Shown piece after piece: positions 1 through 64,000 of a stretch of 64,000 bases of DNA. The position numbers were made by a program, and so were the translations under genes. The notes below the pieces were generated by a model. That model was not told the origin of the DNA and did not search any database. It was given only the letters and a program-made list of their open reading frames with translations. The DNA is from Setoptus koraiensis (taxonomy: Eukaryota > Animalia > Arthropoda): the NCBI GenBank assembly GCA_048013815.1, contig CM106585.1, positions 13,640,001 to 13,704,000 on the forward strand, in the 5' to 3' direction. Position 1 is the stretch's first letter; each line of letters starts with the position of its first letter.

Positions 1-133
1 ATGAAAGAAAATAAATAAACCAATAGAAATTTGCACTGGCGAGATACATACCACTTTTCTGAAGGGTAAAAGTTTCCATAGTTTCCAAAAGAATTCACTC
101 GAATACAAGCGAAAATAGATGCCCGCCATAATC

Positions 134-743
134 ATGAATAATACCCAAGATACCGAGGTCAAGGTTCAGCTGCAGATTAGCGAGGACCAATGCCCATCAC
201 AGGGCGTATACTTCAAGGTAGGATAGATTGGAGGCGAGGGTACAATGAATTCTCGAACAATTTATAATCAAATATATAATAACGTCATAATAATGATATC
301 TTTTTCTTTGTTCTTGTCTTTAAATCCAATTACAGAGAGATGGTCAGAGATTCAGCAATGAATTTACATTGAAAATGACTACTGAATCAAAGTACCGTTG
401 CACAATCACTATCAAACCTTCAATACCACTTCAATCTGTATCAGTTCAGAGTTCCCTCGTTAATTTGATTGACACGACTAAGCAAAATGGTTCTTGCACC
501 TATGAGTTCGAATGGTCATCCGAGCAATATTCTGCCAATAAAAACAAAAAAAGAACAAATATACCAATAACGTTGAAATTCCAAGATGGTCTATCTGTAT
601 CATTGCCAATACAAGTCAAATTCTACAGTCCAGACAATAAACAGCATCTACAATGGGGTACTCAGTTACATTTCATTGACTATAATTGCTCTATAAAACC
701 AGAGAGGACAAGCATAAATATCGACACAACTCAATGCTATTAG
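134..743 (+). CDS. CNRIP1: CB1 cannabinoid receptor-interacting protein 1-like (CRIP1a family), 2 exons
   Basis: Exons 134..217 and 336..743 with a GT-AG phase-0 intron. Protein MNNTQDTEVKVQLQISEDQCPSQGVYFK/RDGQRFSNEFTLKMTTESKY...QVKFYSPDNKQHLQWGTQLHFIDYNC matches recalled CNRIP1 motifs (VFYKVDGQRF, QVKFY...HCQWG...IEYEC). Confidence 0.8.
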
Positions 744-1306
744 ATAATCAGAATCATTTGAACCATCATTGCCACGTATTATCATCATCGTCTTAGGTCA
801 AAAGATCGTCATATTCTCAAAGTAACGATGAGTTAACGATGTGTTCCATTAAAACATAATCGATCTCTTTATAAATCGAAAAGTAATAAGGAAAATTGTA
901 TTCAAACTATTTACACTAATTTATAATTAACATGTACCAACTTCTCTACGCTCATACTATTATTTGTAATCCCGCCCCCACCCCCTCACCCAATGACTAT
1001 GCAACCCAATGTTAACCGATCTCGTCAACTTGTAAGACAATGTGAGTTAATTTCTTAAATGTATGTATTGTATGATTATGCGAATTGAACAATTCATGAA
1101 GAGCATTAAATACATGAGGCAAATCTTCTAAACCAAAACTGCCAATCAAACTAACGTAGTTTTTCATTCCAGACAGAACCGTTTGCGAGCTATGTGTCTC
1201 GTCTACTAACTAAAATCCCATGTCACAGCATTCGCCTCGTCTCTGTGTGATTAGATTTTTTCTTCGTCTTTTTTTTTCACATTGGCCAGAGCATCAAGAA
1301 ACGAAT

Positions 1307-2640
1307 CTAATCCTCATCGGCTTGTTGTTCTTGGGGTGCGGCTTCCTGTTGTTGCTTCTTCCAGGACCATTCAGGTGTCTGGTCCTTGTTATCCTTTGGT
1401 TCGTTCACCTTGAACTGTTCCTTTTTCACTGATTTCAAAGTCACCGTGAAACCGATTTCTTTTCTGGCATTGAGCAACATTCGCTCAATCTTGGCCTCAT
1501 ATTTGGGTATTCTCTTAAGAGGCGGTTTGACACTATTTTCAGAGTGAATTGTTGATTATCAATCAAGAAGACAACTAATTAACTTTTGCCATGCAACACA
1601 AACGATTTGACTAAAATTAAATAAAAGATCTGCACTTACAATTTGCCTCTCATATCACTGACTTTGGTTGAGAGGTCATGAATCTCAAGATCCTTTCGGC
1701 CTACATGGTATTCAAGATCCCATTTTTCGTCCTCGAGATTGCGAATTCTGTCATGAAATTGCTTGCACACTGATTTTAATTCGCCTGATGAAAAAAAATT
1801 CGAGTTTTAGTTAGTGCATTTCATTCGTTTATTGCGCAAGCGACGCATTAGATTCATTGGAGACACAATTAGATTTACATATTTACTTGACTATTTGAGT
1901 CGAACTAGACTTATATGAAATTGCGACGATACTTACTCTCACTCATTGCATCAAAGTTGTTCTTTTGTCCAGTTCTTTCCGCAATTACCTTTCTTCGTTC
2001 GGCCGCCTTCGTCTCTTGCTGCCTCTTAAGCTCTTCGGCAGCCTTGCGGCGCAGCAAGAGTCGCAATTTCTTCTTCCTTTCTGGCGTCATGAATCCCTTC
2101 TTTTTAGTTTTACTTGAAGATTGGGCCTCTAATCTGGCACGTACGTCAGCTTTCTTGCGTTCGCGATCCTCGCGCTTTCGTCTCTCCTCCTATCAAATGA
2201 GGAGAACAGTTCGAGAAGAGTGAGCTTTAATTAGAGAGGAGGGATTCGCTGAAGAGATAGATCACTTGTTGACTTTAGTGCAATCTAACCACTAGCTCGA
2301 TAAGCTATTGATTGAGCTTAAGCCGCAGGCTATGCATAATGCAATTATAACTGTTATATTAATCATTGATTTTGTTATGTCATAGTTGGATCGGTCCTTG
2401 GTGCGGAATTCTTGAAAGTTTTCATATCGATTGTGTTTCATTGTCACTTTGCGCGAAAAGATAAACACGAATCAAGTATGCTAAAAAATCAGTACAATTT
2501 TGGGATTTGAGTATAGTTGACTTCAATTTTGCAGCTATAACAACTAGACTAGTTGTTGCCTGTCACTAACACTAAGGGGGGATTATCACAGTAAAGTTAG
2601 TAGTGTTATGATGGCTCACCTGACTGATAAGATCATTCAT
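1307..2640 (-). CDS. wupA: Troponin I, 4 exons (absent from the ORF track)
   Basis: Manual minus-strand splicing of 2620..2640, 1937..2189, 1640..1784 and 1307..1532, all GT-AG and in frame. Contains KKGFMTPERKKKLRLLLRRKAAEELK, EKWDLEY and DMRGKFVKPPLK, the arthropod troponin I hallmarks. Confidence 0.95.
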
Positions 2641-3010
2641 TTTGGTATTTGTTGATGCTGATTTTGTGTTGTTAAATACTTGTTTGTATAACTTATTTCA
2701 AATGTCTAATTGTTGGATAGAATCTGCGAATTATTTACGTTTAAAAATGCAACTAAATTATAGATAAAAGTCTTACACTAGTGTCACTGTGTCTGAAAAT
2801 ACATTCACCATAATTTGTGTGTTTGTATTGCTATTAGCGAATGGCAACACTTCTGTTGATTAATGGTATTGGAGGCTTGCTCTGAATATTTATATTTGCG
2901 AGTATATGCGATATTCATGTAGCAAAGTTGTGTATATTTGTAATGGAAGCAAAGAGAGTATGTAGTTAGCCCGTTTCACATTTTGGAAAAGGCGAACGAG
3001 AAACAGAAGG

Positions 3011-3037
<27 letters not shown>
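3011..3037. repeat. (GA)n microsatellite
   Basis: Direct reading of an uninterrupted gaga run. Confidence 0.95.
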
Positions 3038-3041
<4 letters not shown>

Positions 3042-3796
3042 CGGTGATTCGAGTGAATACAGACTAATAAATATTAGTTGCACACTACTTAAATATTGTT
3101 TATGAAACAGATTGATACAAAGATTAATATATTGAGAGCTAGCTAAAGGTTTCAAACTCAGATCTATACGACATTCGCCAGCATCTTGGATAGTGAGTGC
3201 AGTATATGTAAAATCACTCTTAGTAGTACAATCTATGAATAATTGGAACAATACAGCCGTTGATGCCGCAAGATCCTTTGAGCCTTTTTCGCTATCGAAC
3301 AACAAGCTAATCAAAAATGACTATAAACAACATATTTCATACATGTTCGCGTTCGCTTTCACTGCACCTAACGAAATTAGCCAAATTTTCTCGAAGCAAT
3401 AGTGAACTTGTTATGTCACTCTAATTAAGATGATACTTACATCTTCTGATAGTGGAAGAGGTTACCAAATTAATGAATGTGTAAATATAATCGCGCGACT
3501 TGAGATCGTCACCGGAGCATGAGAAGAGAAGCAGCAAACATTGCTCATTGATTTGCCCTATCCCGTCAAATTTGACTGTATACTAGAGGGGATAGTTGCT
3601 GCGGTATACTGAATCAGTATTACTGATCAAACTCCCATCGCTATCCTATGTGTGCAACGGTGTGCTTTGGCATTGAGAAACTTACCCGGTCTATCTTGGC
3701 GCTCTCGAGCTCGTAGTGATTCCGCACGCCTACATGCTGCCGGCTGCTTCGTGGAACGAACAACAAAGATTGTACGTGGATCGCCGAACGTTCAGG

Positions 3797-3984
3797 GTGG
3801 AACTCTGAGAATCGAACTCCGGGAATCGAATTCTGAAAATCGAACTCTGAGAATCGAACGAATCAAGATCGAACTTCTCGGATCGAGCTCCCCCGAATCG
3901 AATTAGCTGAATCGAATTTGCACGATCGAACCTGCAGCATCGAACTTGCACAATTCGCGAATCGAGTTGTGCGAAGTTCGATGC
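3797..3984. repeat. Degenerate 14-bp minisatellite (ATCGAA + variable 8 nt) ending in a ~21-bp hairpin
   Basis: Units include atcgaactccggga, atcgaattctgaaa, atcgaactctgaga, atcgaacttctcgg, atcgaattagctga, atcgaatttgcacg, atcgaacctgcagc, atcgaacttgcaca. Inverted arms at 3937..3957 and 3963..3984. Confidence 0.85.
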
Positions 3985-4781
3985 TCGAATTCGCGGGATC
4001 ATGGGGAACAGTGCGATAAATCTGTAGTCGAATTGGCAGGCTCGCTTGGCACCAAATACTGACCAGCGAGAGTGGTGTGATCGCCAATTGGCATCGACGC
4101 CTTCCACTGTCCAAAACATAGTTGCAGAGAAGTTCCGCAAGGGCGGCGCTATCATGCTTTCTCCGTTCATTTCAGCTCGCTCACTCATATCGCACACAGC
4201 GCACAATTGAGCACACATAACCAGAAAAAAGTGACATTTGCCGAGACACTACAGGTTTTGGTGAGCATTCTAGAGCAAACCGAGCGCACCTGGAGGCTTT
4301 TCTCAGCATCGTTCTTACACTCGGTGAAAATTTTACACAGTGCCCGTGTAAACATACTCACATGCCACTGTATGTGCGTACCTGGTGAGATTTTGTTGTT
4401 GAACCATTCATCAGCTGTGGATATTTTTGTTTTTGCTCTGTGTGGCCACTGTGTGGTGCAACAGACGAGACCTCAATGACAATCATAAAATATCCTCACC
4501 ATTAATAACATGTCAATGCCAGCATGAGGACGGCCAACCGTTGAATTTCATTTTATGACAATAATAATCATATATTATCTAGCGCACACATTCATCGTTC
4601 TCCAAAGAAATTTGTCAGCCTCATTGGAACAGAGAGACTCAAATTGGACTTGAACTGTTTGCATTGCTCAACAGTTCGCCAGCGACGATCGGACCTGTCT
4701 TCGTTACGATGCCATCATCACCGTAGGACAAAATACATCGAGGTACACATATTATTTACAAAGTAGCTCAAACTGTACACC

Positions 4782-7700
4782 ATGGAACATCCTGCTCAAC
4801 TCGTTGTAAGTGACAGTATTGTTCACGAATTTCCCGATATCCATGCCAATACTATGGCTGTGGACTCAACTGGTAGATACGCAATCATCTGCAGTAGAAA
4901 ATGTATGATCATCGTTGAATTGGATAGTCCACAACAAAACTACAAAAGGCTACCTAGAGATTCAAAATATGAGCCATCTTCCAGTCAATTCAATCGCCTC
5001 ATTAAAGATCTATTTGCGATCACAACATCCCAAGTGGTTGATGTCTTTTCTATTGAGGACGATTTCCCCTCTAAACCCAAGCTATCGTTGCGTGGACACT
5101 CCAGGGGTATCACCGATATTGATTGGTCACATTTCGATCCTTATTTACTAGGCACATCATCAGCCGATTGTACTACTAATCTATGGGATGTAAGAGAGAA
5201 TAGAAGGCCCATGGCGTCACTTACCTCAGTGTCAGGAGCAACTCAGGTGAAATTCAGTAAAACATCCAGCAATTTGGTAGCAACAAGCCATGAAATAGAT
5301 GTAAGAATATGGGATACTCGACAGCCAGGCCTACCTCTGCATTACATCGCTGCACATTTGCAAAAAATAAATGGCCTCGATTGGAATCCACACATAGGTG
5401 ATCAACTTGTAACGTGCTCGCAAGATTGTAGCATTCGTCTCTGGGACCTATCGGCCAATAAGATCAAACCTGGTTTATCTGCATTATCTAAATCGCCTGC
5501 GTGGCGCATAAGATATACACCATTTTCATCTGTTGGAGTTGTGACCTCTATATTGCCTCAACTGAGATCTCGCAATGAATGTAACTCATTGAACTTGTGG
5601 TCTATACGGTCTTACAGATACGAAAAGAGATTCGAATTATTGTCTACACTAGTGGGCCATACGGATGTAGTTATTGATTTTGATTGGAGGATCAAAAGTG
5701 TCGAGCCGGATATCGATTGTGAGCTTGTGTCATGGTCAAAGGATAACACTCTGAGGATTTGGAAATTAGACTACCAGTTGACAGATCTGCAAACCGACAT
5801 GTCGGACTCTGAAACCGAAGGTGAACCAGATACTTGTGTCGAGGATGATATGATAAATGTCGCACAAAGCGAAAACTACGATACAGTTGATTCAATAACC
5901 AATTCAAAACCTCAATTAGAGTTGTCCAATGTCAGTAGTCTACGCGATGATGATAAAGATGATGATTCACAGATTGGTTCCAACGATAAATCTCTAAGCC
6001 TGGTCTCTCCGCAAGAGCTGAGACAAGAGTTCAACCTAATAAACAAAAACATACCCAATATTGAATTTGAGGAATTGAATCCACTCAGAAGAGTTTGCAT
6101 GGTCACTGCTAGAGCAAATAATGTAACCTGCCGATTGCGAATCGCCCTGCCCCCATCATACCCACTGAACGAAAGTCCTACTTTCACTATCATTGATGGT
6201 TTTCATTACGGAAGTGAGTGTCTTAGCGCAGATGCCAAAGATAAACTCTTGGTGATTTTGAACGAAACTGCTCAATTGCAACTAAGTCGTAGTAGAAATT
6301 GTCTAGAACCATGTTTGAGAAAATTCATCACTACCCTACAAAAACTGACAAGTCATAATAGCCGTATGAGACGTAAAGGCTCTGCTGCTGAGTCATCGTC
6401 AAAAGACGATCCAATCACCCTGTCGATGCAACGAGATCATTCAGTGCCTTTTCCCAGAACTTCCGGTGCCCGATTCTCCGGTGATTTCTTGGTTTGTTTC
6501 GGCAGGCCAATATTACAATCTCATGGTCCCACTGCGTCTAACGAGATAGCACCACCAACCAATTGGTTAGTGGAGACTCCTAGATCTATGGCCCAATTGA
6601 GTGCATATTTAGATAATAGACGCAAGCAAACTAATTTTAGTTACATGCTTTCAAACATATCGATATCACACTTCTATTACGGATCCCCTAGAAGAATAGA
6701 AACCAACTTAAAAAATCGTTCATCGTCCCACAGAAACTCTAGAAACTTGAGAACATCTCGATCTGTAATTCAACAATCTTCAATTATCGCTAAGAGTTTA
6801 AAATCTGGACCAGTTCTGATTTGTGATGTATCAGCCATTCAAATGGGTGCCATCAGCCGATACCTTGCAGACAACTATATCTTTGATCGAGATGTGATAA
6901 AGATGTGTCGTAAAAATGCAGAAGTTGCTCGTTCTTGCGGTCGACTTGATTTGGTTCAGATATGGTCTTTAGCCGAGTTATCAGCAGAAGGAGTCCTTCA
7001 TTCAAGCCTTCCTGGGAATCACATATGCATCGACGGTAAAACCTCGACCAACGATTTGTCTTGGTTCACAGATAAGCCTTGGACATTGCATCCATTTGGA
7101 GGGAAGCTCATACAATCACTCATTAGTCATTACGTCAATAATTGCCATGATGTTCAAACTGCTGCCATGTTAATTTGGACATTCTCCTCGCCCAAGCTAG
7201 AGCGATTGCAACGTAATCTGAGCATCCGCTCTCCAACCGCAGTTAAAGGTATCCCTGGTTTGAATAGTAATGTAAGTCGTATGATCTCTTCCACGCTGGA
7301 CCTTGAAATGATTTACACTGGCCTGTCGCTTTTATCGCTCACAAACATGTGCTAACTTTTCCTTGATGAACTTAATACTTATTCTGATTCTGTTTCGAGA
7401 AATTACAACTAATTTTGCGTTATACCTCACATCATTGTTGAGGTTGAACGACAAAACACACTTGTTCACTCAACTGTTTCTCTTCCTGTCATCTAAACCA
7501 TCAAGGTTGCGTCATTCATGAAGATACTCAGGGTATATTTTTGAAGATCTCTCACTCATTCCATGTATAACCAAATACCCATACCATTCTGAAATTATCC
7601 ACATAGATACTGATTTCATTCAAATTCATCCCCTCAGGTTGCTGGTCAGTCACCGTACTTTACAGTAGGGCCAAATCTCGTTTCCGGCACGTCGAGTTAC

Positions 7701-8370
7701 TGTGCTGATGGTAATTCAGATGATTGGAACTTTGTTTCAAGTTGTGATGCACGTCACCGCTCCAATTCTTGGTCGGACTCCAACGAGAACGATATATTCA
7801 ATAACTTAGAATTGGTTCGAAATGACAATCCTTATGAGGCGCAAGGTAGGTGGCTTTAGGTGGGAAGTAAGACTTAAGCCAGCATTAACATGACTTTCAC
7901 TGACATGATCACTGTTTTTAATTTATCCAGGAGAAAACTCCTTGCATGCCCAAATATTGGACCCAGAGAAGAGCCTCCAAAATGATCTCATAAAGCAAAT
8001 CTACGCTGAAGTTTTATATAGATGGAATTTACTTAATCAACGCGCGATGGTTCTTAAGAACATCGGAGCTCACACTCTACATTCATCCTTGTTTGATTAT
8101 GATTCGTCTCCTCGCCAGTCGCCAGCAGATCGCCTACCAAACCTGATCAATCAATGTCACAAGTGTCGATCGAGTTGTAGATCTGTCATTTGTTCCAAAT
8201 GTAGGTATTATAGCTTTTTTTGTAGTATATGTCAGTTACCAGTCAAAGGAACCAGTTCGATTTGTACGAAATGCTTGCATGGTGGACATGTGACCCACTA
8301 TGATTCTTGGTTTAGATCATACAACTTTTGTCCCACAGGCTGTGGTTGCCGTTGCCTTCAAATAGATTGA
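4782..8370 (+). CDS. WDR59: GATOR2 complex subunit WDR59 (WD40 repeats, RWD domain, C-terminal RING-like Zn finger)
   Basis: Exons 4782..7271, 7638..7845, 7931..8370 splice in frame. WD40 motifs (GHSRGITDIDWS, LWDVR), an RWD-like segment, YAEVLYRW, and CSICQLPVKG...C..CLHGGH...CPTGCGC. Confidence 0.93.
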
Positions 8371-8893
8371 TAGTCAATATTTTTCGAATAAAAGAAACCT
8401 TTTCTCGCTCTTTCGAAGATGCCTCCGCCGTTTTTATCTAGATAATTACTTATACTTTCCAAGTTATGAAGGAAAAAAGTTTGAATATAAGCTCTGAAAC
8501 AAGAGAGATGCAATTCACTTTTCATCATACAGCATTGGAGTGAAAATTTTATCATTCACCGGGAGCAGTAATAACTATTCTCTGCTTTGCCGCCATATAA
8601 GCTAAACCTTGGTTAGGTCTACAAGGTATAATGCTGTTTATTCACATGATAGAAATCACGTTCGCTCGTAATCGTGAACAATGGATGATCATATAACAGC
8701 GTATATCACATTGGCGATGAATGTCTTCATCTCATATCTCGTCGACTTACTCGTAGCTAGATAATGGATCGACATGACTCATCAGAGCTCTTACTCGATT
8801 GTACAAGTTCTCGAACAAAACATTAGCAACTTGTGACGCTCGTGTGTTTGTGTGGCTCGCTAGATCATCTGGGAGGAGCACCTATATCTGATA

Positions 8894-9393
8894 TTAATTG
8901 AAATTTCGGTTGTTTTCCGCCTGCCTTTTGAAAACAGCCAATGTATTTTTTTCCCGAGGTGACCTATCTTCTCGGCTAAACTTTGATGAGATTCTTCTAA
9001 TCCACCAAGGAAAATCCATCACCTATAAAGTCGGTGTTGAGTAACCAAAATCATCTGCATGATGATTTCAGTTCTTTCTCTCATCTTGGCATTTTCAACG
9101 TGATAACAACGATTGTCGACAATTGTTGTCAGCTGTCACAATAAGATTAATGACCACAGCGGGGAAGACGATACTAGCGACATCTAGTCAAGTAGCATGA
9201 ATACTAGTCAGCGCACCGTTGCTTTCGCATCAGTATGGTACACTCCGGGCTTTATGTTGATGATGTTGCCACCTTTCTTCGTAGGGACTCTTATTTCTTC
9301 CTTACGGAGCAAGTAATGATCGTAGAAAATATTTAGAAATTGAAAACATTTTACCAAGTTTTTTGTCCAAAAGAAATCATTCAAAAATGCCAT
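8894..9393 (-). CDS. Possible small 2-exon orphan gene (~101 aa), unknown product
   Basis: ORF 9217..9393 with donor ACG|gtgcgc can splice in phase 0 to acceptor ttttatag-like ctttatag|GTG (exon 8894..9022). No family recognised. Confidence 0.25.
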
Positions 9394-10054
9394 CGAACAT
9401 TTTGGGCTTTATCGAGGCGCCATGAATCAAACATTTTTCAGCGGACTTAGATGTTTTAATTGGAGAACAAAAACAGGATCAAATTTCAGCCGTGAATGAT
9501 ATTATATAAGCCTCTCTCGCTCTCAGCTCAGACAATGCTAGATACGAATGTAGTTGAACCAATACCAATTAGCAATATATGAAATAGGACAAGAGACTAA
9601 CTAACCATTGGGACATCTGAGAAGCACTTCAAGATCATCATCATCATTCACATGTTTTGCTGATGTTATTATATTGATAGTGGTGCACTGTACAGAAAGA
9701 AAAACTAGTTCTACCATCCTCTCTAAACCACAACAACTATCGCAGCCTGCGCTGTATAAGATTTTAGCTCCATATGGTCGTTTACTATGGTCAGATTGTC
9801 AATAGGCTTGGTCCAAGTTTTAAAAGCTATTCAGCCATAAAATCTCCCAGCTGGCATGGGAATGACATCACATCAATTAAACTGAAAAGGGCCTAAAGAA
9901 AAAATAAGGTCAATCTATTCAAAGATACGCACACACTTCAATGAATTAGTTGTGACGCGCAAGCATTGAATTCAAATCAATTTTAATCAATTCTCATCTA
10001 TATTGCATCATTTTTTTATAGAAGCCAAAATCAGATGATCGTAATTAATTCAGG

Positions 10055-12892
10055 ATGAATCCAGCCAAAAAGATGGTCTACATGCAAAGGGTTCTTAATC
10101 CAAGGGCCACAAAAACGAGTACAGATGTTGAAAGAGAGAATTTCGAACGAACCATGTTCGAAAGTCTTAATAAGGCCATTAATCCAGTTGAGTGTCCACC
10201 TAAGGAGAAGCATGTTAGGAAATTATTGATCGGAACCTATCAGGTCAAGAGTGGTCAATTCTTTTGGGAAATGTCTCCGGTCTTAAAATTGCAAGAAAAT
10301 CCAATAATATGTTGGAAATTTTGTCATGTCCTTCACAAGTTACTTCGTGATGGATATAGGCAAGTTGTTGTGGACTCATACAGTCATCGACAAGTGCTTG
10401 TTGATTGCGGAAAAATGTGGAGTCATATGGACGGATATGGACAAATAATTAAATTGTTCTGCCAGTTATTATTCAATAGAATCAATTTCTACATAAGGAA
10501 TCCCAGATTTCCAACAGATCTCAAATTGACAGATGACGAAATAGAGGCGATTGGTGAGGGCGACGTCAATGTATATTTTCAATTAGGATGCGAGCTATTC
10601 GACTCGCTAGATGATATATTGTCTCTCCAAGAGAGTGTATTGGGCTCGCTCAGACTGAGAAGTTCAAGTTCCCTCACACAGACTGGCCAGTGTCGTCTCG
10701 CCCCACTCACAGCTTGTATACAAGATTCTAGTTTGTTATATGATTATTCAGTGAAAATCCTATTCAGATTGCACGCACAGCTGCCTGTGGCCACATTGGA
10801 GGGTCACCGAGAAAGATTTATGAATCAATACAATGCGTTGAAACAATTTTATGTCAATACCGCCAGTTTGCAGTATTTTAAAAATCTTATTCAAATACCA
10901 CGCTTGACAGACAAACCACCAAATTTTCTTGTCGCATCCGATATTAATGATCACGTTACTCCGCATGTTGTTGTTATACAGGAACGCGACTCGCCAGAGT
11001 TGAATAACAATCCAGAAGAATTGTTGATTGATATATCTAGTCAGGAAGATGAAATTCAAGCAGGGGAGAGTAGTAACACCTCTTTGAGCAGTGTCCCAGT
11101 GAACAAGGATTTGTTGATAAATCAACTCCGTTCAAATATAGATCAACTAAACACAGAAATACAATTTGCTAAGTTTGAGCAAGCAAGAATAGTTAATAAT
11201 CTGTCTTCCACAATAGAAGAACTCAAAACTCAACTGGATCAATCACAAAATAACAACTCCAGATCTTTTTCGGAGATTCCAAACGATGTTACAATCGAGA
11301 CAGACAACAAATTGGCAAAGTTGACGCAAGACTTCAACGATCTAAAAGTATCGTACCAAAAACTATACCAAGATCACCAGGAATTGAAGAAAAATAATGA
11401 ACTTAATCAAAAATCTATCAAAGAATATGTGACAAATATAGAATTGACTTCAAAAGAAAAGACCACTCTGCAATCGCAAGTAAAGCTCTTGGAGAATAAA
11501 ATTAGTGAGATGGCCACATCAGCAAACATTCAGGAATGTTCGAAGATGGAGGCCAAAAACTTGGCCACTAAGCTAGAGCTGAAGGAGAGAGAACTAAAAA
11601 ATATGATAAATCTCCATGATCAACTGAAAACACAAAACGCTAGACAAGCTGCCGAGTTCGAAATCAAATCGAAGCATAATCTGAAGGATTATGAAAACAA
11701 GATATTATCATTTGTTTTGAAATCAGAGACATCCTTGCTTGAGGATCTTGCGTCCAAGTCCAACCGAGCTATCTGTGATGTTGGTACAGCAAACTTAAAT
11801 CATTTCCTGCTAATCATAGAAGATACTGAGACGAACTTGAGGAGTTTCCTTGGAAAAGTACAGCACCCCACGGAATCAAATGATAAGATAGCGGCTCAAA
11901 TCGATTCAATTATCAAATTTTTCACGCTAGTAGGCCATCTATATTTTAGGGCTTTAGTAACTTATGAGACACGTCTAGATGCTGATGTGAGCCAAGAAAT
12001 AATGACGAACGCTCGAGCATTGATAAAAAATTCTCTCAGTCTGGCCGAAGACTTATCAAGTTCTCCCGAAAAAATCGAAACTACTTACCAGCCATTCAAT
12101 CTATTATCAAGTAATCTAGACCAGCTCAGAGCACTTGTCGCATCATGCATCAAAAGTGAGAGCAAGTCTGAGAACTTGGAGGAAATACTAACAAAAGAAT
12201 TGAATGAAACTGACAAAATCATCAAAGAGGCTGCGCTTAGAATAGAACAATTAACTGTTAATTCGCGTAAATTGGATACCGGAATCAAGCTCCACGTGAA
12301 TAGTAAGATATCTGATGTATGTTCCAATTTAATGCAAGCAGTGATGCATCTTATATTGATGTCCAAGAATCTCCAGAAAGAAATTGTAAGTGCTGGCAAC
12401 TCATCAGCCCAAAACTTTCAAGAATTTTATCAACGTAACTCCAGTTGGACAGAGGGCTTAATATCGGCTGCTAATGTAGTCGCTATGGCCGCCAAGCTTT
12501 TAGTTGATTCCGCCGATAGAATCATGACGGGAGATGGCAAGTTCACAGAACTGGCTGCAGCCGCTCACGAAATAGCTGCCGCCACAACTCAACTGGTAGT
12601 GGCTTCAAAAGTGAAGGCAAAACAAGATAGTGAGAGTTTGAAGTCTCTAGTTTTGTCTTCAAAACAAGTTAATTTGGCCACAGGTAACGTTGTAGCCACA
12701 GCAAAGGTATGTGCTCAGTTAGTTGAGCAGGAGTCCGAGAATCTTGACATATCGACACTCAGTTTGCATCAAACTAAAAAACTTGAAATGGAAACACAGG
12801 TGAAACTCCTCGAGCTGGAGAGTGAAATAACTCGTGAGAGGATAAAGTTGGGCGCGCTCAGAAAGCAGCATTATGACATCCAGCCCGAGTAA
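10055..12892 (+). CDS. HIP1: Huntingtin-interacting protein 1 / Sla2 (ANTH, coiled coil, I/LWEQ), intronless
   Basis: N-terminal KAIN..ECPPKEKHVR..IGT and CWKFCHVLHKLLRDG (ANTH). C-terminal FYQRNSSWTEGLISAA and EIAAATTQLVVASKVKA (talin-like THATCH). Confidence 0.95.
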   Translation: MNPAKKMVYMQRVLNPRATKTSTDVERENFERTMFESLNKAINPVECPPKEKHVRKLLIGTYQVKSGQFFWEMSPVLKLQENPIICWKFCHVLHKLLRDGYRQVVVDSYSHRQVLVDCGKMWSHMDGYGQIIKLFCQLLFNRINFYIRNPRFPTDLKLTDDEIEAIGEGDVNVYFQLGCELFDSLDDILSLQESVLGSLRLRSSSSLTQTGQCRLAPLTACIQDSSLLYDYSVKILFRLHAQLPVATLEGHRERFMNQYNALKQFYVNTASLQYFKNLIQIPRLTDKPPNFLVASDINDHVTPHVVVIQERDSPELNNNPEELLIDISSQEDEIQAGESSNTSLSSVPVNKDLLINQLRSNIDQLNTEIQFAKFEQARIVNNLSSTIEELKTQLDQSQNNNSRSFSEIPNDVTIETDNKLAKLTQDFNDLKVSYQKLYQDHQELKKNNELNQKSIKEYVTNIELTSKEKTTLQSQVKLLENKISEMATSANIQECSKMEAKNLATKLELKERELKNMINLHDQLKTQNARQAAEFEIKSKHNLKDYENKILSFVLKSETSLLEDLASKSNRAICDVGTANLNHFLLIIEDTETNLRSFLGKVQHPTESNDKIAAQIDSIIKFFTLVGHLYFRALVTYETRLDADVSQEIMTNARALIKNSLSLAEDLSSSPEKIETTYQPFNLLSSNLDQLRALVASCIKSESKSENLEEILTKELNETDKIIKEAALRIEQLTVNSRKLDTGIKLHVNSKISDVCSNLMQAVMHLILMSKNLQKEIVSAGNSSAQNFQEFYQRNSSWTEGLISAANVVAMAAKLLVDSADRIMTGDGKFTELAAAAHEIAAATTQLVVASKVKAKQDSESLKSLVLSSKQVNLATGNVVATAKVCAQLVEQESENLDISTLSLHQTKKLEMETQVKLLELESEITRERIKLGALRKQHYDIQPE

Positions 12893-12920
12893 TGTAACCA
12901 TATGTTTTTTTTAAGAGTGA

Positions 12921-13230
12921 CCTAGCGATCCATCAAAATGTAAAATCTTCATGGCAATGTCTAAACAGGAGAAGAAGAACTTCAACGAACCACTTCCAAT
13001 CAACTGCTGGTTCAGATACTTGGACGACACAAAGATTTATAACTACTGCTTGCCATTGATTTAATGCACGGATTTATATGTTCCAATAGGTCAGATGCAA
13101 GGAACCAAAGTGGACTGTGACTGTAATACTGACATATCTTCAAATACAACTAATAAACAGCTATAAATTGTCTGGACTATGTCGATCATCCAATAGATTT
13201 ATAATATACGGAAAGATATAATTTTTGTGT
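12921..13230 (+). mobile_element. Possible decayed Penelope-like reverse transcriptase fragment
   Basis: Frame 12921..13064 reads PSDPSKCKIFMAMSKQEKKNFNEPLPINCWFRYLDDTKIY. The spacing IFM-x18-WxRYLDD resembles PLE RT. A downstream INCLDY after stop codons resembles INFLD. Confidence 0.35.
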
Positions 13231-13408
13231 TCGACTATAAAAACTACCCAATGCCACTATGTATATTGGGAAGAGGTGAACTGCCTACCTATAATCCCGA
13301 TAATCATTTTTGTTCCTTTGGAACTTTATTGCCACAGTTATAACCTTACAAGGTAGAGATTGCTCCATAATACTCTTGTAGACTGGTATATCTTGTTGGG
13401 AAGATCGC

Positions 13409-13764
13409 TCACTGGTAGTAGGATTGATGCTGGTATGAAGGTTCCTCATAATAGACGTGCTGATGCTGTTTTAATACGCTGATAAAATGCAGCAATATAT
13501 TTTGTATGCATGATTTATGGGACAATGTTAGAGTAGGTTTTTCAAGCAAGTTTATAAGTTTGAGAAGTTTTTAACTTACGGCACGGGCACGGGAATGGGT
13601 AGGGGGAGTAGTATCTTTTTGCCGCTATTGAGCAAGATAGTTGCCATAATAACGTTTCTCATAAGTTTCTTTTTACTGCCTGCTTTAACTCCACTGTTGG
13701 TCATATCATTTTGCATGATAGCCGACGTAAATAAAATCGTTATAATTGTATATATGGACAACAT
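13409..13764 (-). CDS. Small secreted protein (~84 aa) with KKKL...LPLPIPVPVP motif and His/Tyr/Gln-rich tail
   Basis: Exons 13580..13764 (donor CC|gtaagt) and 13409..13478 (acceptor ttttatcag). Protein MLSIYTIITILFTSAIMQNDMTNSGVKAGSKKKLMRNVIMATILLNSGKKILLPLPIPVPVPVLKQHQHVYYEEPSYQHQSYYQ; hydrophobic N-terminus. Confidence 0.75.
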
Positions 13765-14069
13765 CTTCAGTGACAACTCCATTCTTCTTTAGTACTAATA
13801 TATCACTCTTAACTATGGATTCCAATAGATTAACGATGGTATCTTGCAGGTTGGTCAGATATGATCTAATTTATATTGCCTTTGAGTTTCTATTGTTACT
13901 TTTGATCGAGGAAGAAACAAATTCATCTGAGCATTTGGTATGACTTCGAAGTTGATCGGATGAAAAAGTTATGGCCGGTGTTGTTAACAAAATATTGAAA
14001 TTACTTTCTGATAAAGAACAGATATTGGTAGCTGGTGACTACCATCTAGTTGATGAGTTAACATCGAGC

Positions 14070-14569
14070 NNNNNNNNNNNNNNNNNNNNNNNNNNNNNNN
14101 NNNNNNNNNNNNNNNNNNNNNNNNNNNNNNNNNNNNNNNNNNNNNNNNNNNNNNNNNNNNNNNNNNNNNNNNNNNNNNNNNNNNNNNNNNNNNNNNNNNN
14201 NNNNNNNNNNNNNNNNNNNNNNNNNNNNNNNNNNNNNNNNNNNNNNNNNNNNNNNNNNNNNNNNNNNNNNNNNNNNNNNNNNNNNNNNNNNNNNNNNNNN
14301 NNNNNNNNNNNNNNNNNNNNNNNNNNNNNNNNNNNNNNNNNNNNNNNNNNNNNNNNNNNNNNNNNNNNNNNNNNNNNNNNNNNNNNNNNNNNNNNNNNNN
14401 NNNNNNNNNNNNNNNNNNNNNNNNNNNNNNNNNNNNNNNNNNNNNNNNNNNNNNNNNNNNNNNNNNNNNNNNNNNNNNNNNNNNNNNNNNNNNNNNNNNN
14501 NNNNNNNNNNNNNNNNNNNNNNNNNNNNNNNNNNNNNNNNNNNNNNNNNNNNNNNNNNNNNNNNNNNNN
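14070..14569. other. Assembly gap (500 N)
   Basis: Run of N. ORFs spanning it in the track are artefacts. Confidence 1.
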
Positions 14570-16400
14570 GTTTGAAAAAAGTTATCCTCCTGTTGAGAAA
14601 GAATCCGAAATAACGTGGATGATTCAAGAGAGTGGAAAAATAAAAAGCCGATCGAAATGTCCAATGTGAATATCCGACTTTCTGCTTGTTACCTTTAACA
14701 TCTAATCAACACTTCATGCATTATAATAATGCTATAGTTCTTGGTCCTCAGAACAGGCAAGTTGATCAGCCATCAGATCATGGGATCAGTAAAGTTATCA
14801 AATCAAACCACACATGCTCGATTGACGTCTGTTGTGACTTGCTTGAAACCGAAAGGCAACAATGAGAATTCTCACAGTGCAGACTGATCATTCTTCAAAA
14901 AGTGATCAAGAACAGTCAAAGCAAATAATCAATGGTCTATGATAATCATGTCCATAGACGAAGGATACCTACAGAAAGGAATCCTGCACTAGAACAGCAG
15001 AGTAGTTGCGCCGGTTAGGCTCTAAACCAAATAGCAACAGCTTCGAAATGGTTGTTACAAGCAATGACTGCTTATAGTTCGACACAATAAGATCAATTAA
15101 ACATAGGAAGACCAGATCAGGCTGAGGAAACGATGATGACCCTAGGAAATTCTGTAACCACTACTTATCTGCCACTAAAAAACGAAGTGTTCATTATGGC
15201 AGATGAATCGATGGGGAGCACAAGCTAGAATTATTATCGACTTACCATCCAGGTTGGTCTCGACATTCTCATAAAATAAAGAACGGTCACAACCTTGTTA
15301 CTCACGCAAATATAGGACCTTAGTTACCGATCAACAGTGAAAATACAAAGACATCGATGATAATCAGATTGAGACTGAGCTTAGAATAGTCTTCTCTATT
15401 GTTATTGTAATGCTGGTTCATGTCGCTGTTCCTAATGCAAACATGGATGGCGACACAGTAATGGTTTCGGCTTTGGTAGTTCAAATACTTAGAACATCAA
15501 CTTATCTATTGGTACTGAACGTTTTTTTTTATCATTGAATTGATAAAACAAAATCAATTGGCCAAAACAGGCGCTGATTACATTATTTGTCGCAACGACG
15601 AACAATTTAGCTTATCATGTCAGTCCTTGATGCTATCTCCATACGCCGATGTCTAAGCTGACAGAGCTAATAGAATAATAAATGGTGATATTATTAAAAA
15701 ATAATCTATTTGCACTTTTGCAAGCCGGCTACTGTCTCATCGATTCGGTTCGCAGTTTATTTCCTCCTTTTAAAATCTATAAGAATCTCACTAAAAAAGT
15801 AATTTGGTAAGTAGATTGTACTTGTAAGTTAGATTTATTTACAGATGATATTGTTTGTGTATTGATAAAGTTTGTATTATCAGTTTAAACGTGACAAACG
15901 AATGGAATTAAGTGTTTGTCATTAAGATTAAATGATTAGAGGAAAAAAAATAAAACCTTATCATGTTAGTGCATAGAACTCCAAACTTGAACATCAACTT
16001 GCGACATGATTATAATGAACGATGATACTGTACCCTGGCCCAAGACAGTAGCGGGTATGTGTAACCCGAGATATATGACTCGGTGTAGCTTTTTGACATA
16101 TGCCCGCGCGGTCATGGACATAGCGGCCTTGGAGTATTTCGCAAAAAGGACTATGTTACGTTGCGGTATAAAAGAAAGAGTCCGCATGTGTAGCAGCGGC
16201 GTTATCTCATATGACTAACTGTGTCAGCAGTGTTTGACAGCATGCTATTTAAGTCAGTTTATTTCAAACTCTAGTCATAGACGATAATGTTAAGTGACAA
16301 TTGAATGTTTTTCCAATATTGAAATAATAATACACGAACCAGTCATCTAACAATCTTCAAACAAAAGAATCAGTGTGATTAATCAACTCATATAGTAACA

Positions 16401-17591
16401 ATGAACAGTAGTAAAACCAACGGACATTCGGAACGAAAAAAGGGCCAGGCAACTTTGGCCTTACACTATGGCCAAGAATCTGACCAATGGAGTCACAAAC
16501 CCCTAATGACTCCTATATACTTAACCACGACTTACTGTCAGAATGAGCCAGGTGGGGCTCAATTCGAGTACTCAAGAAGTGATAATCCGTCAAGAGCCGT
16601 TCTCGAAAAAACGCTCGCAGTTCTAGAGGGTGCCGATTACGGTCTTGCGTTGAGCTCCGGCCTGGGGGCATTGACGGTTACATCGTATTTGCTACGCAGT
16701 GGCCAGCATGTATTGTGTTGCGATGATGTTTATGGTGGAACCAATAGATTTTTTGCGAAGTGTGCATCAAGGATGAACATAACAACTACCTTTGTCGATG
16801 CAACTAAAACAGAGAGCTGGTCTAGTTCGTTTGTTGTTGGAAAAACCAAGTTAGTATGGATAGAGACACCGACAAATCCAACATTGAAAGTAATAGATAT
16901 CCAGAATGTCAGCCAATCCATTAAAGCTTTGGATCCAGAATGTATAGTTGTAGTAGACAATACTTTCATGACTCCCATATTACAAAGACCACTGGATTTG
17001 GGTGCAGATATAGTGATTCATTCGTGTACCAAATACCTAAATGGTCACTCGGATGTTATCATGGGCTGCTTGGTGACAAGAAACAAGCAATTATTTGAAG
17101 AGCTTAAATTTTTTCAAAATGCTCTAGGTATAGTACCTTCACCGTTCGATTGTTATCAAGTGTCAAGAAGCCTGAAAACGTTGAAAGTACGTGTCAGACA
17201 GCAGCAAGCATCAGCACTGATGGTTGCGGAGTTCCTCGAGAAAAATGATCATGTTAAGAAGGTGCATTATCCAGGACTTGAGAGTCACCCTCAACATGAA
17301 TTGGTCAAAAAACAATGTAGCGGATTTGGAGGCATGGTTTCTGTTTACTTCAAAGATGGTCAAACAGCGTTGAGACTCGTAAAAAATGTTAAGGTGTTCA
17401 GTTTGGCCGAGAGTTTAGGGTGCGTATGTTCTTTGTTGGAAATACCAGCATTAATGACTCACACCTCAGTCCCCGAAGATCAACGCAAACATCTAGGAAT
17501 CGATGACAGTTTGGTACGTATGTCGATAGGATTGGAGGATCCAGAGGATCTCATAGAAGATTTGAGCCAAGCTCTGAATTCAAAAGTATAG
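16401..17591 (+). CDS. CTH: Cystathionine gamma-lyase, intronless
   Basis: PIYLTTTY, FEYSRSDNPSR, WIETPTNP, VVDNTF, PLP-lysine motif SCTKYLNGHSD, FSLAESLG, LVRMSIGLED. Confidence 0.93.
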   Translation: MNSSKTNGHSERKKGQATLALHYGQESDQWSHKPLMTPIYLTTTYCQNEPGGAQFEYSRSDNPSRAVLEKTLAVLEGADYGLALSSGLGALTVTSYLLRSGQHVLCCDDVYGGTNRFFAKCASRMNITTTFVDATKTESWSSSFVVGKTKLVWIETPTNPTLKVIDIQNVSQSIKALDPECIVVVDNTFMTPILQRPLDLGADIVIHSCTKYLNGHSDVIMGCLVTRNKQLFEELKFFQNALGIVPSPFDCYQVSRSLKTLKVRVRQQQASALMVAEFLEKNDHVKKVHYPGLESHPQHELVKKQCSGFGGMVSVYFKDGQTALRLVKNVKVFSLAESLGCVCSLLEIPALMTHTSVPEDQRKHLGIDDSLVRMSIGLEDPEDLIEDLSQALNSKV

Positions 17592-17689
17592 AGCCTAGGT
17601 AGTTCAAGCTTGTGGTATGGACCAAATAAATAGACGCAGTGATCAATGTGAGGGAGTCAAAAATGGCAAAATTTATTATTTCCATTTCA

Positions 17690-20512
17690 TTATGTTGTAT
17701 CCTGACTGGCTATCTTTGCTAACTTACTCAAGCTCAGCAATGTCCTTTGCTTTTCTGGATTTATGTTTTCTACATTGGCCAATCTATCCAAAGTTACACT
17801 AGCTGCTTCGTACTGCTTAAGCTCTATTTGATGCAACCATTTCAATTGGTTGTGCTCCAGTAGGAATGCACTCAGTTTCGGGCTTGGTAAAGTTGCCAAC
17901 AACTCATTTTGTTTGCCCTCTTTCAAAAAATAATTAAACAGATATTCGGCAAAATCATCATACTTGGAAATATACAACTTCAACATTTCTTGGCTGTCAC
18001 AGGCTTCGCAAATTCTTGTCAGAGCATGGAAATCTCTGTATTTCTCTGCCAACTCTGCGGCGGGTTTGTATCGTGCGCTGATGAAAGGTTTGAAACATTT
18101 CAACCTATCATCTTCGTAGGATTTTTTAACTACAGCCATTCTAGGATCTTGATCATCGATATTCTCGATACGAGTCTGATATTCTTCAAATATCCAATTC
18201 GAAATATTCATCAGAGCTGCATAGACTTTATCTTTCGATTCAAGATTATCAACGATACTGGCTGATACTAAAGCTGTTTCTACTCCATGTTTCAGTACTA
18301 TATCATATTGTTCCATAAGTGCAGATTTACCACTCTGTTCACTTGGTTCAGAAGTCCATGGTATCTGTCCGTATTTCTCTGAGGTACCGCCTGAAAAATC
18401 GTTTGATTTCCGAAGATTTTGCACTCGTCGGAATACTTCTTCGAAAATTGAGGTCACATTCAAAACCAAGTCCACTATGCTTGATGTGTTCTGATTATGG
18501 ATTGTATGGAGGGCGTTCAGCTCGTAGGATATCAATCCATGCAACAGGCTATCCAATCTGCTGGGTTGTTTCAAGTAACTTTCGAAGCAGTGATTATTGT
18601 TCGGTTGCATGACAGGAGCTTGCTTGTTTGTGCTTGTCTTTGATGTTACTATAGATACGGTTTCCTCAATGATTTTTGTGAACTTCTTTTTTAGATGTAG
18701 GTCGATTAAAAGTAAGGAAACGACAAGTTTCTCCCGATGCTCCTTCAATGCAAAGTGAGTGGATATAGTCACATTGTTTCTCTTCAAACAACTCAATTCG
18801 GCCCACAAAGTAGAGTCTTTCAGAAAATCTATGAGAGCTCCATGCAAATCAGACTTGAATCTGATGATACTATTCGTTTTGGTGAACGACAGAGAGAATG
18901 CTGATCTGGTTGATTCTGGTAACCCATAAAGTTTAGCCTCTTGTATAGACTTGATATCATCATCTATTATTTCGAGACTTAGAGCAAAAGCAGCTTCGTT
19001 GATATCATGCTTACTATCTTGCGTCGAGTGAAAACGTAATATATCTTTAACAATATGATGGCATGTAACCAAGTCGTGCTTGTTGTGCTCTTGAAATGCT
19101 GATCGCAACTTGGTAATCGCATCATCTCCATAACTAACTTCAGATTCTTGATCGCTCATGTCTGCCAGCTGCGGATTATCAAAACCAATTACAGATGATG
19201 TATGTACTGAGACTAACCCATCTCTTTGGGTGAAAAGAAGCGGGTGACCATCAACTATGTTAGCTCCAATAATACTGTCCTGCTGATTATGGAAGTCTAC
19301 TACATCAATAATATCTCCATCAATTTTTGTCAAAAACAAGAACTTTCTATCATATACATAGCACATGGTAGAGTTCGTTGTTCTCCTTTCGACAAATCTC
19401 AAAGAAAGAAGTTGCTCTTCAGTTGACTTTGTGTAAGAGCATTTGTATAAATTGAGTGTACTAATGCTGGATATGTTGTTGTTTGGTTGATTTGGGTTAA
19501 ATTTGGCTATGGCGTAATGGACGATCTGAGGACTTGAGGTATGTTTCGAAGCAGCTAGCAAGATGATTAGTTCATTGCTTTTGGTGGTTATCATATCAAT
19601 TGGCCAAATAGTGACCTCATTGTAGTCGGTCTCTCTTTCCCACAATTTGTTAATACATGTAAGATGATCGAATATAGATTTTTGCAAGTCCCATGCGCTC
19701 ATAAGTTGGCTTGGTGGCAACCCGAAACTGTTAGTAAGCGTGCGTCTCTGTAATTTAAGATTTGATGACATAATAAATAGGTGACGATCGGAGCTAATGG
19801 TTTGAGATGTGTCTGCTGAAGATAAGTGAGACGGTTGTTTTACGACGGCAATCAATGGTCGACTTGATTCAACACTTTGATCATTCGGTATGGACCCAAA
19901 AAATAGGTTAGTCACTCGACGTCCGATTCCAGACAAAATGCTTTCAGGTGCGTTGAGCATGGAGCAATTGAGTATGTTTTTAGCATCATGGGCGGTGATG
20001 TCTATCGTCAAAAGAAACACAGAGCTTGTTGTAGTTCCGAGAGCAAATTCCAACTGTGACAAGGGGACTAAAGTGTAACACTCTTGTCCTTGTAAATCGG
20101 ATGCAACGGCCTCAGTGTGGCGGTCATTGGCAATGCTGGACCAGAATCTTATAGTTCCTTCAGGTGATACAGCTATGGTTGCAGGGACAGTGTGTGTTTT
20201 GCCCGTTGTGGTGCCATGTGGCATAAAAAATACGTGAATGAGATCTGCCCTATGGACAAGATCAGATGGTGGAAGCTGTAGCTCATAGCAAGGACTAAGC
20301 GTCCGCCTGGCTTTTGAGACCTGGCTTGTTGATTTGACATCTTTGAATTTCCATATGAACAATTTTCGTCCGCTTATTATCCATGCCCAGCCACGATCAC
20401 TCAATTTTACACTAATTGATGAGAACGATACTCCATCGGCACTCAGAGCTTCCACCACCAAGAATGGCAACAAAGAGTCATAATTGCGTCGTGTAATCTT
20501 AATTTCGGTCAT
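17690..20512 (-). CDS. Nup133: Nucleoporin Nup133, intronless CDS, C-terminally shortened
   Basis: LPFLVVEAL...GWAWIISGRKLFIWK (N-terminal beta-propeller start), LAEKYRDFHAL..ICE, LKWLHQI, TLLSLSKLA. First ATG at 20512; the track start is a TTG. Confidence 0.88.
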   Translation of the reverse strand: MTEIKITRRNYDSLLPFLVVEALSADGVSFSSISVKLSDRGWAWIISGRKLFIWKFKDVKSTSQVSKARRTLSPCYELQLPPSDLVHRADLIHVFFMPHGTTTGKTHTVPATIAVSPEGTIRFWSSIANDRHTEAVASDLQGQECYTLVPLSQLEFALGTTTSSVFLLTIDITAHDAKNILNCSMLNAPESILSGIGRRVTNLFFGSIPNDQSVESSRPLIAVVKQPSHLSSADTSQTISSDRHLFIMSSNLKLQRRTLTNSFGLPPSQLMSAWDLQKSIFDHLTCINKLWERETDYNEVTIWPIDMITTKSNELIILLAASKHTSSPQIVHYAIAKFNPNQPNNNISSISTLNLYKCSYTKSTEEQLLSLRFVERRTTNSTMCYVYDRKFLFLTKIDGDIIDVVDFHNQQDSIIGANIVDGHPLLFTQRDGLVSVHTSSVIGFDNPQLADMSDQESEVSYGDDAITKLRSAFQEHNKHDLVTCHHIVKDILRFHSTQDSKHDINEAAFALSLEIIDDDIKSIQEAKLYGLPESTRSAFSLSFTKTNSIIRFKSDLHGALIDFLKDSTLWAELSCLKRNNVTISTHFALKEHREKLVVSLLLIDLHLKKKFTKIIEETVSIVTSKTSTNKQAPVMQPNNNHCFESYLKQPSRLDSLLHGLISYELNALHTIHNQNTSSIVDLVLNVTSIFEEVFRRVQNLRKSNDFSGGTSEKYGQIPWTSEPSEQSGKSALMEQYDIVLKHGVETALVSASIVDNLESKDKVYAALMNISNWIFEEYQTRIENIDDQDPRMAVVKKSYEDDRLKCFKPFISARYKPAAELAEKYRDFHALTRICEACDSQEMLKLYISKYDDFAEYLFNYFLKEGKQNELLATLPSPKLSAFLLEHNQLKWLHQIELKQYEAASVTLDRLANVENINPEKQRTLLSLSKLAKIASQDTT

Positions 20513-20722
20513 AACTGGACAAATCAATATTTTGATAAAATGTAAAAAGATGTACTAGAATACACAAGACCAATAATTGATGATGATGTGGTCTTCGTAT
20601 GTGTGAATGTTTTATATGAAACAAGATATGTTAAGGTAAGGTAGGGAACCTTAGGTATGTTATCTTTCACTGGAGGCGATTCCTATTTGTGGGTAGTGAT
20701 TTTATTACATCCGATGAATGAA
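20512..20722 (-). promoter_or_regulatory. Nup133 upstream module, mirror copy of the HAT1 upstream module
   Basis: On the minus strand: 21-bp perfect block 20699..20719, 14/20 block 20662..20681, 15/16 block 20597..20612, and CAG|TT-ATG, all collinear with 21121..21332. Confidence 0.75.
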
Positions 20723-21120
20723 GTTTTTTAATAATCGATAAAACGTGGTATAAAATTTTTAAATAAGAAGATACACAGTTGTAATAATACTCTCAGGACA
20801 GGCACAGAAACTAATTGATGATTGAAGCCTGTAGAAAAGACCGCACAGATTGTGCGCACATGAAATCGTGCTCACACCTAACAAAGGTAATTGCCCACCC
20901 CACATGGCACTCATGATTTGGCGCCACTCGTAATATTTGACCATAAGGTTCTTCCAATCACTACGGCTTCATGGTCTCTACTAGATGCGACTATCAGTTA
21001 CCATTTATTTGTACTCACAACCCCATCAGTACGATAATTCACATTCACTATATGAAGGTATTGTCCCAAATTTAATCACCATTTGAACACCCCTAACATT
21101 TAACAACATTACAGAGATTA

Positions 21121-21332
21121 TTTATTCATCGGATGTAATAAAATTGTTCACTCACTCTGAGATCACCTCTATTGAATCATTGTGATTTTATTGTCAGTAA
21201 TCATTCAAAGCCTATAATAATATATCTGAGGTAACGGTTTTTTATTTTAAACATTCACATATACCCTAACGCTGACATCTATTGTATACTAACAATTTTT
21301 TGTTAAATAAATAATTTTCGGAGCCAGTCATG
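21121..21332 (+). promoter_or_regulatory. HAT1 upstream module with probable 5'UTR intron (21231..21327)
   Basis: attcatcggatgtaataaaat at 21124..21144, donor gag|gtaacg, acceptor ccag|tcATG. Confidence 0.7.
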
Positions 21333-22886
21333 ACTTCTGAAATCAAAATGGAGGAAGCCGAAAACCAAAATGTTGATCAAGCTACAACCATAGCCAATAA
21401 CACACCACATTCTACAACAACAGGGGAGGACACAGCACATTTGGCGGCCAGGTCAACCGGTTCCGATTTTTCTGACTTTACCGCCGATGGCAACTTTTGT
21501 GTGTACTTTAAACTCATTCGAGATCAGACCGACATCGAAGAGGATATCAAGCAAAATGCCTTCCTACCTGATTTTGTTCATCAATTCTTTGTTGAATCCG
21601 AAAGGATCTTCGGTTACAAGAAACCCATTATGAAAATGTTCTATTCTGCCAGTCAGCTAAAGCGTTACATCAGCTTTGAATATAGCGACAAACTCTCGCT
21701 TGAGAAACACGGCATCGAGCCAGACGATGTTATGAAGGCCATAGAGCCAGTATTACTGGAAGCTCCCTACACAACTAATATCAATCAATTCTCTTCCGAC
21801 TTGGAGAGTACTTCGGAGAAAGAATTCAGACCTCCAGGTCGATTGATCAAAGAATTCAGTGTCGAGTTCAATAAGCCGTCAATGTTGAGTAGAGCCCAGT
21901 TGGAACAGATTTGTGAAAGTATGGGCTCTTACCAAGCTAATGGCGGATCGGCCCCGAAGACGAATGGTAACCTATCTCTACCCAATGCCAGCTCAGGCAG
22001 ACTCGACCTTCTCGCAAGCAGACTCAACGGAGGAACAAATGCCACGACAACTAGCTCTTTCAGCGAACCTAAGAAACGCAACTTTTGCATATACAAGGCA
22101 TGTGTTGATGATGAAGGATTCAGACCTTTATTCGCTAAAATGCAAACATTTGTCATGTGGTTCATTGATGCAGCAAACATGATTGATGTTGATGATGTAC
22201 ATTGGGATTTCTTTTTGGTTTTCGAGAAACACAGCCCTGCAGCGTCCGCTGTAACTACTGAGGAGAGGTATTTCTTTGTTGGCTATGCCACAGTGTATCG
22301 TTACTATGCTTGGCCCGACAAAACGAGACCTAGAATTTCTCAGGTCCTCCTTTTACCACCATTCAGGAAAAACAGTATTGGTACCAGCCTCCTCCGCACC
22401 ATCTACGATTGGTACAAATCTCAACCAAGTACACTTGATATCACAGCAGAGGATCCAAATGAACAATTCATATCGATGAGAGATTATGTTGACTGCAAGA
22501 ATTGCATGGAACTCGAATCTTTCAAACCAGAAAATCTCATGACAGGTTGGTCTGATGAAATGGCTAAGGAAGCCCAACAAAAACTTCGATTGTGCCATCG
22601 ACAAGCAAGGAAGGTCTACGAAATACTCCGCCTGAAAAATCTTAATAGTGATGATGAAGAGGCCTACAGAAAATTCAGATTGGATATCAAGAACAGGCTC
22701 AATGGCCCAGCCCAGCGCGCTAAACTCGATTGTGAGAAATTAGAGAAGAAAGGGTATCCGTTGCCAGAAGAATTGCAAGCTAAACGTCTAGCTGATCACG
22801 CCAGGTACGAGTTATTGGAAGAAAATTATCAAGAGCTTGAAAAACAGTACAAGATGACCATCAAGAAGCTGCTTGAGTCATCATAG
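21330..22886 (+). CDS. HAT1: Histone acetyltransferase type B catalytic subunit, intronless
   Basis: FLPDFVHQFFVESERIFGY, MQTFVMWFIDAANMIDVDD..W.FF, FVGYATVYRYY, RPRISQVLLLPPFR..IG, DITAEDP, RKVYEILRL, YRKFRLDIKNRL. Confidence 0.93.
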   Translation: MTSEIKMEEAENQNVDQATTIANNTPHSTTTGEDTAHLAARSTGSDFSDFTADGNFCVYFKLIRDQTDIEEDIKQNAFLPDFVHQFFVESERIFGYKKPIMKMFYSASQLKRYISFEYSDKLSLEKHGIEPDDVMKAIEPVLLEAPYTTNINQFSSDLESTSEKEFRPPGRLIKEFSVEFNKPSMLSRAQLEQICESMGSYQANGGSAPKTNGNLSLPNASSGRLDLLASRLNGGTNATTTSSFSEPKKRNFCIYKACVDDEGFRPLFAKMQTFVMWFIDAANMIDVDDVHWDFFLVFEKHSPAASAVTTEERYFFVGYATVYRYYAWPDKTRPRISQVLLLPPFRKNSIGTSLLRTIYDWYKSQPSTLDITAEDPNEQFISMRDYVDCKNCMELESFKPENLMTGWSDEMAKEAQQKLRLCHRQARKVYEILRLKNLNSDDEEAYRKFRLDIKNRLNGPAQRAKLDCEKLEKKGYPLPEELQAKRLADHARYELLEENYQELEKQYKMTIKKLLESS

Positions 22887-23226
22887 TTTTTTTAAATACA
22901 ACCACAGCACCTCGGAATACTTCCTCGGATTAACCTCTTGTGCAAGGTTAATTTCAAATAAAAGCAATTTTATATATTTTTTCAAGCGTCATAACTCTTT
23001 TTGTGTGGGGTATATAGTTGCATAGATACGCCATCTGGGATACACTTTTTGGGGCACCGTCGTTTAGGCAGGATGGTTTGAGACACAAGGAACAACTATT
23101 ACGCTACGGTGGTAGTAGGATGGCAAAAAGAACAGTAGAGGACAGACGAGCTGGCAAGAAAAGTTGACGCGGAGTTTATTGCCGATGGTGTCGTCGGGGA
23201 AATTCATTATCAATAAGTTATATCGC

Positions 23227-23511
23227 TTAAGTATCAAGGCTGTCCAATCGTTTGAGTCTATCCCTCAAAAATTTCTGTATTTTCCTTTCGAACTCAATCT
23301 TTTCTTTATATTGTGAAAGCTCTGATTTGAGCGCCTTATTAACCAGCATAGCCTCCCTCAAATGGTGTTGTAAGAAGATGCATTTTGCCCTATATCTATT
23401 GTTTTTGGCCTCGTTACCTTCATCACTTTGTGAGCAACTGGACGACGATGAAGATTGAGTGGGGTAGTTCCGAGGATGTGATTGGCCTCCGAGTGTGTTG
23501 GCACCTTCCAT
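23227..23511 (-). CDS. INO80E/TFPT/TBRG1-type coiled-coil small protein
   Basis: RYRAKC..LQHHLREAMLVNKALKSELSQYKEKIEFERKIQKFLRDRL resembles the recalled INO80E N-terminal coil (YKKKYRNLK...ECFQEEL...SFLLDRL). Confidence 0.45.
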   Translation of the reverse strand: MEGANTLGGQSHPRNYPTQSSSSSSCSQSDEGNEAKNNRYRAKCIFLQHHLREAMLVNKALKSELSQYKEKIEFERKIQKFLRDRLKRLDSLDT

Positions 23512-24919
23512 TCTAATAAATAGTTTGCATTTGCTTTACAGACAGAAAATAGTCCAGTATGTAGAATTTGTCTGCAATACTGGAGATGAAATAAAGTGAA
23601 AAAAATTTCGTATGCCTTCAAATGAAATTATGTCTCATTTCAAATAACAAAGTAAGCGATTGTATGTTTATGACCGTCTCACCTCATAATTGAAAAATTG
23701 TGCGTATGCAGCTCTTCTGTGCAACTTCTAACAAATGTAGTGCCCTGGTCTCCACCCATCACGCACACCCACTCAATATCCGCGTACACCCGTGTGCCAT
23801 GAAAATCAAAGTGCTTATTTCACCCATTGACTACAATAACAAACCCAGACTGGGGCCAACAATTCAACTATACATCGACTAAATCATCACGTATGATTTT
23901 ACACGGTATGAGGTACAGTGTATATAGTAAATTGTCCTTTGAAGGAAATTGTATTAATTGTAGAGTCCAACCAATCAAGTCGGTATCAGCATTTGCCTTG
24001 TGCACCAGCTGTTCGTGGCTTTATGCCGGCAGTTCAGAGGCAGTTCATCTCTGTGATCAGTGATCGCACTGGAATCACACATTATTCGAGCTATTACAGT
24101 AAAGTGTGTCTGAACGTCGCTTTTTGGGACCAGACTCAATTCAAATAGAAAAAGTGTAAATAATCAGTAAAATTGAGAGAAAAACCATAGACACGCGACG
24201 TTTCGGGACAGTTATCTGTATTAGATTCTTGGATTACAGTATCAGACGCTGACAATGACTATGGATTCCCGCGATGATCGATGAATATTGAAAGGCACCA
24301 AGGCTTTCGCTTTGTTTATATCTTACTGACTGCTGATGAGAACAAATTTTTCCATTTGTCAAACTGAAATTCCTGATGGAAGTGTCGAGTCACCTGTCGG
24401 ACCTCCACTCAACTATGCAAAAACTGACCCTAGAAAACTACGAAAAACTCAAACGGTCTATCAAGTTGAATTATTATCTTCACTGTTCTCGATAGACTGT
24501 CAGATCCTTCGCAGCTAGTGTGGTCTATCTGTTGACAATTTGAGATTGTTCATGTAGAGGTCCAAAGGTGAATACAAAATTCGCTTGCTAGCGAGCGCCA
24601 TAGACAGGGCTTTCCAGTAGTGGGTAGGCGACGCATGCGCGAATTCGCTGTCTCATTTAGCACATAAGATGGCTGCTGTCAATCCAGCATTATGTATCTA
24701 TTTTCTCTTCAAAAATCAGCCAGAAAAGAGCCGACCATATGTTTCAATTGTTGATTTATCGCAGAATTTCTCTGGCACCTGACAATGTGTGTTGACAGAA
24801 ATTAATAATCAATTTAAAGCCCAGGAACAAATGGGGTTAGACACGTTGAATTTATGAGGCAGAAACTGGATGAAACTGGCATCGGCACCTGTCTCTTGTA
24901 GTCAACAATAGCATTAACC

Positions 24920-27231
24920 ATGAATATCAATATGGACTCTTTTGTAAATAAACTGCGTAACACAGTGTCGCAAGTGGCATATTCCGTGAATTCCTCAGTG
25001 AACACTGTTATGCCAGGTAATTTAATAGAGCGAGAGTACAATTTATTGAAGAAACGCTGCTCTCACGGATGTCCAGGATTCTACTGGGATATTTACGATG
25101 CTGTGAAGAGTGACTCGTCCATGTTGCCAAACTCGCTCACTGGGACCATTAAGCCAATTGTAAATAGCAACTCAAATATTATAGCTCCCGAACAGAAAGA
25201 CCGTTCAACTAATGAACCAACTCCTACAGACAAGGAGTTGTATTCTGTTTTTATTTTTGAAAAGCGTCAACTGGAAAGACTATCCAAAGTTGAACGAGAT
25301 ATTGTTCTGGATCATTTAAAGCGTAGTGTAACTCAATTGACAAGACTTCGTCACCCATCAATCCTCACAATGCAACATTCCCTTGAGGAGTCTAGATCAA
25401 CATTAGCTTTTGTCACCGAGCATATATTTGGTAGTCTAGACGTTATCTTTAAATTACAAAAACAGTTGGAATCTGGTACCATAAAAAATAATCGAAACAA
25501 AAACTTACTGGCTAGTGAATCTCTTGTAGACTTGGACAGTGACGCGAATAAACCTACCGAGTCTACTGAGCGTCTTGATGATTTCTGCTCTTTAGACACA
25601 GTCCAAATCAAAGCTGGTCTTTTGCAAATCTGTGACGGACTCAAATTTCTCCACCAAGATGCCAAGATGCTACACAGAAATCTCTGCCTTGAGAATATCT
25701 TCATTAATTCCAATAACGTCTGGAAAATTGGAGGCTTCGACTTTTGTTGTACTTCCAGCCAGAATGACCTAGTAGGCGACTCGGGTCCCGTCTTTTCAGC
25801 TCTCAGCGAGGCCCACAAAACTCTGCCAGCTTGTTTGGTACCGAATTGGTCATGTTCTGCGCCTGAACAATCCAGCAGTCAGACAGTCACTGTATCTTCA
25901 GATGTCTACTCTCTTGGTATTATAGCTTGTGCTGCTCTAAATTGGAACGGAAACAGTTCTTTAGATCTTTCGTACGAGGCTGGTCTTGTAAGCGATACTT
26001 ATAAAAGAGGGATTATCACGAGGGAAATAGTTGACCGTTTACCGGTTAACATGAGATCCGATTTACAGAAATTCACATCAATCAGTCCTGTAACTAGACC
26101 TTCACTCGAAGCTTTTCAAAAGTTGGCAATTTTTGATGACACACAGGTACAAGCACTACGTTATTTGGACACCAATTTCACTTGGGACAATCTTAAGAAA
26201 GTACAATTCTACACAAGCCTGAAAGGAATACTGCCAAAATTATCGCACCAAGTGAAAGTAAATAGAGTGGCCAGTGCCCTAGTCAAAGAATTTTATAATG
26301 CAGACATGTTAACGCACGTATTGCCCAATTATTTCATTATTATACAAGAATCAAATCCAATAGAATTTAAAGTGAAACTCTTACCACACATGAAGGAAAT
26401 TTTCTCCAGGGTGGAACCTCATACTATTCCTAGTATGCTTCTGGAGAACTTACCCACGCTCACGAATCTTAGCAAAAATTGTTTGCCTACTTTCAGAGAA
26501 TTATCTCTACCTTTAATATATCGATCATTGCAATCAAACAATAGTCAGCTCCAAGAGCAATGTCTAGCGGTCTTGCCGTCGGTCAAACCTCTTTTCGATA
26601 GTGGCTGCTTGAGAGATAATCTACTACCAATATTGCATCAACTTTGCAACGGAACTAATATATTGGCGGTCAGGGTCAAATGTTTAGTTTGCATAGGAAA
26701 GTTGGTGGATATTATCGAAACGTGGCTCGTAGTGGAAAAAGTAATACCAATACTAAGAGAAATACCGTCCAGAGAACCTGCGGTTATCATGTCGACTATC
26801 GGTGAGTTTTTAGATATAGTTTCTTATATGCGTGTGATGTCTGGACTTCATTATTTCAACATATCCAAGTATCACTTCAATCTTAACGTTTTACGATCTA
26901 GGTATTATCAAGCTCCTTCATGCAAATTCCAGGCTCACCAAAGAAACGATAGCATCATCTATTATGCCAGTACTGTTTTCATTGTGCATCGAGAGGGAAC
27001 TTAATCTTCAGCAGGTTAGTAACTCAACACTAGCTCTACGTTCAGCCTTACCAAATTATCTTATACAACTCTTTTCTTTCATACTATCACAAATAGTTCC
27101 AAAGTATAATGATACTGATAAAGGATCTGGTCAATAAATTGGAAAAAGATCAATTGGATATCCTTAAGAAGACTAACAAATCCGAGGACTCTTCTAACAA
27201 ACTTTCTCCGATGATCCTTCCACTTTTATGA
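24920..27231 (+). CDS. SCYL2: SCY1-like pseudokinase 2 (CVAK104), 3 exons
   Basis: Exons 24920..26801, 26902..27014, 27097..27231. MDSFVNKLRNTV, QLTRLRHP...LEESR..LAFVTE, WKIGGFDF, HEAT repeats, REPAVIM, IERELNLQQ/F. Confidence 0.92.
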
Positions 27232-27254
27232 TTAATATACACAAGTGATTTAAG

Positions 27255-27794
27255 TTAGATAGAATTAGAGTTCTTTCTTTTTCTGTCGAGTAATTGTTTC
27301 CGTTGCTGACATTTAACGGCTAAATTTCTTGCGCCATTTAATTTATATCTCCTATTGAGACATTTTTCTTTTTGTGCCGCAACAATTTCTTTTTGGGCAA
27401 TAAAGAGCCAAACTCTCTTTCTCATAGCATCGGGACATCCAACGTCTTCATTGTAGATTGCGGATTGCAACAAGGAATCCGGATCGTCTTTAATTGCCAC
27501 TCGCTGCTTGGCTTTCTTTCTCAATCTCACTACTTTGATCATTTCCTTCAAGAAGAATTTGCTCATTAAAACTTTATGTCTAGCTCGCTTGTGTAATTTG
27601 TGAGTTTTGATCATTTCTTTTAGGAACAAAGTGTTGCTAGTAAAAGAAACAAGGTTAATATTCTCTTGCGGTGAAGGAGAATCATCTTCGACATGCCAAT
27701 CATACATATCGATGCTGTTGGCCTTCGGCGGGCGATCCTTCTGAAAGGTGGGTTGACACAGCCTTATGACATCGTCGAAGCTGTGTGGATGCAT
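27255..27794 (-). CDS. Stand-alone fragment resembling the N-terminal pre-HSA/HSA region of INO80 (179 aa)
   Basis: RKRVWLFIAQKEIVAAQKEKCLNRRYKLNGARNLAVKC aligns without gaps to recalled human INO80 RRKVWLSIVKKELPKANKQKASARNLFLTNSRKLAHQC (16/38 identical). No ATPase follows. Confidence 0.6.
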   Translation of the reverse strand: MHPHSFDDVIRLCQPTFQKDRPPKANSIDMYDWHVEDDSPSPQENINLVSFTSNTLFLKEMIKTHKLHKRARHKVLMSKFFLKEMIKVVRLRKKAKQRVAIKDDPDSLLQSAIYNEDVGCPDAMRKRVWLFIAQKEIVAAQKEKCLNRRYKLNGARNLAVKCQQRKQLLDRKRKNSNSI

Positions 27795-28406
27795 TAGCTG
27801 ATTATCTACAACAAAAGGATAACGTTAATTATATGCTGGGGATAGCGCAGGGATAATGGAGTATAATAATAATGATACAAATGACACAATCATTGACGAC
27901 TCGAACTAGCATTAAAAGATATCCTGAATTTTGCTTTAGGCAACGCATATGATATGTGCATGGTGCAAGGCCGTTGATACTAATGGGCCATTAGTAATGG
28001 CGTACAGAGAAAGTGTGCTGCTAACAAGGTGAAATTGTTGAATTGATGTTTTGAATTTCAGTTTCATCATGAGGTTATATCTCTACAAGTGTATCGTATA
28101 TTTTTGCAAGTTTCTTGTGCCCCGCTTTCCGCACACAGACGGCACAGACGGATCTCTCCGGTGCCGCACCACCGGTGCGTACCCCACCAACCGCGCCCAC
28201 CAAACCGACCGCTCCGGTCTGCCTGACGGTAGTGCGGGCCTTTTGGGCATGCGCAGACACAGCACGCCAAAGCGACACCTGGCGGCGAAAAAGTCGCACG
28301 AGTTGAACAAGAGTTTGTGCGACTACTTGTGCGACAGAAGCTTTTGTGCGCCTAGTGCGGTCATAGGCTCACCACTACAACAACTGACTCATTGTCACAC
28401 AAGCTT

Positions 28407-28440
28407 ACACACACACGCACACACACACGCACGCACACGC
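28407..28440. repeat. (CA/CACG)n microsatellite in the PRL 5' region
   Basis: Direct reading. Confidence 0.9.
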
Positions 28441-28861
28441 ATATCTCTCTAGCCAGTATTTACTATAGTGTGCTCTATCTACCGTATTGTGCGCTTTCGC
28501 CAATTGCCTATCGGTCACTTTTTTTGGGGTCGCCAGGGCGGCGCACTTGGATTTTCGTATGCAGTGTGTGCTGCAAGCGTGAGCAAACTGCCATCAGCGC
28601 GTTGGGTGAGGCGAGCGCAATGAGGCCACGTAGTGTCAATTAGTTGAAACATTTACCGAGACACTCTGTGCTCGGCTGTGCATCGTTGCCCGCCTCCCGC
28701 TCCTCTGGCGGAGAACAAAAAAGCGACCCGACAGTAATTGGCAAAAGCGCACACAATAGTCTATGGGTATCTCTAATTGGAATATATAGCTATTTGCGAA
28801 CGAAAAATAAATGGTATAGTTGACTCCTTTTATTCCAAAAATCTATTGATTTTGTTGTCAA

Positions 28862-29386
28862 ATGAATGCAATGACATTAACAAACGCAGCCATGAAGCCT
28901 GGACCTTCGGAAATAGTTTATAAAAATATGAAATTTATAATTATGGATAGGCCTTCTGATGCTACATTGCCCCAATTAGTTGAAGAGTTCAAAAAGCGCA
29001 ATGTCAGGGACGTTATTAGGGTGTGTGAGCCATCATACAAAACGGACTTATTAACTAAAGCCAATATTGAGGTTCACGATTGGCAATTTGATGATGGGTC
29101 TCCACCGTCACAAGAAGTCATAGATAATTGGTTCGAGCTTCTAAGAGAAAGATATAAAGAAAACAAAGATTGCTGTATGGCCGTTCATTGTGTGGCCGGA
29201 CTTGGCAGGGGCCCTGTAATGGTGGCATTAGCCTTGATGGAATTAGGCATGAAATACGAAGATACTATTGAATATATCAGAGAGAGGCGCCGTGGTGCAT
29301 TTAATCAAAAACAGCTTAAGTATTTAGCCTCATATAAGCCTAGGAATAGGTTGAGGACAAAAAATTCTAGTTGCACAATAATGTAG
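28862..29386 (+). CDS. PRL-1: PRL (PTP4A) protein tyrosine phosphatase
   Basis: RVCEPSY, W.FDDG.PP, CCMAVHCVAGLGR, RRGAFNQKQL, C-terminal CAAX (CTIM). Confidence 0.96.
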   Translation: MNAMTLTNAAMKPGPSEIVYKNMKFIIMDRPSDATLPQLVEEFKKRNVRDVIRVCEPSYKTDLLTKANIEVHDWQFDDGSPPSQEVIDNWFELLRERYKENKDCCMAVHCVAGLGRGPVMVALALMELGMKYEDTIEYIRERRRGAFNQKQLKYLASYKPRNRLRTKNSSCTIM

Positions 29387-29721
29387 TGAACTCTACCTAT
29401 TATTATTATTACTATTATTATTATTAACTAATTAATTAAAAGCAAACAACACACACACACAAAATCAATGACTTCAATTATAAAACATCAATACATCTCG
29501 AGATGGTTTCTATTATACCCCCTATACTATAAAATATACCAACAAAATAAAGCTTAAATATATCTATATAAAGCTATAATAATCAATCAACTGACAGAAC
29601 ATTCAATCGGATTGAAGCGAAATTTATACTACTAAATAACCAACTATTAGTTGATACTATTATTACAATGATTATTATTATTACTATACCTAATGCAATC
29701 AGCAAAGTCGGTATTGACATG

Positions 29722-32700
29722 TCATGTATGTAAACTTGTAGATAAACTTGGTCCGGCCTTACTCGTGTTGGTAGCTCTTGGCCTATAGGGTTGCTGTGAT
29801 TGACCAACTATCTCGTACAGTCTTGCTGCTTCCGTTGCAGCTTCTAAGCGTTTCAGTTTTTTCTTTGTCTTTCTCAATTGTGAATTTAAACTGAACGCTA
29901 TTGTTATAGCTAATAAGAAAACACTAGTAAATATCGAACCAACAATTATCATATTGGCTTTCCTCAGTGCCACATTCGGATCCTCTACACTACAATCGGT
30001 CTCTTTATAACCCTCCTCGCATTCGCAGAAGGCATGGTGATCATCGACTAGCCTACACTTGCCATGCTTGCAAGGTATTGTATTACAAACGTAGATACAA
30101 TATCTTTTATTATCACCGATATAATGGCGATCACATTGACAACGATAATCACCGACCTCGTTGACACATGTCGATACATTAGCCAACTCTTTACAGGCAT
30201 CAAATAGGCACTCGTTTATGTCCTCGCAAACTTCTTTGCGATAATCACCATAGTAAATATCACGTGTACCAATTGGTGTGTAACCGTATTGACAGGTACA
30301 AGTAAAATTAACTGTATCTACCATTTCACATTTAGTTTGTTTGTCGCAATAATCGAAGCTACTCTTACACGGATTGAACAATTTACGATGTTCAGCCAAT
30401 TGATCAAATGAGTCGCGTTTTATGAGTAAATTCGGTGCCATTAGATAGTATTCAGACCCCTCTTTGAATGTAAATATATATTTGGGTAGTTGTTTCTCAA
30501 GCAAAACTCTATCCGAGCGACTTTTTTCTCCCGTTGAATGCAATGTTAACTTGCAATTAATGTTAGCGTCCAATATTTCTAAATCTGTTCCATTTAAATA
30601 GTTCATTTGCATACTACTAATGGCGCTAAATGAGGGTAACCTAATGATTGGCGTTGACTTGATGTTGTAATTTTTCAATTGAGCTTCACATTCATCTACG
30701 TGAACTTTTATATTGCCTTCCATTAGGTCAAATGTACTTTTCATACTTGCAAGGGTCACCTCGCGCCAATCGACATACTCAGCGCGAAATCGATGTATCA
30801 AGGGATACCGATACGCGACACACTCTTTGTAGGCTTCCAAGCTTAGATCGGCTATGGCTGGATCACAGTAGGCAACCAGAATAGAATTAGCGGGTAATTC
30901 GTCCGATGTTATGGATTTAGGCCTGTTTTCAACTATTGGCATTGTATGATAATGCTGGTGACGCGTAGATGATTGATACAACCACATTGGATCGAAATTG
31001 CTAGGTGCCTTAAAAGTTGCATGAAACTCAACGACATCATAATTTAAGTAGCATCGTGCGTAAACATTAGCTTGGGCGGGTGTCTTTTGAGTAGTAGGGA
31101 TAATAGATGAAGAGGAATTGTATGAATCATTGACGCATTGCGAACTGGGACCGTCTTCCTCAGATCCGTGTAATACCATAGAGAAACCCGGCAAACACTC
31201 GCAGACAGATCGTCTTGAATTTATTCTTATACCATCGTGATCGTACACTATTAGACTAGTCTGGCCATAGTAGTTTGGATCCATCGTGGCAGTTCTACAC
31301 ATTCTATTAAAACGTTGGCATTCACTATTGAGCAGGTCACATTCATTAACACACCTGATTTTATCACGCGGCTTGTCTACCAAAAATTTTTTCTCAGGTG
31401 AACAGACACAAGTGTACGGTTTGATCTTCTTTGGACCATATGTGCCGCGTCTGCTGTTCGCATTAAATTGTTTGCTACTTGGTCTGTTCTGATCCCCATC
31501 GACAGACGTCTCTGGATCAGTGTCCAAATTGGCGAAGCGACTGAGTAAGAATTGCCAAGGTCTATGCAGGACTACACAAAAGGCATTCTTTTGTTCCACA
31601 CAATCCACAAAACCAATATTGCCTGGCTTGCATGGCTCTAGAATAGCATTGAAGTCTATCTTACACAGACCAGTTGATCTGTCTTGAACTAGTATGGGCT
31701 CATCGTCGCAATTGCATTCAAATGTTGGACGCCAGCTTGAAATTTTGACACTGTTTGGGCTTTCTTGATTAGAACGATCTGTTCCGTTAGTCGGTGAATA
31801 CGTTTGACTCGATGGCTTAACTTTACAACTTCCGCTTAGACAAACGTAAGTCAGAAGAGCCCGGAAGTTGTTACTAAATTTGGCAGCATCACACCAATTC
31901 AAGCATCTATCACCGACTCGTGCGTAACCTTGTCTATCGCACTCGCATTCGTACAATTTAGGAGGTCCTTCCGATTTAAGTATACAAATTTCGTTGGTAT
32001 CACAATTAAGATTGCACATCTCCTTCGTTGTGTAATAGTGGGACGTCTTTTCCCCGTCAGCATGATCTGATGAATCATCGTCACCATTTTCTGATATGTG
32101 CTTATTGTTGTTGTTGTCAGCAGCAATATGCATTTGGTCATCATTAAAATGATGATTCACAAAATCCAACGCTTCATTTATCTGTTCTTCCTCCTCCATT
32201 GGTTGATCAAAGAAGCACATATGGTCATCCACGCCTTTGTTTGTGCCAGGCTTGTAACCTGGATAACAGCTACAGTGGTAAGAATTATTATCCGTATCAA
32301 TTTGGCATAGATGTTGACATTCGTTTAGAATTGGCACTAAACAAATCACACTATCTTCTTGTAGCACGCATTTTGTGGTGCTCTTATCATGGTCGATCTG
32401 AGTTTTAGTATAACCCAATGGGCAGACACAGGTATAAAGTTGCTTGTCATAGGTTGCTATACACTTGGCCTCGCCACAAATCGATTCCTTATGGCATGGA
32501 TCATAGAGACGACAGAGACCTTTGTCCGTGGCCATATAACCAGCATTCTCATTACAAATGCACTTGCCCTCTTGACAAACTTCTGACAGCTGCTTACATC
32601 GAACACCTAAACACTTGTCGATTGGTCGACATTCGGCAATGTAAGCTGGATATTCTCTGGTATCTTTCTCACTCTTATGTTGTTTTCCGCTAGCTATTGG

Positions 32701-33528
32701 TTCGTCTGTAGATTGGCTTTGATTGTCCAACTCGTCGGAGTACGATGTCTTTGTAACTGTATCATCTATGTCAGATCTGTTCAAGTACTCAAATGATGAA
32801 GTAAATTCCCGATTGTACGAGGGCACATGATTATTGTGAACTATCAATTTGAATACAAAATACTCCTCATCTAGGCATGCGCACCGAAAGAATTTATCAT
32901 TCTTGACACATTCGCGCCCAATCTTGTGACAAATTTGATCACCGGTAAGTCCATTGGCTATTAAAGTTTTGCAAATATTTCTAGTTTGACATCTGTCACC
33001 ATAGAAGCCCTCCGGGCACTTACACTCCGCTATGCCTGGAGTTGGATGTATGCAAGTCCCCCCATTGAGACAGAAGAAGTCGTCTAGGCAATCGTCCTCG
33101 TACTGTGAGTTTGATGGACCAGTTGTGGAGGAAAAAATCTGAATATCTGGTGCAATCTTTTTTCCATCAGAGTTTGTCGAACCAATAATTCCTTCCGTAT
33201 CACTAGGCTTGTTGACTTCTTGTTCGGGTCGAATACCATTCTGTACCAGATCTAGAATCTTTGTATGGTCATCATTGGCAACGATTTTTTCCTTAAACGA
33301 ATCATCGTATGGTTGCGAATCTTTGATAATTTCTTTCTGTTGTGCATCCTGAATCTGAATGTGAGAGCAACTCAAACACTGAACAAAACCAAGAGTCAGA
33401 ATGATCACTGATTCTAGACTCAATGCCCTTTTAAATTTTTGGCTCTCAAATAATAATCTTAGCTTACACGATCTCATAAGATGATAGTGAAAATTATCAC
33501 TGATTATCGACATGTAAAAAAGATTCAT
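29722..33528 (-). CDS. Type I membrane protein with about a dozen EGF-like/cbEGF modules, intronless
   Basis: Signal-like VIILTLGFVQCLSC, EGF modules (CLNGGTC...CKCPEGFYGDRC; EDINECLFDAC...CVNEVGDYRCQC), TM helix IIVGSIFTSVFLLAITIAFSL, basic juxtamembrane tail. The start may be the later ATG at 33477. Confidence 0.85.
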   Translation of the reverse strand: MNLFYMSIISDNFHYHLMRSCKLRLLFESQKFKRALSLESVIILTLGFVQCLSCSHIQIQDAQQKEIIKDSQPYDDSFKEKIVANDDHTKILDLVQNGIRPEQEVNKPSDTEGIIGSTNSDGKKIAPDIQIFSSTTGPSNSQYEDDCLDDFFCLNGGTCIHPTPGIAECKCPEGFYGDRCQTRNICKTLIANGLTGDQICHKIGRECVKNDKFFRCACLDEEYFVFKLIVHNNHVPSYNREFTSSFEYLNRSDIDDTVTKTSYSDELDNQSQSTDEPIASGKQHKSEKDTREYPAYIAECRPIDKCLGVRCKQLSEVCQEGKCICNENAGYMATDKGLCRLYDPCHKESICGEAKCIATYDKQLYTCVCPLGYTKTQIDHDKSTTKCVLQEDSVICLVPILNECQHLCQIDTDNNSYHCSCYPGYKPGTNKGVDDHMCFFDQPMEEEEQINEALDFVNHHFNDDQMHIAADNNNNKHISENGDDDSSDHADGEKTSHYYTTKEMCNLNCDTNEICILKSEGPPKLYECECDRQGYARVGDRCLNWCDAAKFSNNFRALLTYVCLSGSCKVKPSSQTYSPTNGTDRSNQESPNSVKISSWRPTFECNCDDEPILVQDRSTGLCKIDFNAILEPCKPGNIGFVDCVEQKNAFCVVLHRPWQFLLSRFANLDTDPETSVDGDQNRPSSKQFNANSRRGTYGPKKIKPYTCVCSPEKKFLVDKPRDKIRCVNECDLLNSECQRFNRMCRTATMDPNYYGQTSLIVYDHDGIRINSRRSVCECLPGFSMVLHGSEEDGPSSQCVNDSYNSSSSIIPTTQKTPAQANVYARCYLNYDVVEFHATFKAPSNFDPMWLYQSSTRHQHYHTMPIVENRPKSITSDELPANSILVAYCDPAIADLSLEAYKECVAYRYPLIHRFRAEYVDWREVTLASMKSTFDLMEGNIKVHVDECEAQLKNYNIKSTPIIRLPSFSAISSMQMNYLNGTDLEILDANINCKLTLHSTGEKSRSDRVLLEKQLPKYIFTFKEGSEYYLMAPNLLIKRDSFDQLAEHRKLFNPCKSSFDYCDKQTKCEMVDTVNFTCTCQYGYTPIGTRDIYYGDYRKEVCEDINECLFDACKELANVSTCVNEVGDYRCQCDRHYIGDNKRYCIYVCNTIPCKHGKCRLVDDHHAFCECEEGYKETDCSVEDPNVALRKANMIIVGSIFTSVFLLAITIAFSLNSQLRKTKKKLKRLEAATEAARLYEIVGQSQQPYRPRATNTSKAGPSLSTSLHT

Positions 33529-34359
33529 TTACCAAGATATTTGGATATGTCATATAACGATGTTATGCCAGTAAACAAATGATTACTTGAAGAGCACGCT
33601 GTATAGAGAAATTTTACACAATCGCAATCGTGTAATGTTTCAATGGAATGCAGGGGCAAGATTTCGTGTGGATCTACTAAACAAAAAAGTAGCGATATCT
33701 TTCTAAACAAAAAACGTTGATTAACACCACACCATTGCCGATTAGGCGACATCAATTAACAAACACAACGATGCATGTGATGCAACGCAAAATAAACAAG
33801 TGTGGTATTAATAGGTATTATCATTTATGATCTAGAAAAAAAGAAAACTAGTATAATCATAGAGTTTCATTGTTATTTTCAGAATTTCGTTCCAAACAAA
33901 CTCCTGACAACTGTTGGCAACTAAATCAGATATGGCAACAACTGAACGGTCGCGATTCAATCTGTTATCAATTCAACTAGCTAATAACTGATATAAGCAT
34001 GGTTTGAGAGCACCTGAGCCATATTTGATATTGTTTCCATGGCGATCCTTTTTTTTTCAATGTATATTATTATATCCTCTTGCAAATAGCTTTATCAACC
34101 TAAACGAAGTTGGAGGATAGTTTGTCTGTTTGAAAGTTACACCGCGCCAATCAAGGGCACAAAAAATTAGTACAGCTGATCAGCATAAGAGGGCGCGGTT
34201 TTCTCTTCGAATGAAAAGTTGCATGTTGTGCAGCTGGACTATCTTACACCATTGCGATTGTCAATTTGAAAACACGAGTTGGTCTCTGGGTGATCTCGTC
34301 GAAAATGCTGCATTATCTTGCATTTAAATTGCGTCCGCCTTGGTTATATCTTACTGACT

Positions 34360-35817
34360 ATGGGAAATATTTCCAAAGCTCATAAAGCCATACCGTTGGT
34401 TGTTGTCCTGGGGCCAACTAATTGTGGGAAATCGCGACTTGCCATTGAGTTGGCCCAAAGATTTAGTGGCGAAATTATAAGCGCGGACTCCATGCAAATA
34501 TACAAAGGTTTGGATATTGTGACTAACAAAGTCAACAAGCAGGAACAAAAGCTAGCCAAGCATCATATGATTGACGTCGCAGATCCTTTGAAGAATTACA
34601 GTGTTGTCGACTTTCGGAATAAATCACTTAAGTTAATTGACACTTTGGTAGCTGAGAAAAAAATACCAATTATTGTCGGAGGGACACACTACTACATAGA
34701 ATCACTATTATGGAAGGAATTTCTCATACAAAGTGGAAACTCTCATGGAAATTCTAATATGATAGATAATGAATTGAAAGTTTTCAGTGATACAAGAAAC
34801 GAGCTCATTCACACAGAGGATGATATATGCCCAGAGAAAATTCTAAGCAAAACCATCTACCTGGATAGCTTCAAAGGTATTTCGTCTGACAAACTATGGA
34901 ATGTATTGGAGCAACTAGACCCGAAAAGCGCGTACAGCTACCATCCAAATGATAGGCGACGGGTACAGAGGGCCCTGCAAATCTTACAAACAGAGAAGAG
35001 GGGCATGTGTGAGGTGCTCGATGAGAAGAATATCATTGGAGAGCACTATAGTCGTGGCGGTCTCCTTAGATATGAAAATACGTGTGTATTTTGGTTGGAC
35101 TGTGATAAACAGATACTCGATAAACGCCTCGATGAAAGAGTTGACAAAATGCTCGAAAATGGACTTTTAAAGGAGTTGGAAGATTTTCATAAAGAGTATA
35201 ATTTGAATAGGACAAAAAATTCTTTACCTCATGACTACACACGTGGTGTATTTCAAACAATTGGATTCAAAGAATTCCATGACTACTTGATGTTGCAGGG
35301 CGAAGAAGAGAAGGTGTCGGAAAGAGGTCAGAATCTACTAAAAGTTTCTATAGAAAACATGAAAATGGCCACGAGAAGATATGCCAAAAAACAAAACAGG
35401 TGGATTGCGCGTAGAATGTTAGATCAAAGCACAAGAGATTTGCCTCCCATATTCAGATTAGATGTAACCAAAGTGCTGAAAGAAGAGGAAAGCTGGGATG
35501 AAGTTATAAGACCGTTGGCTTATACGGTATTAGAAAGTTTCTTGAATGAGACTAGACTACCCCATCACATACTACCATACATCGCAGAGCCTGAAAGAAA
35601 GTGGGACACTCAGAACTCGCCGGGTAAATTCTATTGCGAATCTTGTGAGAAAACTGTATTGGGAACTTACTTATGGAATATACACATTACTAGCGGTAAA
35701 CACAAAAAACGCCTAGCATCCATTCGAAAGAAATCCTTTGCGTCGCAAGAGTCGTCTCGGCAGAAAAGTCGGCAAGATGAAGCTGCCACTGATGACGCCC
35801 GAGAATGTCAATGTTGA
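34360..35817 (+). CDS. TRIT1: tRNA dimethylallyltransferase (MOD5/TRIT1), intronless
   Basis: VVVLGPTNCGKS, GEIISADSMQIYKGLDIVTNK, PIIVGGTHYY, HPNDRRRV.RAL, FQTIGFKEF, TRRYAKKQ, C-terminal matrin-type Zn finger CESC...HITSGKH. Confidence 0.95.
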   Translation: MGNISKAHKAIPLVVVLGPTNCGKSRLAIELAQRFSGEIISADSMQIYKGLDIVTNKVNKQEQKLAKHHMIDVADPLKNYSVVDFRNKSLKLIDTLVAEKKIPIIVGGTHYYIESLLWKEFLIQSGNSHGNSNMIDNELKVFSDTRNELIHTEDDICPEKILSKTIYLDSFKGISSDKLWNVLEQLDPKSAYSYHPNDRRRVQRALQILQTEKRGMCEVLDEKNIIGEHYSRGGLLRYENTCVFWLDCDKQILDKRLDERVDKMLENGLLKELEDFHKEYNLNRTKNSLPHDYTRGVFQTIGFKEFHDYLMLQGEEEKVSERGQNLLKVSIENMKMATRRYAKKQNRWIARRMLDQSTRDLPPIFRLDVTKVLKEEESWDEVIRPLAYTVLESFLNETRLPHHILPYIAEPERKWDTQNSPGKFYCESCEKTVLGTYLWNIHITSGKHKKRLASIRKKSFASQESSRQKSRQDEAATDDARECQC

Positions 35818-36369
35818 TATGTTATTAGATATGATAGTCTATTTAATAAAGAAAATAAATGTTTAAATTAAATTGCGTTTAGAGAGTTATCCTCAATTTA
35901 ATGCTCCAGTTCATGATTTATCATTCTGGATCGACTGACTCCCTTATCGTCAAGTTCTTTTCATCAAATCAGATTGACGTTAACTCGAATAGACAATCAT
36001 AGGTGATTACATCCTTGTTTCGGCCTCTCTAGTACTCCAAGTAGGAGTTCCTAGTTGGGACAGGAGATGTTCTCTCCCGTTCAAGGAAAACTGCGTTAGG
36101 TATACGGGCCGAATCGCTACGCTCATTATAGGTCGAATGCATTTTGAAAATTGCGCTACAGATGCGTGCGCACAATTGCAGACTGTAATGTTTTAGAAGC
36201 GCATGGTGCATCCGGCTTTCAACTAAAGCATCGCCGAGCCGTTCTTTCGCATGCGGTGCCATTCGGTTGTGCTTGCAGACATGAATTGTAATTTTACAGC
36301 ATTATTGAATCAGGTCTATGTCGCTGGAAACACCTAAATATTCGCTAATTTAAGGATATAAATACTACT
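35812..36369 (+). repeat. Left arm of a ~550-bp inverted duplication (TRIT1 3'UTR plus RpS11 upstream region)
   Basis: Reverse complement of 38111..38640. The core 35872..36180 differs by about 6 substitutions and one ~12-nt indel. Confidence 0.97.
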
Positions 36370-36407
36370 CAACTGCTGGTATCAATTATTAATTAGATTC
36401 CCTCAAG

Positions 36408-37334
36408 ATGTCTGAGCAGGTAAGTGGGAGCCTTTTGCCGGAGCTGGATACATATTTTAATTATCCATCTCGGTGTTGAAAATGTCGTGAAAGTTCAACC
36501 ATTCCCCTAATGTACCCCCACGTTAACAAGTAGTATCTGTATAATTGCTGAGACTAATCCTTATTATATTCTTATCTTCCACTTACAAATCCCACCTATA
36601 AATCTACGAATCACCCCACGATGGCATCTTTAGACGGAAAAGGCTTTTCAAAGACAACCAACAATCTTCATCAGTAACAAACCCTCAGATCTGAAGAAGA
36701 AGATACCCAAAAAGAAATTGAGGTACACTAGAAATGTTGGTTTAGGATTCAAAACACCACGTGACGCCATTGAAGGCAAATATGTCGACAAGAAATGTCC
36801 TTTTACTGGTAACGTCTCCATACGAGGTCGCATATTAAGAGGTATCGTGGTAAAAATGAAGATGCAGCGGACAATAGTTATCAGAAGAGACTACCTCCAT
36901 TACGTGCGCAAATACAACAGGTTTGAGAAACGCCATCGTAATATGTCCGTGCATTGCTCTCCATGCTTCAGGTAATTATTAATCATCCACCCAGTTATGT
37001 TGTTAGACCCTCAGCTTGTTTGGCTTGACATGATGAAAACACACGACGGTCTTCTGAAAGTGTATATGAGGATAAACAGTATTTTTCAGTTATCCCTGTC
37101 TGAATCAAGCCAAACATAAGTTCCTGTCTAACTTGCTTCCTAGTTGCAGTCTCTACAACAATTATCTAACTAACCCCATTCATTTCGGTCCATTCTCTCT
37201 CTATCAACAGAGACATTGCACCCGGAGACGTTGTCACTGTAGGAGAGTGCCGACCACTCAGTAAGACCGTCAGATTTAATGTTCTAAAGGTTACAAAAGC
37301 CTCTGGCGCAAAGAAACAATTTAAAAAATTCTAA
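36408..37334 (+). CDS. RpS11: 40S ribosomal protein S11 (uS17), 3 exons
   Basis: Exons 36408..36419, 36634..36971, 37211..37334. [16 protein letters not shown]...[34 protein letters not shown]...[15 protein letters not shown]. Confidence 0.98.
37017..37116 (+). ncRNA. Intronic box C/D snoRNA with two 28S rRNA guides (U35/snR73-like at D', snR38/SNORD1-like at D)
   Basis: Perfect 12-bp terminal stem (37017..37028 / 37105..37116), box C ATGATGA 37030, D' CTGA 37054, C' ATGAGGA 37066, D CTGA 37100. Guides CACGACGGTCT (37042..37052) and CAGTTATCCCTGT (37087..37099) complement the conserved LSU sequences AGACCGUCGUG and ACAGGGAUAACUG. Confidence 0.92.
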
Positions 37335-37548
37335 ATAAACATGGTCCTTGATTAAAAAAAAAACATTTCTCTCACCTTATGCATTCTCTTCCTAATTTTC
37401 ACTCATTTACGCGCTTTGAGTTTCTGGTGTGACATTCATGAGAATAATGACCAGCATTGTTTATTTTGTAGATTTCGGAATTTACAGTGGAAATTTAAGT
37501 ATACTAGATCGGTAATGTTGAGAAGTATAACGGAATAACTAAGCAGCA

Positions 37549-38076
37549 TTAATCATCCTTATCTTTGGCTCCATGTTTGAGAATTCTTGTGAACTCTAGA
37601 TAATCAAATTGACCGTTCTTATTGATCGGTGCCTCACGGTACATTTCTTCGACATCTTCGTCACTGAAACGATCGCCCATGGTTGTGAGTAACTCTCGGA
37701 GGCGTTCCTCATGAATGAAACCCCCATTATCTTCATCGAAGCATGCAAATGCGTTCTTTATTACGTCTTCGGGATCTGTCCCTTGTAATCTCTCCCCAAA
37801 TAGAGTGAGGAACATGGTGAAATTGATTGGACCAGGGGCCTCATTCATCATGGACTCTAGAAACTGGTCGTCCGGGTTCTTACCCAAAGATGCCAACATA
37901 TCATGAAGATCCTCCTTGTCGATGAATCCATCTCTGTTTTGATCTATCATATTGAAGGCCTCTTTGAATTCCTGTATTTGTGCTTGGTCGAACATGGCAA
38001 ATACATTGGATGTTGCCCTTTGGGCTCTTTGCTTGTGTCGGGTGACACCACGACCCTTGGCTTTACGGCTGGCCAT
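37549..38076 (-). CDS. sqh: Non-muscle myosin regulatory light chain, intronless CDS
   Basis: [41 protein letters not shown]...[14 protein letters not shown]...[11 protein letters not shown]. Confidence 0.98.
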
Positions 38077-38110
38077 TGATCCTGTTAATAGCGGAATCTT
38101 ATAGCGGAAT

Positions 38111-38640
38111 AGTAGTATTTATATCTTTAAATAAGCAAATATGTAGGTGTTTCCAGCAAAATAGACCTGATTTAATGATGCAAACACTATCGAATGACGC
38201 TGCATTCGAAAGGACGGCTCAGCGATGCTTTAGTTGAAAGCCAGATGCACCATATACGCCTTTAAAAAAAAAACAATACAGCTTGCAATTGTGCGCACGC
38301 ACCTGTAGCGCAATTTTCAAAATGCATTTGACCTATAATGAGCGTAGCGATTCGGCCCGTATACCTAACGCAGTTTTCCATGAACGGGAGAGAACATCTC
38401 CTGTCCCAACTCTGGAGTACTAGAGAGGCCGAAACAAGGATGCAATCACCTATGATTGTCTATTCGAGTTAACGTCAATCTGATTTGATGAAAAGAACTT
38501 GACGATAAGGGAGTCGGTCGCTCCAGAATGATAAATCATGAACTGGAGCATTAAATTGAGGATAACTCTCTAAACGCAATTTAATTTGAACATTTATTTT
38601 CTTTATTAAAGAGGCTATCTAATCCAATAACATATCACCA
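38111..38640 (-). repeat. Right arm of the inverted duplication, directly upstream of sqh
   Basis: Reverse complement matches 35812..36369, including the AATAAA of the TRIT1 3'UTR and gatataaatactact at the inner end. Confidence 0.97.
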
Positions 38641-40899
38641 CAGACTTAAAATTTGTCAGTGGACATAAGCCAGTATATGTATTATTATTCATTGTTTGCC
38701 TGGCTCATCGGGCAATCGGATAATGATCCGTCGGGAAGTCGAAAGAAAGTCGACAGAACTCTCACTGAGAGCTCACCTTGTGATTGGCGAAAGATGACCC
38801 ACTCACCTTTCGAATCGACCATTATTATGATTGACCATCGAGGTTTCGAAGCGTCAGAGCATATATCGGAGCAGGCATCGCATAGTATATGCTTCCAACA
38901 CTGTTACGCAAAGCGCTTTTTGGGCGGGGGAGACTATTGATTCGGTGGTGCCGAGTGTGACATTGAGAGGGTCGAAGGCGCGAGATTAGGTACTGCAAGC
39001 GACGATCTGGTAAGTTAGGCATTTGAAGAGCGACCCGTTAGCAATCAATTGTGCTACATTTAGCTCAATATGTTGGTTAATAGATCAATAAAGTTTACTG
39101 CAAGTCTAGACAATGTTAATATGTTCTCATGTTTGTATTCAAGAATACAAACATGAAAACAAGCCGCAACTGCTCGGAAAAACTCGCCTCATTCTGTTAG
39201 GAGGATTCGGAGTGGCCGAAGCCACAACACATAACGAAACATATGAAACATGGAACATAACGAAAAGAAAGAGACAACAACACATTGAATTAAGAAGGTT
39301 AATTTCTATGACGAAACAGTATGGCTGAATAAATTAACTGCCGCGATTTCAGCGAACGAAATATATATAACAAAATTTATATTTGTGTGTGACGGTGTTG
39401 TGCCAGCAGCATCTTGTGTCCGGATCAACCTAATTTCAAGCAACAAAAACAACAGCAGCAGCAACAACATTTGCAGTATAGTGGTGTTCCACATTCTTGC
39501 CTAACAGTGCAACACATTAGTCATTGGTTGCGGTTGTGGTCGTAGTTTGCTCAAGATGTGTATCGTCTGACATTGGTTCCTAGAAACTTGATTAGTTTGT
39601 GATGCCATGCAGCAGTGACTGACACCGACACATTTGTACACTATCATGTTTGTACTAACTGGTTATGTCAATCCTATGTGTCAGAGATGGAGGATAGCAT
39701 CAACATAACTAGTCTGGCCAGTCGAGTCTGTACCCGCTGCATTCCGACATGAGACGTTGCTGGCAAGCCTTTGACAAAATAGAAATCAAGTTCAACGGTT
39801 CCAATGTGTGAGCCTAATAAGGAAAATACGGTTTTTCATATGACCTGCTGGCGAGCATGTTGATTAACTGCAAATAGATGAACTTTTCCAATGGACAGTT
39901 GACCAATACACACACACGGTTGTTATCTGTGTCAACTCGGCACACAGTTTGAGGTGCAAATGTAGATAAATAAATAACAGAGAATATAGATATCGAAATA
40001 GACCTTGAATAATGATGGAATTTCGACCACATTCAGATCAATTAGTAGCGACTGAATCCACACAGATGCGACAAAAGAGACATTAGTCGTAACGACGCTT
40101 GCTGGTCAGTAAACAGATTGTGATCTCGAATTGGTTCCCGTGTTTGCGATAACTTTGCAGCGATGTGGCCAACTAGTTTGAACATGCCTGACATATAGTG
40201 CTCGCCTCGAGTTGGTTGCAACTCCACAATCACTGCCACATATTTTGGAGGTTTCAGGCAATGGGACCAATCGCAATAGAATCTGCAGAAAGTTGCGCCT
40301 CAAACACTTTCTCTACAGCTCCCTTGGCATTGATTGAAAATCCCCAAGGTTATCACGTAGCAACACAAGACGGCCTTCTCATCGTGTCAGTCACATGTAC
40401 ATTGTTTTGTTTCCACACAACATTCCACTTGTCAGTGTAGGGACTGGCCTGAAAAAATAAACAGCGCATAGGTGCGTTTTGCCTGAAAGATGTTGGCAAG
40501 AAGTAACAATGAACGCCAGCGAACGCATTCATCTCCGATGTTCTTGGAATTACATTGTATTGAACACTGGACCGGCACTAAAAAACCCATTTTATCGGCA
40601 GTGTCCGCATGCCAATACCGGAATGTATCACTACTCTATGGCAGTGTGCAGTTGATGAACTGAACAAGGAACGATGGCCGGTTTTGATCATGTTTTGCTT
40701 GTCACAATTATACAACCAACAGCACTCACAGGTTACATTTGGCCGACTGATTAGCTGCGCCAATCATCATTTGGTCTAAATGGCCGAAGGCTATCACACT
40801 TTTACGATTTTGTGTGTGTTTATAATACTCGTGCCTCATTCCAGCGACTCATCTCACAATGAAATCTTCTTACAAGAAAAAAAAAACAGAACATTATTG

Positions 40900-43800
40900 C
40901 ATAAGTGTGTGTGTGTGTGTCTCTCAAGTCAATACACAGCTAGAAATGGAAATTGAAATGGAATGAAATAGGATAAAACTAATTTGAATGTTGCAGAGCC
41001 TTTAGTCTTTATTGCCTTCACTCTAGCTGTCTAATATCCAGTTCTTACAACTGCGCCGTGATTAGGCACCATGATTGACGCGCATTCAATGGAGAGTAGT
41101 CTCGGCAATAACGGGACTCAAAAAGGTGAAAGGGGTACACCTCCTGTGTGGTGCGGACTTACCATTGGACGACGAACTAGTTTAAGTAATGGAGCGGACA
41201 ACTGGTGTTGTTGTTGAAGTAAAGAAACAGAATGGACACAGTCAGACATGGGCTGTCCATGTGAGCACTTGTTGAGCAAACATAGCTGATTATAGCTGTT
41301 GAAGTTGAGAGCATTGTATGTATAAATATATATTTATTTATCTAAATATATAAATATATATTTGTATACTATACATATATGTAAACTAAGATTGTTTAAG
41401 GATCCTGATTAATTATAATACTAATACTGCTGCTAAGATCATTCTAGACCGTGGTAATACCGTGCCGCAACAGGTGGTGCATGGAGCAGCCTGGAAAAGT
41501 TGATTAGGAGGGATGTGAGGAGATGTGAAGAGTAGCACAGGTAGAAAGCGAACAGATAATGCAGCATAATACAGTGGAGCAGGCCAATACTCAAATAGCC
41601 TCTCTCTCTCACCACTGATCTTTTGCATCGACGCTGTTGTTGCTGTTGTTTAATGATTGGCTTTTGTGGAAATAAATTCAAGAGAGATACTGAAAGTTTA
41701 CACCAATCGCACATTGCCAATACTGACCACAGCCAGACTGCGACTATTTAATGTTGCTGTTGTTGAATATCGAAAGATGTGCCATTGGATGCTTGAGGCA
41801 AATGTAAACATGGCAACAACTCAGAACCAATTGATCGATTGTTGCCCGGCCGCTTGTTTGCTCATGTTGCTGTTGTTGTGTGTTATTTATTCATTTATTT
41901 ATTTATCTATCAAGCTAGAGCACACATACACACGCTCGTTCGTTAGCGTTATTCTTTGTCTGACGACGACGAGCAACGAGCGAGCTGCGAAACGCAAAGG
42001 ATTCCATGAAGTAGTTTCAGGAGGCGCTGGCTACAGCAACTAATGGCTTTCAAAATCCTTATAATCACTTATTAACTTTGCGTAGCCTCTATCACCAACT
42101 TGTATGTGTGTGTGAGTGAGTCGTCTCACCTCTCATTGGGCCAGCAACAACAGCAACAGCAACAACAACAGCAACAACAACAACGGCTCGAAGTTTAGCT
42201 AGCCGGCTAGTTAGCGCTCGGCGAGCTGGCTCGGTTGGCGCCGTTGCTATTGATTGCGCCGTTAGCTGATGATGAGTTATTTATTCCTCTATTATCATTG
42301 CTGCCACTATCATCACTGAACACATTGCTACAACTCCTCAGTCGATAGCTGACCAGTCGGCTACCCGGCACCGTTATTAGTACCGTTGCCACCGTTGCAA
42401 GCTCAACGAGCTAACGGCTCGCCAGGTATGACGCCAACGCCGCCAGAACAAGTCGCATGCTGCTGGCTCAGTGGTGGTGGTGGTGGTGGTGGTGGTACTG
42501 CTGCTGCTGGTGATGATGATACCAGTGGAGGCTGTGTTGATTGTGTGAGCATGGTCAGTTTGATTATCGCGCACGGTACATATTAGCTGGACATCATAGT
42601 GTAACGGATAATGATAACCGGCGCCACTTGAGAGCATCATTAAAACTAAGCCTTATATTCTTTTAAGCGAAGGAATATTTCCCTGATGCCACATCGACAA
42701 TTGCTGCGTCCAGCAACTGGCGAGCTCAGTAAGCGCCGCCGCTGTGGTTGTTGCTGCTGCTGCTGTTGCTTCGCATGCCATCAGATTAATGCCGGCCGGC
42801 CGGCCTGTTGCTCTGCTGGTTGGAGGGACGGAGAGGGAATAAAGGAGAAAGAAAAAAGTTTAGAGCGAGCAAGGGTGATGCTGACCTCATATCTAATCAT
42901 AATCGTGTTGCGTTTCTCCATCCTGAACTGGCCGGCCAGCTACCAGTTGTTGTGTATCATGCAACAAGCTGATTTGCGCAAGCTATTCATAATGGGGCTC
43001 AAAGTGAATTTGAGCAAAGAGTATAGAGTGTGGCTGCTGCTGTTGCCACTAATGGTGGCGCTCAAAAGTGGCCGAGCGAGACAGAGACACAGGGAGAGAG
43101 AGAGAGAGGGATAGGGACAGTGAGAGAAACCTATCGGCTAATTTCTACTTTCAGCATGGCATATGGTCGCGCAACTAGCCGATGGTGCGCTCGCCAAATC
43201 AAAACCAACAACCGACGACCAGCGACCAGAGTGACCAGCAACAACCGGCAACGGTACGACCAACAAACAACAACGTTCCACAGAAGCAACGGTTGATGGT
43301 CAATAATGTATCGAATATGATTGGCGATGATGAGGGGCAAAGAAGAAGGACAAAAATGAAAATAATCGCCTATGACCATCAGTCATCTAATAGTCTCAAT
43401 GGTCAACCCGGTGGACTTAGGTCTCAGCGACTAAACTACCACTAATAGGCGCTCGGCTGGCGAGCTGGCAAGCTAGCCGGCAACACTCTGTGAGCTAGCT
43501 TCTCTCTGCGTCTCATCGCCAGCCTCGTTGATTATTTAACAGCACTCCACTCCCTTTTGATTGGAACTCATCTGATTCAATGATGCTGCCGCTGCTGCTA
43601 CACTCACACTAGAAAACTACTTCTTCATCTAATTGGGCTCTCTCTCTCTCGCTCGCTCGCTCATTTCTCCTTCTCTCTCTCTCACTCGCTCTCGAAGCGG
43701 GGCTTTATCCTGTGATATCGTTCGCAATCAAACAGTGTTGTGTCAATGTTGTGTGAACAGTGAATGAATCCACAAACATTCACTTGTTGTATATTTACAT

Positions 43801-44400
43801 ATCAATAATCTGTTTATTTATTACTACCGCTTTGAATAGGCAACTTTGAATCACAGGCACATACACAAGAGACAGTGAATGAACGAGTGAGCAAAAGTAA
43901 GTTTAGCTAAGCAAAGAAACAAAACAGGAACCGTACAGCAAACAAACGGTGCAACAGCAACTTGCATAAGCACATAAATCGATTAAAGGGCTGCAAGAAA
44001 TTAATGCCAACTAGTTAACCAACGAACGCACAGCATTATAAGTTTAAATTTTATTAGTTACTACGGTTTGCTCACTCTCAATCTCATCATCATTTCAAGT
44101 CTCTCATAGTTGTAGTGCAACTGATTTATATCCACCACATGGTCATCGATAGTAGATCGCCAAAAAGTAGTTGATAGATCAGTGCAAATAAATCAGCAAT
44201 CGACGCACACAGTTTGCATCAGATTGCGACAATTAAGGTCATCCACCACACTCACTGAACTGTCCTCTGCCTGCAGACATCAGCCGAACCATTACATCGA
44301 CCGAGCGAGCCTACAATGAATCAAGCCATCCGTAATTAGCTAATTAGATAGCTAATAAACACACACACACACACAAGTTTGCCAACAGCAACAACAAGAA
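40900..44400. repeat. Microsatellite-rich non-coding region upstream of ABCA
   Basis: (TG)n near 40905, AT-rich run 41325..41385, (CAA/CAG)n 42142..42184, (TGG)n 42471..42496, (GA)n near 43095, (CT/CTCG)n near 43640, (CA)n near 44360. Confidence 0.85.
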
Positions 44401-44653
44401 TTGTTTGTTAAACACACTAAATAATATCACACCAGAGTATAAGAATTGAACAGACTCGTGCAACTAGCTTGCTGCAATGAAATGTCTCCACAAGACGCAC
44501 CATGTCAACTTCTAAATCAATCCGCTACATGACTGACAGCTGCCTCCAATTTACAACCGCTCACAAACATAGCAGTGTTTAATATAAATAAACACTAATC
44601 AATCAACACATTGACATCGAGCAACAAATCCAACACACACATCAAGCCAAAAG

Positions 44654-47600
44654 ATGTCGTCCTTTTTAGGCCAATATTGGCTGTTGCTACAGCACAAGGT
44701 GTTACTCAGGCGCCGGCAACCCATTATAATGGCCATGGAAATCTTCTGGCCGGCAGCTGTATTTCTGGCTGTACTTATTGTCAGATTACAATTTCCACCA
44801 GAGCAAGTGTCAACATGTTACTATAACACCAAGGCGATGCCTAGCGCCGGACCAGTGACATTCCTACAATCGTTAGTGTGCAATTTAGACAATCCTTGTA
44901 TAAAAAGCAATCAATATCAAGAGATTCCACTATATCCTGATTCAAAAATACATCAGATGGTTGATCAACTGAATCCATTATTGACAGATACAACTGTTGC
45001 AAATGTTATTCGCGAGATGCCCAAAGGTATTAGATTCATTGCCACAATTGTGGATGCAATATCTCAAAGTGACATGAGGCATCTACTAGAGCATGGTGTA
45101 CCTATAAATAATGTCATCCGTGATAATGGCTCACCTAGGCTGATTGAATATATCAAACGTTCTCTATTAGAGCAAGCAAATTTGCTCGCCACAACTACTA
45201 CCAATAACACATGGACAGCATCTACCACAACAATAGGTGCAACACATTCAATAACAACGTCGCCTTCTAAGACACCGACAGACCTCGAAGCCATCGCAAC
45301 TGAGGCAGACGTGCCCACGACAACAGCATCTTACGGCGAACCATCACGTGACACAAGTGTCACATCAACCACAAAACCAACTTCTTTGTCTACTGTGACA
45401 ACAGAATCAAATATAGAATTAACTACACAGCAACAGGGGCTCTCCAAAGATGACAGTGAGAATACACAAGACGACGGAATGTTAAGCCCGAACTCTAGAA
45501 TGAAGCGTTCTCTGCCTACAGCGTTCCTATTGAGGCCAGACGAGTCTGCTGAAATAGCAAAATTACTGGTCAATATCCCTTTAGATTTGATCAATTTGAG
45601 TCAATTATCCGAAGAAATCAAACGATCAACCACCATGGCCTCAGCAACGCCTCAGACATTTTCAAATGGTCAAGAGTCGGCAACAAGCAACATTTCTAGC
45701 AGTGGGCCAAAATCACTTAAAGAAATCATTTGTTCGCCAGCAAGTCTAGCCAATCACATCAAGCTGTTCAATGGTGATAGCATCAGTCAAACAACTAATT
45801 TAAGTGAAATATTCCTAAGTGAACAAATATCGCTAGAGAAATTCTCACAGTCATTGTGTCTATTGAATGACAACCAAATAGATCATTTTATATTGATGAT
45901 TCAAGATGAATTTGATTTTGTTAAAATACTTCAATTGCTCTCGATAATGTTACAACGGATCAGTCAAGACGATATATTGGTCAGAATAGATGAGATCCAA
46001 ACTATGATTGAAACCATTGATAAATCCAACATATTTACATCATTCAGTGGCCTGATAACATCTTCGTGGGCAAAAGAGTTACTCAATTTAGTGAGAGGTT
46101 TTAGTTCGGGAGAAATCGAAATGAAAACTCTGCTCAAGATTGCAAGCGATATTGAGCCTCTATTGAGCAGAGTCTCATTGGTTGTTGGTGGCTCTAGTGC
46201 AAATGCGCCACAAAAGGGCAAGAGTAACAGTGGCGGAAATTCTATATTGGCGTCGTATATCGGCGAGACAAACAGCAGCACTAGCTTCGATGAGTCCTCA
46301 ACTCTAATACCTATAACAACTAGCACTGAAACGTCGTCAACGCTTTCCTCGGTGCAACCAACGAAAATACCCGCAACTACTGAACTTGCAGACATCGACG
46401 GAGAGCTGGGTGATAATCTTAACGACGATATATGGAGTAAATCTGTGTTAGAAAAAGAGGTGATGCTATCAGCTCCAAGTGACGCTTCCTCATCTATATT
46501 AACTTTTGATAGGATGCACCCAAAACAGGGTCTACCTGAAAATGTGAGACAGCAACATACAACCAAACAACAGAATTCAAGCAAATATGAACAAGATGAC
46601 GATAAAAATTTCGGCCTCATTGATCTAGGTAGTGTCGATCCTTATCCGAATGTTCGCAATCTTCAAAACCGACAGGAACAACAAAAGGAACAAGACAAGA
46701 GACCGAGAACCGACAGACTGTCGAAATTGGCTCATGACATAGTGCTAGAATCGAAGGTAAACGATCAGGCGCAGAGACAACAACAGCAATACCATAATAG
46801 ACGCCAGCGACGCGATGTAAACTTAAGCGAAGTGGAGTCAACAAGAGATGGCAACAACTCGCAGAATGATAACAGCAACAACTTTTCCGATGTTCTCAGA
46901 ACGATGATTCCTTTGGATCTTCACCAATTGAAACTATTGCAAGCAGGAATGTGGGGAGCCGCAGTTGTTACAACAGGCTCATCGTACGGGGGCACATCAG
47001 ACAGTCCACCAAACGGAGATCACAATCAGAATGAGCATCAATCATCAGTGCTGAACAACAAACACAATAATGATAATAATAATCTCCTTAATGAGATAGA
47101 CTCAGGCGTGGGTGCCGGCCTGGAGTCTAGGATACTATCTAAGGTTGTATCGAACATGGACAAGTGGATCGATATGGTGGAAAAGTTTACTGTTACTCCT
47201 AAATGGACGTCACTGATGAGAATATTCCAGGGTACAGAGGCCATTTTGGGCATGTTGGCTCAAACACAAAACTCGCCGAATGGCGCCACATCCGGCAGCG
47301 TTAATGATCAGCAGCAAGCAATGATTTCAACTAATACAAGCGAATTTGAGCGTCTTATGCAACGATTGCCCGGGAGAGTGCAGACACTGACATCGGCACT
47401 CAATCATTTATTCCCCTGGCATGTGTGGCCCTGGAACAATGTAGACCTGTATAAGACAGTGGACACCTTCTTAAGCCACGGTATATTTGCATTCAACCAG
47501 ACAACTCTGGGTCCGAATAGGAGGATAGACTATCTGGCTGACTTGATAAATACATTGCAAAAGTCGCTATCGTTTGGCACGTTTCCTCGTAAATGCGTCG

Positions 47601-50600
47601 ATTGGTCCGAGATGGTGTGCGATACGGAAAAGTTTACCTCCAGAATGATCGAGGCCGATAATAGTGGCAAAGAAAGGAGGCGTCGTAGGCGACATATGTC
47701 AGATTTGAGCGAAGAATATGACAACAATAATTCCGGCAAAAATAAAACGGTGCTCGCATTGGGCGAAAATACTGACACTGGCAGCACCAACAACAGGAAC
47801 AAGCTAATGCAAGAGCTGGCCTGCATGATGTTCAGTTCGTTGTCTATGCAACAGTTGACATCACAAACGAGCAACGCACTCAACAATACTGCGCAAGAGA
47901 TCAAGCGGCATGCCTCTGGTGAGCACGTCAACGAGGCGACATCAAGTGGACAATTTTTGTCGGTGATTGATGGATCAGCCGAGCTACTGAACGCTGACAA
48001 AAATGGCGCCATGACCAACTCTAGAGCAGCAACACAAAACGATTCGCTGCAGGAACAGAACAACAACACGTCCAATTCAGGGAACAGCAACGATGCAGAT
48101 TATTCGCCACTGGGGGAAAAAGGCTCCTCAGCATCGGCTATAAGTGGGGGCAGTGGCAATTTGCAATCGGACTCGAGCGAATATATTCACGATCCTATAA
48201 ATAATGTCGAATTGAGATGGGATAAATTAATTGAAAAGTCGTTGCAATTGTATGTGTTATCGCGTCAGGCACTAACAGATCAGCAATGGCAATCCCTGTA
48301 TCAATTGATAAATTATTTGTGGGCACAAGAGAAAGTGCCCAACAGAGTGATAATTGTGAGCCGAATAATACAATTGCTAGCCGATTGTCATGTTCCACAA
48401 GAGGTGCTCAAGAGTGCACTCTGGAAGGATATCTATAAATACAAGAATGTCATCAATCAGATAGTTAATATTGCCATTGACGAAATGAACTCGTCCGCAG
48501 AAACCGGAACACTTGCCGTGGAACAATTGTCGTTTGGCTCCCAACAACTGAATATCATCATCAAGAAATTTATTCAACTACTACCCCATCTGATAGAATC
48601 GCTCACGCAAACCATCACCGATGACATGCCAAAATTAGTTGAAAATATTCTCACCATAAACAAGTTCACTCTGCTCAAGTTGCCCTGCAAAGGATCAAGT
48701 ATTGCCGACGTGATACCCTCATTGGAGGCCAACAGAAGCTCCATAATGGAATTAGAGCAGCTCATTTGTAATCAGCTTAGAATTAAGCCACTAGTTGCAT
48801 CGGCGCGCGTTGCCAATCTAACATCTCAGATCGTGTCGAATACTGCACCCGCTGAGGGTGCCCATCTGGTTGCCGATGCAAGAGCAGTGGATAATTACCA
48901 CAAAAATATTAAACGCCACACATTCGAGCATGCAACTTCGAGCGATTCATCAGGCTACAGAAATAATGTTTCTATGATCGACGAATTTGTTGCAAATCCG
49001 CGCCTCTCATCGATAGTGGCAATCTTACAAAGCTCAACTTTGGACCCACCAGAAACACACGAAGAACTGCCTGAATTAGACTGGGTTGAGGCAGGAACTA
49101 GTGCCGCAATGTTCTATGATTCTATTCAGCGATTGGTATCGGCCGAGGAGAATTTTGTATTGTTCCCCGAGATCGAGGGATATGATCAAAAACTCAAACG
49201 AAATATAGAAAAGAGTCAACAGAAATTCAAGGAATTCTCTCGCAGGGGCCCCGCTAGACTCATAGCCTACAGTATGGACATAGTTTTGCCCATAGGAATG
49301 AAAACCTTCGCGTCGCATGAATCTTTCCACAATGTTTGCCTGTTACCCTTCTCCGACATTTTCTCTGAGGATATAGAGGGGAAAGTATCGCGTCAGTGGC
49401 AATGCCTCATATCAAGTCTTAAGTTTGGTTCGTGGGGCATCAATAGTTTTCTTCAACTAGTCAACAAGATGTTCTCAAATGTTCTTGATCACATCAAAAT
49501 GATCGAAGATAATACCAGTAACCTCAAAGCAACTATGTCTAGCAAAGACATGACCAATTCACCTTTGATCTCACCAAATCATGACAATTCTTTTATGACA
49601 TCCTCAAGAGATCATCCCATAGCTGAAACAAATATATCATCTAACGCATCGTGCATATTCTTCGATAGCTCAATCAGTATAATGCTCGACAATTTACCAC
49701 AATTTATAGACTTATCCTTGGAGACAGTACTATTGGCATCCACTTCGTCTAATCAACAGCTAGACTTATCATTATATGACATCTTATGCTCATCCAACTA
49801 TATGCTAGACCCCTTCAATGAGAAAGCTGTTAAACTGAAGGCTAGACTTAAGCATAAAATGTGTCATTTATTCAATAAGAAGTCAATGACTACTTGTGCT
49901 AACTTGATTCAGATAGACTCGTGGGCTCAAACTATGAAAATGCTCAATTCCACCTGGTTTGAATCAAGTGCTGCTAAACTACAATCATCTTTCAGTGACA
50001 TTCTATTCGAGTTTCACAAGTTCTTAGAACTTTTTGGACAATTCAAGCCGGGCACATCGGATAGTTTGATAGCCAAAGTTTTGAACATAAATTCATTTTG
50101 GACAGATCTACTCAAGAAATTGTCAAGCATTATTGATAAGTATCAGGAGAAACGGTTTGAGTATGCACTACAAACCTTAACTCCAATAATCTACGACAAT
50201 TTGCCTATTTCCGCTGGTTATGATCCTACTGACAATGATTCTCGCCAAGAGGAATTGTCCAACACATCGATTAATTCTACTGGACAAGGAAACAACACAC
50301 TTCTAGCTGAAATCAAAGAAACTCTCATCACAACTATATTAGGAGCTAGAGCGATTTTAAACTTCCTCGAGAACAACAATCAAACAGGTAGTAACCAGGA
50401 ACGCTACGTCAGGCAAATACAGACTCTCTTTGATTGGGCCGATCAATATTCAATGCTCAGCGCAGAGGTGATTCTCAAAACAATCGCTGATGATATTGGG
50501 AAGCTGGAAGATCTTTTCAGACCATCAAATGAGCTGAATAGATATGGTACAGACGGTCTAGAAAAGCAGAGGCTCACATTAAAACAAGTGTGGAGGAAAT

Positions 50601-53600
50601 TCTGCTCTGCACCAGCAAATAAATATTTGGCAATAAATAGATTGGCAGCAAACAATGTCAGTATATCTGAAGAGATAGCGAAGGGCAAAGACGAAATGTG
50701 TGCATTTCCTTGGGATTCACTCTATAATCAACTGAGTGCGGATTCCAATCATATACTTTTTGATTATCCGGAGAGAAGATTGACTAGGATAGCGTTGACT
50801 AAGTGGGGTCAAGTGCTAGATGTGATGTTGATCGAGTCGAAACAGATCAAACAACTACCAAAATTCTTCTACACCGACTATTGGCAGCTATTCCGTGACA
50901 AACTTCCTCAGATATCTCCTCTAAAAGAAGAGCCATCTAACCTCGTTTGGATTTGGCAGGGTTTCGAGCGTGTTGTTAACGCCATGGATTTAAGTAGCAA
51001 CCAAACATCAAATTCTTTGATCAAGATTCTCGACCAAGTTAACTGTGGTTTGGACGCTGTAAAAGGAGGTCTATCATGGGACAATATCGCTAATATCTAC
51101 CAAGACAAACCAGACATATTGGCAGCCTACTCGACAATTAACTCTGGTTTTGCTCTAGCTTCTGTTGGAGTAAATACGTTCTTGATTCATAAAAAATTTC
51201 AAAAATTTTTGGATGAGTTAGTAAAACCTAAAGTCGGATTGAATGCATTTTGTGATCTGAAAGACCGCCAACAACTTGAAGCCATTTTTGCCATACCAGC
51301 GGGACAAGATTTTCTTGGTGCTTTGGAGAGCTTACAAGAATTAGTTTGTGATACAGATTTTGAAACTTTAGCCAAAAATTTAAATCCAATATCGGTCTGT
51401 TATCAGAGCTCACCTTCAAGTAGCAACAACAAATTCTCTGGATCTCATCCATTGGCCAACATAATGGATAGATTCTTTAAATTGGCCTCACTTGCGGTGC
51501 TAGACGCCAAATTGGTCGCTGCAAGCGATGTCAAACCTCCAGTTTTAGACAAAAATCAGTGGGCAACTTTCTGGAACTGGTGGTCTGATCAGGTGCAACC
51601 TCATCCTAAAAGCAGTTTTACATTAACCATCATAAGAGCGTTCCAACTGGTTGACTCTATTACGGCGAATCACGTTGTTTGGAAAGCTTTATTCAGGTCA
51701 ATACATGAGGTTTCTGAGACAACGGCATACATTTTCAGAGCAATAGAGAAAAAGGCAGAAGAAGGAGAGGACTCGAAAATTATCCCATCATCCTCGCGAA
51801 CTGCTTGGGTGGTTAGCGATGCAACAAAACGATTGGCGAAATCTCAAAGAGCTCATCTTTCACCAGGCCAAAATCATCTAGCTTCGGCATTGTCAAACAT
51901 CATGTTTCCTGAGGTGAATAACTTTATTTCAATCAGAACATTCAAGCAATTGAGGTGGATCAAAATGATTTCTACCTATTTTGCTACAACAGCAGGAGCA
52001 CAAGATTCTATATGTAAAACGATGGGTAACGCCCAACAGCCACAACAAACAATCACTGTTGGGTCATCATCATCACTAATTGCCTATAGTCAAGAGAGCG
52101 TCAAAAAGACGTCCACCGAGGAGAAACTTTTCTCATTATTGTGCAAATATCATCCTACTCAATGGATATCAGCTATCAATTTCGCTTTGAGCACGCGAAC
52201 ATTGTCGATACATAAAAAGGTTAACTACATGACCAAGTATTTATCAATATTTATTAGAAATTACAAAAATTACACCAAATTAGAAGATTACATACACGCA
52301 CAACAGATGGAAAACATTGAGAGTGTTGCCGGAACAAGTGTTGCCTATTTACTGGCAGCAACACATGCTCTCAAATCGTTATCATTTGGTAGGATATCCA
52401 ATTCATCTTGGCACTCTCTGCCTCAATTACTCGATTCAATCGATCGATACGTGTGTGCTTCCAAACACGAGCGAGGTACCTTTCTCATTCCTAACTATCA
52501 ACCTAAAACACCTGATCTGGAAACACTCATTTGTAAATTACCTCAATGGAACTTCACTCAGGCATACTATTACATATCTGACCATCTTGATCTACGAAAT
52601 ATGGTCTCCATAATGGCACACAATTCCAGCACACCAATGTGTGTAACTCCATTTAAATTTGGGTCACGTTGGTTGCAGGTAGCTCAAGAGGTTGTAGATG
52701 AGATGCTGGCCAAGTCTACAAGAGAGCTTATTAAAAAATGTTTCACAACCATGCGCAGAGAATCATTGTGGTCTCACTCTTTGAGATATGCTAGATTCAC
52801 CAATGGATTGATGACTGCCGTCAATCAGATCCAAGCTAGCAACTCGTGGCCAGTTGTGCGCCAGACCTGGAATTCAATAAGCTATTTGATTTTGAATCAA
52901 GTTCCGACTTACATGCCCATAAAGAAACTCTTGAAAAATAGCCGACTTACACTGCCAAACAACAAAATCTCCTCCATCATATCGTCGTTGCAACCAGAGA
53001 AGGGCACAAATGCTTCCGGTACAATGAATGATCAGCAAGTGGTGGCTGACAAGCTATTATCATCTTCTTTCATTAATGTTAATGCCTTTGCTTGGAAAAA
53101 TTTTTCCAACGTTGCACTACAAGAAATGATCTGTGGCGGCAATACTAGCTACAGAAAGTACGTCGGACACCTCGGTCTGCCTATAATAGTTACGGCCAAT
53201 CAGCAAACCAATAATAGTAACCCGGCTGTTTCTGAAAGCTCAGTACACCAGCAACAACAGACCAGCAAGAATATAGTTAATTATTTATGTGGCGACGATG
53301 GACGCGGTATCGAAAATCTGGTTGCGAATTTAGACATATCAAAAATAGAATCTCAACTACCTCAACTTCAGAGGCTGCAACTAGGATTTAGCGGATGGCT
53401 AGAAAGACTAACTGCAGATTTCAAACACATATCGCCGCAATTCAAAAATATATACCTTCTCGGGTTCGACCTAACATCGGGCAGACAGACTGGAGGTAGT
53501 GTCGTTAGTTTAATTCAGTTAACTAGAGAAAAGACACTCAAATCGTTGATTCGTCAAGTCAATGAAATTGTCGAGAAACTTGAGCCTAAGATTGGCCAGC

Positions 53601-56600
53601 AAGGTCCCATTGGCGAGACTTTAGCGGTCATACAGAAAGGTTTGCTTGCTTTAGATACATTTGCTAGCAAGAATCTCTTCAAAATAGTTTATCAATTCAA
53701 AGATTTCATCAAGAATATTGAGCCAGTTGAGTTCTACATGACCTTTCAACTTGGTCTCGAGCCAGCCGTCACACAGGCTATACTAGATTCGAGTATAGAT
53801 TTAACAGATTTCATCGCGGAATCATTGGATATGGTTGACGAGCATGAAAATCGCGATCATAACAGCGATACTTCAAAGGAGAACGCGAACTCTAACAACA
53901 ATTTGTTGTGCAATCACGATCAACTCAGCAAAATTCTAACCATACCCAACAACAGCGAGTCGGGACAACCTACAGCAACTATGGATTTGGCAATAAGTGC
54001 GATATGCGCGTTATCCACTGTTGAAAACTACAGGTTCACTAGCAACACCTTGAAGCAATTAGCAACAAGAAAAATAATCAACAATTTCGCAGGCTTGATT
54101 TCGGGTAAAGTTTTGACTAAGGCTCAGCTCAGTCATGGGGATGTTCCCTTTGCAATCAATGGTTTGAAAGTGGCCGCTAAAGCTATGCCATCAGTCAAGG
54201 GTTTTATCAGTAATTTCACCGATTCACTTGACCTACAGGAGGAACTCAGTCATTTAACCTTATCTGGAGATTCTCTAGAGTTGTTATCATCGCCTCACGC
54301 AGCCACTATAACTAGCAAGATAATGTGTGGCAAGGCAAGCCTTCCAGCACTAGCGAATGAGTTCAGTCTATTGCGAAAGGCCATCGATAAACCCAATATC
54401 AAACAAGAAGAGCTGGATCGTTTAAAGAGTCAGTTTTGTAGAAAAGGTTATGAGCAAGTGATGAGACTGCGCGGTGGACCCATAATCTGGTCTTTTCTGA
54501 AGCAAATTCTCGCTGGAAAGATACTATATGCACCTAAGAACAGAGTAACATCTTCAATTATGGAGCGCATGAATGGAACTTTCCAATTTATGTCTGGCTT
54601 CACCCAGACCCTACAATCCTGGACGCAAACAATCAGTAGTTTGGAGGATTTCCACCGATCACCAAATGCGAACGATCAAGTTTTTCAAGTACAACATCTT
54701 ATGGTTCGTTTCTTGGGCCAAGATGTCCAAGGTCTTTTTGCAGATGTTGACTCGTCAGAGGTTCTCGAAAAGCTTACTAAAAGTGGGGCCGTCTTAGGGG
54801 TGGTCCAACTCATGGGTAACATCGCACAGTGCTTCGAATTGGATCGCTTCATAGGATTCGACACAGAAGCGGAGCTTGAATTGGAAGCGCGTAAATTGTC
54901 TAAAAATCATGAGTTTTTGGCAGCCATTGTTTTCATCAATGATATGGCAAACAGAACGAGCAACCAACAGCATGATGATATCAGTATGTCAGATTTTCCA
55001 CACAATATCGAGTACAAGATACGTACTGATGTTGCTCATGGACCAGGGACCAAGATGATAAAGGATAGATTCTGGGAACCGGGGCCGAGGGGTAACCACA
55101 TGACCGACTTTGGATATTTACGAGGATTTGTCCAGATTCAAGAAATGGTCGATCGCGCAATCATTTCTCTGATAACCAACCGAACTAAGTTAGAGTTCGA
55201 TCCAGCGGTACATCTGCAACAATTTCCGTATGCTTGCTTCCAATTGGACAGATTCGGTAACTACATCAGAGCTTTAATGCCCATGATTGGTACAGTTGCA
55301 TGGATTTTTTTGATTGCATTTTTGATCCGAGATAATGTTTTACAACGAGAACTTCATTTGGAGGAGTTTCTACGAGTGTCAGGATTGAAACCAACGGTGG
55401 CATGGCTAGTTTGGTTCACCATTGGTGCTTGTATTATGATATTTGGAACTGGGTGTGCCATAGGATTATTGAATTCAGCCGGACTTATACCAAATTCAAA
55501 CCCGGTAATATTATTTTTGTTCTTCCTAACATTCGCTTTATCGATACTGATGTATTGTTACATGATGAGCACATTCTTTATCACCACAACAATAGCATCA
55601 TTATCTGGAATAGTTTGCTATCTTGCGACATTTTTGCCTTTCATGGTGGCCATCACATTAGAGCACGAGTTGACATACATGTTCAAATTATTCACCTGTT
55701 CCTCGATGTCGACGGCCTTCTGTTTCGGTATGATGTACATGACTCGCTATGAAATCCAAGGCGTTGGTCTGCAGTGGTCGAATATCTGGCACAGCCCAAT
55801 CCAAGACGATGCCATGAATTTAGCGTCAGCCATGTCAATGCTACTGGTGGACAGTGTCATTTATTTCCTCATAGGTTGGTACAAATACAATGTATTTCCC
55901 CCAGGAAATAATGCTCAAAGTCAATGCTGGTACTTCTTCATATTGCCCAGCTACTGGACTAAAAATGTCAGCATGAGTAGAAGAGCTTCCTCTAGCAGCA
56001 GAAGCAGTAGACATAGAAGATCAGCCTCCTCAAGTACCCAAGAAAATCTCGAGGCTGGAAATATTCAGAGAAACATATTGCAACAGCATCATCAATCTAC
56101 TCTGATAGGTACAACGACGCATAAATCGGATAAATCTCAAACTCGAAAGGCGACCACAGAGGCACAAACAGGAAAACAAGTGCAGTACGGTATGTCTTTG
56201 CACAATTTATATGTGGTCTACAAAAACAAGAACAATCCTACAAGTGGTCGCGGAAGTAAAACAAAGAAGAGTAGAAATCATGTGGCCGTTTCCAATCTCA
56301 GTTTGAAGCTCAAAGAAGGACAAATAACAACATTATTGGGAACAAACGGGGCGGGAAAAACTACAACCATCAGTGTTTTGACTGGACAAATATTACCAAC
56401 TTCTGGACAATGTTACATCTATGGTTACATGGTACCTCAACAATTCACTGAGGCTAGAAAATTGTTGGGCTATTGTCCCCAGTACAATACTCTATTCATG
56501 GACTTGACCGTGATAGAGCATTTAATTTTCTATTCAAAATTAAAAGCATTACTGCCATTGGATCAACTAGAGGATGACGTCAAGGACACATTAATTAAAA

Positions 56601-59600
56601 CTGGTCTGTGGCATGTACGAAATGAATTAGCCAAAAGTTTGTCTGGTGGCCTTCAGAGGCGCCTCTGTGTGGCATTGGCTTTTGTCGGTGGTTCAAAATT
56701 GATCATTTTGGATGAACCAACTAGCAGCGTTGATCCTGTTGCAAGACGCAAGATATGGGATTTGATAGTGCAACAGAAGCAAAATAGAACAGTTCTCCTG
56801 ACAACTCACCACATGGACGAGGCCGACATTCTAAGCGATCAAGTGGCCGTTATATCGAGAGGCAAGCTGATTTGTTCTGGCTCCCCTCTGTTGCTGAGAG
56901 GTAAGTTTGGTTGTGGCTATCAACTTATTGTGAGCAGACAGTCTAGCTCATTGGCCACAAGTTCTGGACAGCAGTCTGTAAAATCGATTGCATCAGCCGC
57001 AAACAGCGGTAGCGATAGTGAATCGTCGAATAGCCATAAGGAAAAAAATAACAACAACATCAGTGAAGTTCCTAAAGAATTTAGAGAGGATATGGATGAG
57101 ATAAGGTCGGTTTCTTCCAATCATCATGCAGATCGTGGTAGCAGTAACACATCTCCATCCATGATTGCACTTGCATCAACCACTGGCTGTTGCCAGGCCG
57201 GCGATTTTAATGCGGACAACAGTTCCTCATCATCGGGCGCCATCCAGTCAGATGTGGACCGTTTGATGGCATTCACAAAATGTCTCGTCCCGAACGCTAG
57301 TTTATTAGAGAATTATGGAAATGAGGTTATATTGACACTACCCATCAATGATTCAGAAGGAAAGCGACATGACTATGCGACATTCTTCCGCTGCTTGGAT
57401 TCTAATATGATCACTTTAGGATTTTCGAATTACGGTGTCTCTAGTAACACATTAGAGAAAGTGTTCCTGACATTATGTCATCTAGAACAGACTAACCAAA
57501 TCGATATGGAGAACATCAAACAAGTTGTGTCATCAGATAGCTACATAGATCTATCGGCCCAGCAAGCAATTGTCGGACCCACAGCAAGTCAGACATTAAA
57601 TCGGCAATCGATAGGCCAGCATAATGCAATCGATCAACGGGTCCCTTCTACAGATATAACTGTTTCCGGAACTATGCCCAATTTAAAAAAGCAACAACGA
57701 AAATCGAAACATTCCAACAAGAAGCAACTCAAAGAGCACTCTGACCCGGCAAATACATTGACAAGTAATAAGACCAGCGTCAAATCAACTCAAAGGAAGT
57801 ATTGCGATCCCTATTTATGTGGTACTGCTCGCTCGAAATTGGACATGAGTCAATCGATGCAATCCGCGCATAATCGACCTCCGTTGATCCTTGTCTCGGG
57901 CTTCAGATGGAGAATGAAACAGATGAGAGCTTTGTTGGCCAAACGATATTATCACACTATACACGATTGGAAGTCACTATTTTGCATGCTATTCCTGCCT
58001 TGCCTTTTTATCGCGATAGCGATGGGCATGACTTTAATCAAGCCCAAGTTGGCGCCCGATCCCATACTACCAATGACGCCAGAGATATACGGTAGATCAA
58101 GTATGTCATTCCTGAGTGCAGACGACGTAGACCCGAATTCAATGGATTATCTACAGTTTGTCGAGGAATTATTGCAGAATCAGAATCATCTTCAAAATTT
58201 GCTTCCAGATACATCTCAAAACAAAATTCCTGCCGCGCCAAGATTTTCTAGCGAGCAGCCCGACTGCCCCAAACCTCGGGATGGTTGGCGAACTGCGAAA
58301 TGCCCGATTATTCGTGGAGTAGAAAGAGATCTCGAGCCAGCCGACTATTTGTTGGACATAAGAAAACTGAATTCATTTTCCAAAGACTCGACAATGTGCC
58401 AATGCGATGAATGTCCATCATATCAAAAATACTATTCAGCCCACATTAATAATGCAGCGACAACCAACGTCTCCGCAACTACTGTCAACAATCAAACTAG
58501 TCAAACTCCAACCATTGGGGATTTATTGTTGAAATACTATCTACCGAAAAATCAAAGTCTAGCCGCCAGCATAGATAGACCTGTTTATACGCAAAACGGC
58601 TATGTGCATTTCTTGAAAAACGTCGACCTGAACAAATATCTACTAGCGACTTATTCTCATTACTTTGATCGCCGCTGGGGTGGCTGGTCCATCCACGATG
58701 GCCAAAAGTATGTCGTAGACCAAAATAATCCCGAGCAACATCCATTGATCTTGAAGACCTGGTTTGACAACAATGGCTACCACGCTATGCCCTCATATTT
58801 GAATACAATCAATAATGCCATATTAAATCTAAACTTGAGAATGGCTCAACTAAGATCACCGTCAATTCATAATATATCATCAGCGACCAAAACTAATCGC
58901 ACCGATATTGTTACCTCGTCATCACCGTATAGAATAATCACCTACAGTCATCCTATCCAAATTGTAACTAGTGACATGCAAGATCAGACAGTCATGCAGA
59001 GATCCGGTGATGTTGGCATAGGCCTGATAATATTGGTTGGGTTTGTATTTATTCCAACATCATTTGTGTTCTACATTGTTCGAGAGAGAACACAAGAAGA
59101 GAAACAGTTGCAAAGAATTTTCGGAGTTGGAAGCTGCTTCTATTGGTTGGCCGCGATAGTTTGGGACATGATCATACTTATGATAGCTGTCTTGCTAAGC
59201 GCCTGCATAATCAAGATATTTCAGCTGCCCATATATACAGCAAGAAGCAATTTGAGTGCCGTTCTCACCTTATTGTTCTTATTCGGATGGTCCATGACAA
59301 CTCTAGTTTATTTGCTTGAGAAACTGTTCGATGAAGCTAGTGTCGCTTTCATGGTAATCTATTGTCTGGCTCTATTCATAGGTATCAACACTATGGTCAT
59401 ACGTCTACTGATTGACGTCTTCAAATTGATTCAAGTGAGCCCACTATTTAAAGTCTATTTCGAATGGATTGCAATGATATTTCCACCGTACACTCTACTC
59501 AGTGGACTTGTTGATATAACATCCAACCAGTTGTTCACTGAAGTATTTGAATTATTTGATCAGGACGTCTACAAAAATCCATTTACCATGGACATGTTGG

Positions 59601-61703
59601 GACCGCATTTTATTGCGCTTGCTGTTGAAGGTGCTTTGTTCCTTGTAGTAAATGTCATAATTGAGTGCGCTCGATTCGGGTCGTTCTCCTCATTGAAACC
59701 ATCATTTAGTAATAATAGTCGAGCGAATACAAGCACAATGCATCAAGACAATTTCCTTGAGGATGAAGATGTAGCTGAGGAGCGCAAAAGAATAATGACA
59801 TCATGCGAGCATTATTTATCTAATCAACTTGAGCTGCTCAATATGAATATGGCCACGACTAATAATTTGGTGTCGACAATATTGAATCAAGCGAATAGCG
59901 ATGACGACATTCTCAAAGTTGTTGGTGTAACAAAAGTGTTCTACAGCCGAAGTTTGACTTCCGATAGACCTGCTGTGAATGACGTCAGTTTTGGTCTACC
60001 CAAAGGCCAGGTGAGTTTATCATGATGACAACTTGTCAATACAATTTATAATTTTCTACTAATTTCTAACTCTTGCGTTACTTTTATATTGTTTATCAAC
60101 AGTGCTTCGGTCTATTAGGGGTGAATGGTGCCGGCAAAACAACTCTCTTCCGTATGCTCACTGGCCAGATTATACCAACTTCCGGTCAAGCTGTTATAAA
60201 TGGGTGCGATATCAAGAGTTTGCTTTCAACTAACTATCAGCATCTGGGCTATTGTCCTCAAGCTGACGCTCTTGATATGGTTCTATCTCCATTACAACAT
60301 TTACAAATATACGCCGAATTGAGAGGAATTCCATCGGATAAAGTGAAAAAGGTAAGGAACGTTGCTGACTATCTCTTCAGCTCATTGTAAATTTAATGTG
60401 AGAAGAAAATAATCAGACTATTCCTTGCCAATTTTTCCTTGTTTTAGATTGTTCGTGAATCATTAGTCGAATTCCAACTGGTTCGCTACGCTCGCATGCC
60501 AGTAAGCTCATTAAGTAGAGGAACAAGGCGTAAATTATGTTTAGCAATAGCTATGCTCGGTGATCCGCAGATAATTCTTCTCGTAAGTAGCTAGATATAT
60601 TTTGTTTTCGTGATAAACGTTTGTTTGTATTTCCATGACAGATATTCTAACATTCCTGTATTCTTTTTCTCACGAAATTGTATAAACTCTAGGATGAACC
60701 CACCAGTGGTATGGACCCAATGAGTAGACGCTGTCTATGGCGTACAATACAGAGAGCAATAAGAGATCAGCGATCAGTTTTGCTGACATCTCACAGTATG
60801 GAGGAATGTGACGCTCTTTGCTCTAGATTAGCAATAATGGTGAACGGCCGATTCAGATGCTTGGGTTCGCCACAGAACCTCAAACATAAGTAAGTTGAGA
60901 AAATTATTATTGTAATTTGCATTAATCGTTCGATCCTCAGAAGACAACTGACTGATTGCCTCTTCTGAATTTTTTGCACACACATGATTACAAAATGTAG
61001 GTTTGGCTCCGGATATACGATAACATTAAGATTGACTGGTGGAATACAAGCTAATCTCAACGAGGCAGTTCTATTCATGACACATTATTTCCCATCGTGT
61101 ACACTGCGAGCTCATCATCATAATATGCTCGAGTTCAGTCTACCAAATAACGATATACCGCTCTCTAGTATATTTGAATATCTCAAGGTTGCTAGCGAGA
61201 GATTGAACCTAGCCGATTTCTATGTCAGTCAGACATCTCTCGATCAGGTAAGTACAATGATAGTGATGAGAATGAATTGCAAAGAACCACCAGAACTTTG
61301 TTCGGAGCAAATCTAACTAAAACATCTCTTCTTCCTATTCACAAATCAACAGGTTTTTGTGAACTTTGCTAGTCAACAATCTTCAGATCTCAACGATACA
61401 GCTGTGGGTAGTGCAGTATCGTCAATAAGTGTAAATATGGGCACCAACTCTCAGAAACCAGTTCAACCATCGATGAACGTTAGCAAGATCAGCAAAGAAA
61501 TCCAGCAACTCCAAACTAGTGGCTCGCTCACCAATATGGGATACATGAATAGATCCAATGTAATAGTCAAGTCCAATGATGAATCCAGATCCTCGGATAT
61601 ACCTATGACCAGATATATTCCAGTGATATCAAGCGAGGCTGTCGGCAACACAAATATGGCATTTGTCATGGATAGAAGCGATAGGGTTAGAAGAAAAGTC
61701 TAG
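44654..61703 (+). CDS. Giant ABCA full transporter (~5,510 aa), ABCA12/ABCA13-like, 6 exons
   Basis: Exons 44654..60010, 60103..60351, 60448..60582, 60693..60889, 61001..61247, 61353..61703, all GT-AG and in frame. ABCA N-terminus ([12 protein letters not shown]...EIFWP; MPSAG...FLQSLVCN), NBD1 [26 protein letters not shown]2 [32 protein letters not shown]. Confidence 0.95.
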
Positions 61704-63046
61704 TTGATCATCTACTACCATCGTTCCAAATAGCAATGATGATGATAGAAATCAACTATCTAATGATTAGAGTGCTCAACTGTATATGTAACTATAATTA
61801 TCATCACAAATGCTAAAGGATATGCTGTCATGGTATTGCAATATCAAATCTTTGTATCCTATCGGATTCTACCAATGTCAGTCAAAGTCAGCAAAAGGCA
61901 ATTACTAGTCAGCTTAATTTACCGAGAATGAATATTTTGTCTATCCAAGATGAATATTGGAATTTGTTAATCAAACAAGATCTTTCGCATTTGTCTCACC
62001 ATCTCTCATCAAAAATCTCACAGTATTCAAAAGATATAAGAATTCCAGATGCCAAATATTTATCTAGTAAAGCAGCAAGTTCTGCCAGACTGATTGGAGG
62101 GTGCAAAAATGCAGGTTGATGTCTCAGAAATTGGGTGGGGAGGATCGTTCAACAAACTAAGGAGATGTTTTTTGCTCGCAGAAACCAATTTGACCAACAT
62201 GTAAATGTGCATTATTGCAACACTAGTAGGGCAGATCGCCATTTATTATTGTATCGTTATCCTCTGAACTCATGTCGATTACTACTCAACATAAATGTAA
62301 ATGTATGTTGTGTCTCATGTGATAATTATACTATTTCGTTGAATTAATTTCGAATAATGTACGTCAGCACTAACAGATTGTGTTGATATTACCAGAGTTT
62401 AAATATAGTTATTTAATGTAATTCTATTTTCTTAACGCTAACATTGTTTGGTTGAAGTTAATTTAGTAATTTTCATTCTATTGTTATAATTTATATTATT
62501 TTCATGATATTGTCTGTGTAAGTGTTACAAGTTTGTCTAACTTAATGTCTATTCGGGCCCACTACTGCTATTTTCGTGCTCCATCTAGATTAATTTAGCG
62601 GTAATTTACAATGGTCTAGTTATATCTATAAATAGTTCAATCAATCAATCACTTTGATGTATTTATATTCCCATTATAGATAGACTACCATTTAAGTATT
62701 CCAGGTATGTATTTGTACCGAATCTTGTACATGTCGATCTGATGTTGATTTAATGTTCAGATGTGCTCACCTCATATCTAGTAATTAGTCAAATTATGAC
62801 TGACCTGCTGGCTGTTACTTCAGTTTGATGCGATTCTTCTTTTGCTGTCACTGTGTCATTTGGATGATTTCTAGAGATTTTATCTATTAGATCCTCTTCG
62901 TTAGGCTTTTACACGATAATAACGATAACAAATTATATAAGATGATTAATAGCATATCTTATTTGTTTGATACTGGCTGCCCTCTGTGCAATTACAACCA
63001 ACTATGAACTATACACAATTGCCACTCATCATTAGTTATATGATAT

Positions 63047-63280
63047 ATGTGTATCAGCTCGATTGGATGTTGTATTTTCGTCTATTTGTTCACTACTTTG
63101 GTCGTGGTTAGATGCACAATAGAATTCTATCATGGTTATACTCTTCCATTAGTAGAAAGTTTGATGAACACAACGGTCGCAACACTGCCAGACATTGGAT
63201 TTGCGGTTAGACTCCTGAGTCAGTTGCTCAAACATCGTGATCACAGTTATTGGACAGGTATTGTTATGTATTCCACGTGA
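63047..63280 (+). CDS. Possible first exon or small ORF with a hydrophobic N-terminus, unknown
   Basis: MCISSIGCCIFVYLFTTLVVVRC looks like a signal peptide, and a possible donor ACAG|gtattg lies near the end. No convincing downstream exon was found. Confidence 0.2.
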   Translation: MCISSIGCCIFVYLFTTLVVVRCTIEFYHGYTLPLVESLMNTTVATLPDIGFAVRLLSQLLKHRDHSYWTGIVMYST

Positions 63281-64000
63281 GCGGAGGAAAACAAGATCGT
63301 TGAACCCGTTTATTTACAAACTGGAGACTCACCGGGTCATTCGCAAGAGGACCCATTGAGACAAATAGAAACTCGTTAGGCATGACGACTAATGTTCGAG
63401 AGGGAGCATTGAGAGCAGGCGAACACTATCGTTATGATAGTGTAATAATGTGGACGCCGCACGCAATCACAAACTCATAATTTGAATCATGAACGTGCGC
63501 GCTAGCCGGATATATACGATATGGGAACTGAACCGGAAGTTGATAACAAGACACATAACGTGTTACACTCACTTGTTAGGTTAAGCAATGAGTTGCACAT
63601 ACGCTTTATATCAGCACACATCTCTTGTACTCGTATATATGAAATAATCGCATAAGTCAGTCCTAACAGATTACAAACTCAATATTCATTACATCTGACT
63701 ACAAATAGCCGAACCGTAGCAACACGACGAGCATATTGTATTAGTCGGGTAATATTTTTCAAATATTGATTCTTTTCTGCTTTGGTTCGGACGCGTTGTT
63801 TTCGGCCGGCTCACGCACTTGCGGTATGTCAGCCTTTGGGAACGTGCTAACTTTCTATTAATAAAAATACAAAAATCGGGACGATAGATTCAAAAGTTTA
63901 AAACATTGTGTGAAATCAAATAAATATACAGCTCGCGCAGAGCCCACTGAATACTAAACGATGTTTAAGGGTTGCTCCTGGCAACCTTAGAAAACACGCA

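Follow-up and report, generated by a model that had tools for sequence, protein, structure and literature searches.

Copies of one probable promoter upstream of RpS11, sqh and CCT2, and mirrored 5' ends of neighbouring genes, in an eriophyoid mite genome

According to the usual view, promoters either evolve in situ or are contributed by transposons. In an eriophyoid mite genome, we found that three single-copy essential genes with unrelated functions, RpS11 (ribosome), sqh (cytoskeleton) and CCT2 (chaperonin), carry upstream copies of the same sequence, which appears to be one ordinary promoter, and that several further gene pairs have mirrored 5' ends. We estimate a probability of about 70% for the whole account, namely that the RpS11 promoter was duplicated to sqh and CCT2, that part of the sequence later underwent conversion, and that the process is recurrent. 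If this is true, small duplications of local DNA are a means by which genes in a strongly compacted animal genome can obtain ready-made promoters. Such duplications would constitute a concrete, datable mechanism for rewiring and coupling housekeeping gene expression, and the breakpoints of micro-rearrangements would be findable from sequence alone. Coordinates below refer to the window, the whole stretch of 64,000 nucleotides that was analyzed, unless a contig is given.

Results

An inverted repeat brackets RpS11 and sqh

The convergent genes RpS11 and sqh are bracketed by an inverted repeat of about 560 bp, far beyond chance expectation. The elements of the locus are as follows.

34360..35817, plus strand: TRIT1 (tRNA isopentenyltransferase), whose stop codon is the outer edge of the left arm
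35807..36369, plus strand: left arm, 563 bp, corresponding to the whole TRIT1-RpS11 intergenic region
36408..37334, plus strand: RpS11, CDS exons 36408-36419, 36634-36971 and 37211-37334, with Pfam S17 domains
37549..38076, minus strand: sqh, non-muscle myosin regulatory light chain, 175 aa, one exon
38111..38645, minus strand: right arm, 535 bp, an inverted copy of the left arm

The arms align over 527 columns with 42 mismatches (92.0% identity) and four indels (12, 8, 24 and 3 nt), and an assembly artefact was ruled out as their source because of these 42 substitutions and 4 indels. The left arm begins about 10 nt short of the last base of the TRIT1 stop codon and stops 8 nt after the TATA box. 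Between its inner end and the RpS11 ATG at 36408 are 39 nt; for the right arm, the distance to the sqh ATG (38076, minus strand) is 35 nt. The arms flank a 1.74-kb two-gene segment (36370-38110). Both boundaries were examined, and no homology was found past the inner arm ends or into the TRIT1 coding sequence. An earlier note had described RpS11 and sqh as a young pair with homologous, inverted upstream modules near the start codons, and the identity of the arms and the position of their ends confirm that description. The coincidence of the outer arm boundary with the TRIT1 stop codon is an additional observation, for which no simple model accounts well.

The product of sqh was identified as a smooth/non-muscle myosin regulatory light chain (E=1e-92), and the second-best EF-hand match in the genome has 44% identity. 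For RpS11, exon boundaries were taken from the sequence and the genome was searched exon by exon, not with a joined CDS. No paralogue of either gene was found in the genome; since RpS11 and sqh are each single-copy, gene paralogy was ruled out as the cause of the duplicated upstream region. The upstream homology is supported as a true duplication of DNA, with a putative promoter role.

A third copy lies upstream of CCT2

Each arm stops 8 nt beyond its TATA box, and a third, older copy of the promoter-proximal part (about 260 bp, 73% identity) was found upstream of CCT2, 243 kb away.

36357..36364, plus strand: RpS11 TATA box (TATAAATA), 51 nt before the RpS11 ATG
38116..38123, minus strand: sqh TATA box in the right arm, 47 nt before the sqh ATG
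36136..36398, plus strand: promoter-proximal module, RpS11 copy, including the TATA box and 28 nt past the end of the sqh copy
G000:C1:13433175-13433430, minus strand: promoter-proximal module, CCT2 copy, the third copy

The gene downstream of the third copy was identified as that for TCP-1 beta (E=2e-34, vs 1e-14 for other subunits), and this copy is without an inverted partner nearby. All three copies face their downstream gene in the same orientation, with the TATA box at -51 (RpS11), -47 (sqh) and -69 (CCT2) relative to the ATGs. The TATA box lies in a 13-nt block (36356-36368) that is longer than any other block without differences among the three. Judging from position alone, sqh and CCT2 would use these copies as promoters, and copies of one promoter probably drive all three of these essential housekeeping genes, which are unrelated to one another.

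The TATA position (-47 to -69) and the conservation of the TATA block are in keeping with a common Pol II promoter.

A sequence-profile search of the whole 48.8-Mb genome recovered the RpS11, sqh and CCT2 copies only, and all other matches in the genome-wide BLAST and profile searches were at E 0.5-1. Weak profile matches (L007-L009, 13-15 bits) were attributed to noise or to a local tandem repeat and discarded. The other 5'-capture loci did not match the module profile above noise (best 6.2 bits, E 0.26), and a 44-nt degenerate pattern had no match in the metagenome contigs scanned. The earlier note had proposed local inverted duplication; because the CCT2 copy lies 243 kb away, the spread was not purely local.

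RpS11 is the likely donor

RpS11 is likely to be the donor because the homology of RpS11 and CCT2 extends 28 nt further than the sqh copy does. A 24-nt segment is likewise common to RpS11 and CCT2 and absent in sqh. In the part common to all three copies, the K2P distances are 0.17 (RpS11-sqh), 0.35 (RpS11-CCT2) and 0.42 (sqh-CCT2). Lineage-specific changes number 15 in sqh and 8 in RpS11, a difference that is not significant (p=0.21).

From these sequence comparisons, we suggest the following history. The starting point would have been unique TRIT1-RpS11 intergenic DNA carrying the TATA-box promoter of RpS11. An earlier duplication may have placed its proximal 260 bp or so, comprising the TATA box and a putative start-site region, before CCT2, and a DNA-level duplication would have placed an inverted copy directly before sqh, leaving 8 nt between the TATA box and the junction and 35 nt between the junction and the ATG. 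The core and proximal promoter of sqh are now most likely supplied by the right-arm copy. After the RpS11/sqh duplication (flank K about 0.17-0.18), a mid-arm tract of about 300 bp was probably homogenised (K about 0.02-0.05). The physical route may have been a micro-inversion with staggered breaks, or fold-back or template-switch repair.

A low-divergence core within the arms

Divergence along the arms is mosaic, at about 15%, 2.4% and 15% in succession (maximum chi-square permutation p=0.001).

35865..36161, plus strand: low-divergence core of the left arm, with its partner at about 38303-38587 in the right arm

The suggestion in the earlier note that gene conversion keeps the arms alike agrees with this mosaic, and the core is likely to be a gene-conversion tract. 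Selection on an embedded element, such as a small RNA, a small ORF or an enhancer, would also keep a 300-bp core alike and would account for the contrast between 2.4% divergence in the core and about 15% on either side. We consider this unlikely. The minus-strand fold (z=-1.97, or -2.0 rounded) speaks for such an element, but the plus-strand fold has z=-0.8 against shuffles and no Rfam match was found in the arms at E<=1; a structured RNA gene was rejected on these grounds. An ORF of 33/37 codons covers part of the core, but between the arms it differs by two replacements and a 4-codon in-frame indel, with zero silent changes, and was set aside as a gene. The core is absent from the CCT2 copy and is therefore not needed by the common promoter, and the equal divergence of the two flanks is as expected for one old duplication followed by one later conversion tract.

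Origin of the copies and relation to known systems

Two other origins for the copies were considered. Under one, the module would be a fragment of a mobile element, a transposon or solo LTR acting as a portable promoter, which inserted three times near gene starts. An old, dispersed repeat does occur in head-to-head spacers elsewhere in this genome: the palindrome in the ABCE1 spacer has three more copies (67-70% identity), all between divergent genes. The module, however, is not a transposon family, because BLAST and profile searches of the whole genome recovered just three copies. Their boundaries differ (563, 535 and about 260 bp), and the left copy coincides exactly with the DNA between TRIT1 and RpS11. 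Neither terminal inverted repeats nor a target-site duplication was seen at the arm ends, no duplicated flank was seen at 38111 or 38645, and no ORF in the arms exceeds about 37 aa. All copies point the same way relative to the gene that follows and have their TATA box 47-69 nt ahead of its ATG, which also argues against this origin; we regard it as highly improbable. Transposon-derived promoters resemble the present case in that one promoter sequence lies upstream of unrelated genes; unlike them, the RpS11 module is present in three copies, lacks transposon hallmarks and has an ordinary intergenic region as its source.

The inverted repeat might instead be the neutral scar of a micro-inversion of about 2 kb with staggered breaks, in which case the sqh promoter would lie elsewhere, for example beyond the right arm. 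The geometry is that of known inversions: 59% of fixed Drosophila inversions are flanked by inverted duplications of unique sequence with a median of 321 bp and about 88% identity (PMC1885836), and the arms here flank their 1.74-kb two-gene segment alike. As with staggered breaks, inverted copies directly flank one segment and the sequence is non-repetitive (three copies genome-wide). A scar without a promoter role is nevertheless quite unlikely. With just 35 nt between the arm and the sqh ATG, the start of transcription must lie within or beyond the arm, and the arm places a TATA box at -47. Moreover, the same module occupies the same position before CCT2, where it has no inverted partner nearby, and no other stretch is invariant in all three copies over as great a length as the TATA block.

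Duplication of the RpS11 promoter thus remains the preferred reading, and it shares features with several described processes. Ranz et al. 2007 (PLoS Biol, PMC1885836) likewise reported inverted copies of ancestrally unique sequence flanking a segment, with sizes (median 321 bp, up to about 1.9 kb, about 88% identity) comparable to the 560 bp and 92% found here. Unlike in that study, the flanked segment is just 1.74 kb and only putatively inverted with respect to the ancestral order, and the duplicate appears to be a promoter that was placed before another gene and was also copied 243 kb away. Fold-back duplication, by fold-back priming at double-strand breaks, yields mirror copies of local DNA (PMC10622511). 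Such a process would fit the head-to-head palindromic spacers of DAD1/akirin and PAN3/Sirt1 described below, whereas the classical products are adjacent palindromes and the RpS11/sqh arms have two genes between them. In chimeric genes and 5'-end capture, a new upstream region is likewise obtained from another gene via DNA duplication. DAD1/akirin and PAN3/Sirt1 are of this type, as their first codons are shared; in contrast, the RpS11/sqh/CCT2 copy ends before the ATG, so that the proteins are untouched and the promoter alone is shared. RpS11 and sqh are convergent with their own copy each and do not have the arrangement of a bidirectional promoter, which the head-to-head pair Nup133/HAT1 has.

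Two mirrored islands between Nup133 and HAT1

Nup133 and HAT1 are head-to-head genes with an 817-bp spacer, which holds two pairs of mirrored islands.

20699..20722, minus strand: island 2, Nup133 side, -187 from the Nup133 ATG (20512)
21121..21144, plus strand: island 2, HAT1 side, 23/24 match, -186 from the HAT1 ATG (21330)
20597..20621, minus strand: island 1, Nup133 side, -85 from the Nup133 ATG
21240..21264, plus strand: island 1, HAT1 side, 21/25 match, -66 from the HAT1 ATG

The best mirror score is 43, vs a maximum of 29 in 300 dinucleotide shuffles, and the two islands are collinear, with centres within 9 nt of each other. Allowing up to 3 mismatches, the 48.8-Mb genome contains the island-2 24-mer at no other site. 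Between the islands, alignment scores are no better than those of shuffles, and a palindrome of the whole spacer was ruled out, since the islands alone align. The earlier note had presented this pair as an old case with whole homologous modules; the mirrored islands agree with an old relationship, but the modules as wholes were not recovered, the rest of the spacer being unalignable. The two genes also share an 11-mer over the ATG (10/11) and the protein start MT(S)EIK, which is suggestive and not significant alone.

Nup133/HAT1 is probably a further case, far older and decayed to the point that recognizable similarity is left in just two short cis elements and perhaps around the start codon. 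Alternatively, the spacer could be an ordinary bidirectional promoter whose binding sites, the islands, evolved independently. The unalignable sequence between them would agree with this, and the spacer between the EGF-protein gene and TRIT1 also has a mirrored 18-mer (-89/-98), so short symmetric elements may be common to promoters in general. This alternative seems somewhat doubtful to us: a 23/24 match that is unique in the genome far exceeds the length of a binding site, the two islands are collinear and centred within 9 nt of each other, and the two genes have the ATG context and the MT(S)EIK start in common, a kind of sharing also seen in the verified capture cases.

Mirrored 5' ends at other loci

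Mirror copies of a neighbour's 5' end were found at three further loci. DAD1/akirin has a 122-nt, 92% inverted repeat that takes in the first 19 codons, and the halves of its spacer are 80% identical. PAN3 and Sirt1 both begin with MSQSSDE, and a gapped mirror alignment extends over about 250-300 nt through the start codons. At eEF2/RpS24, there are two mirrored blocks, 73 and 61 nt long, in collinear order. Since these three sequence-checked loci hold, the recurrence within the genome that the earlier note had anticipated is supported: in this streamlined eriophyoid mite genome, genes appear repeatedly to have had their 5' end replaced by that of a neighbour, copied usually in mirror orientation. 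For AP-4/E2F, the sequence examined held only 62 nt upstream of AP-4.

More tentatively, the exchange of a promoter or whole 5' end for the mirror copy of a neighbour's could be a frequent and still active way in which regulation evolves in streamlined eriophyoid mite genomes. Micro-inversions or fold-back repair within very short stretches of intergenic DNA would drive it and gene conversion would preserve the copies, in which case many unrelated essential genes might be co-regulated on paralogous promoters. DAD1/akirin, PAN3/Sirt1 and eEF2/RpS24 are selected loci, and together with a 264-kb sample they are not an unbiased estimate of frequency. In that sample, mirrored spacers scored as significant five times; two were GTT/GCT low-complexity runs and were discarded. 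A significant, non-low-complexity mirrored element was thus present in 3 of the 13 head-to-head spacers, and RpS11/sqh was the only inverted repeat in the sample with arms ending beside two ATGs.

Inverted upstream copies at RpS11 and sqh

The inverted upstream modules of RpS11 and sqh described in the earlier note proved sound, with boundaries beside both ATGs. The features of the locus, in window positions, are as follows.

34360–35817: tRNA isopentenyltransferase gene (TRIT1), stop codon at 35815–35817
35807–36369: left arm, upstream of RpS11
36408–36419, 36634–36971, 37211–37334: RpS11 exons read from the sequence, S17 domains confirmed (Pfam)
37549–38076, minus strand: sqh, smooth/non-muscle myosin regulatory light chain (E=1e-92)
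38111–38645: right arm, upstream of sqh

A repeat search of the window gave four adjacent inverted segments, which jointly make up the two arms. A gapped alignment of the two arms contained 527 aligned columns with 42 mismatches (28 transitions and 14 transversions; 92.0% identity) and indels of 12, 8, 24, and 3 nt, and no alignment was found outside either boundary. Because the arms differ from each other, an assembly artefact was ruled out as their source. The left arm corresponds exactly to the intergenic DNA between the TRIT1 stop codon and RpS11, its outer boundary coinciding with that codon. At the gene-proximal end, TATAAATA occurs in both arms, 51 nt upstream of the RpS11 ATG and 47 nt upstream of the sqh ATG, and the homology ends 8 nt past it. 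RpS11 and sqh, each single-copy in a genome search, are convergent, and thus each arm is directed into its own gene. The RpS11 exons were handled one by one.

The window spans C1:13640001–13704000. The assembly consists of 48.76 Mb in two contigs (24.22 and 24.53 Mb; C1 and C2), and the published eriophyoid assembly of Setoptus koraiensis has two chromosomes with an N50 of 24.53 Mb (PMC11920263). Eriophyoid genomes have few introns and tiny intergenic regions (PMC7738191). Among named relatives, the TRIT1 protein is closest to that of the eriophyoid mite Aceria tosichella (51% identity); a Logan assembly contains an 82%-identical relative. To the right of the sqh arm, more than 5 kb (38650–44000) contains no long ORF, which is unusual for so compact a genome; this region could hold a non-coding gene, a many-exon gene, or the displaced old upstream region of sqh.

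The arms were rejected as an RNA gene: an Rfam search gave no match within them, and the fold of the arm core was no more stable than those of shuffled sequences (z=−0.8 and −2.0). The only Rfam matches were C/D snoRNA-like and lay inside RpS11 intron 2, namely snoR09 at 37025–37108 on the plus strand (44.5 bits, gathering score 50, E=8e-5) and an overlapping, weaker snoR38 match at 37058–37163.

Mosaic divergence of the arms

Mismatches are spread unevenly along the arms (maximum chi-square p=0.001, 2000 permutations), at the following rates along the left arm.

Outermost 58 nt: about 15%
35865–36161: about 2.4%
Inner ~185 nt: about 15%

A near-identical centre between equally diverged flanks is the pattern that would be expected from one old RpS11/sqh duplication followed by one gene-conversion tract in the arm centre; selection on some element in the arm core is an alternative to conversion. 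At C1:13556829–13567628, an 841-aa gene has a partial second copy in inverted orientation ~8 kb away, beyond three other genes. The identity of these copies is likewise mosaic (99.5%, 94%, 79%, and 78%), pointing to recent gene conversion. Mosaic identity of nearby inverted copies is thus not unique to RpS11/sqh.

A third copy upstream of CCT2 and the probable direction of copying

The promoter-proximal ~260 bp of the left arm (the module) has a 72–73% match at C1:13433175–13433430 on the minus strand, found by whole-genome BLAST directly upstream of an ORF identified as TCP-1 subunit beta (CCT2; E=2e-34 vs 1e-14 for other subunits). A whole-genome search with a profile built from the sequences of the three copies alone returned just those three, and the module was therefore rejected as a repeat family; the next matches (E 0.5–1) look like noise.

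The CCT2 ATG is preceded by a TATA box 69 nt upstream, and RpS11–CCT2 homology extends 28 nt past the TATA block, across a TCAAT motif ~27 nt downstream of the TATA box that may be an initiator. The sqh copy ends at TATA+8 and is without a 24-nt segment found in the RpS11 and CCT2 copies. Over the part common to all three, K2P distances were 0.17 (RpS11–sqh), 0.35 (RpS11–CCT2), and 0.42 (sqh–CCT2). By this extended homology, the truncation and gap in sqh, and the distances, the RpS11 copy is the most complete and most central of the three. The simplest reading would be that the RpS11 promoter was the source, with the CCT2 copy made first and the sqh copy later; sqh and CCT2 presumably use their copies as promoters. 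The 13-nt TATA block (36356–36368) is the longest block invariant across the three copies, and shorter ones lie at 36150–36156, 36203–36210, 36214–36221, and 36324–36331.

Promoter use, the direction of transfer, the conversion, and the mechanism at RpS11, sqh, and CCT2 are inferred. Among documented processes, the nearest match is the formation of inversions through staggered breaks, whose breakpoints carry unique sequence in inverted duplicate; such duplications were found at 17 of 29 Drosophila inversions, with a median of 321 bp and about 88% identity (PMC1885836). Like such duplications, the RpS11/sqh arms flank a segment, here of two genes, but a single inversion of this simple kind fails to fit all the details of the locus. 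With RpS11 as the native owner, it would imply an ancestral distance of about 45 nt from the TRIT1 stop to the sqh ATG. Template switching or fold-back repair (PMC10622511) is an equally possible source of the arms. If the arms recombined, the two-gene segment would be turned around with each gene still behind a promoter copy, and the arrangement would thus tolerate inversion.

Recurrence of promoter and 5'-end copying

Three preselected loci were located through Pfam families and their DNA was then read. At DAD1/akirin, a 122-nt inverted repeat (92%) takes in the start codons of both genes along with the first 19 codons; there are two more collinear arms, and the spacer halves are 80% identical over 375 nt. 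MSQSSDE is the start of both the PAN3 and the Sirt1 ORF, and a mirror alignment with gaps, ~250–300 nt long, passes through their start codons. In the eEF2/RpS24 spacer, two mirrored blocks, one of 73 nt (78%) and one of 61 nt (75%), are collinear. In a profile comparison, none of these loci matched the RpS11 module; each event therefore copied its own local DNA, and the recurrence in this genome is real. Judged from the sequences of a 264-kb sample and these three loci, promoter/5'-end copying between unrelated genes recurs in this genome. The earlier note's recurrent local promoter capture was accordingly right in kind, as it recurs at the loci checked, but incomplete, as the module also moved 243 kb. 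We found no description of such copying in eriophyoid mites in the literature searched; the underlying mechanisms are already known.

The sample (the window plus C1:13.40–13.60 Mb) contained six local inverted repeats by self-BLAST. The proposal that inverted-repeat ends lie beside two ATGs held for RpS11/sqh but not for the other five: two consist of coding paralogues or gene fragments in inverted orientation, two are located not upstream of genes but at their 3' ends or slightly beyond, and one is a palindrome in the ABCE1 spacer (C1:13499767–13500448; 295 bp, 70%, 100-bp spacer) that has no Rfam match. Its unit has three further copies (67–70%) on both chromosomes, all between divergent genes, e.g., upstream of a UBC13-like gene, and is thus probably an old dispersed repeat.

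Among 63 ORF-defined genes of the sample, same-orientation upstream homology was significant for Nup133/HAT1 alone, aside from a tandem gene duplicate. A ~575-aa gene is duplicated in tandem at C1:13409173–13415015 (78% over 2.1 kb, upstream regions 66% similar). Significant mirrored elements other than low-complexity ones were found in 3 of 13 head-to-head spacers: those of ABCE1, Nup133/HAT1, and EGF-protein/TRIT1, the last with a mirrored 18-mer (17/18; 33618–33635 and 34244–34261) at −89/−98 from the ATGs (z=4.9 vs shuffles).

The Nup133/HAT1 spacer

ATG at 20512, minus strand: Nup133 (Pfam Nucleoporin_N)
ATG at 21330, head-to-head with Nup133: HAT1 (Pfam Hat1_N, HAT1_C)

Homologous inverted modules had also been claimed for this pair; the similarity is non-random but weak, as only two islands align. 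The left half of the spacer scored 43 at best against the reverse complement of the right half, whereas 300 dinucleotide shuffles gave 21.0 ± 2.3 (maximum 29). The best two mirror matches, with centres at 20921.5 and 20930.5, are collinear and comprise a 24-mer (23/24) at −187/−186 from the ATGs and a 25-mer (21/25) at −85/−66. The segments between the islands scored under the shuffle means, and the 24-mer had no further genome copy at ≤3 mismatches. Across the ATG, the genes match at 10 of 11 nt and their products start with MTEIK and MTSEIK, a local alignment being not significant; this common context and start resembles the verified cases of copied 5' ends. On this thin evidence, the spacer probably goes back to a very old mirror duplication of which selected elements alone survive.

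A perfect 10-nt palindrome, TGTGCGCACA, lies at 20851–20860, 70–80 nt left of the mirror centre (0.05 expected per window), and a related GTGCGCAC core is present in the RpS11/sqh/CCT2 module. The two may represent a candidate site for a common factor.

Other repeats and paralogues in the window

A 46-nt element (24095–24140) recurs at 89–91% identity at several chromosome 2 sites; it was rejected as a tRNA, since ARAGORN finds none in the window. The segment 28270–28760, just upstream of a dual-specificity phosphatase gene, has dozens of 70–90% matches on both chromosomes and is, by these matches, a dispersed repeat or gene-family fragment. The phosphatase ORF itself (28892–29380) has a paralogue of 79% nucleotide identity on the other chromosome (C2:18674028–18674516).

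What the first reader, a model, noticed from the sequence alone, without database searches (positions are those of the whole stretch)
35812..38640. ~550-bp inverted duplication gives RpS11 and sqh the same upstream sequence
The arms (35812..36369 and 38111..38640) enclose the convergent RpS11 and sqh genes. The left arm starts at the TRIT1 stop codon, so the copy carries the TRIT1 poly(A) region, and the arms end 38 and 34 bp before the two ATGs. Both keep a TCT-like motif (ttctttcg 36242; tcctttcg 38214 minus) and gatataaata. This fits a staggered-break inversion (A-P-[C'B']-P'-D) in which one gene captured the other's promoter. The arms could also let the 1.7-kb RpS11+snoRNA+sqh cassette flip without changing either gene's upstream context.
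Basis: partly seen in the sequence, partly recalled or inferred. Interest (0 to 1): 0.85.

Follow-up and report, generated by a model that had tools for sequence, protein, structure and literature searches.

The report
Myosin light-chain gene borrowed RpS11's promoter
In this gall-mite-like genome a flipped 550-bp copy of the ribosomal protein S11 promoter now sits in front of the neighbouring myosin regulatory light-chain gene, whose mRNA starts inside the copy; it is a clean, datable natural case of an old essential gene swapping its promoter.

Summary
Arms 35807-36369 and 38111-38645 form a 92%-identical inverted repeat with three indels. It is the only long repeat in the 64-kb window. Two independent DNA data sets reproduce it at two-copy depth, so it is neither an assembly artefact nor a dispersed transposon.

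The arms flank convergent RpS11 (+) and non-muscle myosin regulatory light chain (MRLC/sqh, -).

- **Transcription:** Spliced RNA contigs, 100% identical to the window, begin at 36241 (RpS11) and 38200 (MRLC). Both ends lie inside the arms, next to homologous TCT-like motifs. No RNA lies further upstream of MRLC.
- **Polarity:** The closest relative (about 80% DNA identity, same gene order) has no repeat. Only its RpS11 upstream region matches the arms. Three conserved RpS11-upstream motifs recur in more distant mites. So the left arm is RpS11's native promoter and the right arm is a younger copy.
- **Origin:** The simple staggered-break inversion model fails, because the nearest outgroup has the same orientation and the left arm keeps both ancestral junctions. 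The two-gene cassette is, however, inverted relative to five sister-clade species.
- **Untested:** Present-day flipping of the cassette.

Unchecked scan notes report similar mirror duplications elsewhere in this genome. Verdict: a real new instance of promoter capture, of moderate interest.

The parts
34360..35817 (+). tRNA isopentenyltransferase (TRIT1) CDS in a single exon. Its stop codon (35815-35817) lies just inside the left arm.
   Evidence: ORF list; Pfam IPPT E = 5e-60; homologues named tRNA dimethylallyltransferase.
35807..36369 (+). Left arm. This is the ancestral TRIT1-RpS11 intergenic region: the TRIT1 3' flank with AATAAA hexamers, the RpS11 promoter, and most of the RpS11 5' leader.
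   Evidence: Inverted repeat. The inner ~300 bp aligns with the RpS11 upstream region of relative L001 (control score 235 against a shuffle maximum of 28).
36164..36172 (+). GCGTGCGCA (NRF1-like) motif, conserved upstream of RpS11 in the window, L001 and L002 (near-match in L005). Retained in the right arm at 38292-38300.
   Evidence: Motif scan. The factor name is an inference from the motif's resemblance only.
36208..36215 (+). GCATCCGG (ETS-like) motif, conserved 178-203 nt upstream of the RpS11 ATG in all four species compared. In the right arm (38241-38248) it is mutated to GCATCTGG.
   Evidence: Motif scan; the C>T at 36213/38243 is polarised as right-arm-derived.
36242..36249 (+). TCT-like initiator TTCTTTCG, a 7 of 8 match to YYC+1TTTYY. 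The RpS11 RNA contig begins at 36241.
   Evidence: X8 record 18; consensus from PMC5580651.
36357..36364 (+). TATAAATA, found 44-53 nt upstream of the RpS11 ATG in the window, L001 and L002 (TATAAGA in L005). The right-arm copy is at 38116-38123. It may mark a proximal TATA-driven start.
36241..37344 (+). RpS11 transcript seen in RNA: exons 36241-36419, 36634-36971 and 37211-37344. The CDS starts at 36408 with its stop at about 37332 (157 aa). Both introns are GT..AG. Intron 2 holds a C/D snoRNA-like sequence.
   Evidence: Spliced contig with 0 mismatches; joined translation; Pfam.
37475..38200 (-). MRLC (sqh orthologue) transcript seen in RNA. It is unspliced, with CDS 37549-38076. Its first 90 nt or more (38111-38200) are right-arm sequence.
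   Evidence: X8 record 20: 726 nt, 0 mismatches, 0 gaps, across 13 arm-diagnostic substitutions and the 24-bp deletion. X8 depth is zero from 38276 to 41200.
38111..38645 (-). Right arm: the derived inverted copy of the left arm, 34 nt upstream of the MRLC ATG. It carries a TCT-like TCCTTTCG (38214-38207), a 24-bp deletion in the leader, an 8-bp T-run insertion, and a 12-bp difference whose direction is unresolved.
   Evidence: It is absent from L001 and from five sister-clade loci.
38077..38110 (-). A 34-nt unique spacer between the right arm and the MRLC ATG. It contains an 11-nt tandem repeat (ATTCCGCTAT-) and shows no significant similarity to the RpS11 spacer.
   Evidence: global alignment no better than shuffles.

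Best explanation
After this species separated from its closest sampled relative, the roughly 560-bp segment from the TRIT1 stop codon to 38 nt before the RpS11 ATG was copied in inverted orientation. That segment holds the TRIT1 3' flank, RpS11's native promoter, and most of its 5' leader. The copy landed 34 nt upstream of the ATG of the neighbouring, convergently oriented non-muscle myosin regulatory light-chain gene.

MRLC is now transcribed from this copy. Its mRNA begins inside the right arm at about the position homologous to the RpS11 start, beside a TCT-like initiator, so both mRNAs share a homologous 5' leader.

The copy has since drifted. It lost one conserved ETS-like motif and has a 24-bp deletion in the leader.

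Shown: the repeat and its copy number, the direction left to right, its absence in relatives, and transcript 5' ends in both arms. Inferred: that the copy is MRLC's only or main promoter, that the TCT-like C is the true +1, and how the copy was made. The copy could have arisen by template switching or ectopic repair, or by a staggered-break inversion followed by a flip back through the new repeat. These routes leave the same final structure.
For: - **Repeat is real.** It is 92.3% identical over 522 sites and unique in the window. Independent DNA runs X5 and X6 reproduce all four junctions at mirror positions, with the arm core at 2x depth.
- **No repeat in the closest relative.** L001 has an identical MRLC protein, 82% TRIT1 identity, and the same order EGF-TRIT1-RpS11-MRLC, but no inverted repeat. 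Only its TRIT1-RpS11 spacer aligns to the arms. A sensitive search finds no remnant copy upstream of its MRLC.
- **The arm is RpS11's own promoter.** GCGYGCGCA, GCATCCGG and TATAAATA sit at similar distances upstream of RpS11 in the window, L001, L002 and L005. In L002 and L005 RpS11 is not next to TRIT1. The TRIT1-MRLC spacers of those species lack these motifs.
- **Right arm is the derived copy.** The 24-bp and 8-bp indels are derived in the right arm. Polarised substitutions are 16 right-derived and 11 left-derived.
- **Age.** Arm divergence is JC 0.05-0.17, against 0.62 at MRLC four-fold sites between the two species.
- **RNA.** Run X8 gives an RpS11 contig at 36241-36417|36632-36968|37208-37344 and an MRLC contig at 37475-38200. 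Both have 0 mismatches, and nothing lies upstream of 38200 out to 41200.
Against: - Transcript ends come from assembled contigs of a single RNA run. They are not CAGE or 5'RACE data. Contigs carry no strand, and their depth is averaged.
- With a start at the TCT-like site, the RpS11 leader would be about 165 nt long with three upstream ATGs. That is unusual for a ribosomal protein mRNA. A conserved TATAAATA about 50 nt before the ATG suggests a possibly stronger proximal start that lies outside the arm for RpS11.
- The TCT-like motif is not conserved at the homologous position in L001.
- The leader part of the arms is more diverged (15%) than the outer part (4.6%; Fisher p = 0.0017). A single neutral duplication does not predict this. 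It may mean gene conversion, in which case the repeat could be older than it looks.
- The ancestral MRLC upstream sequence cannot be aligned between species, so insertion cannot be told from replacement.
Confidence: 0.72

Rival explanations
1. The repeat is the footprint of a staggered-break inversion (Ranz et al. 2007) of the RpS11+MRLC cassette. There are two versions. In the first, it formed recently in this lineage, and homologous recombination between the new arms then flipped the cassette back. In the second, it formed when the cassette was inverted in the common ancestor of this species and L001, was then kept similar by gene conversion here, and was lost in L001.
For: - The arms are non-repetitive, about 550 bp long, and flank a short segment. 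This matches the published signature: 59% of Drosophila inversions show it, with duplications of 46 bp to 1.9 kb.
- The very cassette they flank is inverted relative to five sister-clade species, which have TRIT1(+)-MRLC(+)-RpS11(-).
- Divergence along the arms is uneven, which could reflect conversion tracts.
- TRIT1 C-termini differ between the two clades.
Against: - The nearest outgroup without the repeat has the same orientation as the window, and the left arm keeps both ancestral junctions. A single staggered-break event therefore cannot give the observed state.
- In every segment the arms are more similar to each other than either is to L001, and L001 has no remnant copy. The ancient version thus needs both conversion and complete loss.
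- The arms contain the TRIT1 stop codon joined to RpS11 promoter motifs. That composite exists only in the RpS11-first arrangement.
- The polarity of the between-clade inversion is unresolved.
Confidence: 0.2
2. The right arm is a passive, functionally irrelevant duplicated fragment. MRLC is driven by elements in the 34-nt spacer or by an undetected upstream promoter. The RNA over 38111-38200 is then minor, or comes from spurious initiation in the copy.
For: - Only one RNA run was laid.
- An AG lies 5 nt before the MRLC ATG, in both the window and L001, and could be a splice acceptor.
- The copy has lost a conserved ETS-like motif.
Against: - The MRLC contig is continuous from the CDS through the spacer into the arm. 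There is no spliced alternative, and RNA depth is zero from 38276 to 41200 in that run.
- A 34-nt spacer is too short to hold a promoter.
- MRLC is an essential housekeeping gene and must be expressed from somewhere close by.
Confidence: 0.06
3. The arms are terminal inverted repeats of a transposon or foldback element, or an assembly artefact such as a palindromic chimera.
For: The structure is an inverted repeat flanking a short segment, and nothing more.
Against: - Copy number is two by k-mer depth in two independent DNA sets.
- The left arm is orthologous to a single-copy intergenic region in a relative.
- The arms differ by 40 substitutions and three indels. Each variant is confirmed in RNA, contiguous with its own gene.
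- No other copy exists in the 64-kb window.
Confidence: 0.02

Closest known systems
Inverted duplications at inversion breakpoints (staggered-break model; Ranz et al. 2007, PMC1885836)
   Same: Inverted duplicates of unique sequence, a few hundred bp long, flank a short chromosomal segment. They diverge by substitutions and small deletions, and can give a gene a new neighbour's regulatory DNA.
   Different: The enclosed segment is not inverted relative to the closest genome that lacks the duplication. One arm keeps both ancestral junctions while the other has two new ones. The inversion seen against the sister clade is older than the repeat, unless gene conversion is invoked.
Promoter capture or regulatory-region duplication, as described for new genes, retrogenes and chimeric genes (my background knowledge, not checked in papers here)
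   Same: A gene acquires the promoter and 5' leader of another gene by DNA duplication and is transcribed from it.
   Different: The recipient is not a new duplicate. It is an ancient, single-copy, highly conserved housekeeping gene: its protein is 100% identical to the relative's. Its own upstream region was displaced. The donor is the adjacent ribosomal protein gene, 1.7 kb away, and the copy is inverted.
TCT-motif (polypyrimidine initiator) core promoters of ribosomal protein genes (Parry et al. 2010; review PMC5580651)
   Same: Both arms carry a 7 of 8 match to YYC+1TTTYY. The RNA 5' ends fall 3 nt upstream of the motif C (RpS11) and 12 nt downstream of it (MRLC). The donor is a ribosomal protein gene.
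   Different: The motif is not conserved at the homologous site in the closest relative. The resulting leader is long and contains upstream ATGs. A conserved TATAAATA lies downstream, whereas Drosophila TCT promoters use TRF2 rather than TBP. Factor dependence is untestable here.
Other mirror-image duplications noted in this genome by the scan (PAN3/Sirt1, s1-303156; OPA3, s1-318807)
   Same: They are described as local inverted duplications that hand one gene's upstream region to a neighbour in the same genome.
   Different: Those involve head-to-head genes sharing one spacer. Here the genes are convergent and the copies lie on the two outer sides. I did not check those notes.

Membership tests
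Staggered-break inversion with breakpoint duplications | Inverted duplicates of non-repetitive sequence lie at the two ends of a segment, in the size range of tens of bp to about 2 kb | tested here: met
   The arms are 563 and 535 bp, present at two copies, and flank 1.74 kb.
Staggered-break inversion with breakpoint duplications | The enclosed segment is inverted relative to the closest arrangement that lacks the duplication | tested here: not met
   L001 has no repeat and shows TRIT1-RpS11(+)-MRLC(-), exactly as in the window. Only the more distant sister clade is inverted.
Staggered-break inversion with breakpoint duplications | Each duplicate keeps one ancestral junction and has one novel junction | tested here: not met
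   The left arm is continuous with both TRIT1 and RpS11, as in L001. Neither flank of the right arm has a counterpart in L001.
Promoter capture by segmental duplication | The donor sequence is the native promoter of another gene, shown by orthology | tested here: met
   The left arm aligns to the RpS11 upstream region of L001. Three motifs are conserved upstream of RpS11 across the four species compared; GCGYGCGCA is only a near-match in L005.
Promoter capture by segmental duplication | Transcripts of the recipient gene initiate within the copy | tested here: met
   The MRLC RNA contig at 37475-38200 is colinear and runs 90 nt into the right arm, with all arm-specific variants. No RNA lies upstream. 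The evidence is a contig end, not a mapped cap.
Promoter capture by segmental duplication | The copy is absent in outgroups, so the state is derived | tested here: met
   No inverted repeat is found in L001, L002, L005, L007, L008 or L010.
TCT-motif ribosomal protein core promoter | YYC+1TTTYY overlaps the transcription start | tested here: inconclusive
   Both arms have 7 of 8 matches. The RNA contig ends lie 3 nt upstream of the motif C (RpS11) and 12 nt downstream of it (MRLC). The cap site is not mapped, and the motif is absent at the homologous site in L001.
TCT-motif ribosomal protein core promoter | Transcription is TRF2-dependent and TBP-independent | not testable with these tools
   This needs biochemistry. 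A conserved TATAAATA about 110 nt downstream of the TCT-like site may mark a separate start.
Transposable or foldback element with terminal inverted repeats | Multiple dispersed copies in the genome | tested here: not met
   The arm core has depth 177 against about 100 (X5), and 10.7 against 5.5-8 (X6), which indicates two copies. No other copy exists in the window.
Transposable or foldback element with terminal inverted repeats | The arms are not orthologous to host single-copy sequence | tested here: not met
   The left arm is orthologous to the TRIT1-RpS11 spacer of L001.

The most novel reading that the evidence does not exclude
Local inverted duplication may be a recurrent, genome-wide route of promoter exchange in this streamlined, intron-poor gall-mite genome. 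This locus would be one instance, alongside the PAN3/Sirt1 and OPA3 mirror duplications noted elsewhere in the same genome. Here it would have placed an actomyosin regulator under a ribosomal-protein-type (TCT/TOP-like) start, coupling MRLC output to the translation-machinery programme. The arms may still allow the two-gene cassette to flip, as it has done at least once between mite clades.
Probability: 0.2. Interest if true: 0.75.

Novelty: new member of a known kind. Interest (0 to 1): 0.5.

Why it matters
Promoter turnover in old, essential, single-copy genes is rarely caught with the donor, the recipient, the direction and the approximate age all visible. This locus shows all four. The MRLC protein is 100% conserved between two species, yet one of them has replaced everything upstream of position -34 with a copy of the neighbouring ribosomal protein promoter and leader, and RNA shows the copy in use.

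That makes the locus a natural experiment in three ways:
- How much promoter identity matters for a housekeeping gene.
- How a duplicated promoter decays or adapts. It has already lost one conserved motif and 24 nt of leader.
- Whether a TCT/TOP-like start brings ribosomal-protein-style regulation to a cytoskeletal gene.

The locus also shows that a TRIT1-MRLC-RpS11 gene trio has stayed together across a deep mite clade while its two-gene core was inverted. If the similar notes elsewhere in this genome hold up, small inverted duplications may be a characteristic mode of regulatory change in miniaturised genomes.

Tried and rejected
- **Rfam.** A gathering-threshold scan of 30000-45000 found no known RNA family, so no known RNA gene was detected in the arms.
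- **Native MRLC promoter remnant.** I looked to the right of the right arm by aligning window 38077-39200 to the 1.1 kb upstream of MRLC in L001. Only a 27-nt block at about 39066-39092 matches. Insertion therefore cannot be told from replacement.
- **Native MRLC promoter motif.** I tried to define one from five sister-clade TRIT1-MRLC spacers. They are too diverged. Only a loose GCCTTTG recurs, and it is absent from the window and L001.
- **Homology beyond the arm ends.** I tested the 38-nt and 34-nt spacers and the outer flanks. None aligns better than shuffled sequence. The duplication therefore did not demonstrably reach the ATG.
- **Decayed second arm.** I searched L001 and inverted self-matches in five other loci. 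Nothing was found.
- **Polarity of the cassette inversion.** In a TRIT1 tree the window and L001 are sister to all MRLC-first species, so the ancestral orientation stays open.
- **Closer relatives.** None closer than L001 is in the protein database. The next TRIT1 hit is 51% identical.
- **Long reads.** No raw long reads were on offer. All runs are held as k=31 contigs, which cannot phase the two arms or show cassette orientation.
- **A second mirror module.** The one noted at 20510-21332 contains only 24-25-nt inverted repeats. It is a different scale of feature, and I did not pursue it.


Full report
**1. The observation**

The repeat finder on 34500-40000 returns four collinear inverted blocks that together form one interrupted inverted repeat:
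- 35807-36039 / 38413-38645 (233 nt, 95%)
- 36042-36194 / 38270-38422 (153 nt, 93%)
- 36203-36277 / 38179-38253 (75 nt, 87%)
- 36299-36369 / 38111-38181 (71 nt, 89%)

A MAFFT alignment of the two arms, scored by script, gives 482 identical of 522 aligned sites (92.3%). There are three indels: 12 bp at 36041-36052, an 8-bp T-run at 38262-38269, and 24 bp at 36275-36298. With a 12-nt seed and a 60-nt minimum, this is the only repeat of either orientation in all 64 kb. Neither the inner spacers (38 and 34 nt before the two ATGs) nor the outer flanks align better than shuffled sequence. The boundaries are therefore sharp.

**2. The genes**

- The ORF ending at 35817 is a tRNA isopentenyltransferase (Pfam IPPT, E = 5e-60; named homologues).
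- RpS11 has three exons. Pfam Ribosomal_S17_N and S17 match exon 2. The GT..AG introns at 36420-36633 and 36972-37210 are confirmed by spliced RNA contigs. The joined CDS is an intact 157 aa.
- The minus-strand ORF 37549-38076 is a 175-aa EF-hand protein. Its best solved relatives are smooth and non-muscle regulatory light chains MYL9 and MYL12B (E = 1e-92), well ahead of striated-muscle light chains (E about 1e-52). It is therefore the sqh/MRLC orthologue.
- The organism is not an insect. The nearest named TRIT1 is from the eriophyoid mite Aceria tosichella (51%), followed by spiders, ticks and oribatid mites. A TRIT1 tree puts the window in a strongly supported clade with Aceria. The single-exon genes fit the intron-poor eriophyoid genomes described in PMC7738191. 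An earlier scan note also calls it a gall-mite genome.

**3. Is the repeat real DNA, and how many copies are there?**

All public runs are held as k=31 contigs, so no read spans both arms. The contig graph is still diagnostic.

In X5, a different study at depth about 100:
- A single 2203-nt contig covers 36132-38332. It runs from inside the left arm, through RpS11 and MRLC, into the right arm.
- The arm core is one 285-nt contig at depth 177.
- The outer flank contigs end at 35894 and begin at 38558. These are exact mirror positions, as are 36132 and 38332.

X6, another sample at low depth, shows the same pattern: 10.7 for the core against 5.5-8 beside it.

The arm therefore exists twice in the genome, in inverted orientation, at this locus. 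It is not a dispersed element. The 40 substitutions and three indels between the arms also rule out a palindromic assembly chimera.

**4. Transcripts**

Run X8 is filed under another organism label, but it yields spliced contigs with zero mismatches. It is therefore RNA containing this species.
- The RpS11 contig is 36241-36417 | 36632-36968 | 37208-37344.
- The MRLC contig is 37475-38200, unspliced.
- X8 depth is zero from 38276 to 41200.

The MRLC contig crosses 13 arm-diagnostic substitutions and the 24-bp deletion without a mismatch. The right arm, not the left, is thus transcribed in continuity with the MRLC CDS.

No 31-mer is shared between the arms around these ends, so the ends are not graph breaks.

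The ends also fall beside homologous motifs. Position 36241 is 3 nt upstream of the C of TTCTTTCG. Position 38200 is 12 nt downstream of the homologous C (38212) of TCCTTTCG. Both octamers match 7 of 8 positions of the Drosophila TCT consensus YYC+1TTTYY (PMC5580651).

Caveats:
- These are contig ends, not mapped caps.
- The implied leaders carry an upstream ATG 11 nt from the end. The RpS11 leader has three upstream ATGs.
- A conserved TATAAATA about 50 nt before the ATG could drive a second, proximal start.

**5. Which arm is the original?**

An exact-protein look-up of MRLC returned one 12-kb contig from another species, L001. Its MRLC protein is identical, its TRIT1 is 82% identical, and its DNA is about 80% identical. 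Its gene order is the same: EGF protein, TRIT1, RpS11, MRLC.

L001 has no inverted repeat. Its TRIT1-RpS11 spacer aligns to the inner ~300 bp of the arms (Smith-Waterman score 235 against a shuffle maximum of 28). The 1.1 kb upstream of its MRLC matches neither its own RpS11 promoter nor the window's right arm.

The 24-bp segment and the short T-run state are shared by the left arm and L001, so those two indels arose in the right arm.

In more distant relatives (L002, L005) RpS11 lies on the far side of MRLC from TRIT1. Its upstream region still carries the same three motifs at similar distances:
- GCGYGCGCA at about -240 (near-match in L005)
- GCATCCGG at -178 to -203
- TATAAATA or TATAAGA at -44 to -53

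Their TRIT1-MRLC spacers lack these motifs.

So the arm sequence is RpS11's own promoter, and the copy in front of MRLC is derived. In the copy the ETS-like GCATCCGG has become GCATCTGG.

**6. Age**

MRLC differs between the window and L001 only at synonymous sites. Four-fold sites are 42% different (JC 0.62); NG86 dS is 1.09 and YN00 dS is 0.51.

The arms differ by JC 0.05 in the outer 250 bp, 0.08 in the promoter, and 0.17 in the leader. In each segment the arms are more alike than either is to L001. The copy is therefore younger than the species split, unless it has been homogenised.

The divergence gradient is significant (outer against leader, Fisher p = 0.0017). It is unexplained. Possible causes are gene conversion in the outer part, relaxed or adaptive change in the two leaders, or both. 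Derived changes are spread over both arms: 16 right, 11 left, 13 unpolarised.

**7. Origin, and the staggered-break idea**

The model of Ranz et al. (PMC1885836) predicts an inverted segment flanked by inverted duplicates, with each duplicate having one ancestral and one new junction. Against the nearest genome without the repeat there is no inversion, and the left arm has both ancestral junctions. The simple model therefore fails.

The arms are mirror-collinear (outer pairs with outer, inner with inner). They also join the TRIT1 stop codon to RpS11 promoter motifs. The duplication must therefore have been made on an RpS11-first chromosome.

There is a twist. Five sister-clade species (L002, L005, L007, L008, L010) have TRIT1(+)-MRLC(+)-RpS11(-). 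That is the same two-gene cassette in the opposite orientation, and none of them has a repeat. The cassette has thus been inverted at least once in this clade. The TRIT1 tree does not say which state is ancestral.

Three histories remain:
- (a) A recent inverted insertional duplication, by template switching or ectopic repair.
- (b) A recent staggered-break inversion, followed by a flip back through recombination between the new arms.
- (c) An old breakpoint duplication, kept similar by gene conversion here and lost in L001.

Histories (a) and (b) give identical end states and the same functional outcome. History (c) needs two extra assumptions. My estimates are (a) about 0.5, (b) about 0.25, (c) about 0.1.

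**8. What it does**

The best-supported reading is that MRLC is now expressed from a copy of the RpS11 promoter and carries a homologous 5' leader.

Whether this couples MRLC to ribosomal-protein-type transcriptional (TCT/TRF2) or translational (TOP-like) control is inference only. The outer part of the copy also places AATAAA hexamers in the MRLC sense upstream of the new promoter. These could stop read-through from the right, but no transcription from that side is seen in X8.

**9. Comparison and novelty**

The locus resembles breakpoint duplications, but it fails two of their defining features here. It is best filed as promoter capture by a local inverted segmental duplication. The unusual points are that the recipient is an ancient, single-copy, fully conserved housekeeping gene, and that the donor is its ribosomal protein neighbour.

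I found no paper describing this locus. The literature searches were limited to the inversion model, eriophyoid genomes and the TCT motif.

Earlier first-stage notes report similar mirror duplications elsewhere in this genome. I did not check them, and they do not raise my score.

Noticed in passing
window 34360-38076 versus L002, L005, L007, L008, L010: The gene trio TRIT1-MRLC-RpS11 is kept together across a deep mite clade (TRIT1 only about 47% identical). The convergent MRLC+RpS11 pair is inverted between the (window, L001) pair and five sister-clade species. The polarity is unresolved.
   Followed up: partly
window 37017-37116 (RpS11 intron 2); L005 about 10640-10710; L002 about 10925-11000: A C/D-box snoRNA-like sequence (TGATGA ... 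CACGACGGTCT.CTGA ... CAGTTATCCCTGTCTGA) is conserved in the same RpS11 intron in the distant relatives. The Rfam gathering scan of 30000-45000 reported nothing there.
   Followed up: partly
window 36251-36337 and L001 homologous site: An upstream ORF starting ATGCGGTGCC (peptide MRCHS...) lies in the RpS11 leader. It is shared by the window and L001. The right-arm copy keeps an upstream ATG at the same place with a changed peptide.
   Followed up: partly
window 38083-38109: The short spacer between the right arm and the MRLC ATG contains an 11-nt tandem duplication (ATTCCGCTAT-, two copies 2 nt apart, read on the minus strand). It may be a repair scar at the junction.
   Followed up: no
window 38263: Both independent DNA runs (X5, X6) carry two extra A in the A-run here relative to the window. 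This is either a homopolymer length error in the assembly or a polymorphism.
   Followed up: no
window 37044 / 37273: One low-depth X6 contig joins these two places on opposite strands, inside RpS11 intron 2 and exon 3. It is probably a library or assembly chimera, and X5 does not show it.
   Followed up: no
window 35807-36369 versus 38111-38645: Arm divergence rises from the outside inwards: 4.6% outer, 7.2% promoter, 15.2% leader (p = 0.0017). This is the reverse of the between-species conservation of the same segments, and it is unexplained.
   Followed up: partly
window 20597-21264: The region flagged by another note as mirror-image modules between Nup133 and HAT1 holds only short inverted pairs: 24 nt at 96% and 25 nt at 84%. 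This is far smaller than the repeat studied here.
   Followed up: partly
window 39260-39599 and 40657-41001: Two noncoding-looking blocks to the right of the right arm are conserved with L001 at 71-74%. They show no RNA in run X8, and their nature is unknown.
   Followed up: no
window 29722-33528: A 1268-aa ORF in a single exon encodes an EGF-repeat protein with a C-terminal transmembrane-like stretch. It is conserved at 76% in L001.
   Followed up: no
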